The notes under the pieces are model-generated. The model had not been told where the DNA came from and made no database searches. It worked only from the letters and a program-made list of their open reading frames with translations. This document shows, one piece after another, positions 1 through 64,000 of a DNA stretch of 64,000 nt. Both the position numbers and the translations under genes were made by a program. Source of the DNA: a virus. Taxonomy: Duplodnaviria > Heunggongvirae > Uroviricota > Caudoviricetes. The stretch lies in IMG/VR virus record IMGVR_UViG_2639762987_000002; one strand, given 5' to 3'. How positions within the stretch are numbered: position 1 is the first letter of the stretch; the number at the start of each line of letters is the position of its first letter.

Positions 1-1
1 G

Positions 2-1579
2 GATCAATACGGCGATAACTGTGAAGTCTGCGGCGCGACATACAGCCCGACGGAACTGATCGAGCCGAAATCGGTAGTTTCTGGCGCTACGCCGGTAATG
101 CGTGATTCCGAACACTTCTTCTTTGATCTGCCTTCTTTCAGCGAAATGTTGCAGGCATGGACCCGCAGCGGTGCGTTGCAGGAGCAGGTGGCAAACAAAA
201 TGCAGGAGTGGTTTGAATCTGGCCTGCAACAGTGGGATATCTCCCGTGACGCACCTTACTTCGGTTTTGAAATTCCGAACGCACCGGGCAAATACTTCTA
301 CGTCTGGCTGGACGCGCCGATTGGCTACATGGGTTCCTTCAAGAATCTGTGCGACAAACGCGGCGACACTACCAGCTTCGACGAATACTGGAAGAAAGAC
401 TCCACCGCCGAGCTGTACCACTTCATCGGCAAAGATATCGTTTACTTCCACAGCCTGTTCTGGCCTGCCATGCTAGAAGGCAGCAACTTCCGCAAGCCGA
501 CCAACCTGTTTGTTCATGGCTATGTGACGGTGAACGGTGCGAAGATGTCCAAGTCTCGCGGCACCTTTATTAAAGCCAGCACCTGGCTGAATCATTTTGA
601 CGCTGACAGCCTGCGTTACTACTACACTGCGAAACTCTCTTCGCGCATTGATGATATCGATCTCAACCTGGAGGATTTCGTTCAGCGCGTGAATGCCGAT
701 ATCGTGAACAAAGTGGTGAATCTGGCGTCCCGTAACGCGGGCTTTATCAATAAGCGTTTTGACGGTGTGCTGGCAGGCGAACTGGCTGACCCGCAACTGT
801 ACAAAACCTTTACTGATGCCGCTGAAGTGATTGGCGAAGCATGGGAAAGCCGCGAATTTGGTAAAGCTATCCGTGAAATCATGGCACTGGCTGACCTGGC
901 TAACCGCTATGTCGATGAACAGGCTCCGTGGGTGGTGGCGAAGCAGGAAGGTCGCGATGCCGATCTGCAGGCGATTTGCTCTATGGGCATTAACCTGTTC
1001 CGCGTGCTGATGACGTACCTGAAACCGGTACTGCCAAAACTGACTGAACGTGCAGAGGCATTCCTCAATACGGAACTGACCTGGGATGGTATCCAGCAAC
1101 CGCTGTTGGGCCATAAAGTGAATCCGTTCAAAGCTCTGTATAACCGTATCGATATGAAGCAGGTTGAAGCACTGGTGGAAGCGTCTAAAGAAGAAGTCAA
1201 AGCCGCTGCCGCACCGGTAACTGGCCCGCTGGCAGACGATCCGATTCAGGAAACCATCACCTTTGACGACTTCGCCAAAGTTGACCTGCGCGTGGTACTG
1301 ATTGAAAACGCGGAGTTTGTCGAAGGTTCTGACAAACTGCTGCGCCTGACACTGGATCTCGGCGGAGAAAAACGTAATGTCTTCTCAGGCATTCGTTCCG
1401 CTTATCCAGATCCACAGGCACTGATTGGTCGTCACACCATTATGGTGGCTAACCTGGCACCGCGTAAAATGCGCTTCGGTATCTCCGAAGGCATGGTGAT
1501 GGCTGCTGGCCCTGGCGGAAAAGATATCTTCCTGTTAAGCCCGGATGCTGGTGCTAAACCAGGCCACCAAGTTAAGTAA
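2..1579 (+). CDS. metG: methionyl-tRNA synthetase, C-terminal ~526 codons (5'-truncated by window edge)
   Basis: Frame is open from the window start and in frame with the listed ORF 98..1579; translation [18 protein letters not shown]...KMSKSRGTF...GAKPGHQVK matches the class I MetRS zinc-knuckle, KMSKS motif and C-terminal tRNA-binding domain. Confidence 0.95.
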
Positions 1580-1601
1580 CTAAACAACCATTTTTCACAA
1601 T

Positions 1602-1626
1602 GCCCGGCAACACGCTGGGCATTTTC
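1602..1626 (+). terminator. Rho-independent terminator of metG
   Basis: Hairpin gcccggcaacacgctgggc followed by atttt, 23 nt after the metG stop. Confidence 0.6.
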
Positions 1627-1740
1627 ATATAGACACAATCCCTCCTGATTTACACAAGCCCTAAAACAATTTGTTTTCTACCTTTTGTTGATTGAGATAA
1701 TAAGCCACATAAGAAAACAACTTGTTTTGGAGTAGTTGAA

Positions 1741-2040
1741 ATGTTGAACATTACCCAAGCCTACCAGGTGGCATTGATCAGTTCATCTCATACATCAGAG
1801 GAAGATGCTCGCCGATTCATGATCGCAAGCAATGAGCTGGATTGGGTTTCACAAATTGATGGCGGTTGTATTGTTCACGCCGGGTTACAGAATGATGTCT
1901 GGAAAGACGACTTGCGTCGATATGGTATATCCGAAGGCGCGATTGCTAACATTCAGAAAGTACTTGATGTAGGCTTTGACTCTGTACATTTTGATTGTGG
2001 TGCGCCGGTCGTTGAAGGGCTTGAGTGCTGGAACTGGTAA
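1741..2040 (+). CDS. hypothetical early protein (99 aa)
   Basis: ORF with GGAG-type RBS; motif-1 palindrome 13 nt upstream. Confidence 0.55.
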   Translation: MLNITQAYQVALISSSHTSEEDARRFMIASNELDWVSQIDGGCIVHAGLQNDVWKDDLRRYGISEGAIANIQKVLDVGFDSVHFDCGAPVVEGLECWNW

Positions 2041-2085
2041 CAGATATTAAAGCATTGGTAGTTTGTTTTTAGGATTATCAAAGAA

Positions 2086-2820
2086 ATGAAAAAGTTGAAA
2101 AGTTTAGAAATCCCTGGGACTGGTTATAAATTCTTTATGGACAACGCGGAGTGTGCGCCTAACGCGTTGGAAAAAATACAAAGTCTTATCAACAGCCTTA
2201 CTGAAGAAGCGAAAGAACTGAAGAGCGAGGCGACAAAGGACAATACAGCTAAAATCCAATGCTTAAATCTCGTTTCTTATTGTTTATATCAAGTGTCCAA
2301 GACACTGATTAAAGGCAATATCTATTACGACGATGAAGACACCTCGACACCTGAAGAAAAAGATAGCGATGAAGAACTCTATGAAGATATCTCTACCAGT
2401 GCGGGTCATGCTGCCTTCGATGCTATGGGTGAATCGTCAGGCATCAGATCGTTTGTTGAACAGAACAATTCGACAATAATGATTGAGTACTGTGAACAAA
2501 CAAGCTCCAAGGCCATACATGTTCTTCACGATGTTGCTGCAGGGGTTCGCTGTGAGGCTGAAGCGGTCAGAAAAGATGTATTTGGTGCAGACAGTAATAC
2601 CGTGAAAGCGTTCATCAACAGTGCTCTGCTAAATTCTTACTCAAACCTTATCGTCAATGCGGCACTATGCGCGAATTCAGGTGAAGAACACATTGTCATA
2701 ACTGAAACCAAACATGAGCATCAACAGTCACCAACCATAGAAGAGGTAACTGCATTGGCTATCAAACAGGCGAGTGAAATTAGTGATGAAATTCTCTCTC
2801 TGCTAAACAAAACTATGTAA
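2086..2820 (+). CDS. hypothetical acidic early protein (244 aa)
   Basis: ORF; Asp/Glu-rich stretch (YYDDEDTSTPEEKDSDEELYED). Confidence 0.55.
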   Translation: MKKLKSLEIPGTGYKFFMDNAECAPNALEKIQSLINSLTEEAKELKSEATKDNTAKIQCLNLVSYCLYQVSKTLIKGNIYYDDEDTSTPEEKDSDEELYEDISTSAGHAAFDAMGESSGIRSFVEQNNSTIMIEYCEQTSSKAIHVLHDVAAGVRCEAEAVRKDVFGADSNTVKAFINSALLNSYSNLIVNAALCANSGEEHIVITETKHEHQQSPTIEEVTALAIKQASEISDEILSLLNKTM

Positions 2821-2930
2821 AACATTGATAATGGCGGTCACAATTTGATTCTTTTCTATAAGAATCCGTTGATCGCCACTACTCCCCTTCCATAGCTGCA
2901 ATCATATCTTTAAATATCAATAGGTTATGG

Positions 2931-3700
2931 TTGTTTATACAAATAAGAAAACAACTAAATAACAGATCAACGAAACGTCAACGCTTTCACCCGATTTGGT
3001 CTAAAAAATTGACGTTTTCACACATCACTTCTTATACCCGTAACTCTACGCAGCAGACAGCGCCACAGCGTCCAATTTTCACCACAGACGACCCAACACA
3101 CTACCAACAAAAACACACGCTCAAAATCGCTCCCGTTGCGTTACACAACCATATAAACAACTTATTTTCAGGCATAACAAAACAACTAAATAACACACAT
3201 GCCATTCCCAAAAACAACCAACCTCTTTATGGCAGGCTACCGAAAAGACCCACCTCTTCTCCCCAGGCTACCGGACAACCAACCTAACTTTCACAGGCAA
3301 TCCGAAAACATTCATACGCGCGATACCCACGACACGCCATTCCCCAAACAGCGAAGAAACACCAGAATCACTGAAACCCCAACGAAGCCTGTAACCGCAA
3401 GGATTCTCTCAATCCCAAAAGACACGAAACATAACAATCACGGGAAATGCCATTACCCAATACACGAATAACTACAAAAGCCTTTCACACACTCCAGACA
3501 AACAACTCAAACACAATAACGAAAGGAATCGCCCACCTGCCATTACTCCATACACGGAGAAGAACAATCACCAAAACGACGAGAACACCCCATAGAAGAA
3601 CCACCGCAAAACGAACGAAACCACATACACCGACAGAGAAAACAACACACCCAATTCACCAACAGAAATAGTCGCCGTATAGAACATTCTGGAAGGAGTG
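2931..3700. repeat. Non-coding CA-rich, G- and T-depleted region with four GCCATTMCC-type direct repeats
   Basis: Top strand roughly 40% A, 40% C, 10% G, 10% T by hand count of one 60-nt line; only low-complexity ORFs; repeats near 3200, 3337, 3448, 3539. Confidence 0.6.
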
Positions 3701-3870
3701 AGCATTAACGCCTATAGAGAGGTTGAGACAGATAAAACACAACATGTATAGCGAAGAAGCCAGGTATGTATAAGTGGGGAGGGAAGGAGGGGTGTCGCCT
3801 CCTTTTTCGTATTTATTCAACTCCTGATTTTATCCCCCCGTAACACCCCTACGGTCAGCCTTCGGTCCAT

Positions 3871-4012
3871 ACAGGGAAAAGGCTGCATCCCGCTACAGAA
3901 ACGGCTGGGTTGCCTTCGGGGAACGGCTGGAGGTTTTCAGGGAAACGGTCGAGTTACCTGTGTGGATTTCGGGAAAAGGCTCGATGCCGGTTCAGGAACG
4001 GTGGCGTACCGG
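3871..4012. repeat. Six tandem iteron-like direct repeats, ~22 bp period, core GGGAAA(A/C)GG(C/T)
   Basis: acagggaaaaggctg / acagaaacggctgg / ttcggggaacggctgg / ttcagggaaacggtcg / tttcgggaaaaggctcg / ttcaggaacggtggcg read directly. Confidence 0.6.
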
Positions 4013-4363
4013 TATAGCGAGAGGAAGAGTTGCGGCTACCCACCTGTAATGTGCGGGAAGAAGAGAGGCGCTCACGTAGGCGGACTTGCTTACCGCTGGA
4101 TTCCCTCTGAATGCCCAGCTACAGCGTAATTGTGCCAGACAGCCAACGGGTCACAATCGATTTCAGTAGGTTTTCGGGGAGAGGATTATTCTGCCCACCA
4201 GCCACTTTCGGCCACTAAATCAGAATAATGTAAAAAGTGTACTCGGTGCTGAACCTGAAAACTCACTGCCAAAACCACATTCACCGGAATAAAATCCTTT
4301 TTCGCCTGTGTGTTATTGCGATAATAACACCATCAAGAAAACATGTTGTTTAAGGATTGCTTT

Positions 4364-4693
4364 ATGTTTGCAAATATCGACATCAACCAAATCAAGAAAA
4401 TGACTCAAAAAGAGTTTGACCAGTTTTATGAGCTGGAAGGTTGGTCTTCCACTCTGATTAATTCAAGATGGGTGCTGGAACTGATGACTCGTGATGACGC
4501 ACCTGCTTTGATGATCAGCGACCTGGGTGAAGATGCTGACTTTATGGATATGAGCGAATTTTGTGTGGACACATACAACCGCAGCCAGAAGTACTACTTC
4601 ACATGCGATAGCGAAAATGACGTGATTTCTAAGGTCTATCTTCACCTCGTCCAGCATTGGGACGTTCAGGAGTTTCTTGAAGTATTCGAGTAA
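4364..4693 (+). CDS. hypothetical early protein (109 aa)
   Basis: ORF; start moved to ATG 4364 after RBS aaggat; the listed 4343 start lies inside the motif-1 palindrome. Confidence 0.55.
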   Translation: MFANIDINQIKKMTQKEFDQFYELEGWSSTLINSRWVLELMTRDDAPALMISDLGEDADFMDMSEFCVDTYNRSQKYYFTCDSENDVISKVYLHLVQHWDVQEFLEVFE

Positions 4694-4846
4694 CCCCAAC
4701 CAAAGCCAGCATTGCTGGCTTAATTTCTCTATAGCCGCAGGGAAGAACCTGCATATAGCTCATGCACCTGATCAATATGCTTTGTAGCCGTTTTCTTACT
4801 GGTATTATTTACGCCATTGAGAAAACAAGTTGTTTACGGAGTTGTG

Positions 4847-5158
4847 ATGAAAAAATCATTGGTTCTTGGTCTGGACAAAGACCAGAAGAGAAAAGAGAAG
4901 CCTGCGCTGGTTGCTCAATTAACTTTGCTGGACATCGTTGCCAATGGAACCTCTATTCGTCTGTTCCGTGAAACAGCGGTGTCTTTCGATAAAAACACCT
5001 TTACTCGTTATGTAATGAATGTTCGTCGCCAGCGTGGAAAAGGCTGGATGGCATATCAAAGAATGTGGCCGGAACATCAGCTCGAACTGGCTTTGATGGA
5101 AGTTAACCGCGTGGCCCAGCAAGAAATTCAGAGAGCATCAGTGATGGCAATAGCCTGA
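4847..5158 (+). CDS. hypothetical early protein (103 aa)
   Basis: ORF; ATG 4847 follows motif-1 and RBS acggag. Confidence 0.55.
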   Translation: MKKSLVLGLDKDQKRKEKPALVAQLTLLDIVANGTSIRLFRETAVSFDKNTFTRYVMNVRRQRGKGWMAYQRMWPEHQLELALMEVNRVAQQEIQRASVMAIA

Positions 5159-5194
5159 TAATGTGCAAGTGGTAATTAGTCGACAGTACGACAG

Positions 5195-5221
5195 CCCCGC
5201 CATCCTTACGGGGTTTTTTTG
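5195..5221 (+). terminator. Rho-independent terminator
   Basis: Hairpin ccccgccatccttacgggg followed by a run of T. Confidence 0.7.
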
Positions 5222-5284
5222 TATTGTAAGTACATACTTATGATCATAGAATATCAAAATAACCAATACACTATGGAGGGTGAA

Positions 5285-5680
5285 ATGACCGTTAAACGCG
5301 AAAAACTGACAGTTGATGTTTACTATGCCTCTGAAACTGCCGAAGGTAAGAATGTGGCAAAAATCACCGTTGTTACGTACAACACCGAAACTGGTGCCGA
5401 AGTCCAGGCCAGTACGATCGTGCGTAAAGGTGATGCCTCCGGCGGCGAGTACGCGACTCAATACCAGTCTATTCTCGATGCAACTGACCCGCTGCTGCTG
5501 AAAATCGAGAACTACTTCCGCCAGGTTGATGAAGAGGTGTTTGAAACCATGATGAGTATGGTTAATTCCGTATTCGCCTCCAGCCTGAACACCAGCACCA
5601 CCTGGATTGGCCAGTATGGTCTGCGCATTACCTCCGGCATTCCTGCTGACACCTTAATCCCTGAAAGCGTATTCGCTTAA
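5285..5680 (+). CDS. hypothetical protein (131 aa)
   Basis: ORF; ATG 5285 preceded by RBS ggaggg; motif-2 palindrome taagtacatactta at 5228-5241. Confidence 0.6.
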   Translation: MTVKREKLTVDVYYASETAEGKNVAKITVVTYNTETGAEVQASTIVRKGDASGGEYATQYQSILDATDPLLLKIENYFRQVDEEVFETMMSMVNSVFASSLNTSTTWIGQYGLRITSGIPADTLIPESVFA

Positions 5681-5691
5681 TCCTCTTTAAA

Positions 5692-5717
5692 TGGCGCGTA
5701 AACCGCGCCATTTTCTT
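5692..5717 (+). terminator. Rho-independent terminator
   Basis: Hairpin tggcgcgtaaaccgcgcca followed by ttttctt. Confidence 0.7.
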
Positions 5718-5797
5718 ATACCCGATAACAATTTGTTTTCTGCCTTATCTGATTTGTGAAAATGATTTCACTGAAGCAAGTTAATAAGGAAACCATC

Positions 5798-6172
5798 ATG
5801 GGACTTGATATCTATATCGAGACACAGCCTAAAAACGATCTGAATAACGAGGCATCCAGAAAGCAGGTTGCTTACTTCCGTAAGTTCAATGCGCTCGTTG
5901 GGTGGATGGAGCGCAACGTAGGTGAAGTCGAAAATTGTGAGCTTTTAGAATTAACGATGAATGACATTTGTTTTCTGAAGGCTCATTTGATGCACATAAA
6001 CGAAAGTAATTGCGAAGAGTACTTGCCTACCCGGGAAGGTTTTTTCTTCGGCAGTCAGGAGTACGATGAAGGTTACTGGCATGATGTGGGGGAGTTGAAA
6101 GAGCTTGTGGAAGATCTGATTAAGAACCACGACTTTCACAATAACAGACTGACCTTCTGCGCCTGGTGGTAA
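5798..6172 (+). CDS. hypothetical protein (124 aa; alternative start GTG 5756)
   Basis: ORF; ATG 5798 has RBS aagga at 7-nt spacing; motif-1 at 5725-5740. Confidence 0.5.
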   Translation: MGLDIYIETQPKNDLNNEASRKQVAYFRKFNALVGWMERNVGEVENCELLELTMNDICFLKAHLMHINESNCEEYLPTREGFFFGSQEYDEGYWHDVGELKELVEDLIKNHDFHNNRLTFCAWW

Positions 6173-6174
6173 AT

Positions 6175-6318
6175 ATGGGCGATTTCAAGAAAACCCTGAA
6201 GGAAAGAGCCGAGATGGTCAGAAAGCAAAACGCCTCTTCTGTCATCAGATACGCAAGGCAGTTTAGTCGCAACAACAAATCAGTTGAGGAAAAGATCCTT
6301 AGCGTAATCGGTCGATAA
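6175..6318 (+). CDS. small hypothetical protein (47 aa)
   Basis: Short ORF hand-translated MGDFKKTLKERAEMVRKQNAS...; starts 2 nt after previous stop with ggtgg upstream; below the ORF-track cutoff. Confidence 0.3.
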   Translation: MGDFKKTLKERAEMVRKQNASSVIRYARQFSRNNKSVEEKILSVIGR

Positions 6319-6522
6319 TTATTAAGGCCATCAGCATTGGTGGCCTTAAATGACCATCCTGTTTCCCGTAGGCTAAAAACACCAACCTCTTACCTCCAGG
6401 CAACCGACAAACCCACCTGTTCCCGTCCGGCTACCGCAACTTTCCACTTTGACGCCTTATTCGTACAACGATAATTAACACCAACAAGAAAACAATTTGT
6501 TATTTACGATAAGGAATTAATC

Positions 6523-7005
6523 ATGAATTTTATCGCTACTGTAAACGCACCCGCACATGGCAATATCGCTGTAACGTTCTCTGACATTGAAAAACGAGTA
6601 CTTGGTGCATGGCGCGACAATGAGACGGTAGAACTGTCAGCACAAGAAAAATGCATTATTGCACGCGACATCATTGGCAATCGTCGTTACTCGCGGGTAT
6701 TTGAGAAAGCGTATGTGGTAAATTCTGGATTCGGAACGTTCGTCTTTCCGGTGCGCTCCGGGCGATTCTGCCAGTCCAAGCTGATTGAGTTCGCTACGCA
6801 GATTTCTGTCTGGATTAAAACTCAATCGTCGTTCAAATTTTCCGACGATGAAGCAGTATCGCAGGGGATGCGGATCGCCAACAATGCAATTAAATGCAAA
6901 AACATTACGTATACCGCTGGCGTTGATACATGGAAACTGTTTTGCGCTAACTTTATGCTGAATGTATACGCAAGCAACCGCATCCACATCCTTGATGGCG
7001 TGTAA
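6523..7005 (+). CDS. hypothetical protein (160 aa)
   Basis: ORF with RBS aaggaa; motif-1 at 6485-6502. Confidence 0.6.
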   Translation: MNFIATVNAPAHGNIAVTFSDIEKRVLGAWRDNETVELSAQEKCIIARDIIGNRRYSRVFEKAYVVNSGFGTFVFPVRSGRFCQSKLIEFATQISVWIKTQSSFKFSDDEAVSQGMRIANNAIKCKNITYTAGVDTWKLFCANFMLNVYASNRIHILDGV

Positions 7006-7012
7006 CTGAGAA

Positions 7013-7036
7013 GAGGGCCAGAAACGGCCCTTTCTC
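7013..7036 (+). terminator. Rho-independent terminator
   Basis: Hairpin agggccagaaacggccct followed by ttctct. Confidence 0.55.
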
Positions 7037-7050
7037 TATAGCCACCAGCT

Positions 7051-7141
7051 GCCGCAGGGAAATTTTCAGAAACGGCAAGGAACGCATTCATGAGCCGATG
7101 GGAAACGGCCAGGATTTTTTCGGGAAACGGCTGCATTCGCC
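7051..7141. repeat. Second array of GGGAAACGGC-type direct repeats (3-4 copies)
   Basis: gcagggaaatttt / cagaaacggcaagg / gatgggaaacggccagg / ttcgggaaacggctgc; same family as 3871-4012. Confidence 0.55.
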
Positions 7142-7259
7142 TTTATGTAGAAAAAACATCGGGAAGCTGGTGGAATCCAACCAGCGGTTGTCGGACAGGT
7201 GAGCGGGGAAAATCATGATGACTTTCGTCGCCTGAGACATCCAGATTTCTTTCGTAGCG

Positions 7260-7315
7260 TAATCACATATGTGATTAAGTGGTGTGATTATGTGAAAAAT
7301 CACGCGCACATAATA
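7260..7315. promoter_or_regulatory. Operator-like nested palindromes, including a perfect 18-bp palindrome
   Basis: taatcacatatgtgatta (7260-7277) is its own reverse complement; followed by gtgattatgtg...cacataat inverted repeats. Confidence 0.5.
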
Positions 7316-7620
7316 CGCGAGCGGATACGGAACAAAACAAAATGCCGATCCGCGCCGACAAATAAACGCGGATCATAAAGCAAGACTAAAAGCCAATGAT
7401 TAACCATACTCTATAGCGCAATATAACGCGTTTTAAGCGCGTTAATGTGTTAAGTAATGGGTATGTACTGGCAAGGATATAAAAGCGCGTCTATGGCGTT
7501 ATTTTGGCGCTTATTTTTATGTTGTTGGAGTGAGTTAAAGACAATAAAAACGCGCCATCATTGGCGCGTTATGGTAGGTGTATTGGAAACGAAAAAAGCG
7601 CCCATAGTGGGCGCTCGATT

Positions 7621-7851
7621 TTATTTGTGTAAACTGATTTTAAATCCCATTTCTACAAACGCTTTTAACATTAAAAATATATCAGCGTCGTTCACGTCTG
7701 CTTTTTTTCGCTCCTGGTCGCTCAATAAGTCAATTTTGCGCGTCGTTTCATCTATAAGCTCGACTGCGCGCCCAGCGTAACCAGCGATCCCAGCGATGCG
7801 ATTAACATAATATTCATTATGGACGTTAACGCCAGCGATAAGAACAAACAT
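7621..7851 (-). CDS. hypothetical protein (76 aa)
   Basis: ORF in AT-rich minus-strand block; two tandem hairpin plus T-run terminators downstream on the minus strand (7548-7576, 7594-7622). Confidence 0.45.
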   Translation of the reverse strand: MFVLIAGVNVHNEYYVNRIAGIAGYAGRAVELIDETTRKIDLLSDQERKKADVNDADIFLMLKAFVEMGFKISLHK

Positions 7852-7872
7852 GATTAAGCTCCTTAAAAAAAA

Positions 7873-8121
7873 TTAAATAGAATTTTGAAGTTTTCCGATT
7901 AATGCGCTTAAACGTAAGTATTCACGTTTGCGCTTGCAATCTCGCTTGCTGTTAAGCAAATCAGAAAACGTAAAATTTAATTGGTCGCGTTGCGCGATCA
8001 AATCATCGATTAATTCCAGTTTATAAGCGCGATACTTTGCGCGATACTTTGCGCGGATCTTGTCATAGCTGACCATTTTTAAAGCTCCTTTAAAGCGCCC
8101 ATAGTGGGCGCTTGATTCCAT
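7873..8121 (-). CDS. hypothetical protein (82 aa; alternative internal start)
   Basis: ORF; contains a tandem 12-nt duplication encoding AKYRAKYRA. Confidence 0.4.
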   Translation of the reverse strand: MESSAHYGRFKGALKMVSYDKIRAKYRAKYRAYKLELIDDLIAQRDQLNFTFSDLLNSKRDCKRKREYLRLSALIGKLQNSI

Positions 8122-8124
8122 TAA

Positions 8125-8775
8125 TTACGCTTTAAAAGCATCAGCTAAATAATTGTAGAAATCATTCTTGATAAAGCGATATTGCTGTGTACCAGCTTTT
8201 GCGCTTCCCATTCCTTTGACTTTCTCAACAAGTCCAAGACGTTCGCAAAGATTGATCAACTGGTTGGCTTGAGTATAGCCAGCGTCCAATTTAATTTCGC
8301 ACGCTTTTTTAGCTTCATTCATTAAATCGAAAACAGCGCCATTGGTGAACGTGTCGATCTCGTCGTTAATCATATCGATTAAAGCGAATACACGAGATCC
8401 TGACATATCAGCGACGGAATAAACGCATTTACCAGCTTTAATGGATTTAACCAGATAAACCAGTTTTTCCAGTGAATAACTATTAGTCATAGCATCACGG
8501 AAAAATACTTCTGGCGCTTGTTTGCTTGCTTTAATCGCATAGTAGAAAACAGAGCATAATTTTTCGTCTTCTACTGCGTTTACGACGTTGTTGATGAAGT
8601 AAGCAAGTTTAGTGGTCGCAGCTTGCATATTTGCTTTGTCTGCTTTAGTGTGCGTACCATTTTTATAATGTTCGTTGTATGTTTGAGTTGCCAGATCTGC
8701 TTTTTCGCGCAGTTCATCGGATACAATGGAAGCAGCTTCAACGATGGATTTTTTAGAAATGATAATGTTAGCCAT
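8125..8775 (-). CDS. hypothetical protein (216 aa)
   Basis: ORF; no motif recognised. Confidence 0.55.
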   Translation of the reverse strand: MANIIISKKSIVEAASIVSDELREKADLATQTYNEHYKNGTHTKADKANMQAATTKLAYFINNVVNAVEDEKLCSVFYYAIKASKQAPEVFFRDAMTNSYSLEKLVYLVKSIKAGKCVYSVADMSGSRVFALIDMINDEIDTFTNGAVFDLMNEAKKACEIKLDAGYTQANQLINLCERLGLVEKVKGMGSAKAGTQQYRFIKNDFYNYLADAFKA

Positions 8776-9058
8776 GATGATTTTTCCTTATGTAAATTTA
8801 AAATTTATTGTCGTTAGCGTCTTCGCTTTCGACGAGTTCAATTATCGATACGCGAAAAAAGATTGCAAGTGTTTTTTTAAAATTTTTTGCAGGGATGAAA
8901 GTCCTAGAAATAAAAGCGAGATCGTCGAAGGTGTTCCCTAAATAAATAATCGATTCCGGCTTTCGACCTTATATATATTTAGGTTATTTGATTTATAGAT
9001 ATAAAGAAGTGATGTGAAAAATAATAACCGGACTTAGCCGGTTATTAACCTTATAGAT

Positions 9059-9367
9059 TTATTGAACAGACTCTACAGCCTTACGATTGGTGTCAAATAG
9101 CGCATCAACGAACTGTGCCGATGACTCGCTAGATTCGCAATCCAACATTGCCCGTTCTTCATTTGCCACTTTCTTACACAGTTCCACATTCTCGCCTATC
9201 GCTTTTCCTGCTTTTACGGCTGCCGAAAATTGATACATGCAAACTGATACATTCTGAGACGTTGAGCACACGTCATTCATCAGCGACTGAATGACAGGCT
9301 TATAGTCCATTGCATTTGCCGCAACTGAGCAAAGTAAAAATAATGGTGGTAACAATATCGATTTCAT
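9059..9367 (-). CDS. secreted Cys-rich protein with signal peptide (102 aa)
   Basis: N-terminus MKSILLPPLFLLCSVAANA is a classical Sec signal; six Cys in the mature part; terminator hairpin downstream on the minus strand (9029-9052). Confidence 0.6.
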   Translation of the reverse strand: MKSILLPPLFLLCSVAANAMDYKPVIQSLMNDVCSTSQNVSVCMYQFSAAVKAGKAIGENVELCKKVANEERAMLDCESSESSAQFVDALFDTNRKAVESVQ

Positions 9368-9370
9368 AAC

Positions 9371-9895
9371 TCAAAAAGGCAAAATTCGTTCAACCCAATC
9401 GAACAAAACAACTATTTTTCTACCGTTCTCGACACGTAGTGTAACCTGACAAGCATCTGCGCCTGCTGACACCCCCTCAATTTCACGGCCATCCGCCATG
9501 TACACCCTTATAGATTTGTTTGCTTTGTAGGCTTGGTTGCAAATTGCAAAAAAATCGCGGCGTGATGGCCGATTATCGACATAATCAGGGTGAACTGTTA
9601 GTCGACCTTTGAAATCGTGAGCGATACTGTCAACCACACCTGATTCAATTGTACTAATGCGTTCAAGTGGGAGCCTTATACGATTTTCTTTGTCAAAAGG
9701 GGCTGGGCAAAGGTCAACTTTGTTACGAGATGGCATGAGGCCATAAACGTACATGCAAAACGCCTGGCCATCTTCGAGAGTGACCCTTACAGGAATTTGT
9801 TCTCTGCGCCAGAACATCAGTAGTTTTTCAACGTTAGTGTAATCTCGCGGCCAGAGTTCAGCTTGGATACCGTAGGTAATATCTTTGGTTGTCAT
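9371..9895 (-). CDS. hypothetical protein (174 aa; the listed ORF extends to 9973)
   Basis: ORF; start at internal Met (MTTKDITYG) avoids a 74-nt overlap with the upstream gene. Confidence 0.5.
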   Translation of the reverse strand: MTTKDITYGIQAELWPRDYTNVEKLLMFWRREQIPVRVTLEDGQAFCMYVYGLMPSRNKVDLCPAPFDKENRIRLPLERISTIESGVVDSIAHDFKGRLTVHPDYVDNRPSRRDFFAICNQAYKANKSIRVYMADGREIEGVSAGADACQVTLRVENGRKIVVLFDWVERILPF

Positions 9896-9899
9896 GTCA

Positions 9900-10364
9900 T
9901 CACAGAGTTGTTGGCAGAATGTCGATGTCACCAGAATTGCTGGTGAACACCCTGAACGCTTTTGTGTCTCCATTCTTCAGAGTCGTTTCTCGCTCTTGAC
10001 GAGCGTGGTTTAGAGCACATAAACCTGCACCTTCAAGAGATGCACCCACAATTAATTCTCCGGCATTTAAATGGAAAGTCGCTTTTTCGCCTGTAGCCAG
10101 TTTTGCGACAGTTTCGCCGTTGATGAAAATGGAAGCATCACATCCAGCTCCTACAAAACCTGTGTCTCTCATTACCACCAACGTAGCTGGCGCTGCGCTT
10201 TGATACTTGAACACTTTGGCCTGCGGTGCTGGTTTGGCGTCATGGATTGATATTGGGCGTGATTGGCACGCGGTAAGCATCAACACTGGTAACGTTAGTA
10301 GAGGGAGAAGCGAGTATTTCATGATAGTTTTAGAACAGAAAGTGAACAGTATGGGAGACTTCAT
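9900..10364 (-). CDS. lipoprotein (154 aa)
   Basis: Lipobox LTAC after hydrophobic stretch LLPLLTLPVLM; strong RBS agggag before ATG at 10364. Confidence 0.6.
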   Translation of the reverse strand: MKSPILFTFCSKTIMKYSLLPLLTLPVLMLTACQSRPISIHDAKPAPQAKVFKYQSAAPATLVVMRDTGFVGAGCDASIFINGETVAKLATGEKATFHLNAGELIVGASLEGAGLCALNHARQERETTLKNGDTKAFRVFTSNSGDIDILPTTL

Positions 10365-10390
10365 CTTTGTCTCCCTAATTGATAGCGTGA

Positions 10391-10669
10391 TTATTTTAAT
10401 CTGCTTAATAGCGTTTCGAGATCTTCCTTTGTCATATTAGAGTTCTCATAGATACGCATGATTTTCTCACGAGTCTTAGCGGAAGCCCCGACAGAAGATA
10501 TAACCTTGTCAAAGTCGGCCATTGTCAATTGTTCCAGAATGGTATTTATGACTTCAGCCTTAGACATTTTGATATTTTTTTCTTTTAGTTTCACTTGAAA
10601 CTTTCCAAGTTTGTCATTGGCCTTATCAGACAATGCTACCTGACAATAAGTTGTTTTCTTTTCGCTCAT
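10391..10669 (-). CDS. hypothetical protein (92 aa)
   Basis: ORF directly downstream of the helicase gene. Confidence 0.5.
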   Translation of the reverse strand: MSEKKTTYCQVALSDKANDKLGKFQVKLKEKNIKMSKAEVINTILEQLTMADFDKVISSVGASAKTREKIMRIYENSNMTKEDLETLLSRLK

Positions 10670-10671
10670 AA

Positions 10672-12231
10672 CTAATCTCGTTTCAGAACTCCAAAATCGA
10701 ATGCTCCATCAATAGGCAATACACCTTCTGCAAAGCCAGGTGTGGTGTCGATGATGTGTTTTCGCTCATAAGAGTGAGACAACAGGTATTTGTTGCTAAT
10801 GTCAATGAAATCAGTGATAAAACACACGTTTGCCTGATTTTTTTTGGCTCGTAAGCCACGACCGACACGCTGCCTCATTTCAACTTCTGCTTTCCCACCA
10901 CCAGCAAGAATGACCGCACCAACGCTTGGCACATCAACACCGACATCCAGAATAGTCGAGCCTATTAAAACATCTATTTCTCCAGACGCTAAACTGTTCA
11001 GCTTTGCTTGCCTTGTCGCCTGGTTAGATTCCCCATAGATGAAGTCAACTCTAAGGCCGGACTCTTTCATCATTTCCATCAGGATTTGCCCGTGGCGTTT
11101 AAGACGAACCAGAGTCATACAATTGAGAGAATGTTGCTTATAGAGCAATGCTTCGCGAACAATGGCCTCGTTACGTCCCAAATTATACACGATCCCCAAC
11201 TGATAAGCCTTTTGGTAGGCGGTGCTCATACCAACTCTAAAATTGAGGTGTTTGTTGGCAAGTTCGGCCTTGATTCTGGCCTCGTCTGGCTTGTAGGCAA
11301 CTTTATGATAAAGAAAGTACGGCTTTGCCAGAATGCCTCGATCAATCAGGTACTTTTCTGTGACTTTAATTTCAATTCGCCCGGCCACCGCCATCAGGCG
11401 CATGTTGGCTTCCGTCGAATCCTTCATGAACGGCGTGGCTGTAAGCGCCAGACGATAGTCTGCGTTCACACATAATCTGGCGATGTCATAGAAATTTGAG
11501 CCTGAAGACTCATGCGCCTCTTCCAGAATAAGAAGAGAGACACTTGAAAGGAAGCGTTTCACCAACTCCCGACGTTTGAGGTGGTAGCTTTTCTTATCTG
11601 GTGTTGCATCGCGTGGTGGTTCTTCGAGGAAACTTGCAAGAGTTTGAACTGTAGCGACGTTGATATGTCGTGATACCTGGAACTCACCCGAGCCAATGAC
11701 TCCAACCTTTTGGTCTTTTAACCACGGTTCGCCATTTTCGGCGCGGTAGTCGATGGATCTCTGGAAGTTTTCGGCCATTTGAAACATCAGAACAGAGCGG
11801 GTTGTTAAAAATAATGTCATTCGACCGATACGTGCAGCTGCTTTGCAGGCAACGTTAGATTTCCCGCCACCAGTAGCGATCTGCGCAATCATCATTCCCT
11901 CTCGAACCAGTGTTTCCACAGTCTGATCCTGATACGCATAATCAGGATTGTATGGGAATGGGTTAACCGCAGGATTTGGTTTACCAAGCGCCGGGGCTTT
12001 GTCTTTGCGGATATGAACACATTTGATGCCCGCCTTGTTCAAGTTCGCCGCTACAGGCTTGGCAAAGCCAGCAGGGAACGAGTTTTTACTCCAGTTGAAC
12101 ATCGTGCTTGTGCCCTTCCAGTCGCCAGTCTCGACTTCGTAGCTCAACATCTGTTGCACCATTTGCTTTACCTTGTCATCTGCGCCAGAAATAAGCGCAT
12201 TAACTGCGTTAGATACAATCCGAACAGTCAT
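10672..12231 (-). CDS. superfamily 2 DNA helicase (519 aa)
   Basis: Walker A TGGGKSN, motif II LILEEAHE (DEAH-like), C-terminal helicase region QRVGRGLR. Confidence 0.8.
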   Translation of the reverse strand: MTVRIVSNAVNALISGADDKVKQMVQQMLSYEVETGDWKGTSTMFNWSKNSFPAGFAKPVAANLNKAGIKCVHIRKDKAPALGKPNPAVNPFPYNPDYAYQDQTVETLVREGMMIAQIATGGGKSNVACKAAARIGRMTLFLTTRSVLMFQMAENFQRSIDYRAENGEPWLKDQKVGVIGSGEFQVSRHINVATVQTLASFLEEPPRDATPDKKSYHLKRRELVKRFLSSVSLLILEEAHESSGSNFYDIARLCVNADYRLALTATPFMKDSTEANMRLMAVAGRIEIKVTEKYLIDRGILAKPYFLYHKVAYKPDEARIKAELANKHLNFRVGMSTAYQKAYQLGIVYNLGRNEAIVREALLYKQHSLNCMTLVRLKRHGQILMEMMKESGLRVDFIYGESNQATRQAKLNSLASGEIDVLIGSTILDVGVDVPSVGAVILAGGGKAEVEMRQRVGRGLRAKKNQANVCFITDFIDISNKYLLSHSYERKHIIDTTPGFAEGVLPIDGAFDFGVLKRD

Positions 12232-12313
12232 AAACCTCTTTCCTTAGTGCCTTTTGTATGTTATTTGGCTATTATAATAAGTAAGTGATTACTTAGTGGA
12301 TTGTAGCAATAAA

Positions 12314-12994
12314 ATGGATGTAAAAATCACGATTTTGCAGGTTGATGTTGCCAACCTTCGCCCGAATACCTGGAACACCAATTCGGTTGGTGCGCAGAAT
12401 TTTGAAAAACTGAAAGGTTCTATCGAAAAATTGGGCTTTTTTAAGCCAATTTTGGCTCGTGAACTTGAAGATGGATTTTTTGAAATCCTCGGCGGCGAAC
12501 ATCGCTGGCGTGCTGCTATTGAGCAAGGAATTTCAACGGTTCCGGTGCTTTCTGTGGGCAAAATTAGCGATGTCGTAGCTAAACAGATGTCACTGGTGGA
12601 CAACGAGCGATACGGTGAAGACGACCAAATCGCATTGCAACGCTTCATTGAAGAAATTCAGTCAGAACTTGACTATCAACTGTCTGAAATCGCCCCGTAT
12701 GACGACGAAATCTCGATGGTTTTAGCAAAAGAGGCGGCAATCGACCTTGAAGCACTGGAGGCGTTGTCTCGTGGTAGTGATGAGCCTGTCGATACCGACA
12801 AACGAGAGAAAACCGAACGTGTGGGTGCGGAACATCAGACCATGCGCTTCAAAGTAACTTTCGATGCGTCAGATCGTGTTGCAGAAACCATAAAAAACAT
12901 CATCAAAGAGCAGGCTATTAACACCGGTAATGAAATGGAGAACGCTGGTGAGGCTCTGGTGTGGCTGGTCGACTACTACAAGGAGCGTATGTAA
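12314..12994 (+). CDS. ParB-like nuclease-domain protein (226 aa)
   Basis: ILGGEHRWRAA matches the ParB/Srx-fold GxxR box; motif-2 palindrome at 12279-12296. Confidence 0.65.
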   Translation: MDVKITILQVDVANLRPNTWNTNSVGAQNFEKLKGSIEKLGFFKPILARELEDGFFEILGGEHRWRAAIEQGISTVPVLSVGKISDVVAKQMSLVDNERYGEDDQIALQRFIEEIQSELDYQLSEIAPYDDEISMVLAKEAAIDLEALEALSRGSDEPVDTDKREKTERVGAEHQTMRFKVTFDASDRVAETIKNIIKEQAINTGNEMENAGEALVWLVDYYKERM

Positions 12995-13662
12995 TGACCA
13001 AAAAGTTTGAAATCGTATATCGCGACCCGGCAGATCTTATTCCCTATGAGATGAATGCCAAAAAGCATGATGAACAGCAGATCCGAGATCTGGCCGCAGC
13101 CATTAAAAAGCGCGGATTTGACCAGCCAATTACGGTCGATAAGAACGACGTAATTATTACTGGCCACGGCCGCCGTGAGGCTGCAATTTTTGCTGGACTT
13201 GAGCGCGTACCGGTTATTGTTCGCGATGATCTCAGTGATGACGAGGTTCGTGCGAAGCGCCTTGAAGATAACCGACTTGCCAGCATTGATTACGATGCAA
13301 TTAAGCTACAGAAAGAGCTTGAGTCGCTCGTTCTGGACGATATCGAGGTTTTCGGCTTTGAAGAGCGTGAGTTGAATGTTCTCGTTGGCAGTATGACAGA
13401 AGAAATGGACACCGACTCGCTAGTTATCGATCTTGGCGAAGAAACTAAACGACAGAAGGATGAACACACCGAGATCAGTCGTGAAGTTGCAGCGGAAGAA
13501 GTACGTGTTGTCGACGTATTGGGCTTTAAAACGCTCCCTGCTGGCTCTGCCATTGTTGTTGGTGATTTGCTTGCCCACATGGAAGAAATGACGGGAGAAA
13601 GCGGGGTAGACGCATTTGTGGCATATGCGGAGAAGATCTCTTCCGGGGAGATGGCTGCATGA
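12994..13662 (+). CDS. ParB-like nuclease-domain protein, second copy (222 aa)
   Basis: ITGHGRREAAIFAG motif; start overlaps the previous stop (TAATG). Confidence 0.65.
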   Translation: MTKKFEIVYRDPADLIPYEMNAKKHDEQQIRDLAAAIKKRGFDQPITVDKNDVIITGHGRREAAIFAGLERVPVIVRDDLSDDEVRAKRLEDNRLASIDYDAIKLQKELESLVLDDIEVFGFEERELNVLVGSMTEEMDTDSLVIDLGEETKRQKDEHTEISREVAAEEVRVVDVLGFKTLPAGSAIVVGDLLAHMEEMTGESGVDAFVAYAEKISSGEMAA

Positions 13663-14324
13663 GCAAATACATCATCAACGTATCGTTTCAGACACGCGTA
13701 AATAAAACCACGCGCACGTTGGAAATCGCTGAGTCGTTCGGGCTTGGCCTGGACGAAAAAGAGTGGACGCTTTACGACAATCTGGAGCTGGAAGTGAAGC
13801 AGGGCGATGTGGTGTACATCACCGGCCAATCCGGTTCCGGCAAATCCGTTGTGCTGCGCGAGTTGCAACGACAGATGAAGGATGAAGGGCTGTCTGTAGC
13901 CTCCATCGATGATTTTACCTTCGATAATGAGGTTAACGTCATCGATCAGTTGGGCAAAACGACCAGTGATGCGCTTGGGTTGTTATCTATGGCTGGTCTG
14001 AACGATGCATATCTGTTTGTTCGCAAGCCTTCTGAAATGTCAGACGGCCAGAAATATCGTCTCAAGATTGCCAAACTGATTGAGTCAGGCGCTAAAGTGT
14101 GGGCTGCTGACGAGTTCGGCGCTGTTCTCGACCGTGTAACCGCTCAGGTTGTGGCGTCTAACCTCCAGCGTGCCGCGCGAAAGGTTGGTGCGACGGTAAT
14201 GGTGGCGACGACTCACGAAGACCTGAAGAACGCGCTGCGCCCGGATATGCAGATCACCAAGCACTACAAAGAACGCGTGAAGGTGGAATATCACAATGGT
14301 AGTCATGATGAGGTCCATTCATGA
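13659..14324 (+). CDS. ABC-type P-loop ATPase (221 aa)
   Basis: Walker A GQSGSGKS, signature-like SDGQKYRL, Walker B VWAADEF, H-loop ATTHED. Confidence 0.7.
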   Translation: MSKYIINVSFQTRVNKTTRTLEIAESFGLGLDEKEWTLYDNLELEVKQGDVVYITGQSGSGKSVVLRELQRQMKDEGLSVASIDDFTFDNEVNVIDQLGKTTSDALGLLSMAGLNDAYLFVRKPSEMSDGQKYRLKIAKLIESGAKVWAADEFGAVLDRVTAQVVASNLQRAARKVGATVMVATTHEDLKNALRPDMQITKHYKERVKVEYHNGSHDEVHS

Positions 14325-15211
14325 CGGACATCATCATTAAACGCTACCGCCCTGAAGAGTTTCCGCGTCATCTGGACTTTCTGGAGCGAATGACTGTTAC
14401 AAAGGGAACTGTAGAGGACTGGCACGCTCTTAAGTCGCTTCACTACAAAACAGACGGCAAACCTTTCGCGCCAACTTACTATCGCTGCGAACTTGATGAC
14501 CGTCTGGTGGGCGTCGTGGTTATGGCTTACCCGAAACTACTGTTGGCACCTCGCCACCGCATGTTTCCTAAGTTGAAACCAACCACTAATACCACCGTGG
14601 CTAACCAGTACTGGGGTCGGTACGTGAATAACAACTTTGCGGTGATCAGTCGCTCAGTTGTGGATACTCAGTATCGTGGCGTAGGCGTCTCTTATCGAAT
14701 GATTAACCTGGTTAGCAGGATGCATGACCGGCCAATCATTGAGATCCAGTCCTCGATGAGCAAATACAATCCCTTCGCCATGAAAGCAGGGTTTAAGTTC
14801 ATCCGCCCTGAGCGACCGAAGAGCTATGAAAGTGCACTGCGTGTATTCCAGCGCCATTTCCGTTCCGACCCGGGTGATAACGAGGCGATCGTCAAAGAGT
14901 TGTTCGCAATGAGCGAGTCTCGTCGTCGCCGTGCACTGCGTGATCTGGTGGCGGACTACCACAAGAACAGTTCCCTGGCAAAAGCTGGGCGGAATCGTGG
15001 CACGACGATTCAGGACATTGCCGACAGTCTGGTGGACGAGGCCAGCATTGTGAAGCTGCTCAAGGACATTCACAACCTGAGCTTTACGTCTCCGTTGTAT
15101 GGTGTGTACCGAAACCCTGACTTTGGCCGTCGACTGCCTGACACGCTGCCACTGCTGGCATTCGACAAACAACCTTTGGATAAACCGTTAGAAATTGCTT
15201 TACCGGCATAA
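14321..15211 (+). CDS. hypothetical protein with GNAT-like acetyltransferase motif (296 aa)
   Basis: RSVVDTQYRGVGVSYRMINLV resembles GNAT motif A; 4-nt overlap with the upstream ATPase gene. Confidence 0.45.
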   Translation: MTDIIIKRYRPEEFPRHLDFLERMTVTKGTVEDWHALKSLHYKTDGKPFAPTYYRCELDDRLVGVVVMAYPKLLLAPRHRMFPKLKPTTNTTVANQYWGRYVNNNFAVISRSVVDTQYRGVGVSYRMINLVSRMHDRPIIEIQSSMSKYNPFAMKAGFKFIRPERPKSYESALRVFQRHFRSDPGDNEAIVKELFAMSESRRRRALRDLVADYHKNSSLAKAGRNRGTTIQDIADSLVDEASIVKLLKDIHNLSFTSPLYGVYRNPDFGRRLPDTLPLLAFDKQPLDKPLEIALPA

Positions 15212-15220
15212 GGATTTGCC

Positions 15221-15487
15221 ATGACGTTAACCGACAAACAAAAGGACATCATCAAAACGCTCAATCTCGGTTATGAGCGAGGTCATCTACTTGATCTGGA
15301 CGAATTGCTTGAAGTTTTGCCGTACAAGACAACCAAGCAAAGTATCCAGTTCTCAATTCGCGCTCTGATAAAAAAGGGGCTGGTGGAGAAAGGGCATACG
15401 CGCCAACGCAGTGACAATCGCTATCACCGCCGGACTCTTGGGTTAACCACTTTAGGTCGAGCCAAAGCGAAGTTACTGGTGATGTAA
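15221..15487 (+). CDS. small basic putative DNA-binding protein (88 aa)
   Basis: ORF with RBS aagga; basic C-terminus. Confidence 0.5.
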   Translation: MTLTDKQKDIIKTLNLGYERGHLLDLDELLEVLPYKTTKQSIQFSIRALIKKGLVEKGHTRQRSDNRYHRRTLGLTTLGRAKAKLLVM

Positions 15488-15511
15488 TCGGTCTGGGAGC
15501 TTATTTAAAGA

Positions 15512-15567
15512 CCTGCTTCTGTATATATAAATAATAAGTAACTTATTAAATATATACGGAAGCAGGC
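15512..15567. repeat. 56-bp near-perfect palindrome, copy A
   Basis: cctgcttctgtatatataaataataagtaacttattaaatatatacggaagcagg; a second copy differing at one position lies at 47759-47813. Confidence 0.85.
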
Positions 15568-15682
15568 TTAGTAAGACATGCCAGACCTAATTAAACACCC
15601 CAGAAAACAAGTTGGTTAGCAGATGCAGTAAACAAGTTGTTTTAGAGCGCATGGACGCGCTCTGTGTGTTTTAGAGGGATCT

Positions 15683-16315
15683 ATGACGGTCGAAAAAGAC
15701 GAGGTAAAAACTCGCCTGACACCAGCGGAGTGGGCCGAAGCTGAAGCCAAATGGACGTCAGGCGAATATACACTCTCAAAGCTGGAGGAAGAGTACGGCA
15801 TTCGTCGTGAAACACTCTCCAGACATTTCAAAAAGCGAGGATTAGAGAAAGGCGCGGACTCTGTTGGGAAGATGGTTCGTGAGTCTCTTAAATCTGACGC
15901 AGAGCTTCGCGCTAAAGCCCGTGCGGAAAAGATAGAAGAACGTCGTACACGTTATGACGGCTGGGCGTATGCGTTGGGGCAGATGGTGATGGTCGAAGTC
16001 ACTACGGCCAAACGTGAGGGTAAGCCTTTAGGGGCGATTGAGGATTCTCTCAAGAGCTTACAGAGAGCCAGTAATACCCTTGCAAAATGCTTTGAAGTTT
16101 CGTCCAAAGCATTGGGCATGGATCATGCGGAAAATGACGAGGAAGAAATTCCGAACCTGGTATTTGGTGAGCTTACGCCTTCCCAGGTGGCGAAATTACG
16201 TCAGGAAGACGACGAGCCTGAAATCATCGATGACGAATTGCTTGAGACGTTGGAAGAAGAAGCTCTAAGCGAATTTGATGCGACAGATGATGGAAGTGAA
16301 GGGGAGGACGAATAA
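15683..16315 (+). CDS. terminase small subunit (210 aa)
   Basis: N-terminal HTH-like EYGIRRETLSRHFKKRG, acidic C-terminus, immediately upstream of the large terminase. Confidence 0.6.
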   Translation: MTVEKDEVKTRLTPAEWAEAEAKWTSGEYTLSKLEEEYGIRRETLSRHFKKRGLEKGADSVGKMVRESLKSDAELRAKARAEKIEERRTRYDGWAYALGQMVMVEVTTAKREGKPLGAIEDSLKSLQRASNTLAKCFEVSSKALGMDHAENDEEEIPNLVFGELTPSQVAKLRQEDDEPEIIDDELLETLEEEALSEFDATDDGSEGEDE

Positions 16316-17571
16316 TGGCAATCCCGTCCTCGCTCAGTCTTGTGCAACTGCATTCTGGACAGATGAAAGTCTTCCAGTCTCCGCATCGATTTAAAGTTGT
16401 TTGTGCTGGTCGACGCTGGGGAAAATCCCGGTTGTCGATCTCCACTATTATTCGTGCGGCGGCAAAGGAAAAAAAGCAAAGGGTCTGGTATGTCGCTCCT
16501 ACTTACCAGATGGCTCGCCAGATTTTGTGGGACGATCTACAGGAAGTTCTGCCTCGTAAGTGGGTTAGGAAAAAGAACGACACCACGATGACAATCGTGT
16601 TGAAGAACGGTTCGGAGATCGCCCTCAAAGGTGCTGATAAGCCTGACACTCTGCGCGGCGTAGCGTTGCATTTTGTAGTGCTTGATGAATTTCAGGATAT
16701 GAAGGCTGACACCTGGTACAAGGTGTTACGACCTACTCTTTCATCGACACGCGGCGGTGCACTGATCATTGGTACGCCAAAAGGCTTCTCGGAATTTCAC
16801 AAACTGTGGACTATAGGCCAGAACGTAGAGCTGCAAAGAAAGGGACAGTGGAAGAGCTGGCAGTTTGTAACTGCCGATTCTCCGTTTGTGCCTACGGCGG
16901 AAATTGAAGCTGCTAAGAACGATATGGACCCGAAATCGTTCGCTCAGGAGTACCTGGCGAGCTTTGAGAACATGTCCGGGCGCGTTTACTACCCGTTCGA
17001 TCGTAACGTGCATGTAAAACCGCTTCAGTTCAACCCTCGGTTGCCTATATGGGTAGGGCAGGACTTCAACATTGACCCGATGTCTTCAGTAATTTTGCAA
17101 CCTCAGCCAAATGGTGAGCTATGGGCAATTGATGAATTGGTGCTCTTTTCCTCTAACACGGCAGAGGTTTGTGATGAGCTTGAGAGACGCTTCTGGCGCT
17201 GGAAATCACAGATAACGGTATTTCCAGATCCGGCAGGTGCTTATCGCCAACATGCTCGCGGGGAGTCTGACGTCGACATATTCAAAGAGAAGGGATTCTT
17301 ACGTGTCGATTATTCGAAAAAGCACCCGCCAATTGCGGATCGTGTTAATGCTGTTAACCGAATGCTGATGACCGCATCTGGAGATATCCGGTTGTATATC
17401 GATCCGAAGTGCAAGCATTTGATTGATTCACTGGAAAAAGTCATCTACAAGCCTGGAACACGAGATATGGATAAGACAGGTGGCATTGAGCATAGTGCAG
17501 ACGCATTGGGCTATCCAGTACATCGTAGGTATCCAGTCAAAAACCGTGTTATTCTTGGTGGTTCTCGATAG
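16315..17571 (+). CDS. terminase large subunit (418 aa)
   Basis: Walker A-like VVCAGRRWGKS and Walker B VVLDEF; position before portal. Confidence 0.75.
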   Translation: MAIPSSLSLVQLHSGQMKVFQSPHRFKVVCAGRRWGKSRLSISTIIRAAAKEKKQRVWYVAPTYQMARQILWDDLQEVLPRKWVRKKNDTTMTIVLKNGSEIALKGADKPDTLRGVALHFVVLDEFQDMKADTWYKVLRPTLSSTRGGALIIGTPKGFSEFHKLWTIGQNVELQRKGQWKSWQFVTADSPFVPTAEIEAAKNDMDPKSFAQEYLASFENMSGRVYYPFDRNVHVKPLQFNPRLPIWVGQDFNIDPMSSVILQPQPNGELWAIDELVLFSSNTAEVCDELERRFWRWKSQITVFPDPAGAYRQHARGESDVDIFKEKGFLRVDYSKKHPPIADRVNAVNRMLMTASGDIRLYIDPKCKHLIDSLEKVIYKPGTRDMDKTGGIEHSADALGYPVHRRYPVKNRVILGGSR

Positions 17572-17597
17572 GTAAGTAATTATCTAAGGTTATTCAA

Positions 17598-19172
17598 ATG
17601 GAATTGAACGACAAACAAATTAAGGATCTGGTGGCGCGACGCCACCCGGAATACGAAAAGAAAAAAGAACATTGGGACTTCCTCGCCAGCACTTACGCTG
17701 GCGGGCGTGGTTGGTTTACAGACAATATCTTTCGTTACTTTAAAGAGGGAGATCAGGAGTTTAAGGAGCGAGTTGAGCGTGCTTATCGCTTCAACCACAC
17801 TCGTGAGGTGGTAAACCTCATCAACAAATATCTCTTTAAAGAAGACATTCATAGAAATATCGAAGAGGCACCAGAGCAGATCCGCAATTTCTGGAAACGT
17901 GCGACTCGCCAGAATGCCTCTATTGACTCATTTATGGCCGCTATTGATTTGCAGTCGTCTATTTACGGTCGCATATGGGTTGTTGTCGATAGCACGATGA
18001 GTGGTGATGTTGAGTCAGTAGCTGACGAGAAAAAGAAAGATGCTCGCGCCTACGCCTACTGGATTTCACCTCAGCAAATGCTGGATGTGGCATGGGACGA
18101 CGACGGGAATATGTTGTGGGCGTTAATTGTGGAAGTCGCTCGTGATGACGCAGATCCTTTTACTTCTACAGGTCAGGAATACCAACGTTATCGTCTGTGG
18201 ACACAAAACGAGTGGTATCTGTTCCGTGAGGAAGTGAAGAAGGGCGCTGGTGGAGCAGGTCGCCGTCAGGCTAAAGTTATTTTAGAGGATAGCGGTGAGC
18301 ATAATCTCGGCGTAGTTCCTGTGTTTCCTGTTGATTGTATTGGAGAAAGTGAATCACCGTATTTCAGCCCATCGTTGATCGATGATATCGCTTATCTTGA
18401 TCGTGCGGTTGCAAACTATCTGTCAAACCTTGATGCCATTATTCAGGATCAGACATTTAGCCAGTTGGCTATACCGGTACAGTCGCTTTTACCTGGTGAT
18501 GAAAACCACACTAAAGTGCTTGAAATGGGCACAAAGCGAGTCTTCACCTACGATTCTGAAGGTGGAAACCAGCCGTTTTATCTGTCACCAGACCCGAAAC
18601 AAGCTCAGATGATCATCACTACGATTAAGACGGTGATTAACGAAATCTACCATTCAGTTGGTGTAGCTGGTGAGCGAACGAAGCAGGACAACGCACAGGG
18701 AATCGATAATTCATCTGGTGCCGCAAAAATGTATGACTTCCAGCGTGTAAATAGCTTGCTTGTCACAAAAGCAGAGCGTCTGGAAAGGGCTGAACGCCAA
18801 ATCATGCTACTGGTTGCGAAATGGATGGGGGCAGATCTGGACGAAGACCACTCTTTAATTGCGTATCCAGAAAGTTTCGATATTCGTGGCCTTACTGATG
18901 AATTTTCTGTTGCCGAGAAACTGTCATTACTTCAGGCACCGGACTCTGTACGTCGTCACCAGATGGAAATGCTTATTGAGAAGATTTTCCCGAACATTAC
19001 TGAGGCGATGAAAAAGGAATTTGATAAAGATCTCTTGAATTTTCCTCCAAAAAATGATCTAAATACCCTTGAAAATAAGTCAGTACTTACTTATGATCGT
19101 GGTGCAGCCCAAGAAAGCGGGCAAGATCAACCCCGAGGGAATGGGGACTCATCTACTCAAGAGAACGAGTGA
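17598..19172 (+). CDS. portal protein (524 aa)
   Basis: Size and position between terminase and scaffold; motif-2 upstream. Confidence 0.65.
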   Translation: MELNDKQIKDLVARRHPEYEKKKEHWDFLASTYAGGRGWFTDNIFRYFKEGDQEFKERVERAYRFNHTREVVNLINKYLFKEDIHRNIEEAPEQIRNFWKRATRQNASIDSFMAAIDLQSSIYGRIWVVVDSTMSGDVESVADEKKKDARAYAYWISPQQMLDVAWDDDGNMLWALIVEVARDDADPFTSTGQEYQRYRLWTQNEWYLFREEVKKGAGGAGRRQAKVILEDSGEHNLGVVPVFPVDCIGESESPYFSPSLIDDIAYLDRAVANYLSNLDAIIQDQTFSQLAIPVQSLLPGDENHTKVLEMGTKRVFTYDSEGGNQPFYLSPDPKQAQMIITTIKTVINEIYHSVGVAGERTKQDNAQGIDNSSGAAKMYDFQRVNSLLVTKAERLERAERQIMLLVAKWMGADLDEDHSLIAYPESFDIRGLTDEFSVAEKLSLLQAPDSVRRHQMEMLIEKIFPNITEAMKKEFDKDLLNFPPKNDLNTLENKSVLTYDRGAAQESGQDQPRGNGDSSTQENE

Positions 19173-19193
19173 TAAGTAACAAAAGGAATTTTT

Positions 19194-20081
19194 ATGAATC
19201 TGTGGCAAATGCTTTTGGCCCGTCGTGGTCTGATGGATGTCGCTGAAGCGCATGAGCGTGGAGGCGCTGGCGGTGTAGCTGCTGATAATGAGCAGAGTAC
19301 ACAAGATCCTGACAAACAGGGTGAACAAAAAGAGCAGCCGAAGGGCGATGACGAATACGCTGGCATGACTCAGGAAGAGTTACTGGCCGAACTTCGTAAA
19401 ACCAAGAAAGCTGGTGCTGAACTGCTGAAGGAGAACATGAAGCGCAAAGAGAAAGAGCGCACATTGGCCGATCAGCTTGCTCAGTACGGTGATATCGATC
19501 CGGCTCGTGCTCGCCAGCTTTTAGAAGCTGAACAGGCCGCAGAAAACGCACGTCGTGAGGCGGAGCAAGCTGAACTGGAGCGTCGTGGTGAGTTCGATGC
19601 TGTTAAAAAACAGATGATCGAAGCACACCAGGCAGAGCTGGCACAGCGTGACGAACGTTATGCAGCACTGGAAAGTGAAAACGCATCACTGAAATCTCAA
19701 TTAGTCGAGATGACCGTGGGCGCTTCCTTCAGTAACTCTCTCTTCCTACGTGACAAAGTTCTGATGACCCCGGCAAAAGCCCGCGTGATCTACGGTTCTC
19801 ATTTTGAAGTGGGTGAAGACGGTAGCGTAGTGGGTTATGACAAACCGGCAGGTCATAAAGAACGAGCTGTTCTGGTTGACGGTGAAGGTAAGCCGTTGCC
19901 GTTTGAATCCGCGATTGAACGCATTGTGCGGGCAGATCCGGAAGCTGACGCATTGATGCGTAGCGAAGCCAAGCAGGGTGTAGGCTCACATTCCAAATCG
20001 ACCTACACAATATCCCAACCGAAGAACAAGTCGACTATGGATAAGTTGGCCTCCGGTCTGGGGAAAATTGGACTTAAGTAA
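19194..20081 (+). CDS. scaffolding protein (295 aa)
   Basis: Highly charged, predicted coiled-coil, directly upstream of the capsid gene. Confidence 0.6.
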   Translation: MNLWQMLLARRGLMDVAEAHERGGAGGVAADNEQSTQDPDKQGEQKEQPKGDDEYAGMTQEELLAELRKTKKAGAELLKENMKRKEKERTLADQLAQYGDIDPARARQLLEAEQAAENARREAEQAELERRGEFDAVKKQMIEAHQAELAQRDERYAALESENASLKSQLVEMTVGASFSNSLFLRDKVLMTPAKARVIYGSHFEVGEDGSVVGYDKPAGHKERAVLVDGEGKPLPFESAIERIVRADPEADALMRSEAKQGVGSHSKSTYTISQPKNKSTMDKLASGLGKIGLK

Positions 20082-20106
20082 CATCTAAATCAAAGGGAAT
20101 TGATAG

Positions 20107-20982
20107 ATGCCATTACTGCGTGAAGAAGCTGAAAAGCTGTCTAACAACGAACTTGAACAGGGTGTGATCGAAACTATCATCGATCGCGATGACCTGTTTG
20201 CCATCCTGCCTTTTATGAAAATTAATTCAAAGGCATATCTGTACAACCGTGAAAAAACGCTGAGTGAAGCTACCTTCATCGACGTTAACGACACCATCCC
20301 TGAAGGTGCAGCAACCTTCGAAGAATGCGTTGCGAAACTGCGTATTCTGGCTGGTGACGTAGACGTTGATAAATTCCTGGCGACCACTATGGCCGACACC
20401 AACAACCAGTTGGCTATTCAGGTTCGTCAGAAAGTTAAAGGTCTGGCTCGTGCGTTCCGTCGCAACCTGATTTTGGGTGACTCCAGCTCCAACAACAAGG
20501 CGTTTGACGGCATTCCACGCCTGATGCACGCAGATCAGAAGATCGATATCGCCGGTGCATCTATGACTTTCTCTATGTTCGACGAACTGGTCGATGCGGT
20601 GAAAGATCTTGGTGCTGACTGCATCATGATGCGTTCAGAGCACCTGCGTGCTTACCGTGCGCTGCTGCGTACAGTAAACGTAGGTCCGTCTGAAATCATG
20701 ATGGAGAACTTCGGTCGTCCGATGCTGTGTCATAACGGCGTTCCGTTCATCATCAACGACTTCATCCCGACCGATTCTGGCAAAGCAAGCATCTACTGCC
20801 TGCATCTGTCAGAAGAGAACGGCGTTACTGGTCTGTATGGCGGCGACAACGCAGGTATCGTTGTTGAAAACATTGGTACTGTACAGAACAAAGACGCAGT
20901 ACGTACCCGTGTGAAGTGGTACTGCTCTCTGGCGAATAAGCACGATAAGGCTATCGCTGCACTGACCAATGTAAAAATTTAA
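20107..20982 (+). CDS. major capsid protein (291 aa)
   Basis: Position after scaffold, typical size, strong terminator downstream. Confidence 0.65.
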   Translation: MPLLREEAEKLSNNELEQGVIETIIDRDDLFAILPFMKINSKAYLYNREKTLSEATFIDVNDTIPEGAATFEECVAKLRILAGDVDVDKFLATTMADTNNQLAIQVRQKVKGLARAFRRNLILGDSSSNNKAFDGIPRLMHADQKIDIAGASMTFSMFDELVDAVKDLGADCIMMRSEHLRAYRALLRTVNVGPSEIMMENFGRPMLCHNGVPFIINDFIPTDSGKASIYCLHLSEENGVTGLYGGDNAGIVVENIGTVQNKDAVRTRVKWYCSLANKHDKAIAALTNVKI

Positions 20983-21016
20983 TCAGTGTAGTAGATAAGT
21001 AGTTATCTATGTTAAA

Positions 21017-21043
21017 GGGTGGGCTATACGCCCACCCTTTTTG
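21017..21043 (+). terminator. Rho-independent terminator
   Basis: Hairpin gggtgggctatacgcccaccc followed by ttttt. Confidence 0.8.
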
Positions 21044-21055
21044 TAGGAGCGAGAA

Positions 21056-21976
21056 ATGCCAGAACAAAAGATGAAGATTACGGAAGAGGCATTTTCGGAT
21101 TTTACGGGGCATATGTGCCGTGCCGGATTTACCAATTCTATCTCCGATGAACCTTTAACCGAGCGGCAACAAAGTCAGCTATCTGCTTGTTTGCAGGCGG
21201 TTCCCCTCTCCCAATCCGTAAACATAACCCCGGCTTCACCGTCAGTTTTGGTTGGGAAAACTGTTCAACTTAGTGCAGGTATTAGTATGGGTAAGAGTGC
21301 CAGTTCATTCACCTGGAAGTCAGCCAATGACCAAATTGCAACCGTTAACGGCACTGGATTAGTAACTGGCGTAGCCCCAGGCAAAGTAAAAATTACTGCA
21401 ACTGATCAGGAAACCCAGCTTTCCGCTTCAGTGGAAGTCACCGTAAATCCGGTAGCCGTTCAATCCGTAACGGTAACGCCAGACTCAACCTCTGTTGAGA
21501 AAGGAAAATCAGTCAGTCTGAAAGCGAATGTTCAGCCGTCAAATGCGACGAATAAGGCTGTTACCTGGTCTTCCAAAAATGAAGATAAGGCAACGGTAGA
21601 CCAGAGCGGGAACGTAACTGGTGTAGAAGTTGGCACTGCGACGATTGAGATCGTTTCCCAAGATGGTAGCAAAAAGGCAACTGCAACGGTGGAAGTAACT
21701 GCGCCTGTTGTGGCTGTTACCGGCGTCGAAATCGGCCCAAATAGCACAACCGTTGAGGCAAACAAAACTGTTCAGCTGACAGCAAATGTCGAGCCGGCAG
21801 GAGCCACAAATAAAACCGTTACTTGGGAATCTAAAAATACCGAGTTTGCAACGGTTGACAGCGAAACCGGTGTTGTAACTGGTGTTGCGGCTGGTACTGC
21901 CACAATCGAGGTTACTACCCAAGATGGTAGCCACAAAGCGACAGCGACCGTACAAGTCACTGCTGCACAGGAATAA
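21056..21976 (+). CDS. Ig-like (Big_2-type) repeat protein, likely head decoration (306 aa)
   Basis: Three repeats of the pattern KAVTWSSKN...ATV...GTATIEIVSQDGSKKATATVEVTA. Confidence 0.6.
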   Translation: MPEQKMKITEEAFSDFTGHMCRAGFTNSISDEPLTERQQSQLSACLQAVPLSQSVNITPASPSVLVGKTVQLSAGISMGKSASSFTWKSANDQIATVNGTGLVTGVAPGKVKITATDQETQLSASVEVTVNPVAVQSVTVTPDSTSVEKGKSVSLKANVQPSNATNKAVTWSSKNEDKATVDQSGNVTGVEVGTATIEIVSQDGSKKATATVEVTAPVVAVTGVEIGPNSTTVEANKTVQLTANVEPAGATNKTVTWESKNTEFATVDSETGVVTGVAAGTATIEVTTQDGSHKATATVQVTAAQE

Positions 21977-22020
21977 TCAATATTGGGCGGCGAAAGCCGC
22001 CCATGTAGAGAGAATGCGTT

Positions 22021-22455
22021 ATGAAACCAGCAAAAATTGTTTTATTAGAACCGCAATTTTCCGGTTATTCGGGAATGTTGTGCGGCGTTCAGTTCGAGAA
22101 CGGGGTGTCCGTAGCGGAGTTGCCTTTTATCGATCAGCAAAGGATTTGTGCCTCAATGCGAGCATCAACAGTCGAGGGCAAAAATGTTTCTCCGTCTGCC
22201 GCATACAGTGATCGTGGCGAGTTGACCGCAGACCTGATTACCGAGCCAGCAGCACCTGACATTGTGCCAATGAAACGTGGGACACCAGATGAACCGGCCA
22301 AACAGATCCAGACTTTCACACGAGAAGAGTTGGAGTCAATTGCAGACAATGAAGGCATTGCCGGTCTACGTGTGATTGGTAATCAGGTTGGTGTCAAAGC
22401 GAAAGGAATTGTCGAGATGATTGAAGGCATCCTGAAAGCACAAGGCGGTGAGTAA
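22021..22455 (+). CDS. hypothetical head-tail module protein (144 aa)
   Basis: ORF in structural operon. Confidence 0.5.
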   Translation: MKPAKIVLLEPQFSGYSGMLCGVQFENGVSVAELPFIDQQRICASMRASTVEGKNVSPSAAYSDRGELTADLITEPAAPDIVPMKRGTPDEPAKQIQTFTREELESIADNEGIAGLRVIGNQVGVKAKGIVEMIEGILKAQGGE

Positions 22456-23288
22456 TGGCGCAGATCGACTCGTATCGCAGCGGTGAAGCTGTTTCCCTTT
22501 CATTTGCCTTCAACGTGCTGGATATCGAATCTGCTACCTACACAGTAAAGGACAGCACCGGGGCTATTCTCGTTGATGGCGAGCCGCTAGAAATTACCAG
22601 CGGTCAAATGTCGATTCCGGTTGTCGTGTCGGCTGAATATAACCAGCTCTCTGAGAAAGAGCGAGATCTGCGGTACGTCATTGTGAAGGCTGTTGCATCG
22701 GGTCTGACGCATGAAGAGCGGCAAATGTATGTTCTGCTGAATAGTTTTGAACTGTCGATACCAGAACAGTCGTTTGCAACTGTCGCTGATGCTCAAATGC
22801 AGGCGATCGATATGCTGAATGGGGACACTTTGCTGTCGGATGGTGAAGGCTTAATGCGCAAGCGTCTCATTGAGGCTACCAGACGAATTAAAACTTTACC
22901 GTTCTCAATCCGCAAAATTCTACGTATCGACTTTGACCGATACGATCGCCCTCAAAATATGCTGAATGTGTATGACATTCCGTGGGGAGCAGATGGAGCG
23001 TACCGGCATGATTTAGTCGATTGGGAAAAGATGACGCAGGAGAAGTTTGAAGAGTTCCCTGACCACTTCAAAGAAGCGTTGATGCTTGCCGTTGTCAACG
23101 AAGCGTGTGAGATCGCAAATGGCAATGATGTAGCCGCAGCACGAGAGGATGGCATTTTGTCAGAGTCCATCGGTGAAACAACCAACATGTACCGTACCGG
23201 TAAAGCTGCAAACGTGCATGTGGCTCGTAGTACCTGGCGCTTGCTGGTCAGTTACATCAACAACCGTATGATTGTTCGCCGTGCGTAA
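22455..23288 (+). CDS. hypothetical head-tail module protein (277 aa)
   Basis: ORF; start overlaps previous stop. Confidence 0.5.
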   Translation: MAQIDSYRSGEAVSLSFAFNVLDIESATYTVKDSTGAILVDGEPLEITSGQMSIPVVVSAEYNQLSEKERDLRYVIVKAVASGLTHEERQMYVLLNSFELSIPEQSFATVADAQMQAIDMLNGDTLLSDGEGLMRKRLIEATRRIKTLPFSIRKILRIDFDRYDRPQNMLNVYDIPWGADGAYRHDLVDWEKMTQEKFEEFPDHFKEALMLAVVNEACEIANGNDVAAAREDGILSESIGETTNMYRTGKAANVHVARSTWRLLVSYINNRMIVRRA

Positions 23289-23367
23289 CGCCAGTCGCAT
23301 TATTTACTTTTGGTCTAAAGGGTTTTTGGCCAGTAATGAGAGCGACCGACAACAACAGGGAGAGAGC

Positions 23368-23712
23368 ATGAATATTTCATGGCAAACAGAAATTGCGATC
23401 TACCGCTTTGGCGCAAAGAACGTTTACGGTGAGGCGCAATTACAATTCGTCAGGAAGACGAATGTCGGCGTGGTTAAGTTCGAACAGAGTAATGAGAAAT
23501 CGTCAGTTCGTGCTGATAGCTCTGGTAGTCGTGGTAAGGCGAGTCTGGAGCTGTTTGATGCTGTGTTAGTTGTCCCTTTAGAAGCGGCTGTACAACTTGA
23601 TGATGTACTGATCCTTGAAGGTCAAAAATTAAAGGTGTCCAGTGTTCATCGCCGCTGGGGGCTACGAGGAAGACCTGGGCATCTTGAAGTAGGGGCGAAT
23701 ATATGGGTCTGA
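23368..23712 (+). CDS. hypothetical head-tail joining protein (114 aa)
   Basis: ORF; ATG 23368 after RBS gggagagag (the listed ORF starts at 23272). Confidence 0.5.
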   Translation: MNISWQTEIAIYRFGAKNVYGEAQLQFVRKTNVGVVKFEQSNEKSSVRADSSGSRGKASLELFDAVLVVPLEAAVQLDDVLILEGQKLKVSSVHRRWGLRGRPGHLEVGANIWV

Positions 23713-24176
23713 AATACGATGCGCATCAGTTCAAACGTGCGGGGAATAGACTCAATAACAGCCAGAAAGCATTTAAGCGATATCTTATTCGGGACATGGA
23801 AAAGCTGGCGCGTTTGGTTGAGCGTCTCAGCCGTGCAATGGCCCCGCTGGAAACCGGATCTCTGGAGACAGCCATCTTTGCCAGGGTGATTAAAGAAGGT
23901 TATTCAGGGCTGCGCATTGAGCTTTCTGTGTCTGGAGCAAAACCACGTCAGGGGCATCCGGGCGTAGAAGTCGGTGACTATGCTAAGTACATGGAGCTGG
24001 GTAAATACCGACTCGGTTATCTTTCTCGAATGAAGAACGTGACAAACCCACCAATTGCCGGTGTTAAACCCCGTGTTGGGCCACACTTTCTGGAAAGAGC
24101 GGTGGAAATTAGCGAGAAGCAGTTCTCAGAAGCGATTCTTGAGGCTGCCAGAAAAGCCGGATTTACGAGAGGTTAA
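23703..24176 (+). CDS. hypothetical head-tail module protein (157 aa)
   Basis: ORF. Confidence 0.5.
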   Translation: MGLKYDAHQFKRAGNRLNNSQKAFKRYLIRDMEKLARLVERLSRAMAPLETGSLETAIFARVIKEGYSGLRIELSVSGAKPRQGHPGVEVGDYAKYMELGKYRLGYLSRMKNVTNPPIAGVKPRVGPHFLERAVEISEKQFSEAILEAARKAGFTRG

Positions 24177-24177
24177 T

Positions 24178-24561
24178 GTGTTTATTGAAGCGTTTGCAAG
24201 TTTGATGCAGAAGGCAAAGATTGGCACGGTCGGGACTGACATTTTCTGTCACTACTTGCCTGCCAATGTGAAATCTGGCGTCCTGCTTATTAACCCAAAT
24301 ACCGGTATCAGCATCGATCATGAGCTACAGGGCTTTTATCACGAATCATTCACAATCATTGTGCGTGGTTCGTCAATTACTACGACGGTTGAGAAAGCCA
24401 ATAAAATCATTGAGATGTTTCCAGTAGAGGAAACGGAATCTGGTGGTGTTTATTTTCGACTTGTACGACCGATGGCGATGCCAATCATTTATCCCAAAAA
24501 TGATGGAGCATTAATAGAAGCAGGCATTCCTGTTGAATTTGCTGGCTATTTATTGAATTAG
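24178..24561 (+). CDS. hypothetical tail completion-like protein (127 aa)
   Basis: GTG 24178 after RBS agagg; the listed 24055 start would overlap the upstream gene by 120 nt. Confidence 0.45.
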   Translation: MFIEAFASLMQKAKIGTVGTDIFCHYLPANVKSGVLLINPNTGISIDHELQGFYHESFTIIVRGSSITTTVEKANKIIEMFPVEETESGGVYFRLVRPMAMPIIYPKNDGALIEAGIPVEFAGYLLN

Positions 24562-24635
24562 GTTAATCGGTAAGTATATACTTACTGTTAGCGCAATGAA
24601 TGCGTAGAATTAACGGAAAAAGGAGTTTTCCATCA

Positions 24636-25382
24636 ATGTCTAATACCCATGTAAAAAACATCAAACTTGGTGCCTGTAAGGTGTCGTTTGGTGGTGTGGA
24701 TTTGGGTTACACCAAAGGTGGTGTTCAGGTTGAAGTAGCCACTGAAACGCTGAAAGTCACCGTCGATCAGTTGGGGCAGACCGTAATTTCCGAATTAGTT
24801 CAGGGGCGCAACATTACCATCACCGCGCCTCTGGCTGAGTCTGTACTCCAAAACATGGTTGACCTGATGCCTGGTTCTACTCTGAGCGAAGATGACAGCT
24901 CTGTCACGATCACATCTGCACAGGGCGTTAACCTGATTGATGTGGCGAAGGAGCTGGTTCTGACTCCGCAGGACACCACCGACTATGTGTTGACCATCCC
25001 GAAAGCGGCAACCGCGGGCAACTTCACTATGACCTACCAGTCTGATGATGTTCGTGTGTTCTCTGTTCAGTTCAGCGCATACCCGGATGATGAAGGCGTT
25101 CTGGGCAAAATGAGCGGTCCTAAACCGGTAAAAACCGTGTCGATCAAACCGGAATCTCCAACTGTAAAAGCAGGGGAGACTGTGCAACTGACAGCCGAAA
25201 TCACTCCAGCTGATGCCGCAGACAAAACCGGTGTTTGGGAATCCGAAGACCAGGAAAAGGCCACGGTAGATCAAACTGGTCTGGTACGTGGTGTGGCGCA
25301 GGGTTCTACAAATATCTCCTTCACCAGCAATAGCGGTGGTAAGAAGGCTACTAAGTCAGTAACGATTAACTCCGCAGGTTAA
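24636..25382 (+). CDS. major tail protein with C-terminal Ig-like domain (248 aa)
   Basis: C-terminal Big_2-like segment as in lambda gpV; position before the chaperone pair and tape measure; perfect 16-bp palindrome gtaagtatatacttac upstream. Confidence 0.65.
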   Translation: MSNTHVKNIKLGACKVSFGGVDLGYTKGGVQVEVATETLKVTVDQLGQTVISELVQGRNITITAPLAESVLQNMVDLMPGSTLSEDDSSVTITSAQGVNLIDVAKELVLTPQDTTDYVLTIPKAATAGNFTMTYQSDDVRVFSVQFSAYPDDEGVLGKMSGPKPVKTVSIKPESPTVKAGETVQLTAEITPADAADKTGVWESEDQEKATVDQTGLVRGVAQGSTNISFTSNSGGKKATKSVTINSAG

Positions 25383-25395
25383 TCAGTAATTAAGC

Positions 25396-25421
25396 AGAGG
25401 CTCAGGATGAGCCTCTCTTTT
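25396..25421 (+). terminator. Rho-independent terminator or attenuator
   Basis: Hairpin agaggctcaggatgagcctct followed by ctttt. Confidence 0.6.
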
Positions 25422-25437
25422 AAAAGGATTTTAACCA

Positions 25438-25755
25438 ATGACCAAATTACTCGATCTCGATTCCATTCTGCCTCCGAAGAAAAGCATCAAATTTGGCGGT
25501 CAGGAATATCCCATCGTTGAAATGACGGTAGGTCTGTTCGTTTCCATCAAGCAGATGGAAGGCAAAGATCTCATGAACATGTCTCCTGTTGAGCAAGTGA
25601 CAGCTTATGCAGATCTGGTTCGTAAGGTTATCCCTTCAGTACCTGACGAAGTTCTTGAAAAACTGACTGTTCCGCAACTCCAGCAGATCTTCACCTTCGC
25701 TATGGAAGTGATTGATGAAGAAAACGAAAAAGCGGCTGGCGAAGGGGCAAAGTAA
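25438..25755 (+). CDS. tail assembly chaperone (G-like, 105 aa)
   Basis: Acidic small protein immediately upstream of the tape measure gene. Confidence 0.6.
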   Translation: MTKLLDLDSILPPKKSIKFGGQEYPIVEMTVGLFVSIKQMEGKDLMNMSPVEQVTAYADLVRKVIPSVPDEVLEKLTVPQLQQIFTFAMEVIDEENEKAAGEGAK

Positions 25756-26105
25756 TTTCCCGCGATGAATCCGGGACAAGGACCGTCTCAATAGATCTCG
25801 GATTCTATTTCAGTCGTGTAGTTGCTCACTACGCCGTGTCGCCATTAGAGCTACTGAACGTTCCTCTCACGATGTTCTGGATGCTCAGTCGCAATATAGA
25901 CCGTCTGCGTGCGGAAGAGGATGTCCGCAACTTACAAGTCGCTCGTGCGTCCCAGGCGGATGGCGAGGCTGTGAAGGCGTTCATGGAGGGTTTGCAACTC
26001 AGGATTGGAAGACCAGTCGTAACAGATAAAGTCTACGATCCAAGCCAGGATAAGGCAGACCCTGACGCCAAAGAGCAACTGATGCAAATATTTGGCAGAG
26101 GATGA
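25719..26105 (+). CDS. tail assembly chaperone extension (GT-like), putatively reached by -1 frameshift
   Basis: The -1 frame is open from 25719 and overlaps the last ~35 nt of the upstream gene; the listed ORF 25836 starts with GTG and has no RBS. Confidence 0.45.
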   Translation, partial: RKRKSGWRRGKVISRDESGTRTVSIDLGFYFSRVVAHYAVSPLELLNVPLTMFWMLSRNIDRLRAEEDVRNLQVARASQADGEAVKAFMEGLQLRIGRPVVTDKVYDPSQDKADPDAKEQLMQIFGRG

Positions 26106-29100
26106 CAAGGGAATGTCACAAAACGTAGAGTTTATCCTGTCGCTGGAAGACAAACAGTTTACAGCGTCAATCGATCGTGCGGGGAAACTGCTTACTCGAT
26201 TTGGTGAGCAGGTAACAAAGCCTGCTCAAAAAATCCAAACCTTTGAACGCTCTTTGGGTTCGGTCGCCCGTATCATTGGCGTTCTGGAAAGCAAGCTCGA
26301 TTCTACGGCAGATAAACTACAGGATGTAGCTGCCGGTTTTGAGCTTGCTTCAGATGCTACGCGTAAAATGCGTGGCAACATCACCAGCCTCAATTCTGGT
26401 CTTAAAGCCCTGATTGAGCGCGTCGATACGACAACTTCTTCAGTAGATAAACTCACCGCGTCATTACGTAAAGTGCAATCAGAGCTAAATGATTTCTCTG
26501 ATTGGGCGACCTATGCAAGCAAAAGCGCAAGCCGCTTTGGTACGGAGGTCAAAGAAGCCTCTGCGTCCGTGAGTGGCATGAATACGCGCCTTAATACCAC
26601 GACGAAGCGACTCAGTAATTGGGGTGTCACAACGAGTCAGGCTGCCGAGGGACTGAAAAAGGTTCGTGAGCAGATGGACGAAGTTATCGGACGTCAGCAA
26701 CTGATTAGCAAGCCGGTACGCGTTCGTACATCTGGAAGTGGTGATGGTGGTAGCGGGCGGCGTAGCGGCGCTTCTGGCCATAGCGGTAAAAGTAACGAAG
26801 GAGGTATGTTCTCTGGCCTGCGTGGCAACATTTTCCTGCTTGGCGAGATCGGAGATGCAGCCAGAACGGTTACTGACATCATGTTTGGGTGGCAGAAGCC
26901 TATTGTTGAAGCTGCGGCCGAAATGGAACGTATGCGGGTGATGCTTCGAGGGTTGAATAAGGAGAAGTCCAACCCGGGCCAGGCTGCCGCTGATGATATG
27001 AAGTACATCGTAGACATGGCTCAAAATGCGCCGTTCGCGATGCAGGCGTTAACAGACTCCTTCGTGAAGTTTCGTTCTGCTGGCTTAGATCCAACCGATG
27101 GTTCTCTGAAGGCGCTGGTGGACTCCGTTGCTCGTTTTGGTGGTGATAGTGAGCTGTTGAAACGTGCGGCTGTGGCCGTTCAGCAGATGTCCGGTAAGGG
27201 CGTCGTGTCAATGGAAGAGCTACGTCAGCAATTAGGTGAAGCCGTTCCTAACGCGATGCAGGCAATGGCAGACGCCGCAGGCATCACTATGGGGGAACTG
27301 ACTAAAGCCGTTGCCAGCGGTACGGTTGAGGCAAAGCAGGCGTTGTCTCTGATGTTTGTTGGTCTGCGTGCGGAGAACGAGAACGCAGCGAAAGACATGA
27401 TGCAAACCTACACAGGTGCGCTGGCGCAACTTCAGACGTCATTCACGTTATTTGCTGATCGGGTTGGTCAGGCCGGATATCTGGATTCTCTATCGAAGGG
27501 GATGAAAGAACTGGCTTCAATCATGAATAGCGCCGAAGGGATTTCGTTTGCCAATTCTTTAGGTTCGGGGTTAACAACGGCAATCGATGGGTTGCGTCAG
27601 CTTGCTCAATGGTTAGCAAAGAACCAAGAGTTGGTAATTAATCTCGGTAAGGTCGTGGCCGCGATGGTTGCGTTCAAACTGATGCGAGCAGGGATCATGG
27701 GGGTAGTTGGCGCTGGGAGCCAGATGGTTAGCACCTTTGCCACGATGGCGACCGCCATACAGACTCCATTTAACCTCGGCGCTACAGCAGTAACTCGATT
27801 CAATCGTGCGGCACGTATGGGGCTGGCTCCGATCCCCTCTCTTATTTTCGCCATCCGTGGGGCGATTACGGGGCTTAAAGGCGCTTTTGCTGGATTAACG
27901 GCGTTCATTGCAGCAAACCCTATAGGGGCAGCATTTACAGTTGCCACTGTAGCTGTTGCTGGCCTAATCACGTACATGACCATGCTCCGCAGCGAAACTT
28001 CAAAGGTCGTTGACGAGATTAGGAAAATACCAGAAGCGATGACAGCGGCCAAACGTGCACAAATGGCCGACCGCGCAGAAAAGCTCGAAAAGCAGATTCT
28101 TGCTGATCAACGAGCATTAAAAACTGGTGAGGGTGTTAATTACGTATCTAACTCTGCCGGTGTTATTACTCACAAAGAGTCGAAGGCTGACATCGAAGCA
28201 CGCCTGAAAAAAAATCAGGAAGAGTATCAAAAGATAACCGGCACGATAGCTCTTGGTGACGGCGCTGTAGCAAAGCGTTTGGCTAAAGAGGCTGCCGAAT
28301 CTCAGATTGAGAAAATTCGAGCGGAAAACCAGATTTTCGCGGCAACATTCGTGAAAGCCCGGCAGGAGGCTCTGGATAAGATCCAGAAAATCAATGATGA
28401 CGGTTCACTTTCAGATGACGAAAAGAACAAGCTATTGGCACCGTTACGTGAAACGGTAAACAAAAGCTATCTGGAGCCTGCGCAAAAACTGGTTGATTCA
28501 CTTTCTTCTCGTAAGAATGCGACCGAGAAGCAAATCGCGACTCTTAATGATCAGCTTGAAAAAGCCAAAAAGGATGGCAATACCGAGCAAATCCAGAAAC
28601 TGCAAGGCAGTATTCGTGGTTATCAGGAGCATTTGGAAGCCGTTGCTCAGGAGCTGACTCAGGCAGAGTTCGAGAGAGATAACGCGGCCAAAACTGGTAA
28701 GGGCGTAATGTCAAACCAGGGGACTGTTCTTGGGTTAGGTACAACTGATAAAGCTGCTCAGAAGGCGCTGGCGCAATATATGCGAAACCAGATGGATTCT
28801 GCGACTTATCAACGTACTTTGCCTGACGGCACTCCGATGATGGACTTCGAAGGTAAGCCGATTATTGGGCCTAAACAACTCAAGACGCAGCTTAATTTGC
28901 AGAAAGCATCCAGCGCCAGCTCTCTAGAGAAAATGAGCGATGAAGAGCGTGCCGCAGCCATTGCTGCACTGACTAAAGCTCGTGAACAGGATGCAGCAGC
29001 TGCCGAGAAAGCAGCCCAACGATCAGCTAACGCCTCGCAGCGTGCGGCCAAGAAGGAACAGGCAGCGCAACAGAAACTGGCAGCCGGATACCAGAAGGCT

Positions 29101-30684
29101 CTGGACAAAGCCGATCAGCTTATGGGGCAAATGGGTGAAAGCTCTAAGGCTACGGTATCGTTTGATCAGTCTCTTCGCGATACAACGAAATCGCTGACAG
29201 ATTTGGCTAATGCGGTACCTAACGAGTTCATCACTCAAGAGATGATCGACAAGGCGAAAAAACGTCTTGAAGACCTCAAAAATGCGACACCTGAATATCG
29301 CGAGATGTTTAATCGCCGCAATGTTGAGCAGATGATCTCCACTTGGGCACCGGAGGCGGATTCCATTATTAGTGCTGGCTATACGCCGTCTCGCGAAGAG
29401 AAAGTTGCTGATTTCGAAGACACCTACAACCGCAATCTCAAAGCGTTGATAGAACTTCGTGATAAGGCGTCTGATCCTAAAGTTGTGGCGTTTTATACAA
29501 AGAAAATCAATCAACTGATTGCTGCTGGCAATACCGCGCTTATTAAAGAGACGGGGACTGCGACGCAGAAGTTGGCACTGGAATACGAAAACCTGGCAGA
29601 GCAGATCGAAAGCACTTGGACTGATTTGTTTAGTGGCTTAACTGATGTCCTGACTGATTTCGTTATTAACGGGAAGATGAGCTTCTCCAGCCTATCTCAG
29701 TCCATTTTGAAAGATATCACCAATATGGTCGTGAAGTCGCAGATCACGCTGCCTCTAATGAACATGTTGGGGATGGGAACCACCGCTGCTGGTAGTTCAC
29801 AGAGTGGTAATTTGCTGACCGGGGTTGCTTCCGCCGTTGCCAATCAAGGGGTACGAATGGGCAACACTGTTAACGGCGACAAGTCTGTAGGAGAAGCCAC
29901 GAAGGAGACGTCCAGTTCGGTAACTGGATTGGGGCAAACAACACAGCAGACCACCAGCGCAATTGGCACAGCAACAAATGCGATTGGTAGCTGGGTATCG
30001 GGGCTATTTGATAGCACCGAAGCCAAAGATGCTGAGACAAAAGCAGTGAAGGACTCCATCTTCTCGATGCAGAACCTCAGCTCTGTTACCGGCGCGCTGT
30101 CTGCCGCGTTTGCAATGCTTGGAGCTAATGCTTCCGGCTCTGGTAATAAGTGGTTGAGTTTTGGAGCAACGGTTGCATCTGGTCTTGTTTCAGCTTGGGC
30201 TGGCGGTGGATTCGATGGATTGATGTCCGGTTCTTCTGGCTCAACTTCCGGGTTCAACAATCTGACCAGTTCTGCTGCCGATGGCACGAATGGTATTCCT
30301 GCAATTCCGAAGTTTGCAAATGGTGGCATATTCGGAAAAGACGGCGTGATCCCGCTCCGGGCATACCAGAAAGGCGGTATCGCCAACTCACCTCAATTGG
30401 CGTTGTTTGGGGAAGGCGATATGAATGAGGCGTATGTTCCATTGCCTGATGGCCGAACAATCCCTGTAACGCTCAGTACCGATGGTATGAGTGGAGGCGG
30501 AAATGTTCTTTCTCCTGTATCAATTGAGATCAACGTCCATAGTGACGGTAGCACGACAGAATCCGGCGATACAGAAAGCATATGGAACAATGCCGCTCAA
30601 CGGATGAAAGCAATCGCGCTTGAGACTATCGCTCAAGAGAAACGCCCTGGCGGATCACTCAACCCAAACACTCAACGTAACTAA
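26092..30684 (+). CDS. tail tape measure protein (1530 aa)
   Basis: Very long, coiled-coil and Gly/Ala/Ser-rich hydrophobic segments, position after the chaperone pair. Confidence 0.85.
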   Translation: MAEDDKGMSQNVEFILSLEDKQFTASIDRAGKLLTRFGEQVTKPAQKIQTFERSLGSVARIIGVLESKLDSTADKLQDVAAGFELASDATRKMRGNITSLNSGLKALIERVDTTTSSVDKLTASLRKVQSELNDFSDWATYASKSASRFGTEVKEASASVSGMNTRLNTTTKRLSNWGVTTSQAAEGLKKVREQMDEVIGRQQLISKPVRVRTSGSGDGGSGRRSGASGHSGKSNEGGMFSGLRGNIFLLGEIGDAARTVTDIMFGWQKPIVEAAAEMERMRVMLRGLNKEKSNPGQAAADDMKYIVDMAQNAPFAMQALTDSFVKFRSAGLDPTDGSLKALVDSVARFGGDSELLKRAAVAVQQMSGKGVVSMEELRQQLGEAVPNAMQAMADAAGITMGELTKAVASGTVEAKQALSLMFVGLRAENENAAKDMMQTYTGALAQLQTSFTLFADRVGQAGYLDSLSKGMKELASIMNSAEGISFANSLGSGLTTAIDGLRQLAQWLAKNQELVINLGKVVAAMVAFKLMRAGIMGVVGAGSQMVSTFATMATAIQTPFNLGATAVTRFNRAARMGLAPIPSLIFAIRGAITGLKGAFAGLTAFIAANPIGAAFTVATVAVAGLITYMTMLRSETSKVVDEIRKIPEAMTAAKRAQMADRAEKLEKQILADQRALKTGEGVNYVSNSAGVITHKESKADIEARLKKNQEEYQKITGTIALGDGAVAKRLAKEAAESQIEKIRAENQIFAATFVKARQEALDKIQKINDDGSLSDDEKNKLLAPLRETVNKSYLEPAQKLVDSLSSRKNATEKQIATLNDQLEKAKKDGNTEQIQKLQGSIRGYQEHLEAVAQELTQAEFERDNAAKTGKGVMSNQGTVLGLGTTDKAAQKALAQYMRNQMDSATYQRTLPDGTPMMDFEGKPIIGPKQLKTQLNLQKASSASSLEKMSDEERAAAIAALTKAREQDAAAAEKAAQRSANASQRAAKKEQAAQQKLAAGYQKALDKADQLMGQMGESSKATVSFDQSLRDTTKSLTDLANAVPNEFITQEMIDKAKKRLEDLKNATPEYREMFNRRNVEQMISTWAPEADSIISAGYTPSREEKVADFEDTYNRNLKALIELRDKASDPKVVAFYTKKINQLIAAGNTALIKETGTATQKLALEYENLAEQIESTWTDLFSGLTDVLTDFVINGKMSFSSLSQSILKDITNMVVKSQITLPLMNMLGMGTTAAGSSQSGNLLTGVASAVANQGVRMGNTVNGDKSVGEATKETSSSVTGLGQTTQQTTSAIGTATNAIGSWVSGLFDSTEAKDAETKAVKDSIFSMQNLSSVTGALSAAFAMLGANASGSGNKWLSFGATVASGLVSAWAGGGFDGLMSGSSGSTSGFNNLTSSAADGTNGIPAIPKFANGGIFGKDGVIPLRAYQKGGIANSPQLALFGEGDMNEAYVPLPDGRTIPVTLSTDGMSGGGNVLSPVSIEINVHSDGSTTESGDTESIWNNAAQRMKAIALETIAQEKRPGGSLNPNTQRN

Positions 30685-30726
30685 CTATCGACTGCCCCGA
30701 CCGGGGCAGTCTCACAAGGATGTGAG

Positions 30727-31062
30727 ATGGAAAGACAAACGTTTAATTGGTATCCAGATTACGAATCTGAAAAGAGCGTAAAACCGAATGTAACGGTACT
30801 TAATTTTGGTGATGACTACGAGCAGCGACAGGCTCAAGGTCTTAATCGTATTAAAGAAGAATGGTCGTTAACCTTTACCAGATCATACAACGAAATTAAT
30901 GCAATCGATGATTTCCTGACTGAGCGATCAGGTGTTGAATCGTTCTATTGGGTTAATCCAAGAGGCAAGCAGATTGTAGTTGTATGTGACAGTCATACGG
31001 TCAAGCGATATCAGGGGTACTGTGTCTTAACTGCTACATTCAGACAAGTATTTGAGGCTTAA
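30727..31062 (+). CDS. minor tail protein, lambda M-like (111 aa)
   Basis: Size and position in the H-M-L-K-I-J order. Confidence 0.6.
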   Translation: MERQTFNWYPDYESEKSVKPNVTVLNFGDDYEQRQAQGLNRIKEEWSLTFTRSYNEINAIDDFLTERSGVESFYWVNPRGKQIVVVCDSHTVKRYQGYCVLTATFRQVFEA

Positions 31063-31144
31063 GCATCTGGATAAGTAAGTACTAATTTACTATCATTGTG
31101 GCGCTGACAGGATGTTAGCGCCTACTTATTTCAAGGATGAAACA

Positions 31145-31843
31145 ATGGGAATTAAAGCTGATATTCAGAGCTTATCTCCCTCTGCACTCATTGAGTTGTT
31201 CGTACTGGATATGTCGAACACAACTTCAGGGGGGAAGCTATTCTTCCACGCCGGAACAAACGAACTGATGCAACCGGTCGTCTGGCAAGGAGTAACATAC
31301 GAGCCGTGGCCAATCAAAGCATCAGGCTTTGACAAAACTGGCCAGGGAACGTTGCCACGTCCAAAAATTCAGGTATCGAACTTTGCCGGAACCGTCTCTG
31401 CGGAAGTTCAGGCGAACGACGATCTTGTTGGCTGCCGCATTATTCGCAAGATGACGCTGGCTCGCTTCCTCGATGCCGTTAATTTTAAAGACGGTAATCC
31501 AACAGCAGATCCAAACCAACATTTCCCGGATGAAATGTGGTTTATCGAACAGAAAACGCTCGAAACTCATCAGGTTGTCGAGTTTGAGTTGTCCAGTGTG
31601 TTCGATTTGATGGGGGTGCAACTGCCGTATCGTCAGATCATTAAAAACACCTGCCCGTGGAAATACCGAGGGCCAGAATGCGGCTATACCGGTCCATATT
31701 TCGACAAAAATAACCAGCAGACGTCTATGTCTGGTGCTGATTACTGCACAAAACGTTATGACGCCTGTAATGCGCGTCGGAATTATTTTGCCAACGGAGT
31801 GATCCATTTTGGCGGGTTTATTGGAGCTACGCGATATGGGTAA
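31145..31843 (+). CDS. minor tail protein, lambda L-like (232 aa)
   Basis: ARFLDAVNF and Cys cluster CPWKYRGPECGYTG as recalled for lambda gpL; ATG 31145 after RBS aagga. Confidence 0.75.
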   Translation: MGIKADIQSLSPSALIELFVLDMSNTTSGGKLFFHAGTNELMQPVVWQGVTYEPWPIKASGFDKTGQGTLPRPKIQVSNFAGTVSAEVQANDDLVGCRIIRKMTLARFLDAVNFKDGNPTADPNQHFPDEMWFIEQKTLETHQVVEFELSSVFDLMGVQLPYRQIIKNTCPWKYRGPECGYTGPYFDKNNQQTSMSGADYCTKRYDACNARRNYFANGVIHFGGFIGATRYG

Positions 31844-32633
31844 TAAAGCAATCCCTGAGCTTGGCTCTGATGTTATGCAGCAAATCTATCTCTGCGCCAT
31901 AAATCGCTACCCTAATGAAGCGTGTGGCTTTCTGGTGAGAACTAATGGCGACAAATATCGCTTTATGGAAGCGCGGAATGTTTCGGAGAACCCGCAGAAC
32001 ACTTTTGTAATGCACGTTGACGACATTATGGCGGCAGAGGATGCGGGTGATGTTATCGCAATCTGGCATTCACATACTGATGAATCAGCAGAAGCATCTG
32101 ATGCCGATCGTGCAGGCTGTGAAGCGACGGAAGTTCCGTGGATGATTCTGGCTATTCGCAAGAATGTTGAGGGAGATGCCCCTTTCCATTTTAGCGAGAT
32201 GAATGTGATCACACCTGATGGTTTCGAAATGCCATACCTGGGTAGACCGTATGTATTTGGCGTATTCGATTGCTGGATGTTGTGTCGGGACTATTTGAAG
32301 CGTGAGTTTAACGTCGAACTAAACCCGAACGCACACCTGCATATTCCATCGTGGTACACCGGCGATAACGACATTCTCGATCAGAACTACCGTAACGAGG
32401 GATTGGTGCGTCTTGCGCCCGGAACAGAGCCTCAACGTGGGGACGTATTCTTTATCCAATACGGGAAAATGCCTGACCACTGCGCGGTTTATATCGGCGA
32501 TGGAATGATTCTTCATCACCAGATCGACCGCCTAAGTTGTCGTGCTTATTACGGCGGAATGTATCAGAAACATACGACGCATCACTTGCGTCACAGAGAC
32601 TTGCTCAAGGGAGATGAGACGTGTCTGAGTTAG
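31836..32633 (+). CDS. tail protein, lambda K-like with JAMM/MPN motif (265 aa)
   Basis: IWHSHTDESAEASDAD fits the JAMM HxHx7Sx2D motif; start overlaps the L stop. Confidence 0.75.
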   Translation: MGNKAIPELGSDVMQQIYLCAINRYPNEACGFLVRTNGDKYRFMEARNVSENPQNTFVMHVDDIMAAEDAGDVIAIWHSHTDESAEASDADRAGCEATEVPWMILAIRKNVEGDAPFHFSEMNVITPDGFEMPYLGRPYVFGVFDCWMLCRDYLKREFNVELNPNAHLHIPSWYTGDNDILDQNYRNEGLVRLAPGTEPQRGDVFFIQYGKMPDHCAVYIGDGMILHHQIDRLSCRAYYGGMYQKHTTHHLRHRDLLKGDETCLS

Positions 32634-33211
32634 TTCATGTGCAGCTTGGCGGCCCTATGGCCAAACATTTTGGCCGCCACTGGCATCTAAAGGTGCGTAA
32701 TACAAAACAGGCTCTGGATTTAATTGAGGCCAACAAGCCTGGGTTTAAAGCATGGATGAAGCGCAATATCAAAACCTATGACAGATACCACATCCAGATC
32801 ACCAATAAACAGGGCCACAAGTGGTCTGTGGACGAGAGTGAATATCAGATGATGGGGCAGTCTGACAATATTGCAAAAATCCGCATTACACCTGTTCCGC
32901 GAGGAAGCGGTGGATCTGCTTTTGGATGGTTTCAGACGGTTGTTGGAGCAGTATTAATGGTTGCCTCGATATGGGTGCCCGCTCTTGCGCCTCTCGGTTT
33001 GTCACTGATGATGGGCGGTATAGCGCAAATCATATCTCCGCAAGCCACTAACGAAAGTGTGAGGCAGGCGGATAACTCGAACTCTTATTACTTTGATGGA
33101 CCTCAAAACACAACAAACCAGGGGAACCCTGTACAGCTTATCTATGGCGAGGAAATTTTAGTTGGCTCACAGGTCGTGAGTTCTTCTATCACCATCGACC
33201 AGCTTATGTAA
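32621..33211 (+). CDS. tail assembly protein, lambda I-like (196 aa)
   Basis: Position; hydrophobic segment VVGAVLMVASIWVPALAPLGLSLMMGG. Confidence 0.65.
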   Translation: MSELVHVQLGGPMAKHFGRHWHLKVRNTKQALDLIEANKPGFKAWMKRNIKTYDRYHIQITNKQGHKWSVDESEYQMMGQSDNIAKIRITPVPRGSGGSAFGWFQTVVGAVLMVASIWVPALAPLGLSLMMGGIAQIISPQATNESVRQADNSNSYYFDGPQNTTNQGNPVQLIYGEEILVGSQVVSSSITIDQLM

Positions 33212-33222
33212 TCAAGGATTTT

Positions 33223-36200
33223 TTGGACATGGAACAGTTCAAGAAGAAAAAATTACCGCTTCTTATTGCCGGTGCTGGTGGCAAGAAAAGTAAAAGCTCC
33301 AGCCGTACCCCGGTTGAAGCTGATGATACTGTCAATTCTCGTGCTATGGCAGCCATCCTCGACCTTCTTGGCGAGGGGGTTATCGGTGGCCTGGTAAATG
33401 GCGCAAAGTCGATCTTCATCGACGATTTACCGATCTTGAATGAAGATGGCTCTTCCAACTTCAGCGGTATTACATGGGATTTTCGTGACGGCTCACAAGA
33501 CCAGACGCCAATGGCTGGTTTTGATTTTGTTGAAACGCCTAAGTCCGTAAATATTCAGCTTAAAAAAACACACGACGTTACGGTTTCAATCGATAACGAT
33601 GAAGCTGATCGCGTTCGTGTCATCATGAAATTCCCCTCTTTACGTAGCGTTGATAAAAGCTCTGGCGATACAAATGGCACTACGGTGAAGTACAAATTCC
33701 AGATCGCCAACGCAGACGCAACATTTTCTGATGTAGTGGCAGAAGGTGAGAAAAGCGTTGATATCACGCTAACGGCAAAGAAAACAGGCGTGTATTACCG
33801 TAGCTATGAGCTGAAACTACCTAAGCCTGGTCGTGCATACAAGGTTAGGGTGATTCGTCTTACGGATGATAACAGTAGCCAGTACCTCTACAACGATACC
33901 TGGGTTGATTCCATCGGTGAGATTGTAGATACCCCCATGAACTACCCTAACTCTGCACTTGTTGGCTTAAAGGTCAATTCAGAGCAGTTTGGTAGCACAA
34001 TGCCTTCCCGTTCGTATTTGGTGCGCGGTATCAAAATTCGAGTGCCGTCAAACTACAACGAATACACCAATACTTATGTCGGCGTATGGGACGGTACTTT
34101 TAAGCTGTTGTCTTCTTCAAACCCTGCGTGGATTCTCTACGATTTGCTTACCAATACTCGGTATGGTCTTGGGCAATTTGTGTCGGAGTCCATGATTGAC
34201 CTCGGCCAGCTCTACCAGATTGGTCGATATTGTGACGAAGAGGTCGATGATGGCTTTGGGGGTAAAGAGAAACGCTTTGCAATCAATACGCAGATCACCA
34301 GTCGACAGGACGCATACCGATTAATTCAGGATATTGCCGGTGCATTCCGCGGCATGGTGTTTTGGGCTGGTGGCATGGTTAACATCATGCAGGATAGCCC
34401 ATCAGATCCGGTAATGATGTTTACCAACTCCAACGTCAAAGATGGACTGTTTACCTATAAAGGTTCTGCGCGTAAAGATCGCCCATCCGTTGCGCTCGTG
34501 ACCTACAACAACAAGGAGGACGGTTATAAGCAAAACATCGAGTACGTTGAAGATCAGGACGCAATGCGCCGTTATGGTGAGCGTAAAACAGAAGTCGTAG
34601 CATTTGGATGTACAAGCCGAGGCCAGGCCCACCGAGTTGGTTTGTGGCTTTTGTATACCGCCAGAATGGAGTCGGATGTAATTACATTTACTGCCGGCTT
34701 AGACGCCTCATTTCTGATGCCCGGTGAAACCGTTCTGATTCAGAACAAATATCGTGCAGGTAAACGTAACTCCGGTCGAATTGTGGAGTTTACCAAAAAC
34801 AGCATCACTCTCGATGCGCCTGTGTCGTTAGCTAAAAGCGGCAGCTTTATTCGGATATTGAATCAGGAAGGCAAAATCGTTGAACGCGATGTTCTTGAAA
34901 CTGGCGAAAACATAACAAAGGTTACGTTTTCAAAAGCCCTGTCGTCAGCGGAAACGCCTGTTTTGAACGGTGTCTGGACAATTACAGAACCAGATCTTGA
35001 ACCTATGCGCGTTCGCATCGTTAACATCGCGCAGGGGGAAACGCCGGGTAGCTTTGACATCACCGCTGTTGAGAACAATCCGTCTAAATATGAGGCAATC
35101 GACAATGGTGCAACGCTTATCCCGCAGAATACGACGGTATTGGACCCGACTTACTCCAAGCCGTCTAATTTGCAAATCACTGAAGGGACTTACCTCTCAA
35201 GCCCGGGCAACCTGTCAGTAAAACTGACTGCAACATGGGAAGGGAAATCTCCAGAGTATTGGATCAGTTGGCGACGTTCTGATGAAAACAATGTATCGAA
35301 CTGGCAATCGGCGCGTGTAACCGAAGAACAATACGAAATCGTTAATGTCGCGGAGAATGGACGCTACGACTTCCAACTGTATGCGGTTTCATTCAACGGT
35401 AAAAAAACAGAAATTATCAGTACCGTTTATCAGGTGCTGGGAACAATGACACCGCCGGATGCACCAACGTCATTAACGGCCGTTGGAGACTATCGTAATG
35501 TGATACTGAATTGGGTTAATCCAGATTCGGTAGACCTTGATCACATTAATGTTTACGCATCCCAGACCAACAATCTGGATACGGCGAAACTGATCGCAGA
35601 GTCTGCAAGCACCACCTTTACACATGCTGGTCTTGGGGATAGCGAAACGTGGTATTACTGGGTTCGAGCATCGAACAAGCGAGGTATGTTAAGCCCTCCG
35701 AACTCAAACTTGGGTACAGAGGCGACAACTCGCGATGTACTGTCGTTCCTGGCTGGCAAAATTACATCTTCCGAGCTTGGTCAGGCTCTGCTTGAGGACA
35801 TCAACAGCAAAGCCTCTCAAGAAGCAGTTGACGAGTTAAATGAGCATATCAACCAGAGCGTCGAATCTTTGGAGGGGTCGGTAAACGACGTTAAGGAAGA
35901 TATAGCTGAATTAGATAAGCAGTTCAGCGATAACCTCGCGGGTTTTGAAATAAAATTCAACGAGCGTAGCGATGCTTTGGAGAACGCACAAACCGAGCTT
36001 AAAGGTGAGGTTTCGGCAACGATCGACAAGGTCAATGAAGCGTTTGAAAAAATTGATGCTACTGATGCTGCAATTGTTGAAATCGAAAACACCGTATCTG
36101 AACACGATAAAGCTCTCGCTAATACAGTCGAGGCAATAAAGGCTGCAAGAGACGAAGCGGCGGCTCTTATTGCTAAGGAAAGCGAGGCTCGTGTTGAAGG

Positions 36201-37953
36201 TGATGCCGCAAACGCTAAACAACTGGAAGTGTTGCAGTCGACGGTAGAGGAAAGTTCCGCAGCCGTTGAAGAAATGAAAAAGACGGTTGCAGAGGTCGAT
36301 CGTGCCAGTGCAGAACTGACTACGAACATTGAGGCGTTAGCTAAAACAAATATTGACCTGGCTCTTCGTCAAGATGAAGACCAGCACAAGCAGATGGTCA
36401 ATAACGCGAAGATCGCAACAACACAGAAAACCTTTGCTGATGATATGTCTGCAATGGCCACGAAGGTTGAGGAAATTCGCGTAGAAATTGGCGAAGACAT
36501 TAAGGCCAGTATTCTGGAAGAGTCCACCGCTCGTGCCGATGGCGATGAAGCGTTGGCAAAGCGTGTCACTCAGCTGCAATCTAAGTTTGAAGGAGATATC
36601 AGCGCGGCGATTAGTACAGAACAGGAGGCTCGTACATCTGCCGATGAAGCTTTGACGAAACAAATAACTCAGCTTGAGTCGAAAGTAAGCAACGATATTG
36701 TCGCAGCCATTAAGGAAGAGCAAGAAGCCCGAGCAACGGAAGATTCGGCTCTGGCAAGCCAGATCACCCAACTTCAGGCAAAAGTTGATGATGATATTTC
36801 TGCTGCAATACGCAGTGAGCAGGAGGCGCGTGCGAGCGGAGACTCTGCGTTAGCTAAACAAATAAACCAGCTTCAAGCAAAGGTTGACGGTGATATATCC
36901 GCTGCCATCACTCAGGAGCAGGAGGCCAGAGCAAGTGCTGACCAGGCGCTCTCACGAGAAATTAACAGCCTGCGAGCACAAACCGGAACTGATATTGCCG
37001 CAGCGGTTGCTGTAGAGACAAAGGCAAGGACTGATGCCGATAGTGCATTGTCCACTCAGATTTCGTCTCTTACAGCAAAAGCTAATGATCTCGAGGCATC
37101 TCTTGCCAGAGAAACAACGGCTCGTGCTGATGGTGATACCGCTTTAACAAAAGAGGTTTCAAGTTTAAAAGCACAGACAGCGAAAGATATTAGTGCGGCC
37201 GTTGCAGTTGAAACGCAGGCTCGAACTGATGCTGACTCGGCGTTGTCGTCTCAGATCACCAAGCTGACCTCTCAATACAAAGAGGATATTAAAGCGGCTG
37301 TAGCAACCGAAACGAAAACGCGTACAGAGCAAGATGCTGCATTGGCGACTCAAATCACAAACTTAGAGTCTCAAACGGCAGCCAACATTTCCGCGGCGGT
37401 AACAACTGAAACGACAGCGAGAACGCAGGCAGATAATGCTCTGAGTGGGCGAATCGATACTCTGAAAGCAGAGGTGGATGGAAATACCGCGACAATTCAA
37501 CAGCAGGCAACAGCTATTGCTAATACCAACAAAAAAGTGTCAACCGCGTGGACGTTGAAAATGGAAACTTCAACGAGCGGAGGGCAGAAGTATGTTGCTG
37601 GTATTGCGCTTGGTATCGACACCACTGGCCTTTCTCAGTTTTTGGTGCAGGCTGACAGGTTTGGTTTGGTCAACTCTGTTAACGGGAAGATCACCACGCC
37701 ATTTGTTATCGAAAACAGTATCGCCTATATGAATGGTGCGTATATCAAGGATGGCACAATCACCAATGCAAAAGTAGGCGATCTGCAATCTACCAATTTT
37801 GTTAGCGGTAGATCTGGATGGCGGTTCGGCAAAAATGGAACGCTTGAGATCAACGGTAATAGCGGGGGTAATGGGCGACTGGTCATAAATGGTCAGCGGA
37901 TTGACGTTTATGACGATAACAACGTCTTACGAGTAAGAATTGGCCTTCTGTGA
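33223..37953 (+). CDS. central tail fibre / host specificity protein, lambda J-like (1576 aa)
   Basis: Blocks AFGCTSRGQAHRVGLWL, NPAWILYDLLTNTRYG and KYVAGIALGIDTTGLSQFLV match lambda J from memory; contains ~10 tandem 33-aa coiled-coil repeats. Confidence 0.85.
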   Translation: MDMEQFKKKKLPLLIAGAGGKKSKSSSRTPVEADDTVNSRAMAAILDLLGEGVIGGLVNGAKSIFIDDLPILNEDGSSNFSGITWDFRDGSQDQTPMAGFDFVETPKSVNIQLKKTHDVTVSIDNDEADRVRVIMKFPSLRSVDKSSGDTNGTTVKYKFQIANADATFSDVVAEGEKSVDITLTAKKTGVYYRSYELKLPKPGRAYKVRVIRLTDDNSSQYLYNDTWVDSIGEIVDTPMNYPNSALVGLKVNSEQFGSTMPSRSYLVRGIKIRVPSNYNEYTNTYVGVWDGTFKLLSSSNPAWILYDLLTNTRYGLGQFVSESMIDLGQLYQIGRYCDEEVDDGFGGKEKRFAINTQITSRQDAYRLIQDIAGAFRGMVFWAGGMVNIMQDSPSDPVMMFTNSNVKDGLFTYKGSARKDRPSVALVTYNNKEDGYKQNIEYVEDQDAMRRYGERKTEVVAFGCTSRGQAHRVGLWLLYTARMESDVITFTAGLDASFLMPGETVLIQNKYRAGKRNSGRIVEFTKNSITLDAPVSLAKSGSFIRILNQEGKIVERDVLETGENITKVTFSKALSSAETPVLNGVWTITEPDLEPMRVRIVNIAQGETPGSFDITAVENNPSKYEAIDNGATLIPQNTTVLDPTYSKPSNLQITEGTYLSSPGNLSVKLTATWEGKSPEYWISWRRSDENNVSNWQSARVTEEQYEIVNVAENGRYDFQLYAVSFNGKKTEIISTVYQVLGTMTPPDAPTSLTAVGDYRNVILNWVNPDSVDLDHINVYASQTNNLDTAKLIAESASTTFTHAGLGDSETWYYWVRASNKRGMLSPPNSNLGTEATTRDVLSFLAGKITSSELGQALLEDINSKASQEAVDELNEHINQSVESLEGSVNDVKEDIAELDKQFSDNLAGFEIKFNERSDALENAQTELKGEVSATIDKVNEAFEKIDATDAAIVEIENTVSEHDKALANTVEAIKAARDEAAALIAKESEARVEGDAANAKQLEVLQSTVEESSAAVEEMKKTVAEVDRASAELTTNIEALAKTNIDLALRQDEDQHKQMVNNAKIATTQKTFADDMSAMATKVEEIRVEIGEDIKASILEESTARADGDEALAKRVTQLQSKFEGDISAAISTEQEARTSADEALTKQITQLESKVSNDIVAAIKEEQEARATEDSALASQITQLQAKVDDDISAAIRSEQEARASGDSALAKQINQLQAKVDGDISAAITQEQEARASADQALSREINSLRAQTGTDIAAAVAVETKARTDADSALSTQISSLTAKANDLEASLARETTARADGDTALTKEVSSLKAQTAKDISAAVAVETQARTDADSALSSQITKLTSQYKEDIKAAVATETKTRTEQDAALATQITNLESQTAANISAAVTTETTARTQADNALSGRIDTLKAEVDGNTATIQQQATAIANTNKKVSTAWTLKMETSTSGGQKYVAGIALGIDTTGLSQFLVQADRFGLVNSVNGKITTPFVIENSIAYMNGAYIKDGTITNAKVGDLQSTNFVSGRSGWRFGKNGTLEINGNSGGNGRLVINGQRIDVYDDNNVLRVRIGLL

Positions 37954-38046
37954 TGGTAGAAAAAAATATTTATATCGGTAAAAATAAGTAGGTACTTACT
38001 TAATGGTGGGCAAGGATAGCCCACCAAATCAAGGAGCATATTCAAC

Positions 38047-41000
38047 ATGTGGTACAGGGAAGGTACTATCACATTTACACAGGGCAGCAATACTCTGGTT
38101 GGGGCAGGTACAGCCTGGAACGTAACAGCTAATGGTGTGTTGCCGGGGATGATCGTCATTGGCCCCGACAATAAGCTGTATGAGATCAAGCGCGTAACCA
38201 GTGATACGAACATTGTTCTCTCAGAACCTTATACCGGCGAAACTCAGTCTGAAGTTCCGTGCCGAATCATTACGACCTATGAAGGCGACTTAACACAGTT
38301 TAGCGCGCGCTTTACAGCACTAATGTCGCGTATGTCGGCTGATTCCAAGTCCATGCGCAGTTGGTTGACTGCTCTGGATGAGGTGACAATCGAGCGTGAA
38401 GACGGTACAGAAGTGACCGTTAAGCCGCTAATGCAGATCGTCAACGAGCACAACGAAAACGTTGAGTGGTATAAAAATAACACTGACGCGATTGATGCTG
38501 CTGGCGACAAAGCTCGTGAGGCGGCGGCCAGTGCTGCCGCAGCAGCAAAAAGCGCCAATGCCGCTGGAGAAAAAGCCTCTCAAGCGTCTCAAAGTGCATC
38601 CGCTGCGGCATCCTCACAAAGTGCCGCAAGTGCGAGTGCAACTGCTGCGAAAAAATCTGAAACGAATGCTGCAGCGTCACAAAAATCTGCAGCCACTTCT
38701 GCATCCACCGCGACCACGAAGGCGTCAGAAGCTGCCACCTCAGCCCGGGATGCGGCGGCCTCAAAAGAGGCAGCAAAATCATCAGAAACGAGCGCAGCCT
38801 CGAGCGCCAGTAATGCCGCTTCCTCGGCAACGGCGGCTGGAAATTCCGCGAAGGCGGCAAAAACGTCCGAGACGAACGCCAGGTCTTCTGAAACGGCAGC
38901 GGGACAGAGCGCCTCGGCTGCGGCAGGCTCAAAAACAGCGGCTGCGTCGTCTGCCAGTGCCGCGTCAACAAGTGCCGGGCAGGCCTCAGCCAGTGCCACC
39001 GCCGCCGGAAAATCGGCAGAAAGTGCCGCATCGTCTGCTTCAACGGCCACAACGAAGGCTGGCGAAGCCACTGAACAGGCCAGCGCAGCAGCGAGGTCTG
39101 CTTCCGCAGCGAAGACATCCGAAACGAACGCGAAAGCGTCGGAAACCCGTGCAGAATCCTCAAAAACGGCAGCCGCATCGTCCGCCAGTTCGGCAGCGTC
39201 ATCGGCATCATCTGCGTCTGCTTCAAAAGATGAGGCGACCAGACAGGCGTCAGCAGCGAAGGGCAGCGCCACGACGGCATCCACGAAAGCAACAGAGGCG
39301 GCAGGCAGTGCGACGGCTGCATCTCAGAGCAAAACTGCTGCCGAATCTGCTGCGACTCGTGCAGAAGCTGCCGCTGATCGTGCTGAAGAGATTGCCGGTG
39401 CAGTTGCGATGGAAGACGCAAGCCTTACAACTAAAGGTGTTGTGAAACTTAGCAGTGCTGTCGATAGCACCAGTGAATCGCTGGCTGCAACGCCAAAGGC
39501 AGTTAAAACTGTTAAAGATAGTTCAGTTCAAAAAACTGGCGACACAATGGGAGGGCAGTTAAAAATCGGCACGATAAATGCTCTTCGAATATTCAACCAA
39601 GCCTTTGGCCTTATTTTTAGGCGTTCCGAAGATTATATTCATCTTATCCCGACTAATGAAGGGGAGGGAGAAAATGGAGACATCGGTTCATTAAGACCAT
39701 TCTCTATAAACTTAAGATCAGGGTTGGTGTCCATCGGTAATGGACTAAAAGTTGGTGGTAGTGTTACTGGTAATTTGACCGGAAACGCAGATACTGCGAC
39801 CAAGATCAAGACAGCACGTAAGATTGGGGGCGTGGCATTTGATGGATCGGCAGATATCAACTTGCCTGGAGTCAACGCTACCGGTAATCAAAACACTACA
39901 GGTAATGCTGCGACCGCCACGAAACTTCAGGCAGCCAGAACGATTAACGGTGTGTCATTTGATGGTAGTGCAAATATCACATTGACCCCTTCAAATATTG
40001 GGGCGTTGGCATTAACTGGAGGGACTCTTTCAGGTGGTTTAACTGCTGCTGGTGAGATTATTTCAAAGTCAGCAAATGGTCTGCGTATTGCCTATGGCAA
40101 CTATGGATTCTTTATCCGAAATGATGGCTCAAATACATATTTTATGTTGACAGATTCGGGTAACAGTCTTGGTACGTACAATAGCTTAAGGCCGTTTATA
40201 ATTAGTAACTCTACTGGCAATGTTACAATTGCAACTAAATTAAACGCGAGTAGTGGTATCACTGGATCTTTATCGGGTAATGCAAGCACAGCAACCAAAT
40301 TGCAGACAGCAAGAACCATCGGTGGTGTTAGCTTCGATGGCACTGCGAATATTAATTTGCCTGGTGTTAATGCTGCCGGTAATCAGAACACTACCGGTAA
40401 CGCGGCCACAGCGACCAAGTTGCAAACAGCTAGAACTATTAACGGGGTGTCGTTTAACGGCTCTGCGAATATTTCAATACCAACAATTACGTCCAGAGGG
40501 CGCGTTACTGCGCTCACCGGTACAACACAAGGTGCTGCGACTGGATTGCAGATGTACGAGGCATATAACAATGGCTACCCTTCGTCTTACGGGAATGTGC
40601 TTCATCTTAAGGGCGCAACGGCCGTTGGTGAAGGTGAGTTGTTCATAGGTTGGAGCGGTACAAGTGGTGCTCATGCACCTGTACATGTACGTTCGCGACG
40701 AGATACGGATACATCCAGTTGGTCTGAATGGGCGCAAGTTTATACGTCCAAAGACTCAATTCCAGGTGTCAATGCCACCGGTAATCAGAACACTACTGGC
40801 AACGCAGCCTCTGCAACGAAGTTGCAGACAGCCAGAACAATTGGAGGTGTGTCGTTTAATGGCACCGCCAATATTAACTTGCCGGGTGTTAATATAGCGG
40901 GTAATCAGAATACGACTGGTAACGCAGCTTCAGCCACGAAGTTACAAACGGCTCGTACTATCGGTGGTGTTAGTTTTAACGGCACAGCCAATATTAACTT

Positions 41001-41571
41001 ACCTGGTGTGAATACGACCGGTAATCAGAACACTACTGGTAATGCTGCAACCGCCACAAAATTGCAGACAGCAAGGAAAATTGCTGGTGTGGCGTTTGAT
41101 GGCTCTGCCGATATAACTTTGACTGCGGCTAACCTTAATGCTTATACGAAAACAGAGGTAACAAACCTTCTCAGTTCCTATGTGAAGAGTAGTTCTCTTC
41201 CAAGCATGACTGTGCGAACTTCCTCTGTTTCTGGTGGGGATATGGGCATGAGTTTGTCCACATTCATTAGCCACCTTAAATCAAATGGGGCATTTAGCAA
41301 AAGTTATTGGATTGGCTTTGGCGATGCTATGGGATTCAATGCTGGCAGTATCAACAATATAACGGGATTTGGTGCTGTAGAATTAGCAGAATCTATAATC
41401 GAAGTTTTTAATCTACCTAACGGTGATTATACAATTCGTTTAACAACGTCACATAAAGCTGACTACGGTGGAGTGACAAACGCAATCCTCGTTTATCACT
41501 ACCGTAGTAATAGAAGTCCGTCAGGTCAATGGCTGAAATTTGCCGGTACTGTTGGGGCAACAAGCAACTGA
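38047..41571 (+). CDS. side tail fibre protein (1174 aa)
   Basis: Ala/Ser-rich low-complexity segment with KTSETNA repeats, then ~7 copies of GNQNTTGNAATATKLQTARTIGGVSFDG phage tail-fibre repeats. Confidence 0.8.
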   Translation: MWYREGTITFTQGSNTLVGAGTAWNVTANGVLPGMIVIGPDNKLYEIKRVTSDTNIVLSEPYTGETQSEVPCRIITTYEGDLTQFSARFTALMSRMSADSKSMRSWLTALDEVTIEREDGTEVTVKPLMQIVNEHNENVEWYKNNTDAIDAAGDKAREAAASAAAAAKSANAAGEKASQASQSASAAASSQSAASASATAAKKSETNAAASQKSAATSASTATTKASEAATSARDAAASKEAAKSSETSAASSASNAASSATAAGNSAKAAKTSETNARSSETAAGQSASAAAGSKTAAASSASAASTSAGQASASATAAGKSAESAASSASTATTKAGEATEQASAAARSASAAKTSETNAKASETRAESSKTAAASSASSAASSASSASASKDEATRQASAAKGSATTASTKATEAAGSATAASQSKTAAESAATRAEAAADRAEEIAGAVAMEDASLTTKGVVKLSSAVDSTSESLAATPKAVKTVKDSSVQKTGDTMGGQLKIGTINALRIFNQAFGLIFRRSEDYIHLIPTNEGEGENGDIGSLRPFSINLRSGLVSIGNGLKVGGSVTGNLTGNADTATKIKTARKIGGVAFDGSADINLPGVNATGNQNTTGNAATATKLQAARTINGVSFDGSANITLTPSNIGALALTGGTLSGGLTAAGEIISKSANGLRIAYGNYGFFIRNDGSNTYFMLTDSGNSLGTYNSLRPFIISNSTGNVTIATKLNASSGITGSLSGNASTATKLQTARTIGGVSFDGTANINLPGVNAAGNQNTTGNAATATKLQTARTINGVSFNGSANISIPTITSRGRVTALTGTTQGAATGLQMYEAYNNGYPSSYGNVLHLKGATAVGEGELFIGWSGTSGAHAPVHVRSRRDTDTSSWSEWAQVYTSKDSIPGVNATGNQNTTGNAASATKLQTARTIGGVSFNGTANINLPGVNIAGNQNTTGNAASATKLQTARTIGGVSFNGTANINLPGVNTTGNQNTTGNAATATKLQTARKIAGVAFDGSADITLTAANLNAYTKTEVTNLLSSYVKSSSLPSMTVRTSSVSGGDMGMSLSTFISHLKSNGAFSKSYWIGFGDAMGFNAGSINNITGFGAVELAESIIEVFNLPNGDYTIRLTTSHKADYGGVTNAILVYHYRSNRSPSGQWLKFAGTVGATSN

Positions 41572-41661
41572 TTTAGACATTATTTCTAATAAGGATAATT
41601 TATAAGATGGTTGTGAGGTCGATAAATATGGCCTCACAACCGCAGTTATAAGGATATATTT

Positions 41662-41916
41662 ATGAGCTATGGTGCACAGGTTTGGTCGCCATCAAGACAG
41701 GAGATGGTCGATGCGTTGGCCCCTGTTTATTACCTCGATTATTTTACTCCCTCTGGTTCAGGAAGTAGAACATATGAGGTTGAGGCGGGATTGGGAATCG
41801 ACTATTACATAATGGACGTAACCAATGGAAAATACACAAGTCTTACGGTTTCTGGAAATACCATTTCGTGGTCTGGAGCTAGTGGCAATTTAAACATATT
41901 GGTTTTTCAAAAATAA
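41662..41916 (+). CDS. hypothetical protein (84 aa)
   Basis: ORF downstream of tail fibre. Confidence 0.45.
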   Translation: MSYGAQVWSPSRQEMVDALAPVYYLDYFTPSGSGSRTYEVEAGLGIDYYIMDVTNGKYTSLTVSGNTISWSGASGNLNILVFQK

Positions 41917-42524
41917 TGTACGGAAGCAAGATATATCGATCTGACGGGAAGGTCTGGATGTCTCCTTCTTTGTCTCCTATCGTTTTTCAGAGAAAGCAGG
42001 TTGTTTCTTTGTCTGGCGGGACAGAGTTTAACACCCAAATATCTCCAGATCGTTCACCGATGATTTTTGTTGCCTATTCGAAAGCTGTTTCATTAATAGC
42101 CAACAGAATAGTGCGTAATAACCAGGTGATTTACAGTTTCGGAGGTCAGGGTAGCGACTCTAGTGCCACGATATACGTATTTTCGAAAGGTATAGCCAAA
42201 AAAGAAACTTGGGGCATGAGTTTTTTCAATGCGCGAGGAGAGGAGATCTATAATACGGCAAATATCCCACTTTCATTTACCTTTCTTAATAATACGGAGT
42301 GGAACAGTTCTGGAGGGCATGTTTTTGATTACCCGCCAGCGATAATCCCAACATATGCAAATGTGTTCGCGGTTCCAGTACCGGGCGGGGCCATGACAAT
42401 GGTTTATGGATATGCGGCATATGGAAATACTGTTAGTTCCATATTCGTAAACCAACTTAATGGCGGCCATAGTTTTAGCGTAAATGGCAGAGTACCGGTA
42501 ATAAATAGAAATCTGTATAACTGA
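41916..42524 (+). CDS. hypothetical protein, possible tail-fibre accessory (202 aa)
   Basis: ORF; no similarity to lambda Tfa recognised. Confidence 0.45.
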   Translation: MYGSKIYRSDGKVWMSPSLSPIVFQRKQVVSLSGGTEFNTQISPDRSPMIFVAYSKAVSLIANRIVRNNQVIYSFGGQGSDSSATIYVFSKGIAKKETWGMSFFNARGEEIYNTANIPLSFTFLNNTEWNSSGGHVFDYPPAIIPTYANVFAVPVPGGAMTMVYGYAAYGNTVSSIFVNQLNGGHSFSVNGRVPVINRNLYN

Positions 42525-42534
42525 TGAGTAAACG

Positions 42535-42765
42535 ATGAAAAGATTATTTCTAACAATAGCTGTTGTTCTCTCTCTTACTGGCTGTCAGAAATTGCCGACA
42601 CCCATATGTTATGGTGAGGCTATCATTGGTGGACAGGAGACAGTCATACCTATATATGCTGTTAAAAAGGTTAACGGCTATACCTTATACAAAGCGGGTA
42701 GCATCTATAACTGGCGATGGGTTGGAGTAGGTGCTTTCTCATCAGTGCGTTGCAATGCTGAATGA
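42535..42765 (+). CDS. small lipoprotein (76 aa)
   Basis: Signal MKRLFLTIAVVLSLTGC with lipobox LTGC. Confidence 0.6.
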   Translation: MKRLFLTIAVVLSLTGCQKLPTPICYGEAIIGGQETVIPIYAVKKVNGYTLYKAGSIYNWRWVGVGAFSSVRCNAE

Positions 42766-42846
42766 TAAGTAAGTACACACCTACAACAAAAGGGTGAAAT
42801 GTGATATAAATCCGCCATCCCGATTTGACTTTTCATGGAGGAAAAC

Positions 42847-43170
42847 ATGTCGAACGAGATGGCGGGCGTTACAACAGAGCAAGTTGAGCGTATTGCCGCG
42901 ATCGTTGCTAGGGAGGTTGTTGGCAAATTAGGTAAAGAGCTACGTGAAGAAATTGGCCAGGAGGTCAATAATCAGCTGAAAACCTACTTTGGTGATATGA
43001 CCCCGGCGCAACATAGTATTCAACACTCCAATCTGGACAAACTCCTTAACCGGTTAGATTCCATCTCCAGTGGGTTCTTTGGCGGCATTGTTTCTAAAAT
43101 AACGTCGTTCATTATTACTGCACTGCTTTTGGGGTTAGCCGCGTATGGCGTAAAAAATGGACTGCAATAA
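42847..43170 (+). CDS. membrane protein, possible holin (107 aa)
   Basis: Single C-terminal TM helix ITSFIITALLLGLAAYGV; ATG 42847 after RBS ggagg; first gene of putative lysis cassette. Confidence 0.4.
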   Translation: MSNEMAGVTTEQVERIAAIVAREVVGKLGKELREEIGQEVNNQLKTYFGDMTPAQHSIQHSNLDKLLNRLDSISSGFFGGIVSKITSFIITALLLGLAAYGVKNGLQ

Positions 43171-43183
43171 CAGGAGATCAAGG

Positions 43184-43876
43184 ATGAAGACTCCGAGAGG
43201 CATTCGTAATAATAACCCCGGTAATCTTGATAAAGGATCACCGTGGCAAGGTCTGGTTGCGAATCCAGGCGAACCGCGCTTTTGCACGTTTAAAGACCCT
43301 GTTTGGGGAATTCGTGCGCTGGCGGTGACTCTAATTACCTACCACGACAAACGTCGCGCAAAAGACGGCTCAAGTATCGATACCATTCGTGAAGTTATTG
43401 AACGTTGGGCACCGCCGAATGAAAACAATACTGACGCCTACATTAATGAGGTGTCTAAAGCCGTTGGTGTAACCGCAGACATGATCATCGATCTGCATGA
43501 TTACGACATCCTTCGACCTTTGGTTGAGGCAATCATTCGCCACGAGAATGGCCGAGGCCCGCTAAAAACGCTGAACACCTGGTATGCGGCAGAAGTAATT
43601 GAGGAAGGTCTGCGTCGAGCTGGCGTTGTTAAGCCGGTGAAAACCGTGAAGGCTGTTCCTGTAACTAAAGAAACCGCAGGCGCAACTGTTACAGCAGGTA
43701 TTGGTCTGGCGCAGCTGGCCGATGTTATGCCGCAGGTTTCCGCTGCTATGGATAAAGCACAAGGTCATATCTCTAGCGGGGATACAGTACGCATCATCTT
43801 CGGTATTGCCACTATTGTTGTGGCAGGATTCATTGCCTGGTCGCAGGTAAGAAAACACCAGAAAGGGATGGTCTAA
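43184..43876 (+). CDS. putative endolysin / cell-wall hydrolase with C-terminal membrane anchor (230 aa)
   Basis: Position between holin-like and spanin-like genes; conserved-looking RNNNPGNL motif; C-terminal hydrophobic helix; family not assigned. Confidence 0.4.
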   Translation: MKTPRGIRNNNPGNLDKGSPWQGLVANPGEPRFCTFKDPVWGIRALAVTLITYHDKRRAKDGSSIDTIREVIERWAPPNENNTDAYINEVSKAVGVTADMIIDLHDYDILRPLVEAIIRHENGRGPLKTLNTWYAAEVIEEGLRRAGVVKPVKTVKAVPVTKETAGATVTAGIGLAQLADVMPQVSAAMDKAQGHISSGDTVRIIFGIATIVVAGFIAWSQVRKHQKGMV

Positions 43877-43877
43877 T

Positions 43878-44129
43878 ATGCTAGGCAGCCTGATGACAAA
43901 GCTAAAAGTTGCTTTGATTACGCTGGCTGCCGTTCTTTTCGTTCTTGTCGGCGCTTACACGATGGGCGGGAATGCGGCGCGACGAGCAATGGAAGAGAAG
44001 GCAAAACAGGAAGACAGAAAACGACTTCAAAGCACAGTGGATGTCAAAAATGAAACGGTTAATGAAGTGCGGCAAAAAGATGCCTCTGGTGTTCATCGCG
44101 AGCTGTTTGATAAATGGGTGCGTGATTAA
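43878..44129 (+). CDS. i-spanin, Rz-like (83 aa)
   Basis: N-terminal TM helix then charged coiled-coil periplasmic domain. Confidence 0.55.
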   Translation: MLGSLMTKLKVALITLAAVLFVLVGAYTMGGNAARRAMEEKAKQEDRKRLQSTVDVKNETVNEVRQKDASGVHRELFDKWVRD

Positions 44130-44286
44130 GACGCAGGCTCCAGGCGTGCTATTCTGCGATGCTGCAAATCCTATTTATGTGAGTAGAGAGGATTTTATGA
44201 CTGAGGAAACGGAGCGACAGTTGCTTATCCACAATACGATAGGTGAAAGGCTGTGTGAGTGGGGGGCACCTGAACTGAGTCGATGA
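44041..44286 (+). CDS. putative o-spanin, Rz1-like lipoprotein, overlapping Rz in another frame
   Basis: Within the listed ORF 43945..44286: KRLMKCGKKMPLVFIASC gives a lipobox (IASC); start codon uncertain (44041, 44050 or 44062). Confidence 0.4.
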   Translation: MSKMKRLMKCGKKMPLVFIASCLINGCVIKTQAPGVLFCDAANPIYVSREDFMTEETERQLLIHNTIGERLCEWGAPELSR

Positions 44287-44502
44287 TTGATGAGTGGTCT
44301 CAGTTTACCTTTTATCCTAAAGATGGCATCTTCACTCATATACACGCCTGTTCACTCAAGCTCATGTTGAATCATTTAGTAATTTGATGTAGATTTATTA
44401 GGCATCCACGTAAGTGGGCACATACAGGCTACGCATCCTCGTAGCCTTCAACCCCGAGAGGGGTGCCGCAATGACACTTGTGTTAACGGCTAAGGTGGAC
44501 AC

Positions 44503-44886
44503 ATGCTGAACGAGAAACGTTCTATACAAACTATTCGCGATTGCACGAGTATTATCGAGACTCATGTGCTGAATCAGCACAAGCTTGAAGTACGTAAGCT
44601 CAATAATGACGCTATTGAACCGGAAGACTCACGCTTCATCGTTACCTTCAAAGACGATGTTGAGCGCGCTGGTGCAAGCGTGAAGCCATTAGCTGAAGCA
44701 ATTTACCTGAATGGTCGTGTTCGTTTTGTAGTCAAGCCAGCTAAACAGTACCCTGAGCTGTCTCGTTTTATCGAGGCTTTTTCGGAGGTTATTGAACATT
44801 CTATTCGCCGCTTCTTACGCAATCATGGTAGCATTGTCAGCACGGTTAAGGCTGATGATTCTGCTACAAAATGGCTCCTACACTAG
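44503..44886 (+). CDS. hypothetical protein (127 aa)
   Basis: ORF with RBS aaggtgg. Confidence 0.55.
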   Translation: MLNEKRSIQTIRDCTSIIETHVLNQHKLEVRKLNNDAIEPEDSRFIVTFKDDVERAGASVKPLAEAIYLNGRVRFVVKPAKQYPELSRFIEAFSEVIEHSIRRFLRNHGSIVSTVKADDSATKWLLH

Positions 44887-45623
44887 ATAGCGCATATTCA
44901 AAAGATCTAAGCGAGTTTCCTCATAAAGGGGAGACTCGTGTTGTTCGTTTTGGCTTTCTTATCAATGAAGCCTCCCTCTATAAAATCTCAGAAATTGAAA
45001 TCATTGAACCAGAAGATGACATTTGCCTGTATGTCTCTATGGAACTTGTAGGTGCGCGCGACCAAGGCGACCTGAGCGAATTCATCTTAGATCGAGCGGA
45101 TGAAGATGCCCCTGAAGAAGAGATTATCAAAGAGGTGCTCCAGTCCGGGCTTCTGGACGAAAACAAAAATACGATCGCTGGTAGGATAGCTCTGCGTGAA
45201 TATAGTTTTGTTGAAGACGGTAATGAGATCGAATGTTACCAGGTAGCCGGTGTCGAAACTGTCAGAGAGCGTCGTCAGCGAGGATTGTGTCACCGTACCT
45301 ATCTCTTTCTTCTTCATTGGTATGAGCATTTAGTCTGCGACGATACACAAACCATTCCTGGTGCTAAGATCTGGGCAGGGCCTCTCATGCGAACCGGCGA
45401 TGTGCGTATATACAATGCCAAAACAGAAACGTTCGAGGATGTGTTAGGTGAGTACGGGATGGGGAAAGAAACCGGATTTTTGCCGTGGAACAGAGGATTG
45501 TTGCTTGATGCAGAGTTAAGCTCTTGGCTCCCAAACAAAGTGCAAGTTAACGTTCAGAAATTTATCGTACTTATCATCTCCCGCAAAACAAGAACTCCAG
45601 TAGGTTTATACCTAAAAGATTAA
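44871..45623 (+). CDS. hypothetical protein (250 aa)
   Basis: ORF overlapping the upstream gene by 16 nt. Confidence 0.55.
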   Translation: MAPTLDSAYSKDLSEFPHKGETRVVRFGFLINEASLYKISEIEIIEPEDDICLYVSMELVGARDQGDLSEFILDRADEDAPEEEIIKEVLQSGLLDENKNTIAGRIALREYSFVEDGNEIECYQVAGVETVRERRQRGLCHRTYLFLLHWYEHLVCDDTQTIPGAKIWAGPLMRTGDVRIYNAKTETFEDVLGEYGMGKETGFLPWNRGLLLDAELSSWLPNKVQVNVQKFIVLIISRKTRTPVGLYLKD

Positions 45624-45628
45624 AAATC

Positions 45629-45652
45629 AGGCGACTTTGGTCGCCTTTTTTG
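45629..45652 (+). terminator. Rho-independent terminator
   Basis: Hairpin ggcgactttggtcgcc followed by tttttt. Confidence 0.8.
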
Positions 45653-45799
45653 TTAACAGCCATTGATTCTCGCCTAAAAATTCTAAGGCAGCACCTACCA
45701 TTTAACCTTTACACCACAGCCGTAGGCATTTAGGCTATATCACATATAAGAAAACAAGTTGTTTCAGACGATAATTATATACGCAAAGGGAACTCTCCA

Positions 45800-46468
45800 A
45801 TGACCAAGATCTTTGTGGTTGGCGGCACAAAGGGCGGGCCTGGCAAATCCACCGTTGCCCAGCAAATTGCCGTTTGCCTGAAAGTCAAAAAGAAGAAGAA
45901 GGTTTATATCACTGATATAGATATTCAGCGCACGACAACAAGCTGGTGTGAAGACCGTCGACAGAACGAAGACCTTGAGCTGATTCCTTTTGCATACGTT
46001 CAGGATGACATCATTAAGCACCTAAAATCGCTTCAGGGTAGAGCTGAGTTTGTAGTGGTAGATGCTGGTGGCTTCGACTCCGAAATTCAGCGACAAGCGA
46101 TGCTGATGGCTGACGTTATCATTATCCCGCTGCGTCCTAAGCGTCGTGATTTGAAATCTTTACGTGACATCGATCCTATTATCGACAATGTTCGCAATGT
46201 AAACGATAAAGTGAAGGTCCGCGCGGTCATGAACCAGTGCCCGGCTTTGCCATCACAAGTGTCTCGCATTCTGGCGGCTAAAGAGATTGTTGAGACGTTT
46301 GGCATCGAGTCTGCGCCAGTCAATCTATATAACCGCAACGTCTATGATGATGCGGAAGAGTCTGGTCGTTCTATCTTTGAAATGACCGGTAGCGAGCGCG
46401 ACAAAAAGGCGGAAGCCGAGTTTGAAGAATTTGTAGATTATCTGTTGAGTCTGGAGGAAGAAGAATAA
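45800..46468 (+). CDS. parA: ParA/ParF-type partition ATPase (222 aa)
   Basis: Deviant Walker A GGTKGGPGKST; followed by a small RHH protein; motif-1 upstream. Confidence 0.8.
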   Translation: MTKIFVVGGTKGGPGKSTVAQQIAVCLKVKKKKKVYITDIDIQRTTTSWCEDRRQNEDLELIPFAYVQDDIIKHLKSLQGRAEFVVVDAGGFDSEIQRQAMLMADVIIIPLRPKRRDLKSLRDIDPIIDNVRNVNDKVKVRAVMNQCPALPSQVSRILAAKEIVETFGIESAPVNLYNRNVYDDAEESGRSIFEMTGSERDKKAEAEFEEFVDYLLSLEEEE

Positions 46469-46827
46469 TGTCCATGAAAATGGGTGACCTAGCAAAGCGC
46501 AAAGAGCCTGATGCACCGGCTAAGAACACAACTCCTTTGCGCCAACCAGTCAGACCACAGGGACGCCCGACTCGTGGCAAAGAGAAAATTAAAAGCCGCA
46601 CAATGTCACTGGAGGACGAATACTTCGAACTGCTGGAGATGATGAAGTTCATCCCTCGCTTCGAGAAGTTCACTCGTTCTGACGTGATTCGAGCAGCCAT
46701 TTTCCATCTGGCAGAGAAGTCACCGCAGGAAATCGAGGACATCGTGAAATTGAATGAGGCGATCACCGCTGCCGATGTCACGATGCGTACCGATGAAATT
46801 AAACGAGAGTTGATGAAGAAAGGTTAA
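46468..46827 (+). CDS. ParG-like ribbon-helix-helix centromere-binding protein (119 aa)
   Basis: C-terminal RHH-like segment, basic disordered N-terminus, start overlaps parA stop. Confidence 0.65.
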   Translation: MSMKMGDLAKRKEPDAPAKNTTPLRQPVRPQGRPTRGKEKIKSRTMSLEDEYFELLEMMKFIPRFEKFTRSDVIRAAIFHLAEKSPQEIEDIVKLNEAITAADVTMRTDEIKRELMKKG

Positions 46828-46828
46828 A

Positions 46829-46868
46829 AGTTATGCATTGGCGCAATGTACGCGCCAATGCATAACTA
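46829..46868. terminator. Perfect 15-bp-arm inverted repeat, probable bidirectional terminator
   Basis: gttatgcattggcgc aatgtac gcgccaatgcataac between convergent genes. Confidence 0.55.
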
Positions 46869-46879
46869 CAGTGTCAGCT

Positions 46880-47647
46880 TTATGCCGCGCTAACACTATG
46901 TTCAGTCCTAACCACCCCAACCTTCACAAAAGGGCTACCGTAGCTTGGTGGCTTCTTGATTAATTTGCCTACATACAGTTTTCTAATATGCTCATCGGCT
47001 ATTCTGCCAACAAATTCATAACGTTTTGTGTCGGGGCCAAGAGCTATATCCCTTGTAAAGTACTGCTGAGAACCGGCTTTGACCCAGCATTCAATCTGAT
47101 AAACTTCCATTATCAGCCCACCATATGTAGCGTAGGCATATTTGAGATTCTCGTCTCTTGGAACCTTTGCCCATACGCCACGCGTAGCTTCATATAATGC
47201 CAGAGCGGACATTCCTGACTTGTAGGTGCTGTTTAGCAGGAAGGCAAGACCGGCGTGCTCAGGAGCAATTTCAGTTTCCTCTTGCAGCACTAAGTGATGG
47301 TAGGCGTCCAGTGATATTCTGCCCATCATGGAACCACTTCCTCGTACCTTATTCGTAAGCTCTCCGACCCCCATAAGGTCGATGCATGTCGCCTCAACAA
47401 GTTTGGCTGTGGTTTCATCCATACCATGACGAAGTATATCTATGCCTAATTTTTTATTAGCCAAAAGTTCTTTGATCCGCATGGATTTGGGAGAGTCATC
47501 GGGATACTTGATGTGATCGAGACAACGAGTCGATTTGCCTTTTCCTATGTAAAACGGTCTTTTCATCTTGTCTTCTGTATCATAGAGACAGTAAACATAG
47601 TATTTAGCCTTATCCAATGATCTCGCGTATACCGATAAATCGTCCAT
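46880..47647 (-). CDS. GIY-YIG domain protein, free-standing endonuclease-like (255 aa)
   Basis: N-terminal YVYCLYD...(11 aa)...FYIGKGK fits the GIY-(x9-11)-YIG motif; lone minus-strand gene between large palindromes. Confidence 0.6.
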   Translation of the reverse strand: MDDLSVYARSLDKAKYYVYCLYDTEDKMKRPFYIGKGKSTRCLDHIKYPDDSPKSMRIKELLANKKLGIDILRHGMDETTAKLVEATCIDLMGVGELTNKVRGSGSMMGRISLDAYHHLVLQEETEIAPEHAGLAFLLNSTYKSGMSALALYEATRGVWAKVPRDENLKYAYATYGGLIMEVYQIECWVKAGSQQYFTRDIALGPDTKRYEFVGRIADEHIRKLYVGKLIKKPPSYGSPFVKVGVVRTEHSVSAA

Positions 47648-47758
47648 TATTGCATCTCTTTGCTACTGACTAATGCGTTCTATTTTACACATAAGTTTTT
47701 AATCAATTTAACAGGCTCAAAGTGTAGAGCTTCTGGGCGTCTAAGACGACAAGTTATG

Positions 47759-47813
47759 CCTGTTTCTGTATATATAAATAATAAGTAACTTATTAAATAT
47801 ATACGGAAGCAGG
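47759..47813. repeat. 55-bp near-perfect palindrome, copy B
   Basis: cctgtttctgtatatataaataataagtaacttattaaatatatacggaagcagg; one difference from copy A. Confidence 0.85.
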
Positions 47814-47920
47814 TCTTTTAAAAGACACCACCAGAACAACTCCCTTCCGTTTCCACTTCCAAAAACTGCCACCAGTCGCTATCATCCGCTCATTGTGATA
47901 AGTAAGTAACTACCTACCAG

Positions 47921-48670
47921 GTGAGCCACATGAGCCAAATCTTTTTCGATACCATCGACAACGACCAGTACGACTTCATGACAGAGTGGAATACCGCTGT
48001 TATGGACAAGTGGGTCGCTGAAAACATTGGTTTGTCGCGCTGTAAAGACGAGGCTGAACTCTTCGAGACGAAGTGGTTTGATTACCGCGACATGCATCCT
48101 CTCATGGCCACCTGTCTTTTTACGGAGGCATACAAACGTCAGTACTCAAATATCATGCTGACGCACGGTCGCGAACACTTTGAAACAGCTCCGTTCACCA
48201 CCGGGTTAAAACGCCTGCCTTATCAGGAGTTGTCGACTGCCAATAAAACGTCGCTATGGAAAGCACGCCAGTTTGCGGATCGCTATTGCTGCTCATACGA
48301 CTACTTTATCTCCACCGTTCTTTCCGCAGCTGCACGACGGCTGTGGGACAAGCTGCCGCGCCCACAGCATTTGTGGCAGCCAGAACTGATTGAGATATTT
48401 GAAGAGAAATTAGCCAGACGCGCAACAACCCGTCTGGATGACTCTCTGGTTAGCTTTAAGCATATGGGAGACATGCAGTTCAACCCGATTCAGGAAAGCT
48501 ATTTTGAGTGGATTCTGGAGCGTTTGCGCACCATCCCTCGCAGCAAGCGCATACGCGCAATTTTCTCCGCTATCTGGCTAATGGAAATCGTTCCAGAGCG
48601 CCTTATTTCCGCCCACTTTCCAGAAGAACTGGAAGAAGCACGGCGGTTTATTGATCCCCTATCTAATTAA
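47921..48670 (+). CDS. hypothetical protein, first gene of replication module (249 aa)
   Basis: ORF; motif-2 upstream. Confidence 0.55.
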   Translation: MSHMSQIFFDTIDNDQYDFMTEWNTAVMDKWVAENIGLSRCKDEAELFETKWFDYRDMHPLMATCLFTEAYKRQYSNIMLTHGREHFETAPFTTGLKRLPYQELSTANKTSLWKARQFADRYCCSYDYFISTVLSAAARRLWDKLPRPQHLWQPELIEIFEEKLARRATTRLDDSLVSFKHMGDMQFNPIQESYFEWILERLRTIPRSKRIRAIFSAIWLMEIVPERLISAHFPEELEEARRFIDPLSN

Positions 48671-48713
48671 CTAATACTAGAAAACAATTTGTTTAAAAAA
48701 CAAAGGAAAGCAC

Positions 48714-50054
48714 ATGACCGAACTTTGCCATACAGGACGCGGGCTGTCCGAAGAGTTTGATGAAGATTTCCAGAACAGACTGACGGCATATTTTTGTCGT
48801 GATCACGAGTTTCTTACTCGTGCGGGAGATCTGGTTGTGCCTAGCCAGTTTGCCAATGCGGCCAATGCCATATTGGTTAATATGGTTTCGGGCTATTACC
48901 GTATGTACAAGAGCGCGCCCTCTTCATCTGCAATTCTGGATATGCTTAAGCGTGCGAAACGCGATAAGACTATCCGTGAGGAACTATTCGCCGATGTTGT
49001 TGCTGCGTTTAAGCGCATTCTTGCAGAAAAATTGTCCGATACCTCGTACATGGTTGACCAGGTATCAACCTTCGCAAAAAGTGTAGCGTTTGATGATGCT
49101 CTGATTAAGGCTGCTGAACTGAAAGAGAAAGGCGACTTTCAGGGGGCGATGGCAATCATGGCCAAGGTTCAGCAGATTGGATCGAACGAAGCGACCGGAA
49201 TCTATGACTACTACACCTCCGCAAGTGAGCGATTGAAAGCGCGTGAATATGAGGCTTCAGAGGAGTATGTACCAAACAGTATTACAACTGGACTCCCTCT
49301 TCTCGATAGGTTGCTGTACCAAAAAGGCTGGGCAAAGCGCGAAATGGTGCTCTTCATGGGGTTCGCTAAATCCGGTAAATCGACCGCAATGGGTGAGTTT
49401 TCCATAAACGCAACGCTTGCTGGCTACAATGTTCTGTATCTCTCGCTGGAGGTTCACACCACCATTTTATCCGACCGTTTTGATGCAAGATTGTCGGAGA
49501 CAGAAATGTCCAAGCTGGTGGAACGGCGCGATGAGGTTCATCGTAAGTTGGCAGAGTTGGGAGCCACGAAGGGGATTGGTAGTTTGTGGGTGGTTGAGCG
49601 TCCGTCAGGAAGTATGTCACCGGCAGATCTGGACCGTATGCTTAACAGCATGAAAGCCAACGGCATGGTACCTGACATGGTTGTTGTCGACTACGCAGAT
49701 TTGATGCGTGCCAGTTATGACCTTCGTGATGATCGCGCCAACATTCGTAGTATCTACACCGATTTACGTGCTCTTTATGACAAGCATAACGTTGCTGGGA
49801 TCACGGCATCGCAGACAAACCGTGAAGGTGGCGCGTCAGAAGTTGCCACAATGATGCACGCTGCCGACAACATCGAAAAAGTACGTATTGCTGACCTGGT
49901 AATAACGATCAACAAAACCGAAGAAGAAGAAGCGAAAGGAGAGGCTCGTCTCTACTTTGCCGGTTCACGTAACCAGCAGGGAGGGATCAGCATTCGCGTT
50001 AAACAAAACCTCGAACAAATGCGCTTCATTGAGCGAATCTTAGACGTTACCTAA
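48714..50054 (+). CDS. DnaB-like replicative helicase (446 aa)
   Basis: C-terminal RecA-like core: Walker A GFAKSGKST, Walker B MVVVDYADLM; motif-1 18 nt upstream. Confidence 0.75.
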   Translation: MTELCHTGRGLSEEFDEDFQNRLTAYFCRDHEFLTRAGDLVVPSQFANAANAILVNMVSGYYRMYKSAPSSSAILDMLKRAKRDKTIREELFADVVAAFKRILAEKLSDTSYMVDQVSTFAKSVAFDDALIKAAELKEKGDFQGAMAIMAKVQQIGSNEATGIYDYYTSASERLKAREYEASEEYVPNSITTGLPLLDRLLYQKGWAKREMVLFMGFAKSGKSTAMGEFSINATLAGYNVLYLSLEVHTTILSDRFDARLSETEMSKLVERRDEVHRKLAELGATKGIGSLWVVERPSGSMSPADLDRMLNSMKANGMVPDMVVVDYADLMRASYDLRDDRANIRSIYTDLRALYDKHNVAGITASQTNREGGASEVATMMHAADNIEKVRIADLVITINKTEEEEAKGEARLYFAGSRNQQGGISIRVKQNLEQMRFIERILDVT

Positions 50055-50060
50055 AAAATA

Positions 50061-50083
50061 AGCGTGGAGAACACCTCCACGCT
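50061..50083 (+). terminator. stem-loop, weak terminator or attenuator
   Basis: 8-bp stem gcgtggag/ctccacgc; no clean T-run. Confidence 0.35.
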
Positions 50084-50135
50084 TGATTCATTGGTGAAAC
50101 AACTTTTCTTTTGCCAAACCACAAAAGAAAAACAC

Positions 50136-51317
50136 ATGAGCCTTTATGTTATATCAACATTTAGGTTGGTCACAATATTGCCTGTTAAAAGTGGAATTAT
50201 CGTGAGCGAGCTGAAAGAGCTAATTACCGAATTAGATTTTGAACAATGGTTGGATACTGAAGGTATCGTTTATCGACGTGGAGGCGTGAGTACTCGCGGT
50301 CGTGAAGTGAATATCAAGGAGTGTCCGGTATGCGGCAGCTCCAACTGGAAGGTATATTTCAATCTGACCAGTGGCGTCGGTAAATGCTTCGCTGGTGATC
50401 ATCCCGAAGAGATTCAGTTCAATAAGCTGGTCTTCCTCAAGCACTACAGCGGCAAATCACGACGACAGTTCGAGGAATATGTGCAGAACGCCCTTCTTTC
50501 CCAGGGGTGGGCACCAAAGAAAGAAGAGCTAGTGCTTGCAAGCACAGTCGAGTTAGAGGAGCCAGTTGCACTCCCTCGTCATTACGAGCTTCCTATAGAT
50601 GGCCGTCTTCCAGACTATCTGGTTGAACGAAACATATCGCCTGAAATGGCAAAGTATTTTGACCTACGATACTGCGTCGAAGGCAAGCACGCCTATGTAG
50701 ATCCGTATACAGATCAGGTTAAAGGACAGATATTCGATATGCGAATACTGATACCGGTTTACGATCTGGATGGGGTAATGAAGACATTTCAGGGACGAGA
50801 CATTACCGGTACAGCAGAACGCCGCTACCTCTTTCCTATGCAACTTCCAGCTTCAGGTAAGTTTCTCTACAACGGCCATAATGCAGTCGGCAAACAGACT
50901 GTAGTTGTCTGTGAGGGGGCGTTCGATGTTATGGGGGTTAAACGAGCTATTTTTGACGAAGAAACATTACGTGATTACGTGGAACCAATAGGAACGTTCG
51001 GGATGCATCTATCTGGTAACACCACTCAGGATGCAGAAGATCAGTTAGGCGCGTTCCTGACGCTCAAGGCGCGTGGATTACGTAATGTGATCATGATGTG
51101 GGATAGTGAAAAGCAAGCTATACGCAACACGATGGCCGCAGCCAGGCGACTGACCAGTATCGGTCTTAATGTCAAAGTTGCGTGTTTGGGTGAGGAAGGA
51201 CTCGACCCGGGCGGTGCAACGCCAGAACAAATTATCAAAGCCTATTATCGGGCAAAACCGTATACCAAACAGTTGGAGTTGCAAAGCAAGGTTTTGGGCA
51301 TTAAGGCTCTATCATAA
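50136..51317 (+). CDS. DNA primase, zinc-binding plus TOPRIM (393 aa)
   Basis: CPVCGSSNWKVYFNLTSGVGKCFAGDH zinc-ribbon and TOPRIM VVVCEGAFDVMG; start moved to ATG 50136 because the listed 50064 start lies in the upstream hairpin. Confidence 0.75.
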   Translation: MSLYVISTFRLVTILPVKSGIIVSELKELITELDFEQWLDTEGIVYRRGGVSTRGREVNIKECPVCGSSNWKVYFNLTSGVGKCFAGDHPEEIQFNKLVFLKHYSGKSRRQFEEYVQNALLSQGWAPKKEELVLASTVELEEPVALPRHYELPIDGRLPDYLVERNISPEMAKYFDLRYCVEGKHAYVDPYTDQVKGQIFDMRILIPVYDLDGVMKTFQGRDITGTAERRYLFPMQLPASGKFLYNGHNAVGKQTVVVCEGAFDVMGVKRAIFDEETLRDYVEPIGTFGMHLSGNTTQDAEDQLGAFLTLKARGLRNVIMMWDSEKQAIRNTMAAARRLTSIGLNVKVACLGEEGLDPGGATPEQIIKAYYRAKPYTKQLELQSKVLGIKALS

Positions 51318-51392
51318 CAATCACCTTTAAAATAAGTAGATGATTACTTATCTTTCTGTGAGAATACTTTCATCTGTTAGCTAGGAGTTGGT

Positions 51393-52169
51393 ATGAAAGA
51401 CGAAATTCAGAAATTAGCCTGCGACATCATTGATAAAACTGGTTTAGAAATCAGCGAGAGCAATCGACTAGACATCATTGAAAAAGCGGTAAAAACAGCA
51501 ATGGATCATATCGCCACTCGTTTGGTCGAGATCCCGCTACCGGGGCTACCTTATCTGAAGGTTAAGTTACACGTATGGGGTGAACCTTCTTGTGCACGAC
51601 GTTCTGCATTAGTTGTTTTTATTAGCAAAGAAAACCCGCTCAGTCTTAAAGTGCAGGTTGGAGCATGGCTTGATGGCAGAGTGATCTACACAAATACCGT
51701 TTTTTGTCTTTCAAACGATGAAACTATTGAAGCGGCCATTCAAGAAGCAGTTCTAGCAATGCGCAGCAGCGGTTTGATGAAGAATAACTACGAAGAGTAC
51801 TTGCGTTCGATAAGTGGTGAAAAGACATTATCTCTGAAAGCAGATTTCGTTACCCCGAAAAATCTGTTGGAAGTCTTGCTTAATAAAGGGGCTAATGATG
51901 CCGTAAATGTAATCAGAGAGAGTGAGTATGCGTCTCTTTGCGACATGTGCAAAAGCCAGTTGGATCTGGTGCATATCGTTATTGATGCTGGGAAGGCATG
52001 TGATGGCGTAATGGCGGAATTTGCTTGGAAGGTGGTCAGGATTGCTAACGAATTACCGATGATAGAGCAAGAGGCTAAATCATACGCCACCAATCATGTC
52101 ACAGAGCTTCTTGCCCCCTATCGCTTAGAAAGCAATCAGCGCAAGATGATTAGCTGGGGAAGTTGGTAA
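51393..52169 (+). CDS. hypothetical protein (258 aa)
   Basis: ORF; motif-2 palindrome upstream. Confidence 0.55.
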   Translation: MKDEIQKLACDIIDKTGLEISESNRLDIIEKAVKTAMDHIATRLVEIPLPGLPYLKVKLHVWGEPSCARRSALVVFISKENPLSLKVQVGAWLDGRVIYTNTVFCLSNDETIEAAIQEAVLAMRSSGLMKNNYEEYLRSISGEKTLSLKADFVTPKNLLEVLLNKGANDAVNVIRESEYASLCDMCKSQLDLVHIVIDAGKACDGVMAEFAWKVVRIANELPMIEQEAKSYATNHVTELLAPYRLESNQRKMISWGSW

Positions 52170-52224
52170 TCTCTCCGCGCGTCGTTTTTTACGCAAATAA
52201 CGATAGGTAAGTACAAGATTATTT

Positions 52225-52707
52225 ATGGCGGTAGTTGTGAAAGCTGACTTGTCAAAAATCCCCTCTATTTCAGGAAATAATGGTTATTCACTTCGTTGTG
52301 AGGAAGTAAAGATAAACGGTGAGTCGGCATATTGCAGCTACTCCGTTTGCCAGCACACCATTCTTGCCTTCAAAGAAAACCGTCTTCCTCGAACTTCATT
52401 CCAGTCGTGCGCAACCGCTATCAAAGCAGGCAAATGCAAGGCGTTAAAAATGATGGTTGAAGAGATTCGTAAAGGAGAATCTCTGTATTTCGAAGATATG
52501 ACCGTGCTCATTAAGGAGGTTGAAGAACGGAATAAACAAGCCAGAACTTTAAAACGAAAACGTGACAGTGTAACGATTAATGGCATGGTTAAGAAGAGCA
52601 CCACATCACAAACAGCGATCACTGACGTGTATGCGGCGTTGCTTGAAGAAACAACAAAAGAAACACATGAGCAAATCGATCAACATATGGAGGTAAAACA
52701 ACAATGA
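52225..52707 (+). CDS. hypothetical Cys-rich protein (160 aa)
   Basis: ORF. Confidence 0.5.
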   Translation: MAVVVKADLSKIPSISGNNGYSLRCEEVKINGESAYCSYSVCQHTILAFKENRLPRTSFQSCATAIKAGKCKALKMMVEEIRKGESLYFEDMTVLIKEVEERNKQARTLKRKRDSVTINGMVKKSTTSQTAITDVYAALLEETTKETHEQIDQHMEVKQQ

Positions 52708-54026
52708 AAAAGTTGATCGCACTTAAGCATAAGCTGGACGAAATGAAAGCTATGGGAACCAATGCAAAAAAAGAGGCATTGGCCAACATGGATGACTTCG
52801 AGCAAAGCATGGTTTCATTGATGCTCAACCCTTTCATCCGTTTTGGGGTAAAGAAATACAAAGTGGCAGAGCCGCTTAGTGAGTCCATCCCAAGTGACGA
52901 AAAAGCCATTGATGTACTGAATAAGCTGGCCTCTCGCGAGCTAACGGGGAACGCAGCAATAGCAGCTGTTGAGTCTATCGTGGCGTCAATGTGCGCCGAT
53001 GGGCAGGACGTGTTCCGTCGTTTCCTCTTAAAAGACCCGAAAGCAGGTGTTGGGATTAGCCTATGCAACAAGGTTTTTGAAAATCCCATTCCGAAATTCG
53101 AGGTGCAGCTGGCGTCACCGTATAAAGAAAAAGGCGACAAATACCCCTTCAAGCCAAATCCTAAAGCAAAATGGCCGATGATTGGCAGTCTTAAGCTCGA
53201 TGGTTTGCGAGTAATTTGCGAGGTTATTGTTGACGAGGAAGAGGTTAACTTCCTTTCTCGTACTGGTAATCCAATCACGTCTCTCGATCACCTAAAGCCA
53301 GCAATGCTCGAATTAGGCAAACTTTCAGGCCACAAACACATCTTCTTCGATGGTGAAGGAACTGCCGGTTCATTTAACCAGTCCGTATCTGCATTGCGCA
53401 AAAAGAACGTGCAGGCAATTGGCGCTATTTATCATGTTTTCGACTTCTTCCTACCGGAATGGCGAGCACAGGCTAAATCCAAAGAGTATGCAAAGACAGG
53501 TATGAAGCTGAAAGAGCGCCTGGCTATGCTGGTGGCGTTGTTCAAAAACGATCGCAGTGAAGGCTACACACAAGACATTCACCTGCATCCGTTCTATATC
53601 ATCCATAGCCACGAAGACTTCATCGAACGCTTCATGAAACGCCTGGACGATAACGAAGAAGGGGAGATGGGCAAAGATCCGAACTCTGTTTACGAGTTTA
53701 AACGTACCCGCAGCTGGTGGAAGTTAAAAGACGAAGATTCAGAAGATGGTGAAATTATCGACTTTGAGCCGGGCGACCCGGACTCTGGTTTTGCCAACAC
53801 ACTTGGAAAAATTGTTATTCGTCTTGAAAACGGCGTCATCGTTCGTGCGAGCGGCATTAAGCATAAATATCTGGATGAGTTCTGGAACAACAAAGAGAAG
53901 TACCGTGGTCGTATTGTCGAGGTTCATTGTCACGAGAAAACACCGGACGGCAGCTTACGCCACCCACGACTGAAATGGCCGCGTTGCTTACGCGATACAG
54001 AAGATCGAATCGGAGATAAAGAATGA
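52704..54026 (+). CDS. ATP-dependent DNA ligase (440 aa)
   Basis: Adenylation motif I KLDG in IGSLKLDGLRVI. Confidence 0.75.
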   Translation: MKKLIALKHKLDEMKAMGTNAKKEALANMDDFEQSMVSLMLNPFIRFGVKKYKVAEPLSESIPSDEKAIDVLNKLASRELTGNAAIAAVESIVASMCADGQDVFRRFLLKDPKAGVGISLCNKVFENPIPKFEVQLASPYKEKGDKYPFKPNPKAKWPMIGSLKLDGLRVICEVIVDEEEVNFLSRTGNPITSLDHLKPAMLELGKLSGHKHIFFDGEGTAGSFNQSVSALRKKNVQAIGAIYHVFDFFLPEWRAQAKSKEYAKTGMKLKERLAMLVALFKNDRSEGYTQDIHLHPFYIIHSHEDFIERFMKRLDDNEEGEMGKDPNSVYEFKRTRSWWKLKDEDSEDGEIIDFEPGDPDSGFANTLGKIVIRLENGVIVRASGIKHKYLDEFWNNKEKYRGRIVEVHCHEKTPDGSLRHPRLKWPRCLRDTEDRIGDKE

Positions 54027-54202
54027 TGCTCGGCTGGATGATTGCATTTTTAGCAGTTGGTTTTTTCATAGGTATTGTGGTGATGTCCAGTTGCATCAAT
54101 GACTACATTAAAAGCGGTGTTATAGAAAGACGCGGTCGTATTTATCGCATTGTAGAAATAACCAACACCCTGAAGGAGATTAAGGATGATCGTATTAAGT
54201 AA
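54023..54202 (+). CDS. small membrane protein (59 aa)
   Basis: Hand-translated MMLGWMIAFLAVGFFIGIVVMSSCINDYIKSGVIERRGRIYRIVEITN...; paralogous to 54398..54550. Confidence 0.4.
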   Translation: MMLGWMIAFLAVGFFIGIVVMSSCINDYIKSGVIERRGRIYRIVEITNTLKEIKDDRIK

Positions 54203-54401
54203 ACGGGAGAAGGAAACGCTTCATGAAATCAGTAAGTGGCCGGAGTTCCCTGAGTACTGGAAGCCTAAAACGCGAGCTAAGTTAGAGCGTTTAGGGTTGG
54301 TTGCAAACGTTTCTGAAACGTGGTGTTCGGCCAACTACCAGTTAACTGATAAAGGGAAAGTATTGCTACAGCAATTAGTAGAATCAGGAGTGTTAAAATG
54401 A
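54186..54401 (+). CDS. hypothetical protein (71 aa)
   Basis: ORF with RBS ggagat. Confidence 0.45.
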   Translation: MIVLSKREKETLHEISKWPEFPEYWKPKTRAKLERLGLVANVSETWCSANYQLTDKGKVLLQQLVESGVLK

Positions 54402-54550
54402 TTCCATACATCTCATTAGCTTTTATGGGTGGCTTCCTTATCGGCTTCGGCATCTGTCGTGATTTAATTAAGCAGGAACTTAAAACCAAAACACTGTGCA
54501 TCGGAAAGCGTGTGTATCGGGTAGTTCATGAAACAAAGGTGAAAAAATGA
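54398..54550 (+). CDS. small membrane protein, paralogue of 54023..54202 (50 aa)
   Basis: Hand-translated MIPYISLAFMGGFLIGFGICRDLIKQELKTKTLCIGKRVYRVVHETKVKK. Confidence 0.4.
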   Translation: MIPYISLAFMGGFLIGFGICRDLIKQELKTKTLCIGKRVYRVVHETKVKK

Positions 54551-54837
54551 GCAATTTAACTTCTTGGGAATGGTGGTTGGCCACCTATTTCTTAGCGGCC
54601 GGAGTCGCATTCGCCTTTTACGTAGGTCAGTTAGTCGTAAAACTGTTGCTGATTAAATTTGCTAGTCATAAACGTATCGATGATGGTCTGTGGCGTCTTG
54701 GCACCCTAGTGGAAACTCGCTACGGGCAACTTAAGGAGAACGAAACCATTACTATCCAAGCGAAACGATTCACTGCCACCATTACAAGAACACCTAGTCG
54801 TAGAGTGGCCTTGATCAAAAAAGTCACAACCGAATAA
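54547..54837 (+). CDS. membrane protein (96 aa)
   Basis: N-terminal TM helix WWLATYFLAAGVAFAFYVGQLVV. Confidence 0.5.
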   Translation: MSNLTSWEWWLATYFLAAGVAFAFYVGQLVVKLLLIKFASHKRIDDGLWRLGTLVETRYGQLKENETITIQAKRFTATITRTPSRRVALIKKVTTE

Positions 54838-55615
54838 AAACATATTGATAAGTATTTACTTACTTATCTTTTGTGTATAAGATGACTTTGTTTTCGTTGA
54901 GACGCGACTGTTTGAACTTAAATACAAGTGCAAACGAAGAAGTCTATCTGGCAGTAGCCTAATAAGCCAAACACCAGCGAGGTCAGTTTCCAGCCTCGTT
55001 ACCGAAATGGGACACACTGAGCGAGTGTGATTGCAGAACGCAGGAGGGAACATTCATGTTCCCTCCGATGAAGTAACAGAATGGGCGGTTGGTATATTTT
55101 CAACTCCATATGACTCCCGGATTCTTAGCCACTGACCGCCCATCCTGTTACGTCATTTTGTTCAATTATGTCGTTTATACTGGGTTAAAAAGCGGCGACG
55201 TAGCCCGGCTGGTATGGTTAGCCAGCACACAACGTTGAGGCCATTACATTTTTATCAATTCTAAGGTTCTATTCACAGAGATACCGGCGAGCGTTGATAT
55301 GTAACATGTTGGGCAAACATTCAATCGGAGTAGTGGCCTCAACGTTGTGAAGACGGGATTGTTGTGTAGGTTTAACCACTGTTGCCATTGGTGCCTGTTT
55401 TCACAACAAATGATTCCATACATCACATTGTATAAATTACAAAGTAGGTGCTGTCCTCAGAAACATCATCTACTTAAAGATTTTGCCTTCTACTATTGAG
55501 CGAAGTCGAAAGCGTCTGGCACTAACGAAAAGTGCAAGTAGCGGTGCGTTTCCTGGCAGAAACTAAACCGTCGCGATTGGCACTGTTGAGTAATAAATAC
55601 TGGCAGTGCTGAATT

Positions 55616-55690
55616 GATGGTGTAGCTCAGCGGTAGAGCAGTTGGCTGTTAACCAACTGGTCGGTGGTTCGAATCCACCCACCATCGCCA
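55616..55690 (+). tRNA. tRNA-Asn (anticodon GTT)
   Basis: Hand-folded cloverleaf: acceptor gatggtg/caccatc, anticodon loop ctGTTaa, T-loop ttcgaat, encoded CCA. Confidence 0.85.
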
Positions 55691-55695
55691 ATTTA

Positions 55696-55782
55696 GGGGA
55701 GTTAGTCCGTAGAGGTAGCGGTGTAGACTGTAAATCTACTGTCATGGCGACTCGGGTGGTTCGACTCCATCACTCCCCACCA
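55696..55782 (+). tRNA. tRNA-Tyr (anticodon GTA), long variable arm
   Basis: Acceptor ggggagt/actcccc, anticodon stem-loop gtaga-ctGTAaa-tctac, 87 nt, encoded CCA. Confidence 0.8.
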
Positions 55783-55786
55783 AATT

Positions 55787-55862
55787 GCCGGTTTAGCTCA
55801 GTTGGTAGAGCGCCTGCCTTGTAAGCAGGATGTCAGCGGTTCGAGTCCGTTAACCGGCACCA
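55787..55862 (+). tRNA. tRNA-Thr (anticodon TGT)
   Basis: Acceptor gccggtt/aaccggc, D-arm gctcagttggtagagc, anticodon loop ctTGTaa, encoded CCA. Confidence 0.85.
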
Positions 55863-56079
55863 ACACAACAGGAAAGAGCATTGAAAACCGCCGAGACTGC
55901 CCTGTTTTAAGCGTAAGTCCGTGCAAACGTCATACAGTGCTCTTTTCGTTGTGGTTGATGCGCAGACTGATGCGCGGAAAGAAATGCCCCAGCGACACAC
56001 GAGGCGAGTTCACACACTGCAATGCAGTCAGTAGCCGGGGTCGCTAAGCCGGAGATCAGTACCGGTAACCACAACAATT

Positions 56080-56166
56080 GGAGAGTAGGGAGCATGGTGC
56101 TCAAGCGGTCTTGAAAACCGTCCCATTGTGCAAACGATGATGGTTCGATTCCATTACTCTCCGCCA
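56080..56166 (+). tRNA. tRNA-Ser (anticodon TGA), long variable arm
   Basis: Acceptor ggagagt/actctcc, anticodon loop ctTGAaa, 87 nt, encoded CCA. Confidence 0.8.
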
Positions 56167-56278
56167 GACACAGCGTTGAGCGGTTTGGCCTTTTAATCAA
56201 CTCGATTAAGACTCCGCTAACATAAACCAGACCGCTCAACGCTGTGATAGATAATTACGGCAGACGTTCTTAACCATA

Positions 56279-56346
56279 GCTTGCTAACATCCTAGCAACA
56301 CTTTTTTCAGCGCAAAATTCAAAGGGGCTTCGGCCCCTTTTTTGTT
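56279..56346 (+). terminator. Two tandem Rho-independent terminators after the tRNA cluster
   Basis: ttgctaacatcctagcaa plus cactttttt, then ggggcttcggcccc plus ttttttt. Confidence 0.8.
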
Positions 56347-56358
56347 GAACAGTGCAAT

Positions 56359-57621
56359 TTACTTTGCATAGTCGCCCAATTTTAATATTTCGCGCTTATA
56401 TTCATTAACCATGCTACTGGATTCAGTATAAATTCGATTTAAAAGATTATCGTTATCTTTATTTTCATTTATCTTAATTAGTGCTAATTTATATTCATAG
56501 TCATCAAATGCCACAATTAAATGGTGGCCTGGGATTATATCTTCGTCACTCTTAAAGTATATATCTTCAAGTATGTAATCTAGTTGATTAGATTTTCTTT
56601 TCTCGATGTAATCTTCAGCCATAGCTATTACATCATTCCTGTCATTTAACCTGTTTTTTTCGGAAGGCACATCTTCGTAATGTTGCACGATTGAACAACC
56701 AATAAGGCGTGGGATGTAAACGTCAAAATGAGTAACTCTATCATTCGCGGTTTTAAGTAGTTCCTCAAAGTAGTTTCTTACATGTAAAGGCAACTTCTCA
56801 AAGTAATCATTAATTATAGGAGAACAAGGAGTTTTATAATTCATAAGAACCGACGGTACGAGCTTTGGGTGTCGAAACATCCAGTCCCTTTTAACGTCCG
56901 ATGGAACATAATAACTTTTAATGATATTATCAAAATAATTTATCATTCGAGATTTGAATATTTTGTTGAATCTAAGGTTTATGAATGTATCCAGATAAGG
57001 CATATTTGAATAAGCATCATCAAAAAATATTTCTTCATTGAAGAAATCATATTTATTTAATAAATAAAACAGTTTTTCCGAATTAATATGTTCACAATAA
57101 TCGATTTTTAATCCAAAGATAGCAATGATCAACTTCATCTGAGGTGGGATTTTAAAAATTAATTGTGACACATACGCTCTTTTTTCCTTGAGACATTCCC
57201 CATCAATATAAAATGAACCATCCACATACTCAAATATATTAATAATATGCTTCACATACTGTATTACCTCATGCTGTCTTACCAATGGATAATATAGTCT
57301 ATGTAACTCATCGCTGTTTAAATTAATTTTGTGTTTATCGATAATTTGTTTTGCAAGAAGACATAACTCATCATGTTGATTTAATAAGGAATCAAACCAT
57401 TGTTTAAATGCACTCTTTCGCATTTCGAACAATGATTCAGTTGTTAATTGAAGGGCTGAAAAAGCCGCTTTTGCACTTTTTCTCGCTTCGTAGGCATTCC
57501 ATGCTGTTGCTATAAAAGCAAATGCTGTAGCCAATGTTCCAACAGTTTGACCATTTAAAACAACCCAATCCCAAAAAATGACGGTGAGCAGTAGTATAAT
57601 AATGAAAATTAAAAAAGGCAT
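56359..57621 (-). CDS. AT-rich membrane-anchored protein of unknown function (420 aa)
   Basis: Visibly AT-rich versus neighbours; N-terminal hydrophobic helices (FLIFIIILLLTVIFWDWVV, TLATAFAFIATAW); no catalytic motif recognised. Confidence 0.7.
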   Translation of the reverse strand: MPFLIFIIILLLTVIFWDWVVLNGQTVGTLATAFAFIATAWNAYEARKSAKAAFSALQLTTESLFEMRKSAFKQWFDSLLNQHDELCLLAKQIIDKHKINLNSDELHRLYYPLVRQHEVIQYVKHIINIFEYVDGSFYIDGECLKEKRAYVSQLIFKIPPQMKLIIAIFGLKIDYCEHINSEKLFYLLNKYDFFNEEIFFDDAYSNMPYLDTFINLRFNKIFKSRMINYFDNIIKSYYVPSDVKRDWMFRHPKLVPSVLMNYKTPCSPIINDYFEKLPLHVRNYFEELLKTANDRVTHFDVYIPRLIGCSIVQHYEDVPSEKNRLNDRNDVIAMAEDYIEKRKSNQLDYILEDIYFKSDEDIIPGHHLIVAFDDYEYKLALIKINENKDNDNLLNRIYTESSSMVNEYKREILKLGDYAK

Positions 57622-57729
57622 GTATGTATTTCACTCTACTAACTATAAAATATTAGGCTAATGTTAACCAAACAATGCCTTAATTAATAGATTGATCGAG
57701 GCTTTAATAGCTTTATAATGCAGACCGCA

Positions 57730-57755
57730 AAGATAGGTATGCACATACCTATCTT
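57730..57755. promoter_or_regulatory. 26-bp operator-like palindrome with 11-bp perfect arms
   Basis: aagataggtat gcac atacctatctt, followed by gtaagtaaagttac. Confidence 0.5.
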
Positions 57756-57795
57756 CTTTGTAAGTAAAGTTACATATCAATTCTACGAGGTCACA

Positions 57796-58041
57796 ATGAC
57801 GATCACTATCTACGGACGAGATAACTGCTCATACTGCAAACGTGCGGTCGAGCTGGCGAAGCAACTAAAGGGACATGGCTACGGTGATTATGAGTACATC
57901 GACATCACCACTGCCGGTATCGACAAGGAAAAACTAAGTGAAATTGTTGGTAAACCGGTAGAGACTATCCCCCAAGTGCTGATCGATGGCCAACCGATTG
58001 GCGGATACACAGAACTGGCTGCATACGTCAGCACCCTCTGA
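57796..58041 (+). CDS. grxA: glutaredoxin 1-like protein (81 aa)
   Basis: CSYC active site and GKPVETIPQVLIDGQPIGGYTELAAYV, closely resembling E. coli GrxA from memory. Confidence 0.8.
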   Translation: MTITIYGRDNCSYCKRAVELAKQLKGHGYGDYEYIDITTAGIDKEKLSEIVGKPVETIPQVLIDGQPIGGYTELAAYVSTL

Positions 58042-58046
58042 TTTTA

Positions 58047-58070
58047 ACGGCTCACAGGAGCCGTTTTTAT
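58047..58070 (+). terminator. Rho-independent terminator
   Basis: Hairpin acggctcacaggagccgt followed by ttttt. Confidence 0.75.
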
Positions 58071-58251
58071 TCCCACCAAACTCACTCCCGTTTCCCTTAA
58101 AATTCAAAAAACAACGTCAAAATGATTCCATACCTACTATGTATGGAATCATTGCTGAAAATGAGTTACTTTTACTCTTGATCCTATAAGAATCTATGCC
58201 TAATATACTGTTTACTTATACAGTGCATCGGCGTAACTCGGTGATTGTCAT

Positions 58252-59355
58252 ATGAAAAATAGCTTTGACAGAGCACGCGCTGCGGAGAACACCTCAAAAG
58301 AGGCGATAGAGTATCTCGAAAGAGCATCTCAAATGCAGGCCGTTATGATCTCGCAGGTTAGCAATGACATGAGATTCTCGGACGCATTCATGTTATTCAC
58401 TCGCTTATCTCTGCTGATAACCAGACGTCGGCCAGAGATCGCTGTTCATTGTATTTTGATACATGTTTTGCCGCACATTGCCGATGTAAAAGTAAGTGAC
58501 ATTAATAGGTTCATGGTGAACCAACTGGTCAACCCACTAATACTGGATGGCAAAATTGTTATGGGCCGCCGCGTTTTCTCTCTGATGAAGCAGTTCCTTA
58601 GCTGGTGCGCCTTCCAGGGGATGATAGACGTGTCACCGTTAAACGATATGTCACTAAACAAAGTTGCCGGTGGCGCAAAGCCCACACCTCGCGAGCGGAA
58701 GCTGACCGACGCAGAGGTATGGGTGTTCTGGAATATATGGGACTACTTCAATGTGTGCGCTGGTACAAAATGGGCGGCCAGGCTGTGTCTTGTATCCGCA
58801 AGACGACCTGACGAAGTACTGCGGGCTAAAAAAAGTGAGTTCAATCTTAAGCGTGGGGTTTGGAATCAAGGCAAGAGGAACAAATCTGCCCGTGAGCATT
58901 CGCTGCCTTTAAGCACATTAATGCGCACATGTATTGAAGAGTTGTTCGAATACGGTAAAGGCAGCCAGTGGCTCGTGCCTTCGAATAAAAAAATCGGGAA
59001 AGACCTTCCTATGTCTAAAGTGGCAATAGCCCAGGCATTACGTCGTATCCTGGAACGACCAGAACTGATGGAGCTTGAGCCATTTACACCCCGAGACTTG
59101 CGCCGTACTGCGCGTAGTTACTTCCCAGCATTAGGCATAAGCCAGGAGGTATCACGTAAAATCATGAACCACAGTCTTGAGGGGATAGATCGAGTCTACG
59201 ACCGGCACGATTATATGGACGAGATGCGAGACGCCTTAGAAAGTTTCTCGACGTACATCGCATCAATCGTAGAGCAACCGGATTTAGACGAAATTGACCA
59301 CAAATTTAAGGGAGATCGTCTATCAACAGAGCTTATTCGTGTAAATTTTTCATAG
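58252..59355 (+). CDS. int: tyrosine recombinase / integrase (367 aa)
   Basis: C-terminal catalytic region with conserved R (PRDLRRTARS), HxxR-like and Y (VYDRHDY) residues. Confidence 0.8.
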   Translation: MKNSFDRARAAENTSKEAIEYLERASQMQAVMISQVSNDMRFSDAFMLFTRLSLLITRRRPEIAVHCILIHVLPHIADVKVSDINRFMVNQLVNPLILDGKIVMGRRVFSLMKQFLSWCAFQGMIDVSPLNDMSLNKVAGGAKPTPRERKLTDAEVWVFWNIWDYFNVCAGTKWAARLCLVSARRPDEVLRAKKSEFNLKRGVWNQGKRNKSAREHSLPLSTLMRTCIEELFEYGKGSQWLVPSNKKIGKDLPMSKVAIAQALRRILERPELMELEPFTPRDLRRTARSYFPALGISQEVSRKIMNHSLEGIDRVYDRHDYMDEMRDALESFSTYIASIVEQPDLDEIDHKFKGDRLSTELIRVNFS

Positions 59356-59736
59356 AGACTTTATGGCCTCAACAACCTTTTGTGATGCGCCTTTCTCTTT
59401 ACCGAATCGCTCGTTATATGCAGCAAGAACCTGTTTTTCGTCCTCGTTAAGAGGAGCAGTGCCTTCTTTGTATAAAAATGCTGCGAGTTCGGGTTGGCGT
59501 TCTTCCAGCACCATCATCATAAGACGACTTGGCTCAATACCCAGTGCCAGCGCCAGCGGACGAACCTTATCGATAGGCAAAGGAATTTTGCCGCTTTTAA
59601 TTAAAGAAAGGTTGTTGGCGTTTTTATACCCAATTGTTTTGGCTATCTGGGCCTGGCTCATAGGTGAGGATTCAATCAACCCTGCGATAAAAGCAGCGTA
59701 GCGACTTTCTATAAATTCAATCTTGTTATCAGACAT
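59350..59736 (-). CDS. XRE-family HTH transcriptional regulator, repressor-like (128 aa)
   Basis: HTH SQAQIAKTIGYKNANNLSLIKSGK; divergent from the downstream + strand genes. Confidence 0.7.
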   Translation of the reverse strand: MSDNKIEFIESRYAAFIAGLIESSPMSQAQIAKTIGYKNANNLSLIKSGKIPLPIDKVRPLALALGIEPSRLMMMVLEERQPELAAFLYKEGTAPLNEDEKQVLAAYNERFGKEKGASQKVVEAIKSL

Positions 59737-59987
59737 GGTTACAACCTTTGCGCGTTCAATTCTCTCTGGTAAGTGCTTACCGATATTACATCAAAGGTTA
59801 GGGTTGTAAAGCTATTATCATTTTTTTCGATAGGCACTTAAAAGACCGGTTAAAGGCCATTGCACGGAGAAAAATTAGCCCAAAATAGGTAAGAAAATTA
59901 ACTTGCATATGATATGAATGTATTCAGTATTGATACAAATTTTAGTAGTATTCCTTACCATAGTATAAGTTAGAATGGATTGATTGA

Positions 59988-60200
59988 ATGAACACCACTA
60001 TTTCCAGCCTAATCGCTCTTGAGATCGGACACGTACAGAAATTAGCTGATGAGTGTGTAGCTGACATCCTCACCGATCTACCGAATGAGCAGATTCAGGT
60101 TGGTGTGAATGACACAACTGGCTTTATATTCGAACTTAACAACAAACGCTTCACGCTTCTCAATACCGGCTCCGAGTCTTTAGCCGTCAGAATCTGTTAA
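59988..60200 (+). CDS. hypothetical protein (70 aa)
   Basis: ORF. Confidence 0.4.
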   Translation: MNTTISSLIALEIGHVQKLADECVADILTDLPNEQIQVGVNDTTGFIFELNNKRFTLLNTGSESLAVRIC

Positions 60201-60298
60201 CCCCTCTTCTCCCTGCGCGAATGGCTTAGTTCCCTGTTCGCGCAGTGCTACATTAAACACACTAGTAAATAATTTGTTTTCATAACAAAGGATTAGCC

Positions 60299-62407
60299 AT
60301 GTCTAAAAAACGTTCCATCAAAGAGGTTCAGGACTTCCGTGACAGTGTAAAACGAGTAGTCGCTCTCCTTTCAGGTAAAAACATCCCTGTTGCAGAACGA
60401 GGAGACGACGCTTATGTACGCTATAACGATGATGGAGAGCCAATTCTCGTAAACATCCCATCAATCCCGGATAACGCAACACCGGCATTGATGAATGCTG
60501 TGCGCGGATTTCTCGATCATGAGGTTGCTCACATTTTGTTTACCGATATTCGTGTGTCCAACAAAATGAGAGAAAAAGAACGCGTTCCTTCTTGGTCGCT
60601 ATGGAATGCCTTAGAAGACGTGTTCATCGAGCGAAAAATGGGGCAGGTCTTTAACGGAACAAGACGTAATCTGATGGCAACTCAGCGCCTTATAATCGAA
60701 AAAGTCTTTAAACCAAAGGCTTCAGAGGCTATTGCTTATTGTGGCAAAGATCAGCGCGCGCTTTTTCTAAACTTCTTTCTCTGTCCGGTTGTAAGAGCCT
60801 GGGATGGCCAAGCACCGTTCGTAGATTTCATGGATGAATACTGGCCTGTCATTGAGAAACCAATTTCATTATTAAAAGAACATGGTATCGATGTGGCCGT
60901 GCGTAACATGTCTTGCACCGAGGATTGTGTAAAGGTGGCTGCGACCATAGCTAAGATCCTCAAAGACACTGAAAGTGAAAGCAAAGGTAAGGAGTCAGCT
61001 CCGGGAAAAACTTCCGATCCTTCAGACGCTGACCAGACGGATGCCTCTGGAGAAAACAGTGAAGACAACGAAGATCATGAGACACCCTCAGCGTTAGATA
61101 ATCACAAATCTATCAAATCAGAATCACATAGTAGGTACAAACATGATAATAACGACAGTGATGATTCAGATAATTCTGAATCATCAGAAACAATATTCGA
61201 TGATACAGAAAATGATAAAGAGGTATCAGATTCTGATGCTTCTGATAACGCGGCGTCAGAATCATTAACCGCTGACCACGAAAAAAGAAAAACGACAGAA
61301 GACGGCTCTTCAGATATCCCAACTCCGTCAAAAATGAGTCTGGAAGAGGCTTTAGAGGAGTTGGATAGCATGGAAGATGAAGTCGGAGGCATGACAGAAG
61401 ATGCGCTATCCGAAACGATTAAAAGCGAGTTAACAGAAAGCTCGAAAAGCGAATACAGGCCATACAATCGCTCATACGACTTCATCGGCTCGATTGATCA
61501 GGCAGAAGCCCATATCAAACGGCTTATTAAAACATTCTCCGATATTGATTTGGGAGGATATCCAATCAGCCGCTATCGCATCGTTCCTGAAGGCAACCAG
61601 CTCTTCGACAAATATATTGAAAAGCACCTTTCGTCAGGTGTTTCGTCGACGCTGGCAAAAGACCTGGAACGTGCAATAGCAAGCAGAAACAGAGTTCAGT
61701 TTATACCTGGCCAGCGTCGGGGGCGCATTCATGGTTCAAGTATCTACAGATTAACAATGAATGATGATCGCGTGTTTCGTAAAAAAGAAGAATCTAAAGC
61801 CGTTAACGCCTGTGTTCAACAAGTGATTGATTTATCGGGTTCAATGAGTGGCGAAACGATAAAACTAGCTCTTGCAAGTGCATATACCATCGCCGATGCA
61901 CTTGATCGAATAAATGTTCCCAACATTATCACCGGCTTCACTACATTTGGCAGTCATATGGCAGCAGGAGAACTTAAGGCTATCAAATATGAGTTCTCTC
62001 GCTTTGAATCTTTAATGCTACCTATCATCAAAAATTGGAATGAAAAAGCAAATTCTCGCGAAGTTCGCTCACGTATGGGGTGCGTAGGCTACACATTCCC
62101 ACTTCTTAATAACGTGGATGGTGAAAGCATAGCCAGCCTTGCATCGTTATTTTCCGGTCGCATGGAGGACAGGAAGATCATGCTTGTTCTGAGTGATGGC
62201 GCGCCGTGGGCTGTTGGGAGAGGTTTTGACGCTCATTTGCGTTCAGTTGCGAAGCAAATTGAAACGCAGACTGATATTGATTTGATGGCAATTGGCATCA
62301 TGACTGACGCACCGGAGAGATTTTACTCAAATCATGCCCTGGTAACGAGCGTTGATAGTCTTGGTTCATCTGTAGTTACTGAACTATCTCGTATCATTTT
62401 AAAGTGA
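60299..62407 (+). CDS. vWA-domain protein, CobT-like (702 aa)
   Basis: C-terminal MIDAS motif VIDLSGSMSG; central Asp/Ser/Glu-rich low-complexity linker; motif-1 upstream. Confidence 0.7.
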   Translation: MSKKRSIKEVQDFRDSVKRVVALLSGKNIPVAERGDDAYVRYNDDGEPILVNIPSIPDNATPALMNAVRGFLDHEVAHILFTDIRVSNKMREKERVPSWSLWNALEDVFIERKMGQVFNGTRRNLMATQRLIIEKVFKPKASEAIAYCGKDQRALFLNFFLCPVVRAWDGQAPFVDFMDEYWPVIEKPISLLKEHGIDVAVRNMSCTEDCVKVAATIAKILKDTESESKGKESAPGKTSDPSDADQTDASGENSEDNEDHETPSALDNHKSIKSESHSRYKHDNNDSDDSDNSESSETIFDDTENDKEVSDSDASDNAASESLTADHEKRKTTEDGSSDIPTPSKMSLEEALEELDSMEDEVGGMTEDALSETIKSELTESSKSEYRPYNRSYDFIGSIDQAEAHIKRLIKTFSDIDLGGYPISRYRIVPEGNQLFDKYIEKHLSSGVSSTLAKDLERAIASRNRVQFIPGQRRGRIHGSSIYRLTMNDDRVFRKKEESKAVNACVQQVIDLSGSMSGETIKLALASAYTIADALDRINVPNIITGFTTFGSHMAAGELKAIKYEFSRFESLMLPIIKNWNEKANSREVRSRMGCVGYTFPLLNNVDGESIASLASLFSGRMEDRKIMLVLSDGAPWAVGRGFDAHLRSVAKQIETQTDIDLMAIGIMTDAPERFYSNHALVTSVDSLGSSVVTELSRIILK

Positions 62408-62502
62408 ACAAAACAGCCTTAACGATAAGTAACCACTTACGATAGATAATGATATATTTATATAAGAAGTTGAACGCTCATTAGAAAACAAAGGAAAAAC
62501 GC

Positions 62503-63738
62503 ATGACTACTACTGCACTGCAAAATGAAAAAAATCCTTCTGATTACCTTGTTTGCAAGTGGTGCGGAAAATCATTTCACTATTTTAAGTCCCATGTAGC
62601 CAATGGTAATTGCGAGGGCATTCCTGAGTCAGTAAAAGATGCCGATCCTGACACCGTACTGAAAATGTACACAACACAGTTTCCAGATGAGCCAACGCTA
62701 TCGAAAAAGGCACTTGATGCAATTCAAGCTAAACGTGCCGAGCAAAAAAGCGAAATGGCCAAATCATCTGGCGTGACCAGTAGCCCAGGCTACACAGGCA
62801 CAGTTGAGTACAAGACAGATCTGGTCGCAGCTCACGAACTGCTAAATGTAACGGTGAAAGAACTCGGAACAAAACGTGGGACGCCGCTCATGGTTAGCGT
62901 CAACGTCAATACGCCGTTTCCAGAGTTCGTTCCAGAAGTGAAGAAGGGATACGTATATGGCGACTTCGAACTGATCAAAGACATTTTCATGATGCTTGAA
63001 CTTGGCATACCTGGCTATTTGTGGGGTCATGCAGGAACAGGCAAATCTTCATTGCCTACACAACTATGTGCTTTGCTCAATCGTCCGTTAATCCGTGCCC
63101 AACATACAGCATCAATGGAAGAGGCTCATGTTACGGGACAAATTCTGGCGCGTGATGGCTCTACGTATTTCGAGCCTGGCTTGCTTGCGCTCGCAATGAA
63201 GCATGGCTGGGTTTACCTCGCGGATGAATACGACTTTGCGTTTCCACAGATTCTTGGCGTGTATCAGCCAGTGCTGGAAGGTGAAGCGTTGGTCATCAAA
63301 GAGGCGACTCCAGAATGGCGTCGCATTACTCCGCATGAACGGTTTGCTTTCATTGGCACTGGCAACACGAACGGATCTGGTGATGAAACCGGCTTGTACC
63401 AGGGTACAAACATCCAGAACGCCGCGAACTTTTCGCGTTTTGGCATCGTTTCGAATGTGAAATACATGAGCAAAGAGGCAGAGATCAACATGTTGATAAA
63501 TGCCGGTATCGTGGATGAATACGCAGAAAAGATGGTTAAGTTTGCCGGTATCGTTCGCGATGGATACGAAGAACACCTTATCAGTCAGCCAATTGGCCCT
63601 CGTGAACTTTTGTTGTCGGCCAAGATTGGAATGATGCGAGGCGACTTTGTGACAGGTATTGAGCGTTCTTTCATTAACAAACTCCCTTCAGCTTCTGCAC
63701 AAGCGGCTCGTGAAGTTGTTCAAAAAATATTTGGTTAA
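62503..63738 (+). CDS. AAA+ ATPase, CobS/MoxR-like (411 aa)
   Basis: Walker A GHAGTGKSS, Walker B VYLADEYD; paired with the upstream vWA protein. Confidence 0.7.
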   Translation: MTTTALQNEKNPSDYLVCKWCGKSFHYFKSHVANGNCEGIPESVKDADPDTVLKMYTTQFPDEPTLSKKALDAIQAKRAEQKSEMAKSSGVTSSPGYTGTVEYKTDLVAAHELLNVTVKELGTKRGTPLMVSVNVNTPFPEFVPEVKKGYVYGDFELIKDIFMMLELGIPGYLWGHAGTGKSSLPTQLCALLNRPLIRAQHTASMEEAHVTGQILARDGSTYFEPGLLALAMKHGWVYLADEYDFAFPQILGVYQPVLEGEALVIKEATPEWRRITPHERFAFIGTGNTNGSGDETGLYQGTNIQNAANFSRFGIVSNVKYMSKEAEINMLINAGIVDEYAEKMVKFAGIVRDGYEEHLISQPIGPRELLLSAKIGMMRGDFVTGIERSFINKLPSASAQAAREVVQKIFG

Positions 63739-63740
63739 TC

Positions 63741-63944
63741 GTGCGTAAAGGATGTTTCGGCTCTCTTATCGCTGCTTCTGAAACTGGTAAGGCTTGTCTG
63801 GTGTGTCCAGACAAGCCCGATTGTCACCAATCAGCAAAAGAAGTTGCGATTTCGATGCATGGGAAGTTCGTAGGCTTCCCCAATGACAAAATCAAAAAAA
63901 CCAGAAAGGTAAAAACACATGAAGGCACTGATGGTTCGAACTGA
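63741..63944 (+). CDS. small Cys-containing hypothetical protein (67 aa)
   Basis: ORF 2 nt after the AAA gene stop. Confidence 0.35.
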   Translation: MRKGCFGSLIAASETGKACLVCPDKPDCHQSAKEVAISMHGKFVGFPNDKIKKTRKVKTHEGTDGSN

Positions 63945-64000
63945 CTTCTCACTTGGGGAGTCGGCTCTAAAAGCAGAAAACGCGGTGAAGATTGCCAGAG

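What the first reader, a model, noticed from the sequence alone, without database searches (positions are those of the whole stretch)
3871..7141. Iteron-like arrays of GGGAAACGGC direct repeats at three early-region loci
Six tandem ~22-bp repeats at 3871-4012, a related copy at 4739-4757, three to four at 7051-7141 and inverted-orientation relatives at 6358-6430 share the core GGGAAA(A/C)GGC. The ~22-bp period resembles plasmid iterons or arrays of regulator binding sites, so these may mark an origin of replication or centromere-like site.
Basis: seen in the sequence. Interest (0 to 1): 0.55.

Follow-up and report, generated by a model that had tools for sequence, protein, structure and literature searches.

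The report
Conserved protein-binding repeat arrays, phage-plasmid
Two arrays of a short DNA motif (GGGAAACGG, repeated every 22 bases) are real and conserved in the whole SSU5/pHCM2/pMT1 family of phage-plasmids; they look like docking sites for an unidentified DNA-binding protein, and they are not the plasmid's known replication origin.

Summary
The window is an SSU5-type phage-plasmid, 97% identical to Escherichia phage Cyrano. Two of the four reported loci are real arrays. A1 (3872-4012) has six units. A3 (7055-7134) has three full units plus a half unit. The units are direct repeats of an asymmetric core, CRGGGAAAMGGC, mostly 22 bp apart. The copy at 4738 is weak and found only in the E. 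coli lineage. The "inverted relatives" at 6358-6430 belong to a different, C-rich repeat family. The cores occur nowhere else in about 107 kb and are invariant in about 50 distinct homologues. This includes Yersinia pMT1 and a Klebsiella lineage whose neighbouring proteins are only 33-50% identical. Spacers and flanks diverge, and whole units are gained or lost. I found no support for an RNA or hairpin reading. The plasmid origin (RepA, different 21-bp iterons, DnaA-box-like TGTGGATAA motifs) lies about 34 kb away in Cyrano coordinates, outside the window, so these are not RepA iterons. The par operon is 40 kb away and has its own conserved operator. Best reading: phased duplex-DNA binding sites for one unidentified conserved protein. 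Their function is most likely control or initiation of RepA-independent (phage-mode) replication, with transcriptional or architectural control as a close rival. This is a new member of a known kind, of moderate interest.

The parts
3781..3807 (+). Intrinsic terminator that ends the upstream CA-rich transcription unit, just before A1
   Evidence: Terminator scan. The hairpin is conserved in relatives.
3808..3871 (+). Conserved leader between the terminator and A1 (GTATTTATTCAA...CCCCCGTAACACCCCTNCGGTC)
   Evidence: It holds many invariant columns across the 7 sequences aligned, and the pattern holds across the 35 distinct homologues. Function unknown.
3872..4012 (+). Array A1: six direct units of CRGGGAAAMGGCYGG with spacings 22, 22, 22, 31, 22
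   Evidence: Cores are invariant and spacers variable in 35 distinct homologues. PhiR41_1-type relatives lack exactly one 22-bp unit.
4053..4065 (+). Degenerate outlying unit (GCGGGAAGAAGAG) downstream of A1
   Evidence: Read from the sequence. The GCGG(G/T)A part is conserved in the alignments; SSU5 has GCGGGAAATGG here.
4170..4184 (+). Degenerate outlying unit (GTTTTCGGGGAGAGG)
   Evidence: Read from the sequence. The Klebsiella relatives carry GGTTTTCGGGA / GGTTATCGGGAA near the 3' end of their aligned stretch, downstream of their A1; that segment is not aligned to the window sequence, so homology with this position is my inference.
4738..4754 (+). Weak single copy 'A2' (CAGGGAAGAACCTGCAT); probably a remnant, not a functional member
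   Evidence: family D4. Present only in the E. coli lineage.
7013..7036 (+). Intrinsic terminator of the 160-aa gene, just before A3
   Evidence: Read from the sequence. This is the only helix in the A3 region with compensatory support in 50 aligned sequences. The consensus terminator scan did not list it.
7042..7049 (-). Chi octamer (GCTGGTGG on the minus strand) inside the conserved CCACCAGCTGCCGCAGGG leader of A3
   Evidence: CCACCAGC is nearly invariant in the A3 alignment.
7055..7134 (+). Array A3: half unit CAGGGAAA (7055), then units CAGAAACGGC (7066), GGGAAACGGC (7100) and GGGAAACGGC (7122); T-tract between the last two
   Evidence: 49 distinct homologues are aligned with the window sequence (50 rows), and the last two cores with their TTTT spacer are invariant. 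Present in pMT1 and in the divergent lineage CP055187.
7159..7173 (+). Degenerate unit TCGGGAAGCTGG overlapping a plus-strand Chi (7166-7173)
   Evidence: (family D3). CGGGAG/A is conserved.
6355..6440 (+).
   Evidence: 76% identical in direct orientation to 3196-3340.

Best explanation
A1 and A3 are tandem, mostly helically phased binding sites on duplex DNA for one sequence-specific protein. That protein is encoded either by the conserved core of SSU5-type phage-plasmids or by the enterobacterial host. Each 22-bp unit offers one asymmetric site of about 11-13 bp (CRGGGAAAMGGCYGG), often preceded by a T-tract. Monomers or like-oriented protomers would therefore line up head to tail on one face of the helix and build a higher-order complex at two places 3.2 kb apart, bracketing the cassette of small early genes.

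Shown: the arrays exist, they are unique in the genome, the cores are under strong purifying selection, they are not RepA iterons, and nothing supports an RNA structure.

Inferred: that a protein binds them. I put this at about 0.85.

Inferred more weakly: that the complex acts in DNA replication in the RepA-independent phage mode, as a second origin or an origin enhancer or control pair of the P4 ori/crr or SPP1 oriL/oriR type. I put this at about 0.35, the single most likely function. The binder is not identified.
For: Anatomy. Six plus three to four co-oriented units, with 22 bp the dominant spacing. Among the other distinct spacing values seen (31, 33, 34, 43, 53, 12, 28, 37), six lie near whole helical turns; 28 and 37, both in CP055187, do not.

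Uniqueness. A whole-genome scan of Cyrano finds the core only at A1 and A3 apart from one isolated match (L004 33383), all on one strand. In the divergent CP055187 genome the cores cluster only at the homologous A1 and A3 positions; the rest are scattered single matches on both strands.

Selection. In 49 distinct A3 homologues and 35 distinct A1 homologues the cores are invariant while spacers and flanks vary. Blastn homology with Klebsiella and Salmonella relatives stops right after A3. The cores persist in CP055187, where the flanking proteins are 33-50% identical and the replicon type differs. Whole-unit indels occur.

DNA rather than RNA. Folding z-scores are +0.58, -0.20 and -0.10. Only the upstream terminator has clear compensatory support. 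Complementarity between each core and its own 3' spacer equals the permuted control (4.08 against 4.03, p 0.36). No Rfam family matches.

Replication context. The arrays sit in and next to a conserved gene-free stretch of about 1.5 kb (2830-4340) with an extremely strand-skewed, apparently transcribed segment. A UvsW-type helicase gene lies 3.5 kb downstream. By Cyrano's annotation the element encodes its own DnaB-like helicase, primase, Pol III alpha, ligase and proteins annotated UvsY, gp32-like SSB and RecA, so a RepA-independent replication mode is expected.

Precedent, from established knowledge: paired binding-site clusters kilobases apart in P4 (ori/crr), SPP1 (oriL/oriR) and R6K.
Against: No AT-rich unwinding element and no DnaA box adjoins either array: GC is 0.50-0.54 over A1.

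A lytic origin would more usually lie beside the helicase-loader and helicase genes, and an AT-rich 55-bp palindrome sits there at 47759-47813.

Cumulative GC skew is uninformative.

Both arrays lie just after terminators and point the same way as transcription, which would also suit a transcriptional role.

No binder could be tied to the motif by covariation, because the core never varies.
Confidence: 0.4

Rival explanations
1. Transcriptional or architectural control. The arrays bind a regulator that forms a phased filament of the P2 Cox / 186 Apl / lambda Xis type, or a roadblock or insulator. It would sit at the boundaries of the early transcription units, stopping read-through into the convergent minus-strand genes after A3 and separating the CA-rich transcription unit from the early gene cassette at A1.
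For: Both arrays start 19-65 bp after intrinsic terminators and share the orientation of plus-strand transcription. A3 lies in a convergent junction (7005-7620) packed with terminators on both strands. Phased direct repeats are what Cox- and Apl-type proteins bind (established knowledge). The region is densely regulated: an operator-like palindrome sits at every early promoter.
Against: A3 has no downstream plus-strand promoter or gene to control. A1 is 330 bp from the next promoter. The one promoter-proximal copy (4738) is not conserved. Six to eight sites is many for a simple operator. The nearby FljA-like regulator varies (65-80% identity among near-identical genomes, 36% in CP055187) while the cores never change.
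Confidence: 0.25
2. Partition centromere. The arrays are the missing centromere of the type Ib ParA (45800-46468) / RHH ParG-like (46468-46827) system, placed far from the operon as in phage-plasmid N15. Alternatively they are loading sites for the two ParB_N-domain proteins at 12314-13662.
For: Tandem direct repeats without an AT-rich flank are typical of centromeres. I saw no repeat array upstream of parA, where the only notable motif is a single palindromic operator. N15 has dispersed centromeres (established knowledge). Two ParB-family genes lie 5 kb from A3 in a block that is syntenic in every lineage, including pMT1.
Against: Type Ib centromeres normally overlap the par promoter. Here that promoter carries a conserved palindrome (AAGAAAACA-NN-TTGTTT) found at 12 or more other promoters. 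By analogy with omega/delta of pSM19035 and KorB of RK2, that palindrome is the better candidate for the RHH protein's site. The Yersinia pMT1 record examined keeps A3 intact although no Yersinia record appears among the genera listed for the 797 plasmids with a ParG-like gene (the tail of five unnamed genera cannot hold the 55 Yersinia records), while those 55 Yersinia plasmids do carry the 160-aa gene that precedes A3. This is weak evidence because Y. pestis is a young clone. The ParB_N proteins show no recognisable HTH and also match methyltransferase-associated ParB domains.
Confidence: 0.15
3. Packaging recognition. The arrays are binding sites for the small terminase subunit or an accessory winged-helix protein, of the cosB or pac type.
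For: Phased direct repeats with T-tracts resemble SPP1 pacL and lambda cosB. As I recall it from memory (not checked here), the lambda cosB R-site core CGTTTCC is the complement of GGAAACG, which lies inside the array core. An 88-aa winged-helix-like protein sits just upstream of terS and is 78% conserved in the divergent lineage.
Against: The arrays are 8.5-11.8 kb from terS (15683). TerS has no Nu1-like or other family match. A 62-kb derivative that has lost the morphogenesis genes keeps both arrays, and pMT1 keeps A3; both may be recent deletions. Two separate arrays 3.2 kb apart are not expected for a single pac site.
Confidence: 0.08
4. RNA-level element. Read-through transcripts carry the repeats as binding sites or a sponge for an RNA-binding protein, for example the FljA-like protein encoded at 9371-9973, or as a CsrA-type sponge.
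For: All units are on the transcribed strand. The FljA family acts on the fliC 5'UTR (my knowledge; the primary papers were not available). The E. coli fliC 5'UTR contains TGAGCCGACGGGTGGAAAC, and Cyrano-type A3 contains TGAGCCGACGGGAAAC, a 12-nt exact match that I estimate at roughly 1e-3 by chance, post hoc. The FljA-like protein matches PF03614 at E 2.5e-84 and has a faint Hfq-like stretch.
Against: The arrays lie downstream of terminators. There is no excess folding, no clear covariation and no unit-level hairpins. The motif is not ANGGA in loops, and Rfam gives no hit. The 12-mer is limited to the E. coli lineage; Klebsiella and Salmonella have AACCGAMGGG. Klebsiella lacks flagella (my knowledge) yet keeps both the arrays and the FljA-like gene. 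The FljA-like protein diverges while the cores do not.
Confidence: 0.07

Closest known systems
Iteron clusters of theta-replicating plasmids and phage-plasmids (P1 incC/incA, F RepFIB, R6K)
   Same: Asymmetric direct repeats with a period of about two helical turns; several copies; two clusters bracketing a small gene cassette; copy number changes in whole units.
   Different: No Rep gene, DnaA box or AT-rich unwinding element next to the arrays. Only about half of each 22-bp unit is conserved. The element's real RepA iterons lie elsewhere and are unrelated in sequence.
Paired phage origin elements: P4 ori/crr and SPP1 oriL/oriR
   Same: Two clusters of the same short initiator-binding repeat, kilobases apart in one phage genome, bound by one protein.
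   Different: In P4 and SPP1 the initiator gene is known and lies adjacent to or overlaps one cluster, and AT-rich DNA adjoins it. Here neither is seen.
Dispersed centromeres and operators of plasmids and phage-plasmids (N15 sopC-like sites, RK2 KorB OB sites, pSM19035 omega sites)
   Same: Cis sites for a partition or regulatory protein placed far from its gene, in intergenic DNA.
   Different: Those sites are palindromes or heptad blocks, and one copy overlaps the par promoter. In this element that description fits the AAGAAAACA-NN-TTGTTT palindrome, not the GGGAAACGG arrays.
P2 Cox boxes, 186 Apl sites and lambda Xis sites
   Same: Tandem direct repeats in helical phase that nucleate a bent protein filament.
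   Different: Those sites have a period of 10-11 bp, sit at a promoter switch or attachment site, and number up to about 7 at one locus. Here the period is 22 bp, there are two loci, and no promoter is overlapped.
Lambda cosB R sites and SPP1 pacL boxes (small-terminase binding sites)
   Same: Short repeated sites with intrinsic bends. The GGAAACG core equals the complement of the lambda R-site core, as I recall it from memory.
   Different: Not adjacent to the terminase genes. Lambda R sites are three in mixed orientation around an IHF site. No Nu1-like protein is encoded.

Membership tests
RepA (RepFIB-type) plasmid origin iterons | Repeat sequence equals the iteron bound by the element's RepA | tested here: not met
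   RepA iterons in Cyrano are CTCTCTATAGTGGATA-like with a 21-bp period. They share no similarity with GGGAAACGGC.
RepA (RepFIB-type) plasmid origin iterons | Arrays flank or adjoin the rep gene | tested here: not met
   repA is at Cyrano 60633-61688, about 34 kb from the arrays in Cyrano coordinates and outside the window.
Iteron-type replication origin (any initiator) | Tandem direct repeats of about 17-22 bp in helical phase | tested here: met
   22-bp dominant spacing; other spacings are mostly near whole turns.
Iteron-type replication origin (any initiator) | Adjacent AT-rich unwinding element and, usually, DnaA boxes | tested here: not met
   GC is 0.50-0.54 over A1 and 0.475 around A3. 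No TTATCCACA match with up to 1 mismatch between 2195 and 9572.
Iteron-type replication origin (any initiator) | Supports replication, or exerts incompatibility, when cloned | not testable with these tools
   Needs cloning and replication assays.
Type Ib partition centromere (parH/parC-like) | Site lies next to or overlaps the promoter of the parA / centromere-binding-protein operon | tested here: not met
   The par operon is at 45800-46827, about 40 kb away. Its upstream DNA carries a different, conserved palindrome.
Type Ib partition centromere (parH/parC-like) | Co-occurs with its par operon across relatives | tested here: inconclusive
   About 750 plasmids probably have both. Yersinia pMT1 plasmids carry the adjacent 160-aa gene, and the one examined carries A3, but no ParG-like gene. 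Y. pestis is too young a clone for decay to be expected.
Type Ib partition centromere (parH/parC-like) | Bound by the RHH centromere-binding protein and stabilises an unstable replicon | not testable with these tools
   Needs EMSA or ChIP and stability assays.
CsrB/RsmZ-type protein-sponge RNA | Own promoter and terminator; repeated GGA motifs exposed in hairpin loops | tested here: not met
   The arrays follow a terminator. No excess folding (z +0.58 to -0.20). Unit hairpins are no better than controls. No Rfam match.
Lambda-like cosB / pac site | Immediately adjacent to the terminase genes and the cleavage site | tested here: not met
   terS is at 15683-16315, 8.5 kb from A3.
Lambda-like cosB / pac site | Bound by the small terminase subunit; virion DNA ends map nearby | not testable with these tools
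   No data on DNA ends. Public records are linearised at different arbitrary points.
FljA (PF03614) target site | Sequence resemblance to the fliC 5'UTR target, and covariation with the regulator | tested here: inconclusive
   A 12-nt identity with the fliC 5'UTR exists in the E. coli lineage only. The regulator diverges (36-80% identity) while the cores stay fixed.

The most novel reading that the evidence does not exclude
The two arrays are the cis-acting sites of a so far undescribed, RepA-independent DNA transaction system common to all SSU5/pHCM2/pMT1-type phage-plasmids. One version is a phage-mode (lytic) replication origin pair, fired by a small initiator with no known fold that is encoded between the arrays and coupled to the adjacent 0.9-kb CA-rich early transcript. 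The other is a set of loading sites for the paired ParB_N-domain proteins, acting as sliding-clamp silencers of the early region.
Probability: 0.25. Interest if true: 0.65.

Novelty: new member of a known kind. Interest (0 to 1): 0.48.

Why it matters
SSU5-type phage-plasmids are very common in clinical Enterobacterales. At least 800 PLSDB plasmids carry the adjacent 160-aa gene, among them Salmonella Typhi pHCM2, Yersinia pestis pMT1 and carriers of KPC and CTX-M resistance genes. Apart from the RepFIB replicon typing marker, none of the papers returned by my full-text searches on SSU5, phage-plasmids, origins of replication, pHCM2 and iterons concerned these arrays or other cis-acting DNA sites; I read only titles and abstracts.

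A motif that is unique in the genome and invariant across lineages whose proteins have drifted to 33% identity marks an essential protein-DNA interaction. Identifying the binder would show how these elements switch from low-copy plasmid replication to phage replication, or how they silence their early region. It would also give a handle for curing or destabilising them, because arrays cloned on a multicopy vector could titrate the factor. If the arrays turn out to be a lytic origin, they would be the first mapped for this family.

Tried and rejected
1. RepA iterons: rejected. The sequence and the location both differ.

2. RNA structure or sponge: rejected. Folding z-scores are near zero on both strands and in SSU5. 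RNAalifold clearly supports only the terminator. My own test of complementarity between each core and its spacer equals the controls. Rfam has no hit.

4. Binder by covariation: impossible, because the core is identical in every lineage, including CP055187.

5. FljA link. The 12-nt identity with the fliC 5'UTR is real but lineage-specific, and the regulator is variable. The primary FljA papers were not held.

6. Other elements with the same arrays. The viral-contig scan returned about 70 SSU5-type homologues plus about 20 unrelated repeats that share no proteins with the window.

7. Cumulative GC skew of the whole Cyrano genome rises monotonically, so it gives no origin signal.

8. DnaA boxes: at chance level, and none near the arrays.

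9. The ParB1 homologue search listed only close relatives, so no distant genomic contexts could be examined.

10. Sigma-28, sigma-32, sigma-54 and ECF promoter readings of the repeats or the A1 leader were checked by eye and fitted poorly.

Full report
WHAT THE WINDOW IS. Bases 3600-7400 are 97% identical over their full length to Escherichia phage Cyrano (OV696614) and to phage-plasmid CMS-2020a. They are 94% identical to PhiR41_1 and partly homologous (79-81%) to Klebsiella phage-plasmids. A more sensitive search also finds Salmonella phage SSU5. So the window comes from an SSU5-type phage-plasmid of about 108 kb. In the Cyrano annotation the finding lies in a run of small plus-strand hypothetical genes. 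This run sits between a phage-borne methionyl-tRNA synthetase gene and a minus-strand block that holds an FljA-like regulator and a UvsW-type helicase, followed by two ParB_N-domain genes and the terminase genes.

CHECKING THE OBSERVATION. A1 (3872-4012) has six co-oriented units with spacings 22, 22, 22, 31 and 22. A3 has three full units (spacings 33 and 22) preceded by a half unit at 7055. The exact 10-mer GGGAAAMGGC occurs 4 times against 0.19 expected. A 14-mer consensus with up to 3 mismatches occurs 16 times against 4.3 expected, and five of those hits lie in the arrays. No shuffle reached either number. Tandem Repeats Finder misses the arrays because only about half of each unit is conserved.

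The copy at 4738 resembles A1 unit 1 (14 of 17 positions) but has a damaged core and exists only in the E. coli lineage. The stretch 6358-6430 is not an inverted relative. It is 76% identical, in direct orientation, to 3196-3340 and belongs to a separate C-rich repeat family.

NOT THE PLASMID ORIGIN. Cyrano's RepA gene is at 60.6-61.7 kb, about 34 kb from the arrays in Cyrano coordinates and outside the window. It is flanked by classical 21-bp iterons (CTCTCTATAGTGGATA), TGTGGATAA DnaA-box-like motifs and GATC-rich DNA. These iterons share nothing with GGGAAACGGC. Near the arrays there is no DnaA box and no AT-rich flank. The divergent relative CP055187 has a different replicon type (rep_cluster_2469 instead of IncFIB) yet keeps both arrays. 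The arrays are therefore independent of RepA.

CONSERVATION. About 70 are homologues of A1 or A3 on SSU5-type contigs. The rest share no proteins with the window apart from terminase-large-subunit and ParB-like matches in three of them, and look unrelated.

I aligned 49 distinct A3 homologues and 35 distinct A1 homologues. The cores (GGGAAA[C/A]GG) and the TTTT tract before the last A3 unit are invariant or nearly so, while spacers and flanks vary. Blastn similarity to Klebsiella and Salmonella relatives ends just after A3. PhiR41_1-type genomes lack exactly one 22-bp unit of A1, and the Klebsiella lineage lacks another stretch, so copy number changes by whole units.

Yersinia pestis pMT1 carries an intact A3; within the 14-kb pMT1 locus examined no A1 cores are found and that position is occupied by nrdB and an IS. 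In K. pneumoniae plasmid CP055187 the neighbouring proteins are only 33-50% identical to those of the window. Both arrays are nevertheless present at the homologous positions with the same core, and the cores cluster nowhere else in 108 kb; the remaining hits are scattered single matches on both strands. In Cyrano the core is likewise confined to A1 and A3, apart from one isolated match, all on one strand. This pattern is the signature of purifying selection on a sequence-specific recognition site.

DNA OR RNA? The arrays lie on the transcribed strand just after terminators, so I tested an RNA reading. Minimum free energies are no better than dinucleotide shuffles: z is +0.58 for the plus strand, -0.20 for the minus strand and -0.10 for SSU5. 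RNAalifold on 50 A3 sequences (the window plus its 49 homologues) gives clear compensatory support only to the upstream terminator hairpin; one further pair inside the array shows a G-C to C-G swap in 10 sequences but a C-C mismatch in another 10.

By eye, many units seem able to pair GGGAAA with a downstream TTTCCC-like stretch. I tested this on 38 units from five lineages. The best stem between each core and its own spacer (mean 4.08) equals the value obtained when spacers are permuted among units (4.03, p 0.36) or reversed (4.21). Rfam gives no match. Apart from 22, the spacing values seen are 31, 33, 34, 43, 53, 12, 28 and 37; all but 28 and 37 (both in CP055187) lie near whole helical turns. 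I conclude that the arrays are sites on duplex DNA.

WHO BINDS? This could not be settled.

- The FljA-like regulator (PF03614, E 2.5e-84) looked attractive. The E. coli fliC 5'UTR shares a 12-nt exact match (TGAGCCGACGGG, followed by GAAAC) with the Cyrano-type A3 unit. But that 12-mer is limited to the E. coli lineage. The regulator is only 65-80% identical among otherwise near-identical genomes and 36% identical in CP055187, while the cores never change. Non-flagellate Klebsiella (my knowledge) keeps both.
- The best-conserved DNA-binding candidates between lineages are an 88-aa winged-helix-like protein before terS (78%) and the two ParB_N proteins (66%).
- A host factor cannot be excluded.

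THE CENTROMERE IDEA. The type Ib ParA and its RHH partner are at 45.8-46.8 kb. Their promoter carries the palindrome AAGAAAACA-NN-TTGTTT, which is conserved there in CP055187 too. This palindrome occurs at 12 or more promoters in the window: 21 strand hits against 0.83 expected. By analogy with omega/delta of pSM19035 and KorB of RK2 (established knowledge), that palindrome is the more likely site for the RHH protein, not the GGGAAACGG arrays. pMT1 has A3 but no ParG-like gene. This is weak evidence, because Y. pestis is a young clone. I keep the centromere reading at about 0.15.

CONTEXT THAT BEARS ON FUNCTION. A1 ends a gene-free stretch of about 1.5 kb that is conserved as an architecture in all lineages. 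It starts with a promoter-like site and an operator-like half palindrome near 2804-2964. About 0.9 kb of extremely C+A-rich, G-poor DNA follows (GC skew down to -0.49, AT skew up to +0.50), then a terminator, a conserved 60-nt leader, and the G-rich array.

By Cyrano's annotation the element encodes its own DnaB-like helicase, primase, Pol III alpha, ligase, RNase H, a UvsW helicase and proteins annotated UvsY, gp32-like SSB and RecA. A RepA-independent replication mode must therefore exist, and its origin is unknown. Paired clusters of one binding site a few kilobases apart are known from P4 (ori/crr), SPP1 (oriL/oriR) and R6K.

Against an origin here: there is no unwinding element or initiator gene, and an AT-rich 55-bp palindrome lies just upstream of the helicase operon (47759-47813) and again before terS (15512-15566). 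GC skew is uninformative. A 62-kb derivative without morphogenesis genes keeps both arrays, which argues mildly against a purely packaging role.

VERDICT. The arrays are real, genome-unique, strongly conserved tandem protein-binding sites: a new member of the iteron, centromere or operator-array kind.

- Probability that they are duplex-DNA binding sites under selection: about 0.85.
- Phage-mode replication origin or control: about 0.35.
- Transcriptional or architectural control: about 0.25.
- Centromere or ParB loading site: about 0.15.
- Packaging: about 0.08.
- RNA-level element: about 0.07.

Its plasmid-origin reading is refuted and its centromere reading is not supported. Interest is moderate: an essential, uncharacterised protein-DNA interaction in a clinically widespread family, directly testable by pull-down and deletion.

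Noticed in passing
window 1663, 1714, 3156, 4338, 4822, 5725, 6489, 10645, 15604, 15629, 45751, 48681, 60268: A palindromic operator-like motif, AAGAAAACA-NN-TTGTTT(A), gives 21 strand hits against 0.83 expected. It lies between the -10 element and the ribosome-binding site of most early genes, overlaps the parA promoter, and precedes terS and the DnaB-like helicase gene. It is conserved in the divergent lineage CP055187. It looks like a dispersed operator, possibly for the RHH ParG-like protein (omega- or KorB-like logic) or for the prophage repressor.
   Followed up: partly
window 2830-3780: About 0.95 kb of extremely C+A-rich, G-poor DNA (GC skew to -0.49, AT skew to +0.50). It runs from a promoter-like site and operator half-site to a strong terminator. 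The annotated ORF (2931-3287) looks like a translation of non-coding DNA. The same compositional block precedes A1 in SSU5, Klebsiella and CP055187. It may be a long, unstructured early non-coding RNA (Rho or Hfq substrate?) or a GT-rich recombination or replication element.
   Followed up: partly
window 3217-3310 and 6355-6440: A second repeat family (CCNACCT-N9-AGGCTACCG, about 30-34 nt period), 76% identical between the two loci. Function unknown.
   Followed up: partly
window 4195, 7042, 7166 and 11 further sites: The Chi octamer GCTGGTGG occurs 14 times against 1.4 expected. Two copies flank A3, both oriented to meet RecBCD travelling towards the array, and one lies 180 bp after A1. The CCACCAGC before A3 is nearly invariant across lineages.
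   Followed up: partly
window 15512-15566 and 47759-47813: The same AT-rich palindrome of about 55 bp (CCTGCTTCTGTATATATAAATAATAAGTAACTTATTAAATATATACGGAAGCAGG) lies upstream of terS and upstream of the 249-aa plus DnaB-like helicase operon. It contains TATAAATA, like a T4 late promoter. It could be a promoter or regulator site, or an alternative origin candidate.
   Followed up: no
window 3712 (minus strand), 4727, 7034, 7409: CTCTATAG, the left half of the RepA iteron core CTCTATAGTGG, occurs four times, all within 3.7 kb, and twice directly after a terminator (TTTCTCTATAGCC). Four against 0.86 expected; 3 of 100 shuffles reach this.
   Followed up: partly
window 9371-9973 (minus strand); L103 370-400: The FljA-family regulator (PF03614) is unusually variable among near-identical phage-plasmids (65-80% identity), as immunity-type regulators are. 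The E. coli fliC 5'UTR shares a 12-nt exact string with Cyrano-type A3. This may hint that the chromosomal FljA / fliC-operator pair descends from such elements.
   Followed up: partly
window 12314-15487: A conserved cluster directly upstream of terS: two ParB_N-domain proteins, an ABC-type ATPase (87% conserved in CP055187), a 296-aa protein with no family, and an 88-aa winged-helix-like protein. The ParB_N domains also match ParB domains fused to type II methyltransferases in PADLOC.
   Followed up: partly
window 98-1579: C-terminal part of a full-length class I methionyl-tRNA synthetase (with a tRNA-binding domain) carried by the phage-plasmid.
   Followed up: no
window 40765-41119: Three tandem copies of a 120-nt unit (73% matches), presumably a coding repeat in a tail-fibre gene.
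   Followed up: no
window 7141-7620: The non-coding convergent junction after A3 holds three minus-strand terminators in series and one plus-strand terminator-like hairpin that shares its stem with one of them (7597-7615). There is a palindrome ATCACATATGTGAT and a weak, sub-threshold Rfam hit (Hrs1, E 0.18, 7542-7608). Small RNAs may be encoded here. The stretch is conserved only in the E. coli lineage.
   Followed up: no

What the first reader, a model, noticed from the sequence alone, without database searches (positions are those of the whole stretch)
5228..62440. Motif 2: GATAAGTAAGTAC-type elements, often as TAAGTA-N-TACTTA palindromes, upstream of late and replication genes
At least 15 intergenic copies occur at 5228, 12279, 15536, 17570, 19173, 20995, 24571 (perfect 16-bp palindrome gtaagtatatacttac), 31073, 37986, 42767, 47895, 51332, 52203, 54848, 57761, 59771 and 62421. 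They lie 20-80 nt upstream of portal, scaffold, decoration, major tail, tail L, tail fibre, holin-like, replication and CobS-like genes. This is a second, distinct signal from motif 1 and looks like a late promoter or dyad operator family; the variable centre length (1-6 bp) is unusual for a single dimeric binder.
Basis: seen in the sequence. Interest (0 to 1): 0.65.

Follow-up and report, generated by a model that had tools for sequence, protein, structure and literature searches.

The report
Prophage repressor operator family, phage-plasmid
The repeated TAAGTA/TACTTA signal is real: it is one fixed 20-bp palindrome that marks most lytic gene units of an SSU5-like phage-plasmid, and it most likely serves as the binding site through which one small repressor keeps the prophage silent.

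Summary
The window is an SSU5-like phage-plasmid, 97% identical to Escherichia phage Cyrano/pLF82. The motif is a single 20-bp palindrome, ATARGTA-N6-TACYTAT. The best consensus here is ATAAGTAAGTACTTACTTAT. The tool finds 16 matches against 0.37 expected. About 14 are strong sites, and a degenerate copy lies on the promoter of a repressor gene.

The reported 'variable centre' is an artefact of an internal 4-bp periodicity. The half-site spacing is constant.

Sites sit at orthologous positions in relatives whose proteins are only about 45-50% identical. The flanks are symmetric and the two arms do not covary. The element is therefore a symmetric double-stranded DNA site for a dimer. It is not an oriented promoter element or an RNA hairpin.

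Several sites overlap near-consensus sigma-70 promoters in different registers: in the spacer, over the -35, over the -10, and downstream of the start. All these promoters point at the downstream gene. Published lysogen RNA-seq shows that genes behind sites are silent.

An XRE-type repressor gene (59350-59736, minus strand) is expressed in lysogens and is absent from virulent SSU5. It carries a conserved inner copy of the palindrome over its own transcription start.

Best reading: a dispersed operator regulon of the prophage repressor. Binding is inferred, not shown. This is a new member of a known kind.

The parts
5222..5241 (.). Weak site TATTGTAAGTACATACTTAT. The GTA-N6-TAC core is intact and the right arm is perfect. 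It lies just after an intrinsic terminator (about 5195-5220) and 43 nt before the ATG at 5285.
   Evidence: A promoter-like match TTGTAA-17-TAGAAT at 5224-5252 overlaps it. The site is conserved in Cyrano and SSU5.
12277..12296 (.). Site ATAAGTAAGTGATTACTTAG in the divergent region between the UvsW-like helicase operon (minus strand) and the ParB-like operon (plus strand).
   Evidence: Orthologous in 68 related loci.
17568..17587 (.). Site ATAGGTAAGTAATTATCTAA at the junction of the large-terminase stop and the portal start. It ends 10 nt before the portal ATG at 17598.
   Evidence: Orthologous in 80 loci, with the outer 14 bp 89% conserved among variants.
19075..19094 (.). Site ATAAGTCAGTACTTACTTAT inside the 3' end of the portal gene, 99 nt before the next gene (19194). 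It forms the 17-bp spacer and the start of the -10 of TTGAAA-17-TATGAT (19069-19097).
   Evidence: It coincides with the best sigma-70-like match in window 1-20000, at 10 of 12 positions. The outer 14 bp are 98% conserved among 47 sequence variants.
20991..21010 (.). Degenerate site GTAGATAAGTAGTTATCTAT after the major capsid gene. A terminator hairpin follows directly at 21017-21033 plus a T-run.
24566..24585 (.). Site ATCGGTAAGTATATACTTAC before the major tail gene. Its centre, TATACT, is the -10 of TTGAAT-18-TATACT (24553-24582).
   Evidence: The centre is 98% conserved among variants and the -35 is also conserved. In Cyrano RNA-seq, CYRAN_12 rises above CYRAN_11 (8.49 against 5.98 log2, macrophage 6 h).
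31071..31090 (.). Site ATAAGTAAGTACTAATTTAC before the tail L-like gene. It is followed by the hairpin at 31100-31122.
   Evidence: A promoter-like match TGGATA-17-TATCAT at 31068-31096 overlaps it.
37984..38003 (.). Site ATAAGTAGGTACTTACTTAA before the tail-fibre gene (ATG at 38047). It is followed by a GC hairpin that shows compensatory changes in relatives.
42765..42784 (.). Site ATAAGTAAGTACACACCTAC before the holin gene (ATG at 42835).
47898..47917 (.). Site ATAAGTAAGTAACTACCTAC, ending 12 nt before the ATG at 47930. This gene is the first of the helicase/primase cluster.
51332..51351 (.). Perfect site ATAAGTAGATGATTACTTAT before the gene at 51393. An extended -10-like TGTGAGAAT starts 6 nt downstream.
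52203..52222 (.). Site ATAGGTAAGTACAAGATTAT with a good left arm and a degenerate right arm. It ends 2 nt before the ATG at 52225.
54848..54867 (.). Perfect site ATAAGTATTTACTTACTTAT upstream of the tRNA cluster region. TTTACT-17-TAAGAT overlaps it.
57733..57752 (.). Perfect palindrome ATAGGTATGCACATACCTAT, starting 14 nt downstream of the -10 of TTGATC-16-TATAAT (57692-57719). That places it at about +8 to +27 of the glutaredoxin-like gene's transcript. A half-site follows at 57761.
   Evidence: 10 of 12 positions, the best promoter-like match in 44001-64000.
59765..59784 (-). Degenerate operator ATCGGTAAGCACTTACCAGA (minus strand). It matches positions 4-17 of the consensus. It overlaps the end of the -10 and the start site of the repressor gene's promoter, TTTACA-16-TAATAT (59810-59783).
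   Evidence: The promoter plus palindrome are conserved in 26 sequence variants, including Klebsiella.
62421..62461 (.). Two adjacent degenerate copies, AACGATAAGTAACCACTTAC and ATAGATAATGATATATTTAT, before the CobS-like gene (62503).
59350..59736 (-). Candidate cognate repressor: a 128-aa XRE-type helix-turn-helix protein, identical to CYRAN_45. It lies next to the integrase and diverges from a 70-aa cro-like gene (59988-60200).
   Evidence: Weak Pfam HTH_19 hit and PHROG transcriptional regulator hit. The predicted fold matches Cro, C-protein, HigA and SinR HTH domains. Expressed in the lysogen at 96 against a background of 9.8. Homologs occur only on contigs of about 100-116 kb. Absent from SSU5.

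Best explanation
Motif 2 is a family of about 15 sites in this window, and about 25-35 per genome. Each site is a 20-bp palindromic operator, ATARGTA-N6-TACYTAT, with core RGTA-N6-TACY and arm centres 10 bp apart. A dimeric phage-encoded helix-turn-helix regulator binds these sites on double-stranded DNA.

The most likely binder is the XRE-type prophage repressor encoded at 59350-59736 (minus strand). In the plasmid prophage this repressor would occupy operators that overlap or abut the sigma-70 promoters of nearly every lytic transcription unit. These units cover replication, nucleotide metabolism, head, tail and lysis genes. Occupancy would block initiation. At sites with no recognisable promoter it might block read-through. 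A weaker inner copy over the repressor's own transcription start would give negative autoregulation.

Shown here: the motif, its fixed geometry, its symmetry, its deep conservation, its overlap with promoter-like sequences, the silence of downstream genes in lysogens, and the conserved copy at the repressor promoter.

Inferred: that a protein binds at all, that the protein is this repressor, and that binding represses.
For: 1. Statistics: 16 matches against 0.37 expected.

2. Geometry: only spacings 2 and 6 occur, which means one fixed 20-bp frame.

3. Symmetry: the flanks mirror each other. Mirror positions 5-16, 7-14, 8-13, 9-12 and 10-11 are complementary no more often than chance. A.C mismatches (29) outnumber G.T (15), which argues against an RNA stem.

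4. Conservation: there are 22 and 24 strong sites in Cyrano and SSU5 at orthologous positions, with sequence turnover. The same half-sites occur in loci with 69-81% portal identity and in contigs with only about 45-53% amino-acid identity. The site inside the portal coding sequence keeps 98% of its outer positions.

5. Promoters: 6 of 45 sigma-70-like matches overlap or abut sites, against 0.9 expected (P about 3e-4). All 6 face the downstream gene (P = 0.016). The registers differ: the motif is the spacer (19069), lies over the -35 (5224, 31068), contains the -10 (24553), lies at +8 to +27 (57733), or covers the -10 and start (59810, minus strand). This is the pattern of steric repression, not of activation at a fixed position.

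6. Expression (Cyrano lysogen, supplementary table of PMC9928086): none of 22 genes directly behind a site exceeds the authors' expression cut-off, against 18 of the other 101 genes (P = 0.02). When the prophage is partly active (macrophage 6 h), expression steps up exactly at the sites with the best promoters: CYRAN_55 to 56 rises from 4.06 to 7.61, CYRAN_59 to 60 from 4.84 to 8.77, and CYRAN_11 to 12 from 5.98 to 8.49.

7. Repressor link: the gene is expressed in lysogens. It is present at 56-100% identity in all temperate relatives, always beside the integrase. It is absent from SSU5, which is described as virulent in the abstract of PMC5427195, yet SSU5 keeps the sites. Its helix segment IGYKNxNNLSLIKSGKIPLP is nearly invariant. 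Its promoter CTTTACA-N16-TGTAATAT is followed by RGTAAGYACTTACC in all 26 variants seen.
Against: No binding data exist. The assignment of this repressor rests on one conserved degenerate site at its promoter and on co-occurrence.

Other small DNA-binding proteins are also conserved and untested. These include the winged-helix-like proteins at 15221-15487 and 54186-54401, the cro-like gene at 59988-60200, and the ParB-like proteins.

Several late-region sites (17568, 20991, 37984, 42765, 47898) have no recognisable promoter. Over 60 non-redundant sites, promoter scores are not significantly higher in the gene direction than in the mirror direction (P = 0.36).

Most phage genes are silent in lysogens anyway, so the expression contrast is weak (P = 0.02).

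The repressor has no autocleavage domain, so the route of SOS induction is unexplained.

The repressor diverges to 56% identity while the operator stays constant. This is unusual for immunity determinants.
Confidence: 0.6

Rival explanations
1. The palindrome is the binding site of a phage-encoded transcriptional activator. The activator would turn on middle and late promoters that lack a -35, in the manner of P1 Lpa at its -22 box or P2 Ogr.
For: The centre of the local consensus, AAGTACTT, resembles the P1 late-promoter box AAGTNACTT extracted from the annotated P1 record. Many sites have poor or absent -35 hexamers. Several early sites carry an extended -10-like TGTAAGAAT or TATAAG 7-9 nt downstream. 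The genes behind sites are silent in lysogens, which fits a missing activator as well as a present repressor.
Against: tblastn finds no Lpa homolog. The centre is not conserved in distant relatives, whereas the outer arms are. The position of the site relative to -10-like hexamers varies from -14 to +10 or more, and at 57733 the site is downstream of the start. Several overlapped promoters already match 10 of 12 consensus positions and should not need activation. Spacing to the -10 differs from the P1 geometry.
Confidence: 0.15
2. The motif acts in RNA. It would form an AU-rich hairpin in 5' leaders and intergenic mRNA. That hairpin would be recognised by a translational repressor, for example the FljA-like protein at 9371-9973, or by a processing nuclease.
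For: Many sites lie 1-17 nt before start codons or Shine-Dalgarno sequences. The phage encodes a conserved homolog of FljA, E = 2.5e-84. From my own knowledge, FljA is reported to bind the fliC mRNA leader. The palindrome can fold, with an energy of -3.5 to -6.6 kcal/mol.
Against: The two arms do not covary. A.C mismatches are commoner than G.U-compatible ones. Some good sites do not fold at all (0.0 kcal/mol). Both arms are conserved in sequence rather than in pairing. The site at the repressor promoter overlaps the -10 and start. The hairpins that do covary are separate GC-rich stems downstream of the motif.
Confidence: 0.07
3. The sites are bound by a ParB/KorB-like protein or by a host regulator of the NarL/RcsB type. 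They would serve partition, silencing, or host-signal control.
For: The arm TACYTAT fits the NarL heptamer TACYYMT, and TAAGTA resembles the RcsB half-site TAAGAA. Both comparisons are from memory only. Two ParB-like genes sit next to site 12277. From my own knowledge, KorB of RK2 uses dispersed palindromes.
Against: The NarL 7-2-7 arrangement is absent: 0 matches at 1 mismatch or fewer. The arms are everted relative to it and are 6 bp apart. The ParB-like genes are themselves behind a site and are silent in the lysogen, at 5.0 and 9.5 against a background of 9.8. The motif is almost confined to SSU5-type contigs among 2.9 million viral contigs: the strict form ATAAGTAAGTNNTTACTTAT matched only 39 stretches, and 11 of the 12 loci compared by tblastx with Cyrano (10 of them with two or more relaxed sites) are distant SSU5 relatives.
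Confidence: 0.06
4. The motif is an A+T-composition artefact or a chance repeat.
For: The motif is AT-rich and lies in AT-rich intergenic DNA.
Against: There are 16 matches against 0.37 expected in dinucleotide-preserving shuffles. The spacing is fixed. Sites are retained at orthologous positions across relatives down to about 45-50% amino-acid identity, and one is retained inside a coding sequence.
Confidence: 0.01

Closest known systems
Streptomyces phage phiC31 repressor and its conserved inverted repeats (CIRs)
   Same: From my own knowledge: a short conserved palindrome is repeated many times across a temperate phage genome, close to lytic promoters, and is bound by the prophage repressor. 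This is the closest analogue in logic and symmetry.
   Different: The sequence, repressor family and host are unrelated. In phiC31 the sites are mainly in the early region. Here they also precede head, tail and lysis genes. Not tested here.
Mycobacteriophage L5 / cluster A repressor with operators and 'stoperators'
   Same: About 20-30 repressor sites are dispersed through early and late regions in short intergenic gaps (PMC9283540). The virulent relative D29 keeps the sites but lacks the repressor (my own knowledge), which parallels SSU5 here.
   Different: L5 sites are asymmetric 13-mers bound by a monomer, and they work only in one orientation relative to transcription. The sites here are palindromic with symmetric flanks. 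Elongation block is untested here.
Phage-plasmid P1 C1 repressor with dispersed operators
   Same: Also a plasmid prophage whose repressor controls many scattered operators that overlap sigma-70 promoters. This is visible in the annotated P1 record.
   Different: The C1 operator is an asymmetric 17-mer and is absent from this window: 0 matches at 3 mismatches or fewer. In P1, late genes are controlled indirectly through Lpa. Here structural genes carry the sites themselves.
P1 late promoters (Lpa-dependent -22 box AAGTNACTT plus -10)
   Same: An AAGT/ACTT inverted repeat lies close to a -10 upstream of morphogenesis genes. The two phages share other modules, such as the P1-like genes annotated in Cyrano: tail fibre S, Cra and TciA/B.
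   Different: The P1 element is a 9-bp box at a fixed 4 nt from the -10. There is no Lpa homolog here. Here the outer arms, not the centre, are the conserved part, and the register varies.
Lambda/434-type CI-Cro switch (XRE helix-turn-helix dimers on palindromic operators)
   Same: The predicted fold of the candidate repressor matches 434 Cro, C-proteins, HigA and SinR. The gene is divergent from a small cro-like gene. A palindrome lies on its own promoter.
   Different: There is no clustered OR/OL pair controlling a cascade. Instead about 25-35 single operators are spread over 100 kb. The repressor has no peptidase domain.

Membership tests
Prophage repressor operator regulon (dimeric HTH repressor, palindromic operators) | Repeated palindromic sites with fixed half-site spacing. 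| tested here: met
   ATARGTA-N6-TACYTAT gives 16 matches against 0.37 expected. Only spacings 2 and 6 of the inner and outer hexamers occur.
Prophage repressor operator regulon (dimeric HTH repressor, palindromic operators) | Operators overlap or abut promoters of lytic genes. | tested here: inconclusive
   Six promoter-like matches overlap sites against 0.9 expected, and all are co-directional with the downstream gene. About half of the sites have no recognisable promoter, and the global directional test is not significant.
Prophage repressor operator regulon (dimeric HTH repressor, palindromic operators) | A cognate repressor gene is expressed in the lysogen and carries an operator on its own promoter. 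| tested here: met
   CYRAN_45 is expressed at 96 against a background of 9.8. RGTAAGYACTTACC lies over its start site and is conserved in 26 variants. That this protein binds the site is an inference.
Prophage repressor operator regulon (dimeric HTH repressor, palindromic operators) | Target genes are silent in the lysogen. | tested here: met
   None of 22 site-preceded genes is above the cut-off, against 18 of 101 others (P = 0.02).
Prophage repressor operator regulon (dimeric HTH repressor, palindromic operators) | Demonstrated protein-DNA binding and repression. | not testable with these tools
   Requires EMSA or footprinting, ChIP-seq, and reporter assays.
Mycobacteriophage stoperators | Asymmetric site whose orientation follows the direction of transcription. 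| tested here: not met
   The site is palindromic, with symmetric arms and flanks. The feature is as defined in PMC9283540.
Mycobacteriophage stoperators | Many sites in short intergenic gaps of both early and late operons. | tested here: met
   There are 22-24 strong sites per genome, from the portal to the lysis and replication genes.
Mycobacteriophage stoperators | Repressor-dependent block of elongation. | not testable with these tools
   RNA-seq shows drops across some sites, for example CYRAN_30 to 31 from 9.97 to 3.91. Terminator hairpins lie there as well.
P1 Lpa-dependent late promoters | A 9-bp box AAGTNACTT placed 4 nt upstream of a -10 hexamer. | tested here: not met
   The P1 promoters were extracted. 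Here the centre is the 8-bp AAGTACTT, it is not conserved in relatives, and no -10 lies at a fixed offset.
P1 Lpa-dependent late promoters | An Lpa activator gene. | tested here: not met
   tblastn of P1 Lpa against the window, Cyrano and SSU5 gives no hit better than E = 0.7. A remote homolog is not excluded.
P1 C1 operators | The 17-bp asymmetric consensus ATTGCTCTAATAAATTT. | tested here: not met
   No matches at 3 mismatches or fewer.
NarL/NarP 7-2-7 sites | TACYYMT-NN-AKRRGTA inverted heptamers. | tested here: not met
   No matches at 1 mismatch or fewer. The arms fit the heptamer but are everted and 6 bp apart.

The most novel reading that the evidence does not exclude
One small XRE repressor would directly hold about 30 separate sigma-70 promoters across a 108-kb phage-plasmid, including the head, tail and lysis units. 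There would be no early-to-late cascade. The promoter-less copies inside operons would act as symmetric, orientation-independent roadblocks, a palindromic counterpart of mycobacteriophage stoperators. The operator would have stayed fixed across a family whose proteins have diverged to about 45-50% identity. If so, members would be broadly homo-immune, and one repressor could silence the whole clinically widespread SSU5/pHCM2/pKpn/pSLy3 group.
Probability: 0.2. Interest if true: 0.65.

Novelty: new member of a known kind. Interest (0 to 1): 0.45.

Why it matters
SSU5-like phage-plasmids are common. The immunity region of this one is on plasmids in 218 of 5,426 complete E. coli genomes. Relatives include pHCM2 of Salmonella Typhi and Klebsiella elements, and members of this group carry antibiotic-resistance genes (PMC9600943, listed).

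I found no description of their lysis-lysogeny control in the searchable literature. A 2024 review lists regulators for other phage-plasmids but none for this group.

A defined operator sequence, a candidate repressor and a map of about 15 controlled units in this window make three things directly testable: the switch, cross-immunity between members, and engineered induction or curing. The result also gives an explanation for why SSU5 itself is virulent.

Tried and rejected
1. A fixed -10 downstream of the motif. Offset profiles of TANNNT and NANNNT show no peak, and the downstream and mirrored upstream flanks are alike. A subset of early sites does carry TGTAAGAAT or TATAAG 7-9 nt downstream.

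2. An RNA hairpin or cruciform. The arms do not covary and folding is weak or absent.

3. A P1 Lpa-type late promoter. There is no Lpa homolog and the geometry differs.

4. P1 C1 operator and NarL 7-2-7 patterns. Both are absent.

5. Pfam and PHROG scans of ten small ORFs to find a better binder. Only the XRE repressor and the FljA-like protein were informative.

6. Sequence search of the repressor against PDB. Nothing was found. The fold search gave only generic XRE HTH matches, with E = 5e-3 to 8e-2.

7. Covariation between a repressor variant and its operators. The variant has recognition helix NQVSFIK. Its lineage shows more TACATAY arms, but the sample is too small to count.

8. Literature. 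Three papers could not be opened: the P1 genome paper, Gilcrease and Casjens 2018, and a 2026 preprint on a phage-plasmid.

Full report
**What the window is.** Megablast of window 16000-36000 finds Escherichia phage Cyrano (pLF82) at 97% identity and Salmonella phage SSU5 at 81%. The window is therefore a 64-kb stretch of an SSU5-like phage-plasmid. Window position 15549 corresponds to about Cyrano position 1. Cyrano's annotation gives the gene map. From 15.7 to 44 kb lie terminase, portal, capsid, tail, tail fibre and lysis genes. From 45 to 64 kb lie ParA, helicase, primase, ligase, four tRNA genes, an integrase, a 'putative repressor', CobT/CobS-like genes and the start of a DNA polymerase gene.

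**Checking the observation.** TAAGTA occurs 44 times against 21 expected. Pairs of TAAGTA and TACTTA with at most one mismatch occur only at spacings 2 (11 cases) and 6 (7 cases), with one case of 4. The reason is that the sites are versions of one palindrome with a 4-bp internal period, TAAG-TAAG-TA-CTTA-CTTA. That palindrome contains an inner hexamer pair 2 bp apart and an outer pair 6 bp apart.
- Against the 18-mer there are 2, 3 and 2 sites at 1, 2 and 3 mismatches, where simulations give none.
- Aligned in one frame, the sites give A-T-A-R-G-T-A-(A-G-T-A-C-T)-T-A-C-Y-T-A-T.
- The tool's own test of ATARGTA-N6-TACYTAT at up to 2 mismatches gives 16 matches against 0.37 expected.
- One listed coordinate (15536) is the tip of a separate long hairpin that also occurs at about 47780.

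**Conservation.** A position weight matrix built from the window finds 22 strong sites in Cyrano and 24 in the first 100 kb of SSU5. They precede the same genes but often differ in sequence.
- I fetched 80 related loci around the portal gene, with 69-100% protein identity. The same sites are present in them.
- In the more distant loci the outer arms persist while the central six bases drift, as in ATAGGTATTTAAATACCTAC and ATAGGTGGTTAACTACCTAT.
- For five orthologous sites the palindrome is conserved at least as well as its flanks. The copy inside the portal reading frame keeps 98% of its outer 14 positions among 47 sequence variants.
- A scan of 2.9 million viral contigs for a strict form of the motif gave only 39 stretches. 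I compared 12 of those loci with Cyrano by tblastx, 10 of them holding two or more sites. Eleven proved to be remote SSU5 relatives with about 45-53% amino-acid identity. The twelfth, a two-site locus, showed no similarity.

**DNA site or RNA structure, symmetric or oriented.** I analysed 151 distinct 20-mers.
- Mirror positions 5-16, 7-14, 8-13, 9-12 and 10-11 are complementary exactly as often as independent columns predict.
- Only pair 4-17 shows an excess (0.65 against 0.47). Lineage preference for TAAG or TAGG can explain this.
- A.C combinations (29) outnumber G.T (15). This is the opposite of what an RNA stem on the coding strand would tolerate.
- The base composition of the 16 positions downstream mirrors that of the 16 upstream.
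- No -10-like hexamer sits at a fixed offset.

The element is thus a symmetric duplex-DNA site of the kind read by a homodimer. It has no polarity of its own, so it cannot by itself be a promoter.

**Relation to promoters.** Sigma-70-like matches are rarer than in shuffled sequence throughout the window: 20, 6, 6 and 13 found against 28.7, 12.6, 15.8 and 36.2 expected. Even so, six of the 45 matches overlap or abut motif sites, where 0.9 is expected. All six point at the downstream gene. The six cases are:
- TTGAAA-17-TATGAT at 19069-19097, where the palindrome is the spacer. This is the best match in the first 20 kb.
- TTGTAA-17-TAGAAT at 5224-5252.
- TTGAAT-18-TATACT at 24553-24582, where the -10 is the centre of the palindrome. 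That centre is 98% conserved.
- TGGATA-17-TATCAT at 31068-31096.
- TTGATC-16-TATAAT at 57692-57719, with the palindrome at about +8 to +27.
- TTTACA-16-TAATAT at 59810-59783 on the minus strand.

Outside the window, Cyrano and SSU5 have TTGAAA-17-TATCAT, TTGATA-17-TAACAT and TTTACA-17-TAGTAT built around further sites.

One binding site placed in the spacer, over the -35, over the -10 or after the start is what steric repressors show. An activator needs a fixed position. Two cautions apply. About half the sites, mainly in the late operon, have no recognisable promoter. A global comparison of promoter scores in the gene direction against the mirror direction is not significant (P = 0.36).

**Expression data.** The LF82 study provides per-gene RNA-seq values for Cyrano in the lysogen (PMC9928086, supplementary table).
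- The 22 genes directly behind sites have a median of 8.5, against a background of 9.8.
- None of the 22 exceeds the authors' cut-off of 49, while 18 of the other 101 genes do (P = 0.02).
- Those 18 are toxin-antitoxin pairs, ParA, RepA, the integrase, the putative repressor and a few others. None lies directly behind a strong site, although CYRAN_81 follows a weak copy and the repressor gene carries its own degenerate operator.
- In bacteria taken from macrophages at 6 h, when some lytic genes rise, the steps occur at sites with the best promoters. CYRAN_55 to 56 goes from 4.06 to 7.61, CYRAN_59 to 60 from 4.84 to 8.77, and CYRAN_11 to 12 from 5.98 to 8.49.

This shows that at least some sites coincide with real promoters that are off in the prophage state.

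**Who binds.** The gene at 59350-59736 (minus strand) is identical to CYRAN_45, which the LF82 authors call the putative repressor. It is expressed about ten-fold above background.
- It has a weak XRE helix-turn-helix signature.
- The predicted structure has a mean pLDDT of 81. Its N-terminal domain superposes on 434 Cro, restriction-modification controller proteins, HigA and SinR.
- Homologs are found almost only on contigs of 100-116 kb from Escherichia, Salmonella, Cronobacter, Citrobacter, Enterobacter, Klebsiella and Raoultella.
- In phage records the gene is present beside the integrase in every temperate relative found, at 56% identity in Klebsiella. It is missing from both SSU5 records.
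- SSU5 lacks the whole integrase-repressor block and is referred to as virulent (PMC5427195 abstract). SSU5 nevertheless keeps the sites.
- Upstream of the repressor gene, in all 26 sequence variants examined, the promoter CTTTACA-N16-TGTAATAT is followed at once by RGTAAGYACTTACC. That is positions 4-17 of the motif, covering the end of the -10 and the start site. A weak operator on the repressor's own promoter is the classical sign of negative autoregulation.
- The segment IGYKNxNNLSLIKSGKIPLP, which holds the predicted recognition helix, is nearly invariant. This matches the constancy of the arms.

These links are circumstantial. Other conserved small DNA-binding proteins were not excluded.

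**Alternatives considered.**
- The centre AAGTACTT resembles the -22 box of P1 late promoters, AAGTNACTT, which I read from the annotated P1 genome. However, there is no Lpa homolog, the centre is the least conserved part of the motif, and the geometry differs.
- An RNA operator for the FljA-like protein is attractive because several sites abut start codons. The lack of covariation argues against it.
- The arms fit the NarL heptamer, but the 7-2-7 arrangement is absent.
- The P1 C1 operator is absent.

**Comparison with known systems and novelty.** In logic this is closest to three systems: the dispersed conserved inverted repeats of the phiC31 repressor, the operator/'stoperator' regulon of mycobacteriophage L5, and the scattered C1 operators of P1. 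It differs from L5 and P1 in being palindromic. It differs from lambda-type switches in having about 25-35 single operators spread over the genome, including in front of structural and lysis genes. I found no description of the regulatory circuit of SSU5-like phage-plasmids. I therefore rate it a new member of a known kind, of moderate interest. It gives a concrete, testable switch for a widespread and clinically relevant plasmid-prophage family, which is present in 4% of complete E. coli genomes.

Noticed in passing
window 9371-9973 (minus strand): A 200-aa homolog of FljA, the 'repressor of phase-1 flagellin' (PF03614, E = 2.5e-84). It is conserved in Cyrano (CYRAN_114) and SSU5 (SSU5_121). 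This suggests the phage-plasmid may interfere with host flagellin expression.
   Followed up: partly
It usually lies 8-12 nt downstream of a GATAAT- or TATTAT-like -10. It precedes small unknown genes, terS, parA and the helicase. Some of these units are expressed in the Cyrano lysogen.
   Followed up: partly
window 15511-15567 and about 47760-47814: Two copies of a roughly 55-bp near-perfect hairpin, CCTGCTTCTGTATATATAAATAATAAGTAACTTATTAAATATATACGGAAGCAGG (-30.8 kcal/mol). Similar elements occur in Cyrano and SSU5. The tip, AAGTAACTT, equals the P1 late-promoter box consensus. One copy lies just upstream of terS. In Cyrano a copy separates the expressed parA operon from the silent CYRAN_31.
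   Followed up: partly
whole window: Sigma-70-like promoter matches are under-represented relative to dinucleotide shuffles in all four segments scanned: 20 against 28.7, 6 against 12.6, 6 against 15.8, and 13 against 36.2.
   Followed up: no
window 24586-24610, 31100-31122, 38005-38025, 21017-21040: GC-rich stem-loops directly follow several motif sites. In relatives they keep pairing through compensatory changes, for example GGTGGGC/GCCCACC against GGCGGGC/GCCCGCC. Only some have a T-run. They may be 5' stabilisers or attenuators.
   Followed up: no
L263 (contig of GCA_050572525.1), repressor at 10001-10384: This lineage's repressor has an altered recognition segment, YQNQVSFIK. It shows more TACATAY/RTATGTA arms and a near-perfect operator on the repressor promoter (ATAGGTAAATACTTACCAAT). 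This is a possible case of protein-site covariation.
   Followed up: partly
window 59300-60250: The repressor/cro-like immunity region is found in 218 of 5,426 complete E. coli genomes. It is always on plasmids of about 110 kb and never on chromosomes, even though an integrase gene lies next to it.
   Followed up: no
window 55616-56166: A cluster of four tRNA genes (Asn, Tyr, Thr, Ser), against three in Cyrano and one in the SSU5 stretch examined. A perfect motif site (54848) lies about 750 nt upstream.
   Followed up: no

What the first reader, a model, noticed from the sequence alone, without database searches (positions are those of the whole stretch)
12314..15211. Operon of two tandem ParB-like nuclease-domain proteins, an ABC-type ATPase and a GNAT-like protein upstream of the terminase
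Four translationally coupled genes (stop/start overlaps at 12994, 13659, 14321) sit between the helicase block and TerS. Two paralogous ParB/Srx-fold proteins carry GxxR boxes, one protein has the full ABC ATPase motif set, and one has a GNAT-like motif A. ParB-like proteins near terminases are known in phages, but pairing with an ABC ATPase and a putative acetyltransferase is not a module I can name; it could act in packaging-site recognition, DNA modification or anti-defence.
Basis: partly seen in the sequence, partly recalled or inferred. Interest (0 to 1): 0.6.

Follow-up and report, generated by a model that had tools for sequence, protein, structure and literature searches.

The report
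ParB-linked ATP-driven acyltransferase module beside terminase
This phage-plasmid carries a real, uncharacterised gene module (two ParB-fold proteins plus an ABC ATPase and a GNAT acyltransferase) that recurs next to the DNA-packaging genes of very distant bacterial and archaeal viruses, and most likely adds an acyl group to viral DNA.

Summary
The window is an SSU5-type phage-plasmid, 99.5% identical to Escherichia phage Cyrano. All lie upstream of TerS/TerL.

The ABC ATPase and the GNAT are the two halves of one widespread fused protein family (COG2401-type). Across phages of Proteobacteria, Firmicutes, Actinobacteria and Spirochaetes the order ParB → ABC–GNAT → TerS → TerL → portal recurs. 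In 77 metagenomic loci a ParB-like gene sat directly upstream in 48 of 70 informative cases, and TerL lay within six genes downstream in 46 of 69. In Bathyarchaeia proviruses the fused gene directly follows TerL.

Other copies lie beside or fused to DNA polymerases. Different lineages add formyltransferase, PanD plus CoA-transferase, or ASCH genes right after it.

I found no functional study. The best-supported reading (about 0.4) is a ParB-assisted, ATP-driven GNAT that acylates phage DNA before packaging. The analogues are Mom, ParB–methyltransferase fusions and ParB-dependent thymine dioxygenases. Rivals are a packaging accessory, a protein or small-molecule acyltransferase, and an RNA acetyltransferase. 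Plasmid partition and transport are effectively excluded.

The parts
10672..12231 (-). UvsW/DEAD-type helicase, divergently transcribed from the module. It is a conserved neighbour in the SSU5/nickie lineage only (context, not core).
   Evidence: Pfam ResIII/DEAD/Helicase_C. The same position is kept in L003, L004, nickie and the Rhizobium phage.
12314..12994 (+). ParB1: a canonical-type ParB nucleotide-binding domain protein (GGEHRWRAA box, VDNER). It is an extra paralogue specific to the SSU5/nickie lineage.
   Evidence: ParB_N 3e-13. phrog_723 1e-78. phmmer to Spo0J/ParB/Noc structures over residues 7-154.
12994..13662 (+). ParB2: a ParB domain of the type fused to phage DNA methyltransferases (NAKxH, GHGRR, RLxDN), followed by a small C-terminal helical domain. 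It is the conserved partner of ABC-GNAT.
   Evidence: phrog_930 1e-112 and phrog_498 'DNA methyltransferase' 1e-31. PADLOC MTase_II 3e-17. AF2 pLDDT 80 and Foldseek to ParB-CDP, Noc and KorB. The single ParBs of Streptococcus and Pasteurella phages match ParB2 far better than ParB1.
13659..14324 (+). Soluble ABC-type ATPase with no membrane partner. It corresponds to the N-terminal half of the fused ABC-GNAT family.
   Evidence: ABC_tran 6e-13. Full motif set. 43-50% identical to the N-terminal half of the fused proteins.
14321..15211 (+). GNAT-fold acyltransferase (residues ~20-165, motif A QYRGVG) plus a conserved helical C-terminal domain. It corresponds to the C-terminal half of the fused family.
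15221..15487 (+). 88-aa winged-helix protein, the fifth gene of the operon. Its role is unknown; it may be a DNA-binding factor for the downstream site.
   Evidence: phrog_900 2e-45. Weak LexA, Lrs14 and Sta1 wHTH hits. Conserved and ATGA-coupled to the GNAT gene in L003.
15512..15566 (.). Long AT-centred palindrome between the module and terS. It is a candidate cos/packaging or terminator element.
   Evidence: Arms are 17 nt at 94% and 16 nt at 88% complementarity. As ssDNA, dG is -17.4 kcal/mol with z -7.7. A palindromic architecture, though not the sequence, occupies the same place in L003, L004, nickie and the Rhizobium phage. The SSU5 and Cyrano linear records are cut inside it.
15601..15664 (+). 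Two copies of the promoter-associated motif AGAAAACAAGTTGKTT, followed by a GC hairpin with a T-run, just upstream of terS.
   Evidence: Direct repeat D1. The motif occurs at 9 sites in the window against 0.22 expected. Terminator-like hairpin at 15643-15664.
15683..16315 (+). TerS-like DNA-binding protein (downstream context).
   Evidence: phrog_867 2e-100. Its stop overlaps the TerL start.
16315..17571 (+). Terminase large subunit (downstream context).
   Evidence: Terminase_6N 3e-9 and Terminase_6C. phrog_2 and phrog_10250.

Best explanation
The module is a ParB-assisted, ATP-driven acyltransferase that modifies the phage's own double-stranded DNA after replication, at or just before packaging, so that progeny DNA is protected from host nucleases. 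The proposed steps are these. ParB2, helped in this lineage by the more canonical ParB1, binds nucleotide and DNA and recruits or activates the enzyme on duplex DNA. The ABC ATPase dimerises on ATP and provides the mechanical step, clamping or opening DNA or exposing a base. The GNAT domain then transfers an acyl or aminoacyl group onto an exocyclic amine of a base. The donor would be acetyl-CoA or another common thioester in the SSU5 type, beta-alanyl-CoA where PanD and a CoA-transferase are co-encoded, and possibly an aminoacyl donor where a formyltransferase is co-encoded. What is shown: the domain identities, that ABC and GNAT form one functional unit (they are fused elsewhere), and the conserved linkage to ParB, terminase, DNA polymerases and acyl-group enzymes. 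What is inferred: DNA as the substrate, the role of each partner, the donor, and the anti-restriction purpose.
Against: There is no direct evidence that DNA is the substrate, and I found no report of modified DNA in SSU5-like, nickie-like or other carriers. The similarity to Mom is at generic GNAT-fold level only, with no sequence-level membership. GNATs mostly act on proteins and small molecules. The ABC domain is closest in sequence to transporter nucleotide-binding domains, not to known DNA-binding ABC ATPases. In the archaeal proviruses no ParB was detected and the only consistent neighbour is TerL, which fits a packaging role equally well. The SSU5 type has no accessory enzymes.
Confidence: 0.4

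Rival explanations
1. Packaging accessory. The ParB proteins recognise or organise DNA near the cos/pac region. The ABC-GNAT regulates or assists terminase, for example by acetylating TerS, TerL, portal or a DNA-bound protein, or by remodelling DNA for packaging initiation.
For: Linkage to terminase is tight and recurrent. In the window the module ends 195 nt before terS. TerL lies within six genes downstream in 46 of 69 IMG/VR loci, mostly at +2. In Bathyarchaeia proviruses the fused gene directly follows TerL in 43 of 80 genome loci and 31 of 76 IMG/VR loci (my counts). A conserved palindrome, a candidate cos element, lies next to the module.
Against: The linked TerL proteins belong to at least two different Pfam terminase families (Terminase_6N, and TerL_ATPase with TerL_nuclease), which argues against a specific protein partnership. 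Other family members sit in replication modules or are fused to DNA polymerase, far from terminase. PanD, CoA-transferase, formyltransferase and ASCH neighbours have no obvious role in packaging. Separate TerS candidates are present (phrog_867, DUF5681). Genes upstream of terS are also simply the first late genes, a common site for DNA-modification genes.
Confidence: 0.2
2. A protein or small-molecule acyltransferase used for host takeover or counter-defence. Targets could be a host defence, translation or nucleoid protein, or polyamines. ParB would serve only as a nucleotide-sensing regulator.
Against: No PADLOC or anti-defence family hit for the GNAT. The partnerships with ParB, DNA polymerase and terminase all point to DNA. 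The module is a conserved core of a ~100-120 kb siphovirus lineage rather than a variable accessory gene.
Confidence: 0.2
3. An RNA (tRNA or rRNA) acetyltransferase analogous to TmcA/NAT10, in which an ATPase drives a GNAT to make N4-acetylcytidine.
For: To my knowledge, TmcA is the only characterised ATPase-coupled GNAT acting on a nucleic acid. ASCH domain genes follow the module in Streptococcus and Oenococcus phages; ASCH is, to my knowledge, an RNA-binding and N4-acetylcytidine amidohydrolase fold. tRNA genes lie about 2 kb upstream of the module in phage nickie.
Against: None of TmcA's defining domains are present: the ATPase here is ABC-type, not helicase-type, and no TmcA or DUF1726 hit was found. 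The ParB partner and the polymerase and terminase contexts are DNA-related.
Confidence: 0.08
4. The annotations taken at face value: plasmid partition proteins (ParB) and an ABC transporter.
For: Database product names say so. The element is a phage-plasmid.
Against: No ParA and no membrane protein is in the operon. A separate ParA-like gene with a small downstream gene exists elsewhere (window 45800-46468, 91% identical to SSU5_033). The same module is present in ~110-kb phages isolated as free virions, with no plasmid state reported in the records (nickie, Rhizobium and Stenotrophomonas phages), and in small prophages, always beside terminase.
Confidence: 0.02

Closest known systems
COG2401 / PHROG 293, 886 and 11143 'ABC-type ATPase fused to a predicted acetyltransferase domain' (uncharacterised)
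   Same: The window's ABC and GNAT proteins are clear homologues of the two halves, in the same order and with the same conserved motifs.
   Different: Here the protein is split into two translationally coupled genes. The GNAT carries an extra insertion and a ~130-aa helical C-terminal domain that the short (360-400 aa) fused forms lack. The family has a label but no known function.
Phage Mu Mom (GNAT-fold enzyme that glycylates adenine N6 in dsDNA using Gly-tRNA)
   Different: There is no sequence-level relationship. Mom works alone, with no ATPase and no ParB. The donor and acceptor of the present enzyme are unknown.
ParB-dependent phage thymine dioxygenases (5mYOX176/ParB176) and phage ParB-methyltransferase fusions
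   Same: A ParB-fold protein without a ParA partner is paired with a DNA-modifying enzyme and is often near terminase genes. The 5mYOX-associated ParBs are described as having a nucleotide-binding domain plus a C-terminal domain and no obvious HTH, and the ParB2 model looks similar. ParB2 is homologous to the ParB part of the methyltransferase fusions.
   Different: The catalytic partner is an ABC ATPase with a GNAT, not a dioxygenase or methyltransferase. Two ParB paralogues are present here.
TmcA / NAT10 (ATPase-coupled GNAT forming N4-acetylcytidine in RNA)
   Same: The logic is an NTPase domain coupled to a GNAT acting on a nucleic-acid base (own knowledge).
   Different: The ATPase class differs (helicase-type against ABC). 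The target there is RNA. TmcA has no ParB partner and no phage packaging context. No sequence membership was found.
ParABS partition systems
   Same: ParB1 aligns with Spo0J, ParB and Noc nucleotide-binding domains, including the GxxR box.
   Different: There is no adjacent ParA, and a separate ParA-like gene exists elsewhere. The module also occurs in phages isolated as free virions, with no plasmid state recorded in their records.

Membership tests
ParB/Srx superfamily (PF02195 ParB_N) | ParB N-terminal domain scoring above the Pfam gathering threshold | tested here: met
   ParB1 scores 50.0 bits and ParB2 35.2 bits against a cut-off of 26.3. The ParB2 model matches ParB-CDP, Noc and KorB by Foldseek at E 4e-7. 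ParB1 matches Spo0J by phmmer at 3e-9.
ParB/Srx superfamily (PF02195 ParB_N) | GxxR nucleotide-binding box and the ENLQR-like asparagine | tested here: met
   ParB1 has GGEHRWRAA and VDNER. ParB2 has GHGRREAA and EDNR. G57, H58, G59, R60, D92 and N93 are invariant in 37 ParB2 homologues. The catalytic Glu is replaced by His in ParB2.
ParB/Srx superfamily (PF02195 ParB_N) | NTP binding or hydrolysis, or nuclease activity | not testable with these tools
   This requires biochemistry. The 'nuclease' label in annotations is untested.
ParABS partition system | Adjacent ParA ATPase and a role in plasmid segregation | tested here: not met
   There is no ParA in the operon. The ParA-like gene is about 30 kb away (window 45800-46468, 91% identical to SSU5_033). 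The module is conserved in phages isolated as free virions, with no plasmid state recorded.
ABC ATPase (PF00005) | Walker A, signature LSGGQ-like motif, Walker B with Glu, H-loop | tested here: met
   ABC_tran scores 50.1 bits against 25. The motifs are GQSGSGKS, MSDGQ, VWAADE and TTH.
ABC transporter | Partner transmembrane domain or permease | tested here: not met
   No membrane protein lies in or next to the operon. Fused relatives carry a GNAT, not a permease.
GNAT superfamily | Sequence match above a Pfam GNAT family threshold | tested here: not met
   The best hit is Acetyltransf_10 at 14.4 bits against a cut-off of 23.6. More distant fused relatives do pass individual GNAT models, for example P0237 with Acetyltransf_1 at 25.6 bits against 20.7.
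GNAT superfamily | GNAT fold with the Q/R-x-x-G-x-G/A acyl-CoA pyrophosphate-binding loop | tested here: met
Fused ABC-GNAT family (COG2401-type) | Homology of both halves to the fused protein, in the order ABC then GNAT | tested here: met
   The profile of the GNAT protein retrieves ABC_tran-containing proteins with the match in their C-terminal half. The window ABC is 43-50% identical and the GNAT 25-31% identical to the fused loci. The motifs are shared.
Mom family (DNA adenine-N6 acyl/carbamoylmethyl transferase) | Sequence-level homology to Mom; stand-alone enzyme with an HTH-like insertion | tested here: not met
   No Mom family appeared among the Pfam or PHROG hits. Only fold-level similarity was seen.
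Mom family (DNA adenine-N6 acyl/carbamoylmethyl transferase) | Modified base in DNA | not testable with these tools
   This needs nucleoside mass spectrometry or sequencing kinetics.
TmcA/NAT10 | DUF1726 plus helicase-type ATPase plus GNAT plus tRNA-binding domain | tested here: not met
   No such domains appeared in the Pfam or NCBIfam scans. The ATPase is ABC-type.
Known anti-phage defence or counter-defence families (PADLOC) | Significant match of the catalytic protein | tested here: not met
   The GNAT has no hits. The ParBs hit only the ParB part of MTase_II models. The ABC gives generic P-loop hits.

The most novel reading that the evidence does not exclude
ParB plus ABC-GNAT is a previously unrecognised and very widespread class of viral DNA-modification machinery. 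It would be an ATP-dependent DNA acyltransferase that writes N-acyl marks (acetyl, beta-alanyl or formyl-aminoacyl, depending on the accessory genes) on bases of duplex DNA as it is readied for packaging. It is used by tailed viruses of both bacteria and archaea. That would add a new chemical family of DNA modifications and a new job for ABC ATPases.
Probability: 0.33. Interest if true: 0.88.

Novelty: new variant of a known kind. Interest (0 to 1): 0.68.

Why it matters
If the module acylates DNA, it would be a second and mechanistically different way, after Mom, for a GNAT enzyme to write on DNA. It would be the first such system to use an ABC ATPase, and a further case of ParB-fold proteins acting as activators of DNA-modifying enzymes. 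The family is large: 897 profile hits among cluster representatives, more than 580 relatives of the short form in IMG/VR, and multiple copies per Bathyarchaeia genome. It sits in clinically relevant SSU5-type phage-plasmids of E. coli, Klebsiella and Salmonella. An answer would therefore re-annotate thousands of genes now named 'ABC transporter', 'ParB partition protein' and 'hypothetical'. It could also explain restriction evasion or sequencing and cloning anomalies in these phages, and could yield new DNA-labelling enzymes. If instead it is a packaging factor, it would be a new, widely conserved component of the terminase machinery. The question can be tested directly with existing phages (SSU5, Cyrano, nickie, Gordonia Jace and Axumite, Leptospira LE4).

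Tried and rejected
- Plasmid partition was rejected. There is no ParA in the operon, a separate ParA-like locus exists, and the module is present in phages isolated as free virions, with no plasmid state reported in the records.
- ABC transporter was rejected. There is no permease, and the fusion partner elsewhere is a GNAT.
- A known defence or anti-defence system: the PADLOC scan gave nothing specific.
- A sequence search of the GNAT protein against PDB gave only noise (AlkD, E about 1). NCBIfam had no family for it.
- Literature searches for COG2401, for 'ABC-type ATPase fused', and for SSU5, ParB, ABC and terminase combinations found no functional study. The LE3/LE4 and DLP3 papers only list annotations.
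- The first IMG/VR scan with the close-homologue alignment A1 returned only near-identical SSU5-type loci and was uninformative for diversity.
It was repeated with a 12-sequence alignment.
- The afdb50 fold library was unavailable.
- I looked for ParB in the archaeal provirus group with phmmer and an HMM and found none. The small genes c2 and c9 upstream of TerL have no Pfam hit; c5 was not scanned.
- I considered whether the frequent contig ends just after the fused gene mark physical genome termini. They may equally be provirus boundaries or assembly breaks at a variable region, so I did not use this as evidence.
- Iyer et al. 2013 (PMC3763556) could not be read.
Full report
**What the window is.** The region 12296-15500 is 99.5% identical to Escherichia phage Cyrano, about 99% identical to other E. 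coli SSU5-type phage-plasmids, 85% to Salmonella phage SSU5 and 81% to Klebsiella relatives. The window is therefore an SSU5-type phage-plasmid, a ~105-kb siphovirus that also replicates as a plasmid.

**The observation.**
- ParB1 (12314-12994) and ParB2 (12994-13662) both pass the Pfam ParB_N threshold.
- The 13659-14324 product passes ABC_tran and has Walker A, signature, Walker B-Glu and H-loop motifs.
- ParB1 and ParB2 are 33% identical over the ParB domain.

Three corrections are needed. The helicase at 10672-12231 is divergent on the other strand. A fifth gene, an 88-aa winged-helix protein (15221-15487, phrog_900), belongs to the operon. A structured 195-nt spacer separates it from the TerS-like gene (15683) and TerL (16315).

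**ABC ATPase and GNAT are one unit.**
- A profile of 37 GNAT homologues, which share 38 invariant residues, finds 897 proteins among 1.84 billion cluster representatives.
- Many of these are 450-500 aa with the match in the C-terminal half. Pfam shows ABC_tran in their N-terminal half.
- The alignment of 39 such fusions shows the window's motifs in both halves: FGLG...GDxVYITGxSGSGKS, LSDGQKYR, DEF..LDR and ATTH, then FHY, RVVxHPKYRGxGLG, NPF.EKAG and Y.W.NP.
- The window ABC protein is 43-50% identical to their N-terminal halves.
- A shorter fused form (360-400 aa) in many cultured phages also matches the fusion HMM across both halves.
- Databases label this family 'ABC-type ATPase fused to a predicted acetyltransferase' (COG2401; PHROGs 293, 886, 11143). 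I found no study of it.

**Conservation within the lineage.** The order helicase(-) | ParB, ParB, ABC, (0-3 variable small genes), GNAT, ~88-aa protein, TerS-like, TerL, portal is kept in several relatives:
- an integrated copy on a 3.3-Mb contig and an Ectothiorhodospira contig whose proteins are only 33-62% identical;
- Pseudomonas phage nickie and Rhizobium phages;
- Stenotrophomonas and Xanthomonas phages of 105-120 kb also carry the ABC and GNAT genes, though I did not inspect their gene order.

These were isolated as free phages and their records do not mention a plasmid state. SSU5 also has a separate ParA-like gene followed by a small gene, whose window counterpart at 45800-46468 is 91% identical. 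The two ParB proteins are therefore not the partition system.

**Conservation far beyond the lineage.** ParB-like, then ABC-GNAT, then small gene(s), then TerL, then portal is found in the following phages:

| Phage | Arrangement |
|---|---|
| Streptococcus phiNIH1.1 | p24 ParB, p25 ABC, an unannotated GNAT ORF, ASCH, DUF5681, TerL |
| Oenococcus vB_OeS_unk162 | ParB-like gene (annotated 'DNA modification methylase'), ABC, GNAT, ASCH; record ends there, terminase not inspected |
| Gordonia Axumite | genes 1-4 at the genome end, gene 4 being terminase |
| Gordonia Jace | gp85 ParB, gp86 ABC-GNAT; terS about 3 kb downstream |
| Arthrobacter EastWest | gp74 'DNA binding protein' (not tested), gp75 ABC-GNAT; no terminase in the stretch inspected |
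| Leptospira LE4 | gp14 ParB-like, gp15 ABC-GNAT, three small genes, TerL, portal |
| Pasteurella Pmp13 | ParB, ABC-GNAT, TerS, TerL, portal |

An IMG/VR scan with the short form found more than 582 relatives. In the 77 best loci that contain the gene, a ParB-like gene is immediately upstream on the same strand in 48 of 70 informative loci and within three genes in 51 of 70. The ORFs usually overlap. TerL lies within six genes downstream in 46 of 69, most often at +2. The TerL proteins belong to at least two Pfam terminase families. The single ParB of these phages is of the ParB2 type: phmmer gives 2e-26 and 6e-20 against ParB2, but 5e-9 and 3e-8 against ParB1.

**Archaeal viruses.** The long fused form is abundant in Bathyarchaeia MAGs, often several copies per genome. 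It sits inside proviruses as the last gene of the structural operon. It directly follows TerL in 43 of 80 genome loci and 31 of 76 IMG/VR loci (my counts from the gene-order strings; TerL was identified). No ParB was detected there.

**Other contexts.** Some copies lie in replication modules:
- between primase and helicase in Nonlabens P12024S;
- next to DNA polymerases in Enterococcus 9184 and Thomasclavelia TR-TP1;
- after DnaB and DHH in L086;
- fused to family-B DNA polymerase in P0176 and P0204.

Different accessory enzymes follow the gene directly in different lineages:
- Formyl_trans_N in Gordonia Axumite (where it is mis-annotated as a tRNA methyltransferase), Burkholderia phiE255, Pseudomonas Komp_PAO1_1 and Porphyromonas phages. 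In phiE255 and Komp_PAO1_1 the pair lies after the tail-fibre genes.
- Aspartate decarboxylase (PanD) plus a CoA-transferase III-like protein in Gordonia Jace and IMG/VR L291 and L333, and PanD alone in L315.
- ASCH in Streptococcus and Oenococcus phages.

PanD plus a CoA-transferase suggests beta-alanyl-CoA as an acyl donor. This is my inference.

**The ParB proteins.** ParB1 aligns with Spo0J, ParB and Noc structures over residues 7-154 and keeps GGEHRWRAA and VDNER. ParB2 matches phrog_498 (the ParB part of a 633-position 'DNA methyltransferase' profile) at 1e-31 and PADLOC MTase_II at 3e-17. Its invariant motifs are NAKxH, GHGRR and RLxDN. Its model (pLDDT 80) has the nucleotide-binding domain, a poorly defined helical middle and a confident C-terminal three-helix domain. 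Foldseek puts ParB-CDP, Noc and KorB on top.

**Relevant literature.**
- O'Toole et al. 2026 show that phage ParB-fold proteins, with a nucleotide-binding domain plus a C-terminal domain and no obvious DNA-binding domain, are required activators of a thymine dioxygenase on dsDNA. Such clusters co-occur with terminases in 19% of cases (PMC13229309).
- Kaljevic et al. 2025 show that orphan ParB-CTPase folds are common on mobile elements. In phages they are frequently fused to DNA methyltransferases, and a bacterial ParB-acetyltransferase fusion binds GTP (PMC12704722).
- Stenotrophomonas phage DLP3 carries glycosyltransferase, hypothetical, ParB, hypothetical, TerL, and its DNA resists 15 restriction enzymes (PMC7326821).

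**Interpretation.** The facts that any explanation must cover are:
- an obligatory ABC-GNAT unit;
- a ParB2-type partner of the kind otherwise attached to DNA methyltransferases;
- placement at the head of the packaging operon or beside replication enzymes;
- lineage-specific enzymes that make or tailor acyl groups;
- a presence across viruses of bacteria and archaea.

A post-replicative DNA acyltransferase, ParB-activated and ATP-driven, covers all of these and has precedents for each element. I give it about 0.4.

A packaging accessory role explains the terminase linkage and the archaeal arrangement. It does not explain the polymerase fusions, the replication-module copies, the accessory enzymes or the mix of terminase families. 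I give it about 0.2. A protein or small-molecule acyltransferase for host takeover remains possible because that is what most GNATs do (about 0.2). A TmcA-like RNA acetyltransferase is less likely (about 0.08). Partition or transport is essentially excluded.

Nothing here demonstrates the substrate. Nucleoside mass spectrometry of virion DNA and heterologous co-expression are the decisive tests.

**The spacer between the module and terS.** It holds a 55-nt AT-centred palindrome at 15512-15566. As single-stranded DNA its dG is -17.4 kcal/mol with z -7.7. The palindromic architecture, though not the sequence, recurs at the same place in four distant relatives. The SSU5 and Cyrano linear records are cut inside it. 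It is a candidate cos or terminator element, unproven.

After it come two copies of AGAAAACAAGTTGKTT and a GC hairpin with a T-run. That 13-16-nt palindromic motif occurs at nine sites in the window against 0.22 expected. In most cases it lies just downstream of a -10-like box and 10-35 nt before a start codon. terS-terL therefore probably has its own regulated promoter, and the ParB-to-wHTH genes form a separate unit. No such motif precedes ParB1.

**Novelty.** The instance is an ordinary member of a large family that has database labels but no known function. The module as a whole (ParB + ABC-GNAT at the terminase) is, as far as my searches reach, undescribed. I rate it a new variant of a known kind, namely ParB-assisted phage DNA-modification modules. 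There is a substantial chance that it is a new class of DNA-modifying machinery.

Noticed in passing
window 1664, 1715, 3155, 4339, 4823, 15605, 15630, 45752, 48682: The palindromic motif (AG)AAAACAAGTTGTTT occurs at 9 sites against 0.22 expected by chance. Most copies lie just after a -10-like box and 10-35 nt before an ORF start, including the ParA-like gene, the ORF at 48714 (probably the counterpart of SSU5's DnaB-like helicase; not checked) and terS. It looks like a shared promoter or operator element of the phage-plasmid. None precedes ParB1.
   Followed up: partly
window 15512-15566; L002 end and L345 start (SSU5), L001 end (Cyrano): A strong AT-centred palindrome (z -7.7) lies between the module and terS. 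A comparable palindromic architecture sits at the same place in L003, L004, nickie and a Rhizobium phage. The deposited linear SSU5 and Cyrano records are cut inside it, so it may be the cos site. The physical ends were not verified.
   Followed up: partly
window 45800-46468: A ParA-like ATPase (91% identical to SSU5_033) has a motif copy 35 nt upstream. This is the likely real partition locus, separate from the two ParB genes of the finding.
   Followed up: partly
L088-L163 (IMG/VR) and L180-L259 (Bathyarchaeia MAGs): The fused ABC-GNAT gene is the last gene of a tail...TerS?-TerL operon in Bathyarchaeia proviruses, often with several copies per MAG. In 23 of 76 IMG/VR loci the contig ends within 100 nt after the gene, and downstream DNA is otherwise variable and mostly on the opposite strand. 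This could be a provirus boundary, a genome end or an assembly break.
   Followed up: partly
L169 about 4440-4930 (Streptococcus phage phiNIH1.1, record about 15.9-16.4 kb): An unannotated GNAT ORF (YHY..., VILPDYQGVGLG) lies in the 'empty' gap between the annotated ABC protein p25 and the ASCH protein p26. It matches the GNAT half of the fusion HMM.
   Followed up: yes
L170 1805-2452 (Gordonia phage Axumite gene 3); L178 4154-4984 (Enterococcus phage 9184 ORF024): Two probable mis-annotations. Axumite gp3, annotated 'tRNA-methyltransferase', hits Formyl_trans_N. Enterococcus ORF024, annotated 'DNA polymerase', contains the GNAT half of the ABC-GNAT family, probably named after PolB-ABC-GNAT fusion proteins.
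   Followed up: yes
P0154, P0165, P0176, P0204: Unusual architectures occur in the family: ABC-GNAT with a C-terminal TFIIB repeat, an ABC domain interrupted by an intein with a LAGLIDADG endonuclease, and family-B DNA polymerase fused N-terminally to ABC-GNAT.
   Followed up: no
L004 6961-7999; L168 5043-5898; L002 7994-8248; L167 5646-5981: The junction between the ABC and GNAT genes is a hotspot for small inserted genes in relatives: Phage_gp49_66, RyR domain, DUF2829 (from memory, the family of the Tad2 anti-Thoeris protein) and unknowns. The window has none.
   Followed up: no
L174 4601-5712; L291, L333, L315: PanD (aspartate decarboxylase) and a truncated CoA-transferase III-like gene recur immediately after ABC-GNAT in unrelated phages. 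This implies a beta-alanine or CoA-thioester branch of the system.
   Followed up: partly
L179 42549-43652 (SSU5_081; outside the window region studied): SSU5's 'thymidylate synthase' is 367 aa, long for ThyA. It sits with a nucleotide pyrophosphohydrolase, DHFR and an AAA ATPase. It is worth checking whether it is a dUMP or dCMP hydroxymethylase-type enzyme, which would bear on DNA modification in this lineage.
   Followed up: no
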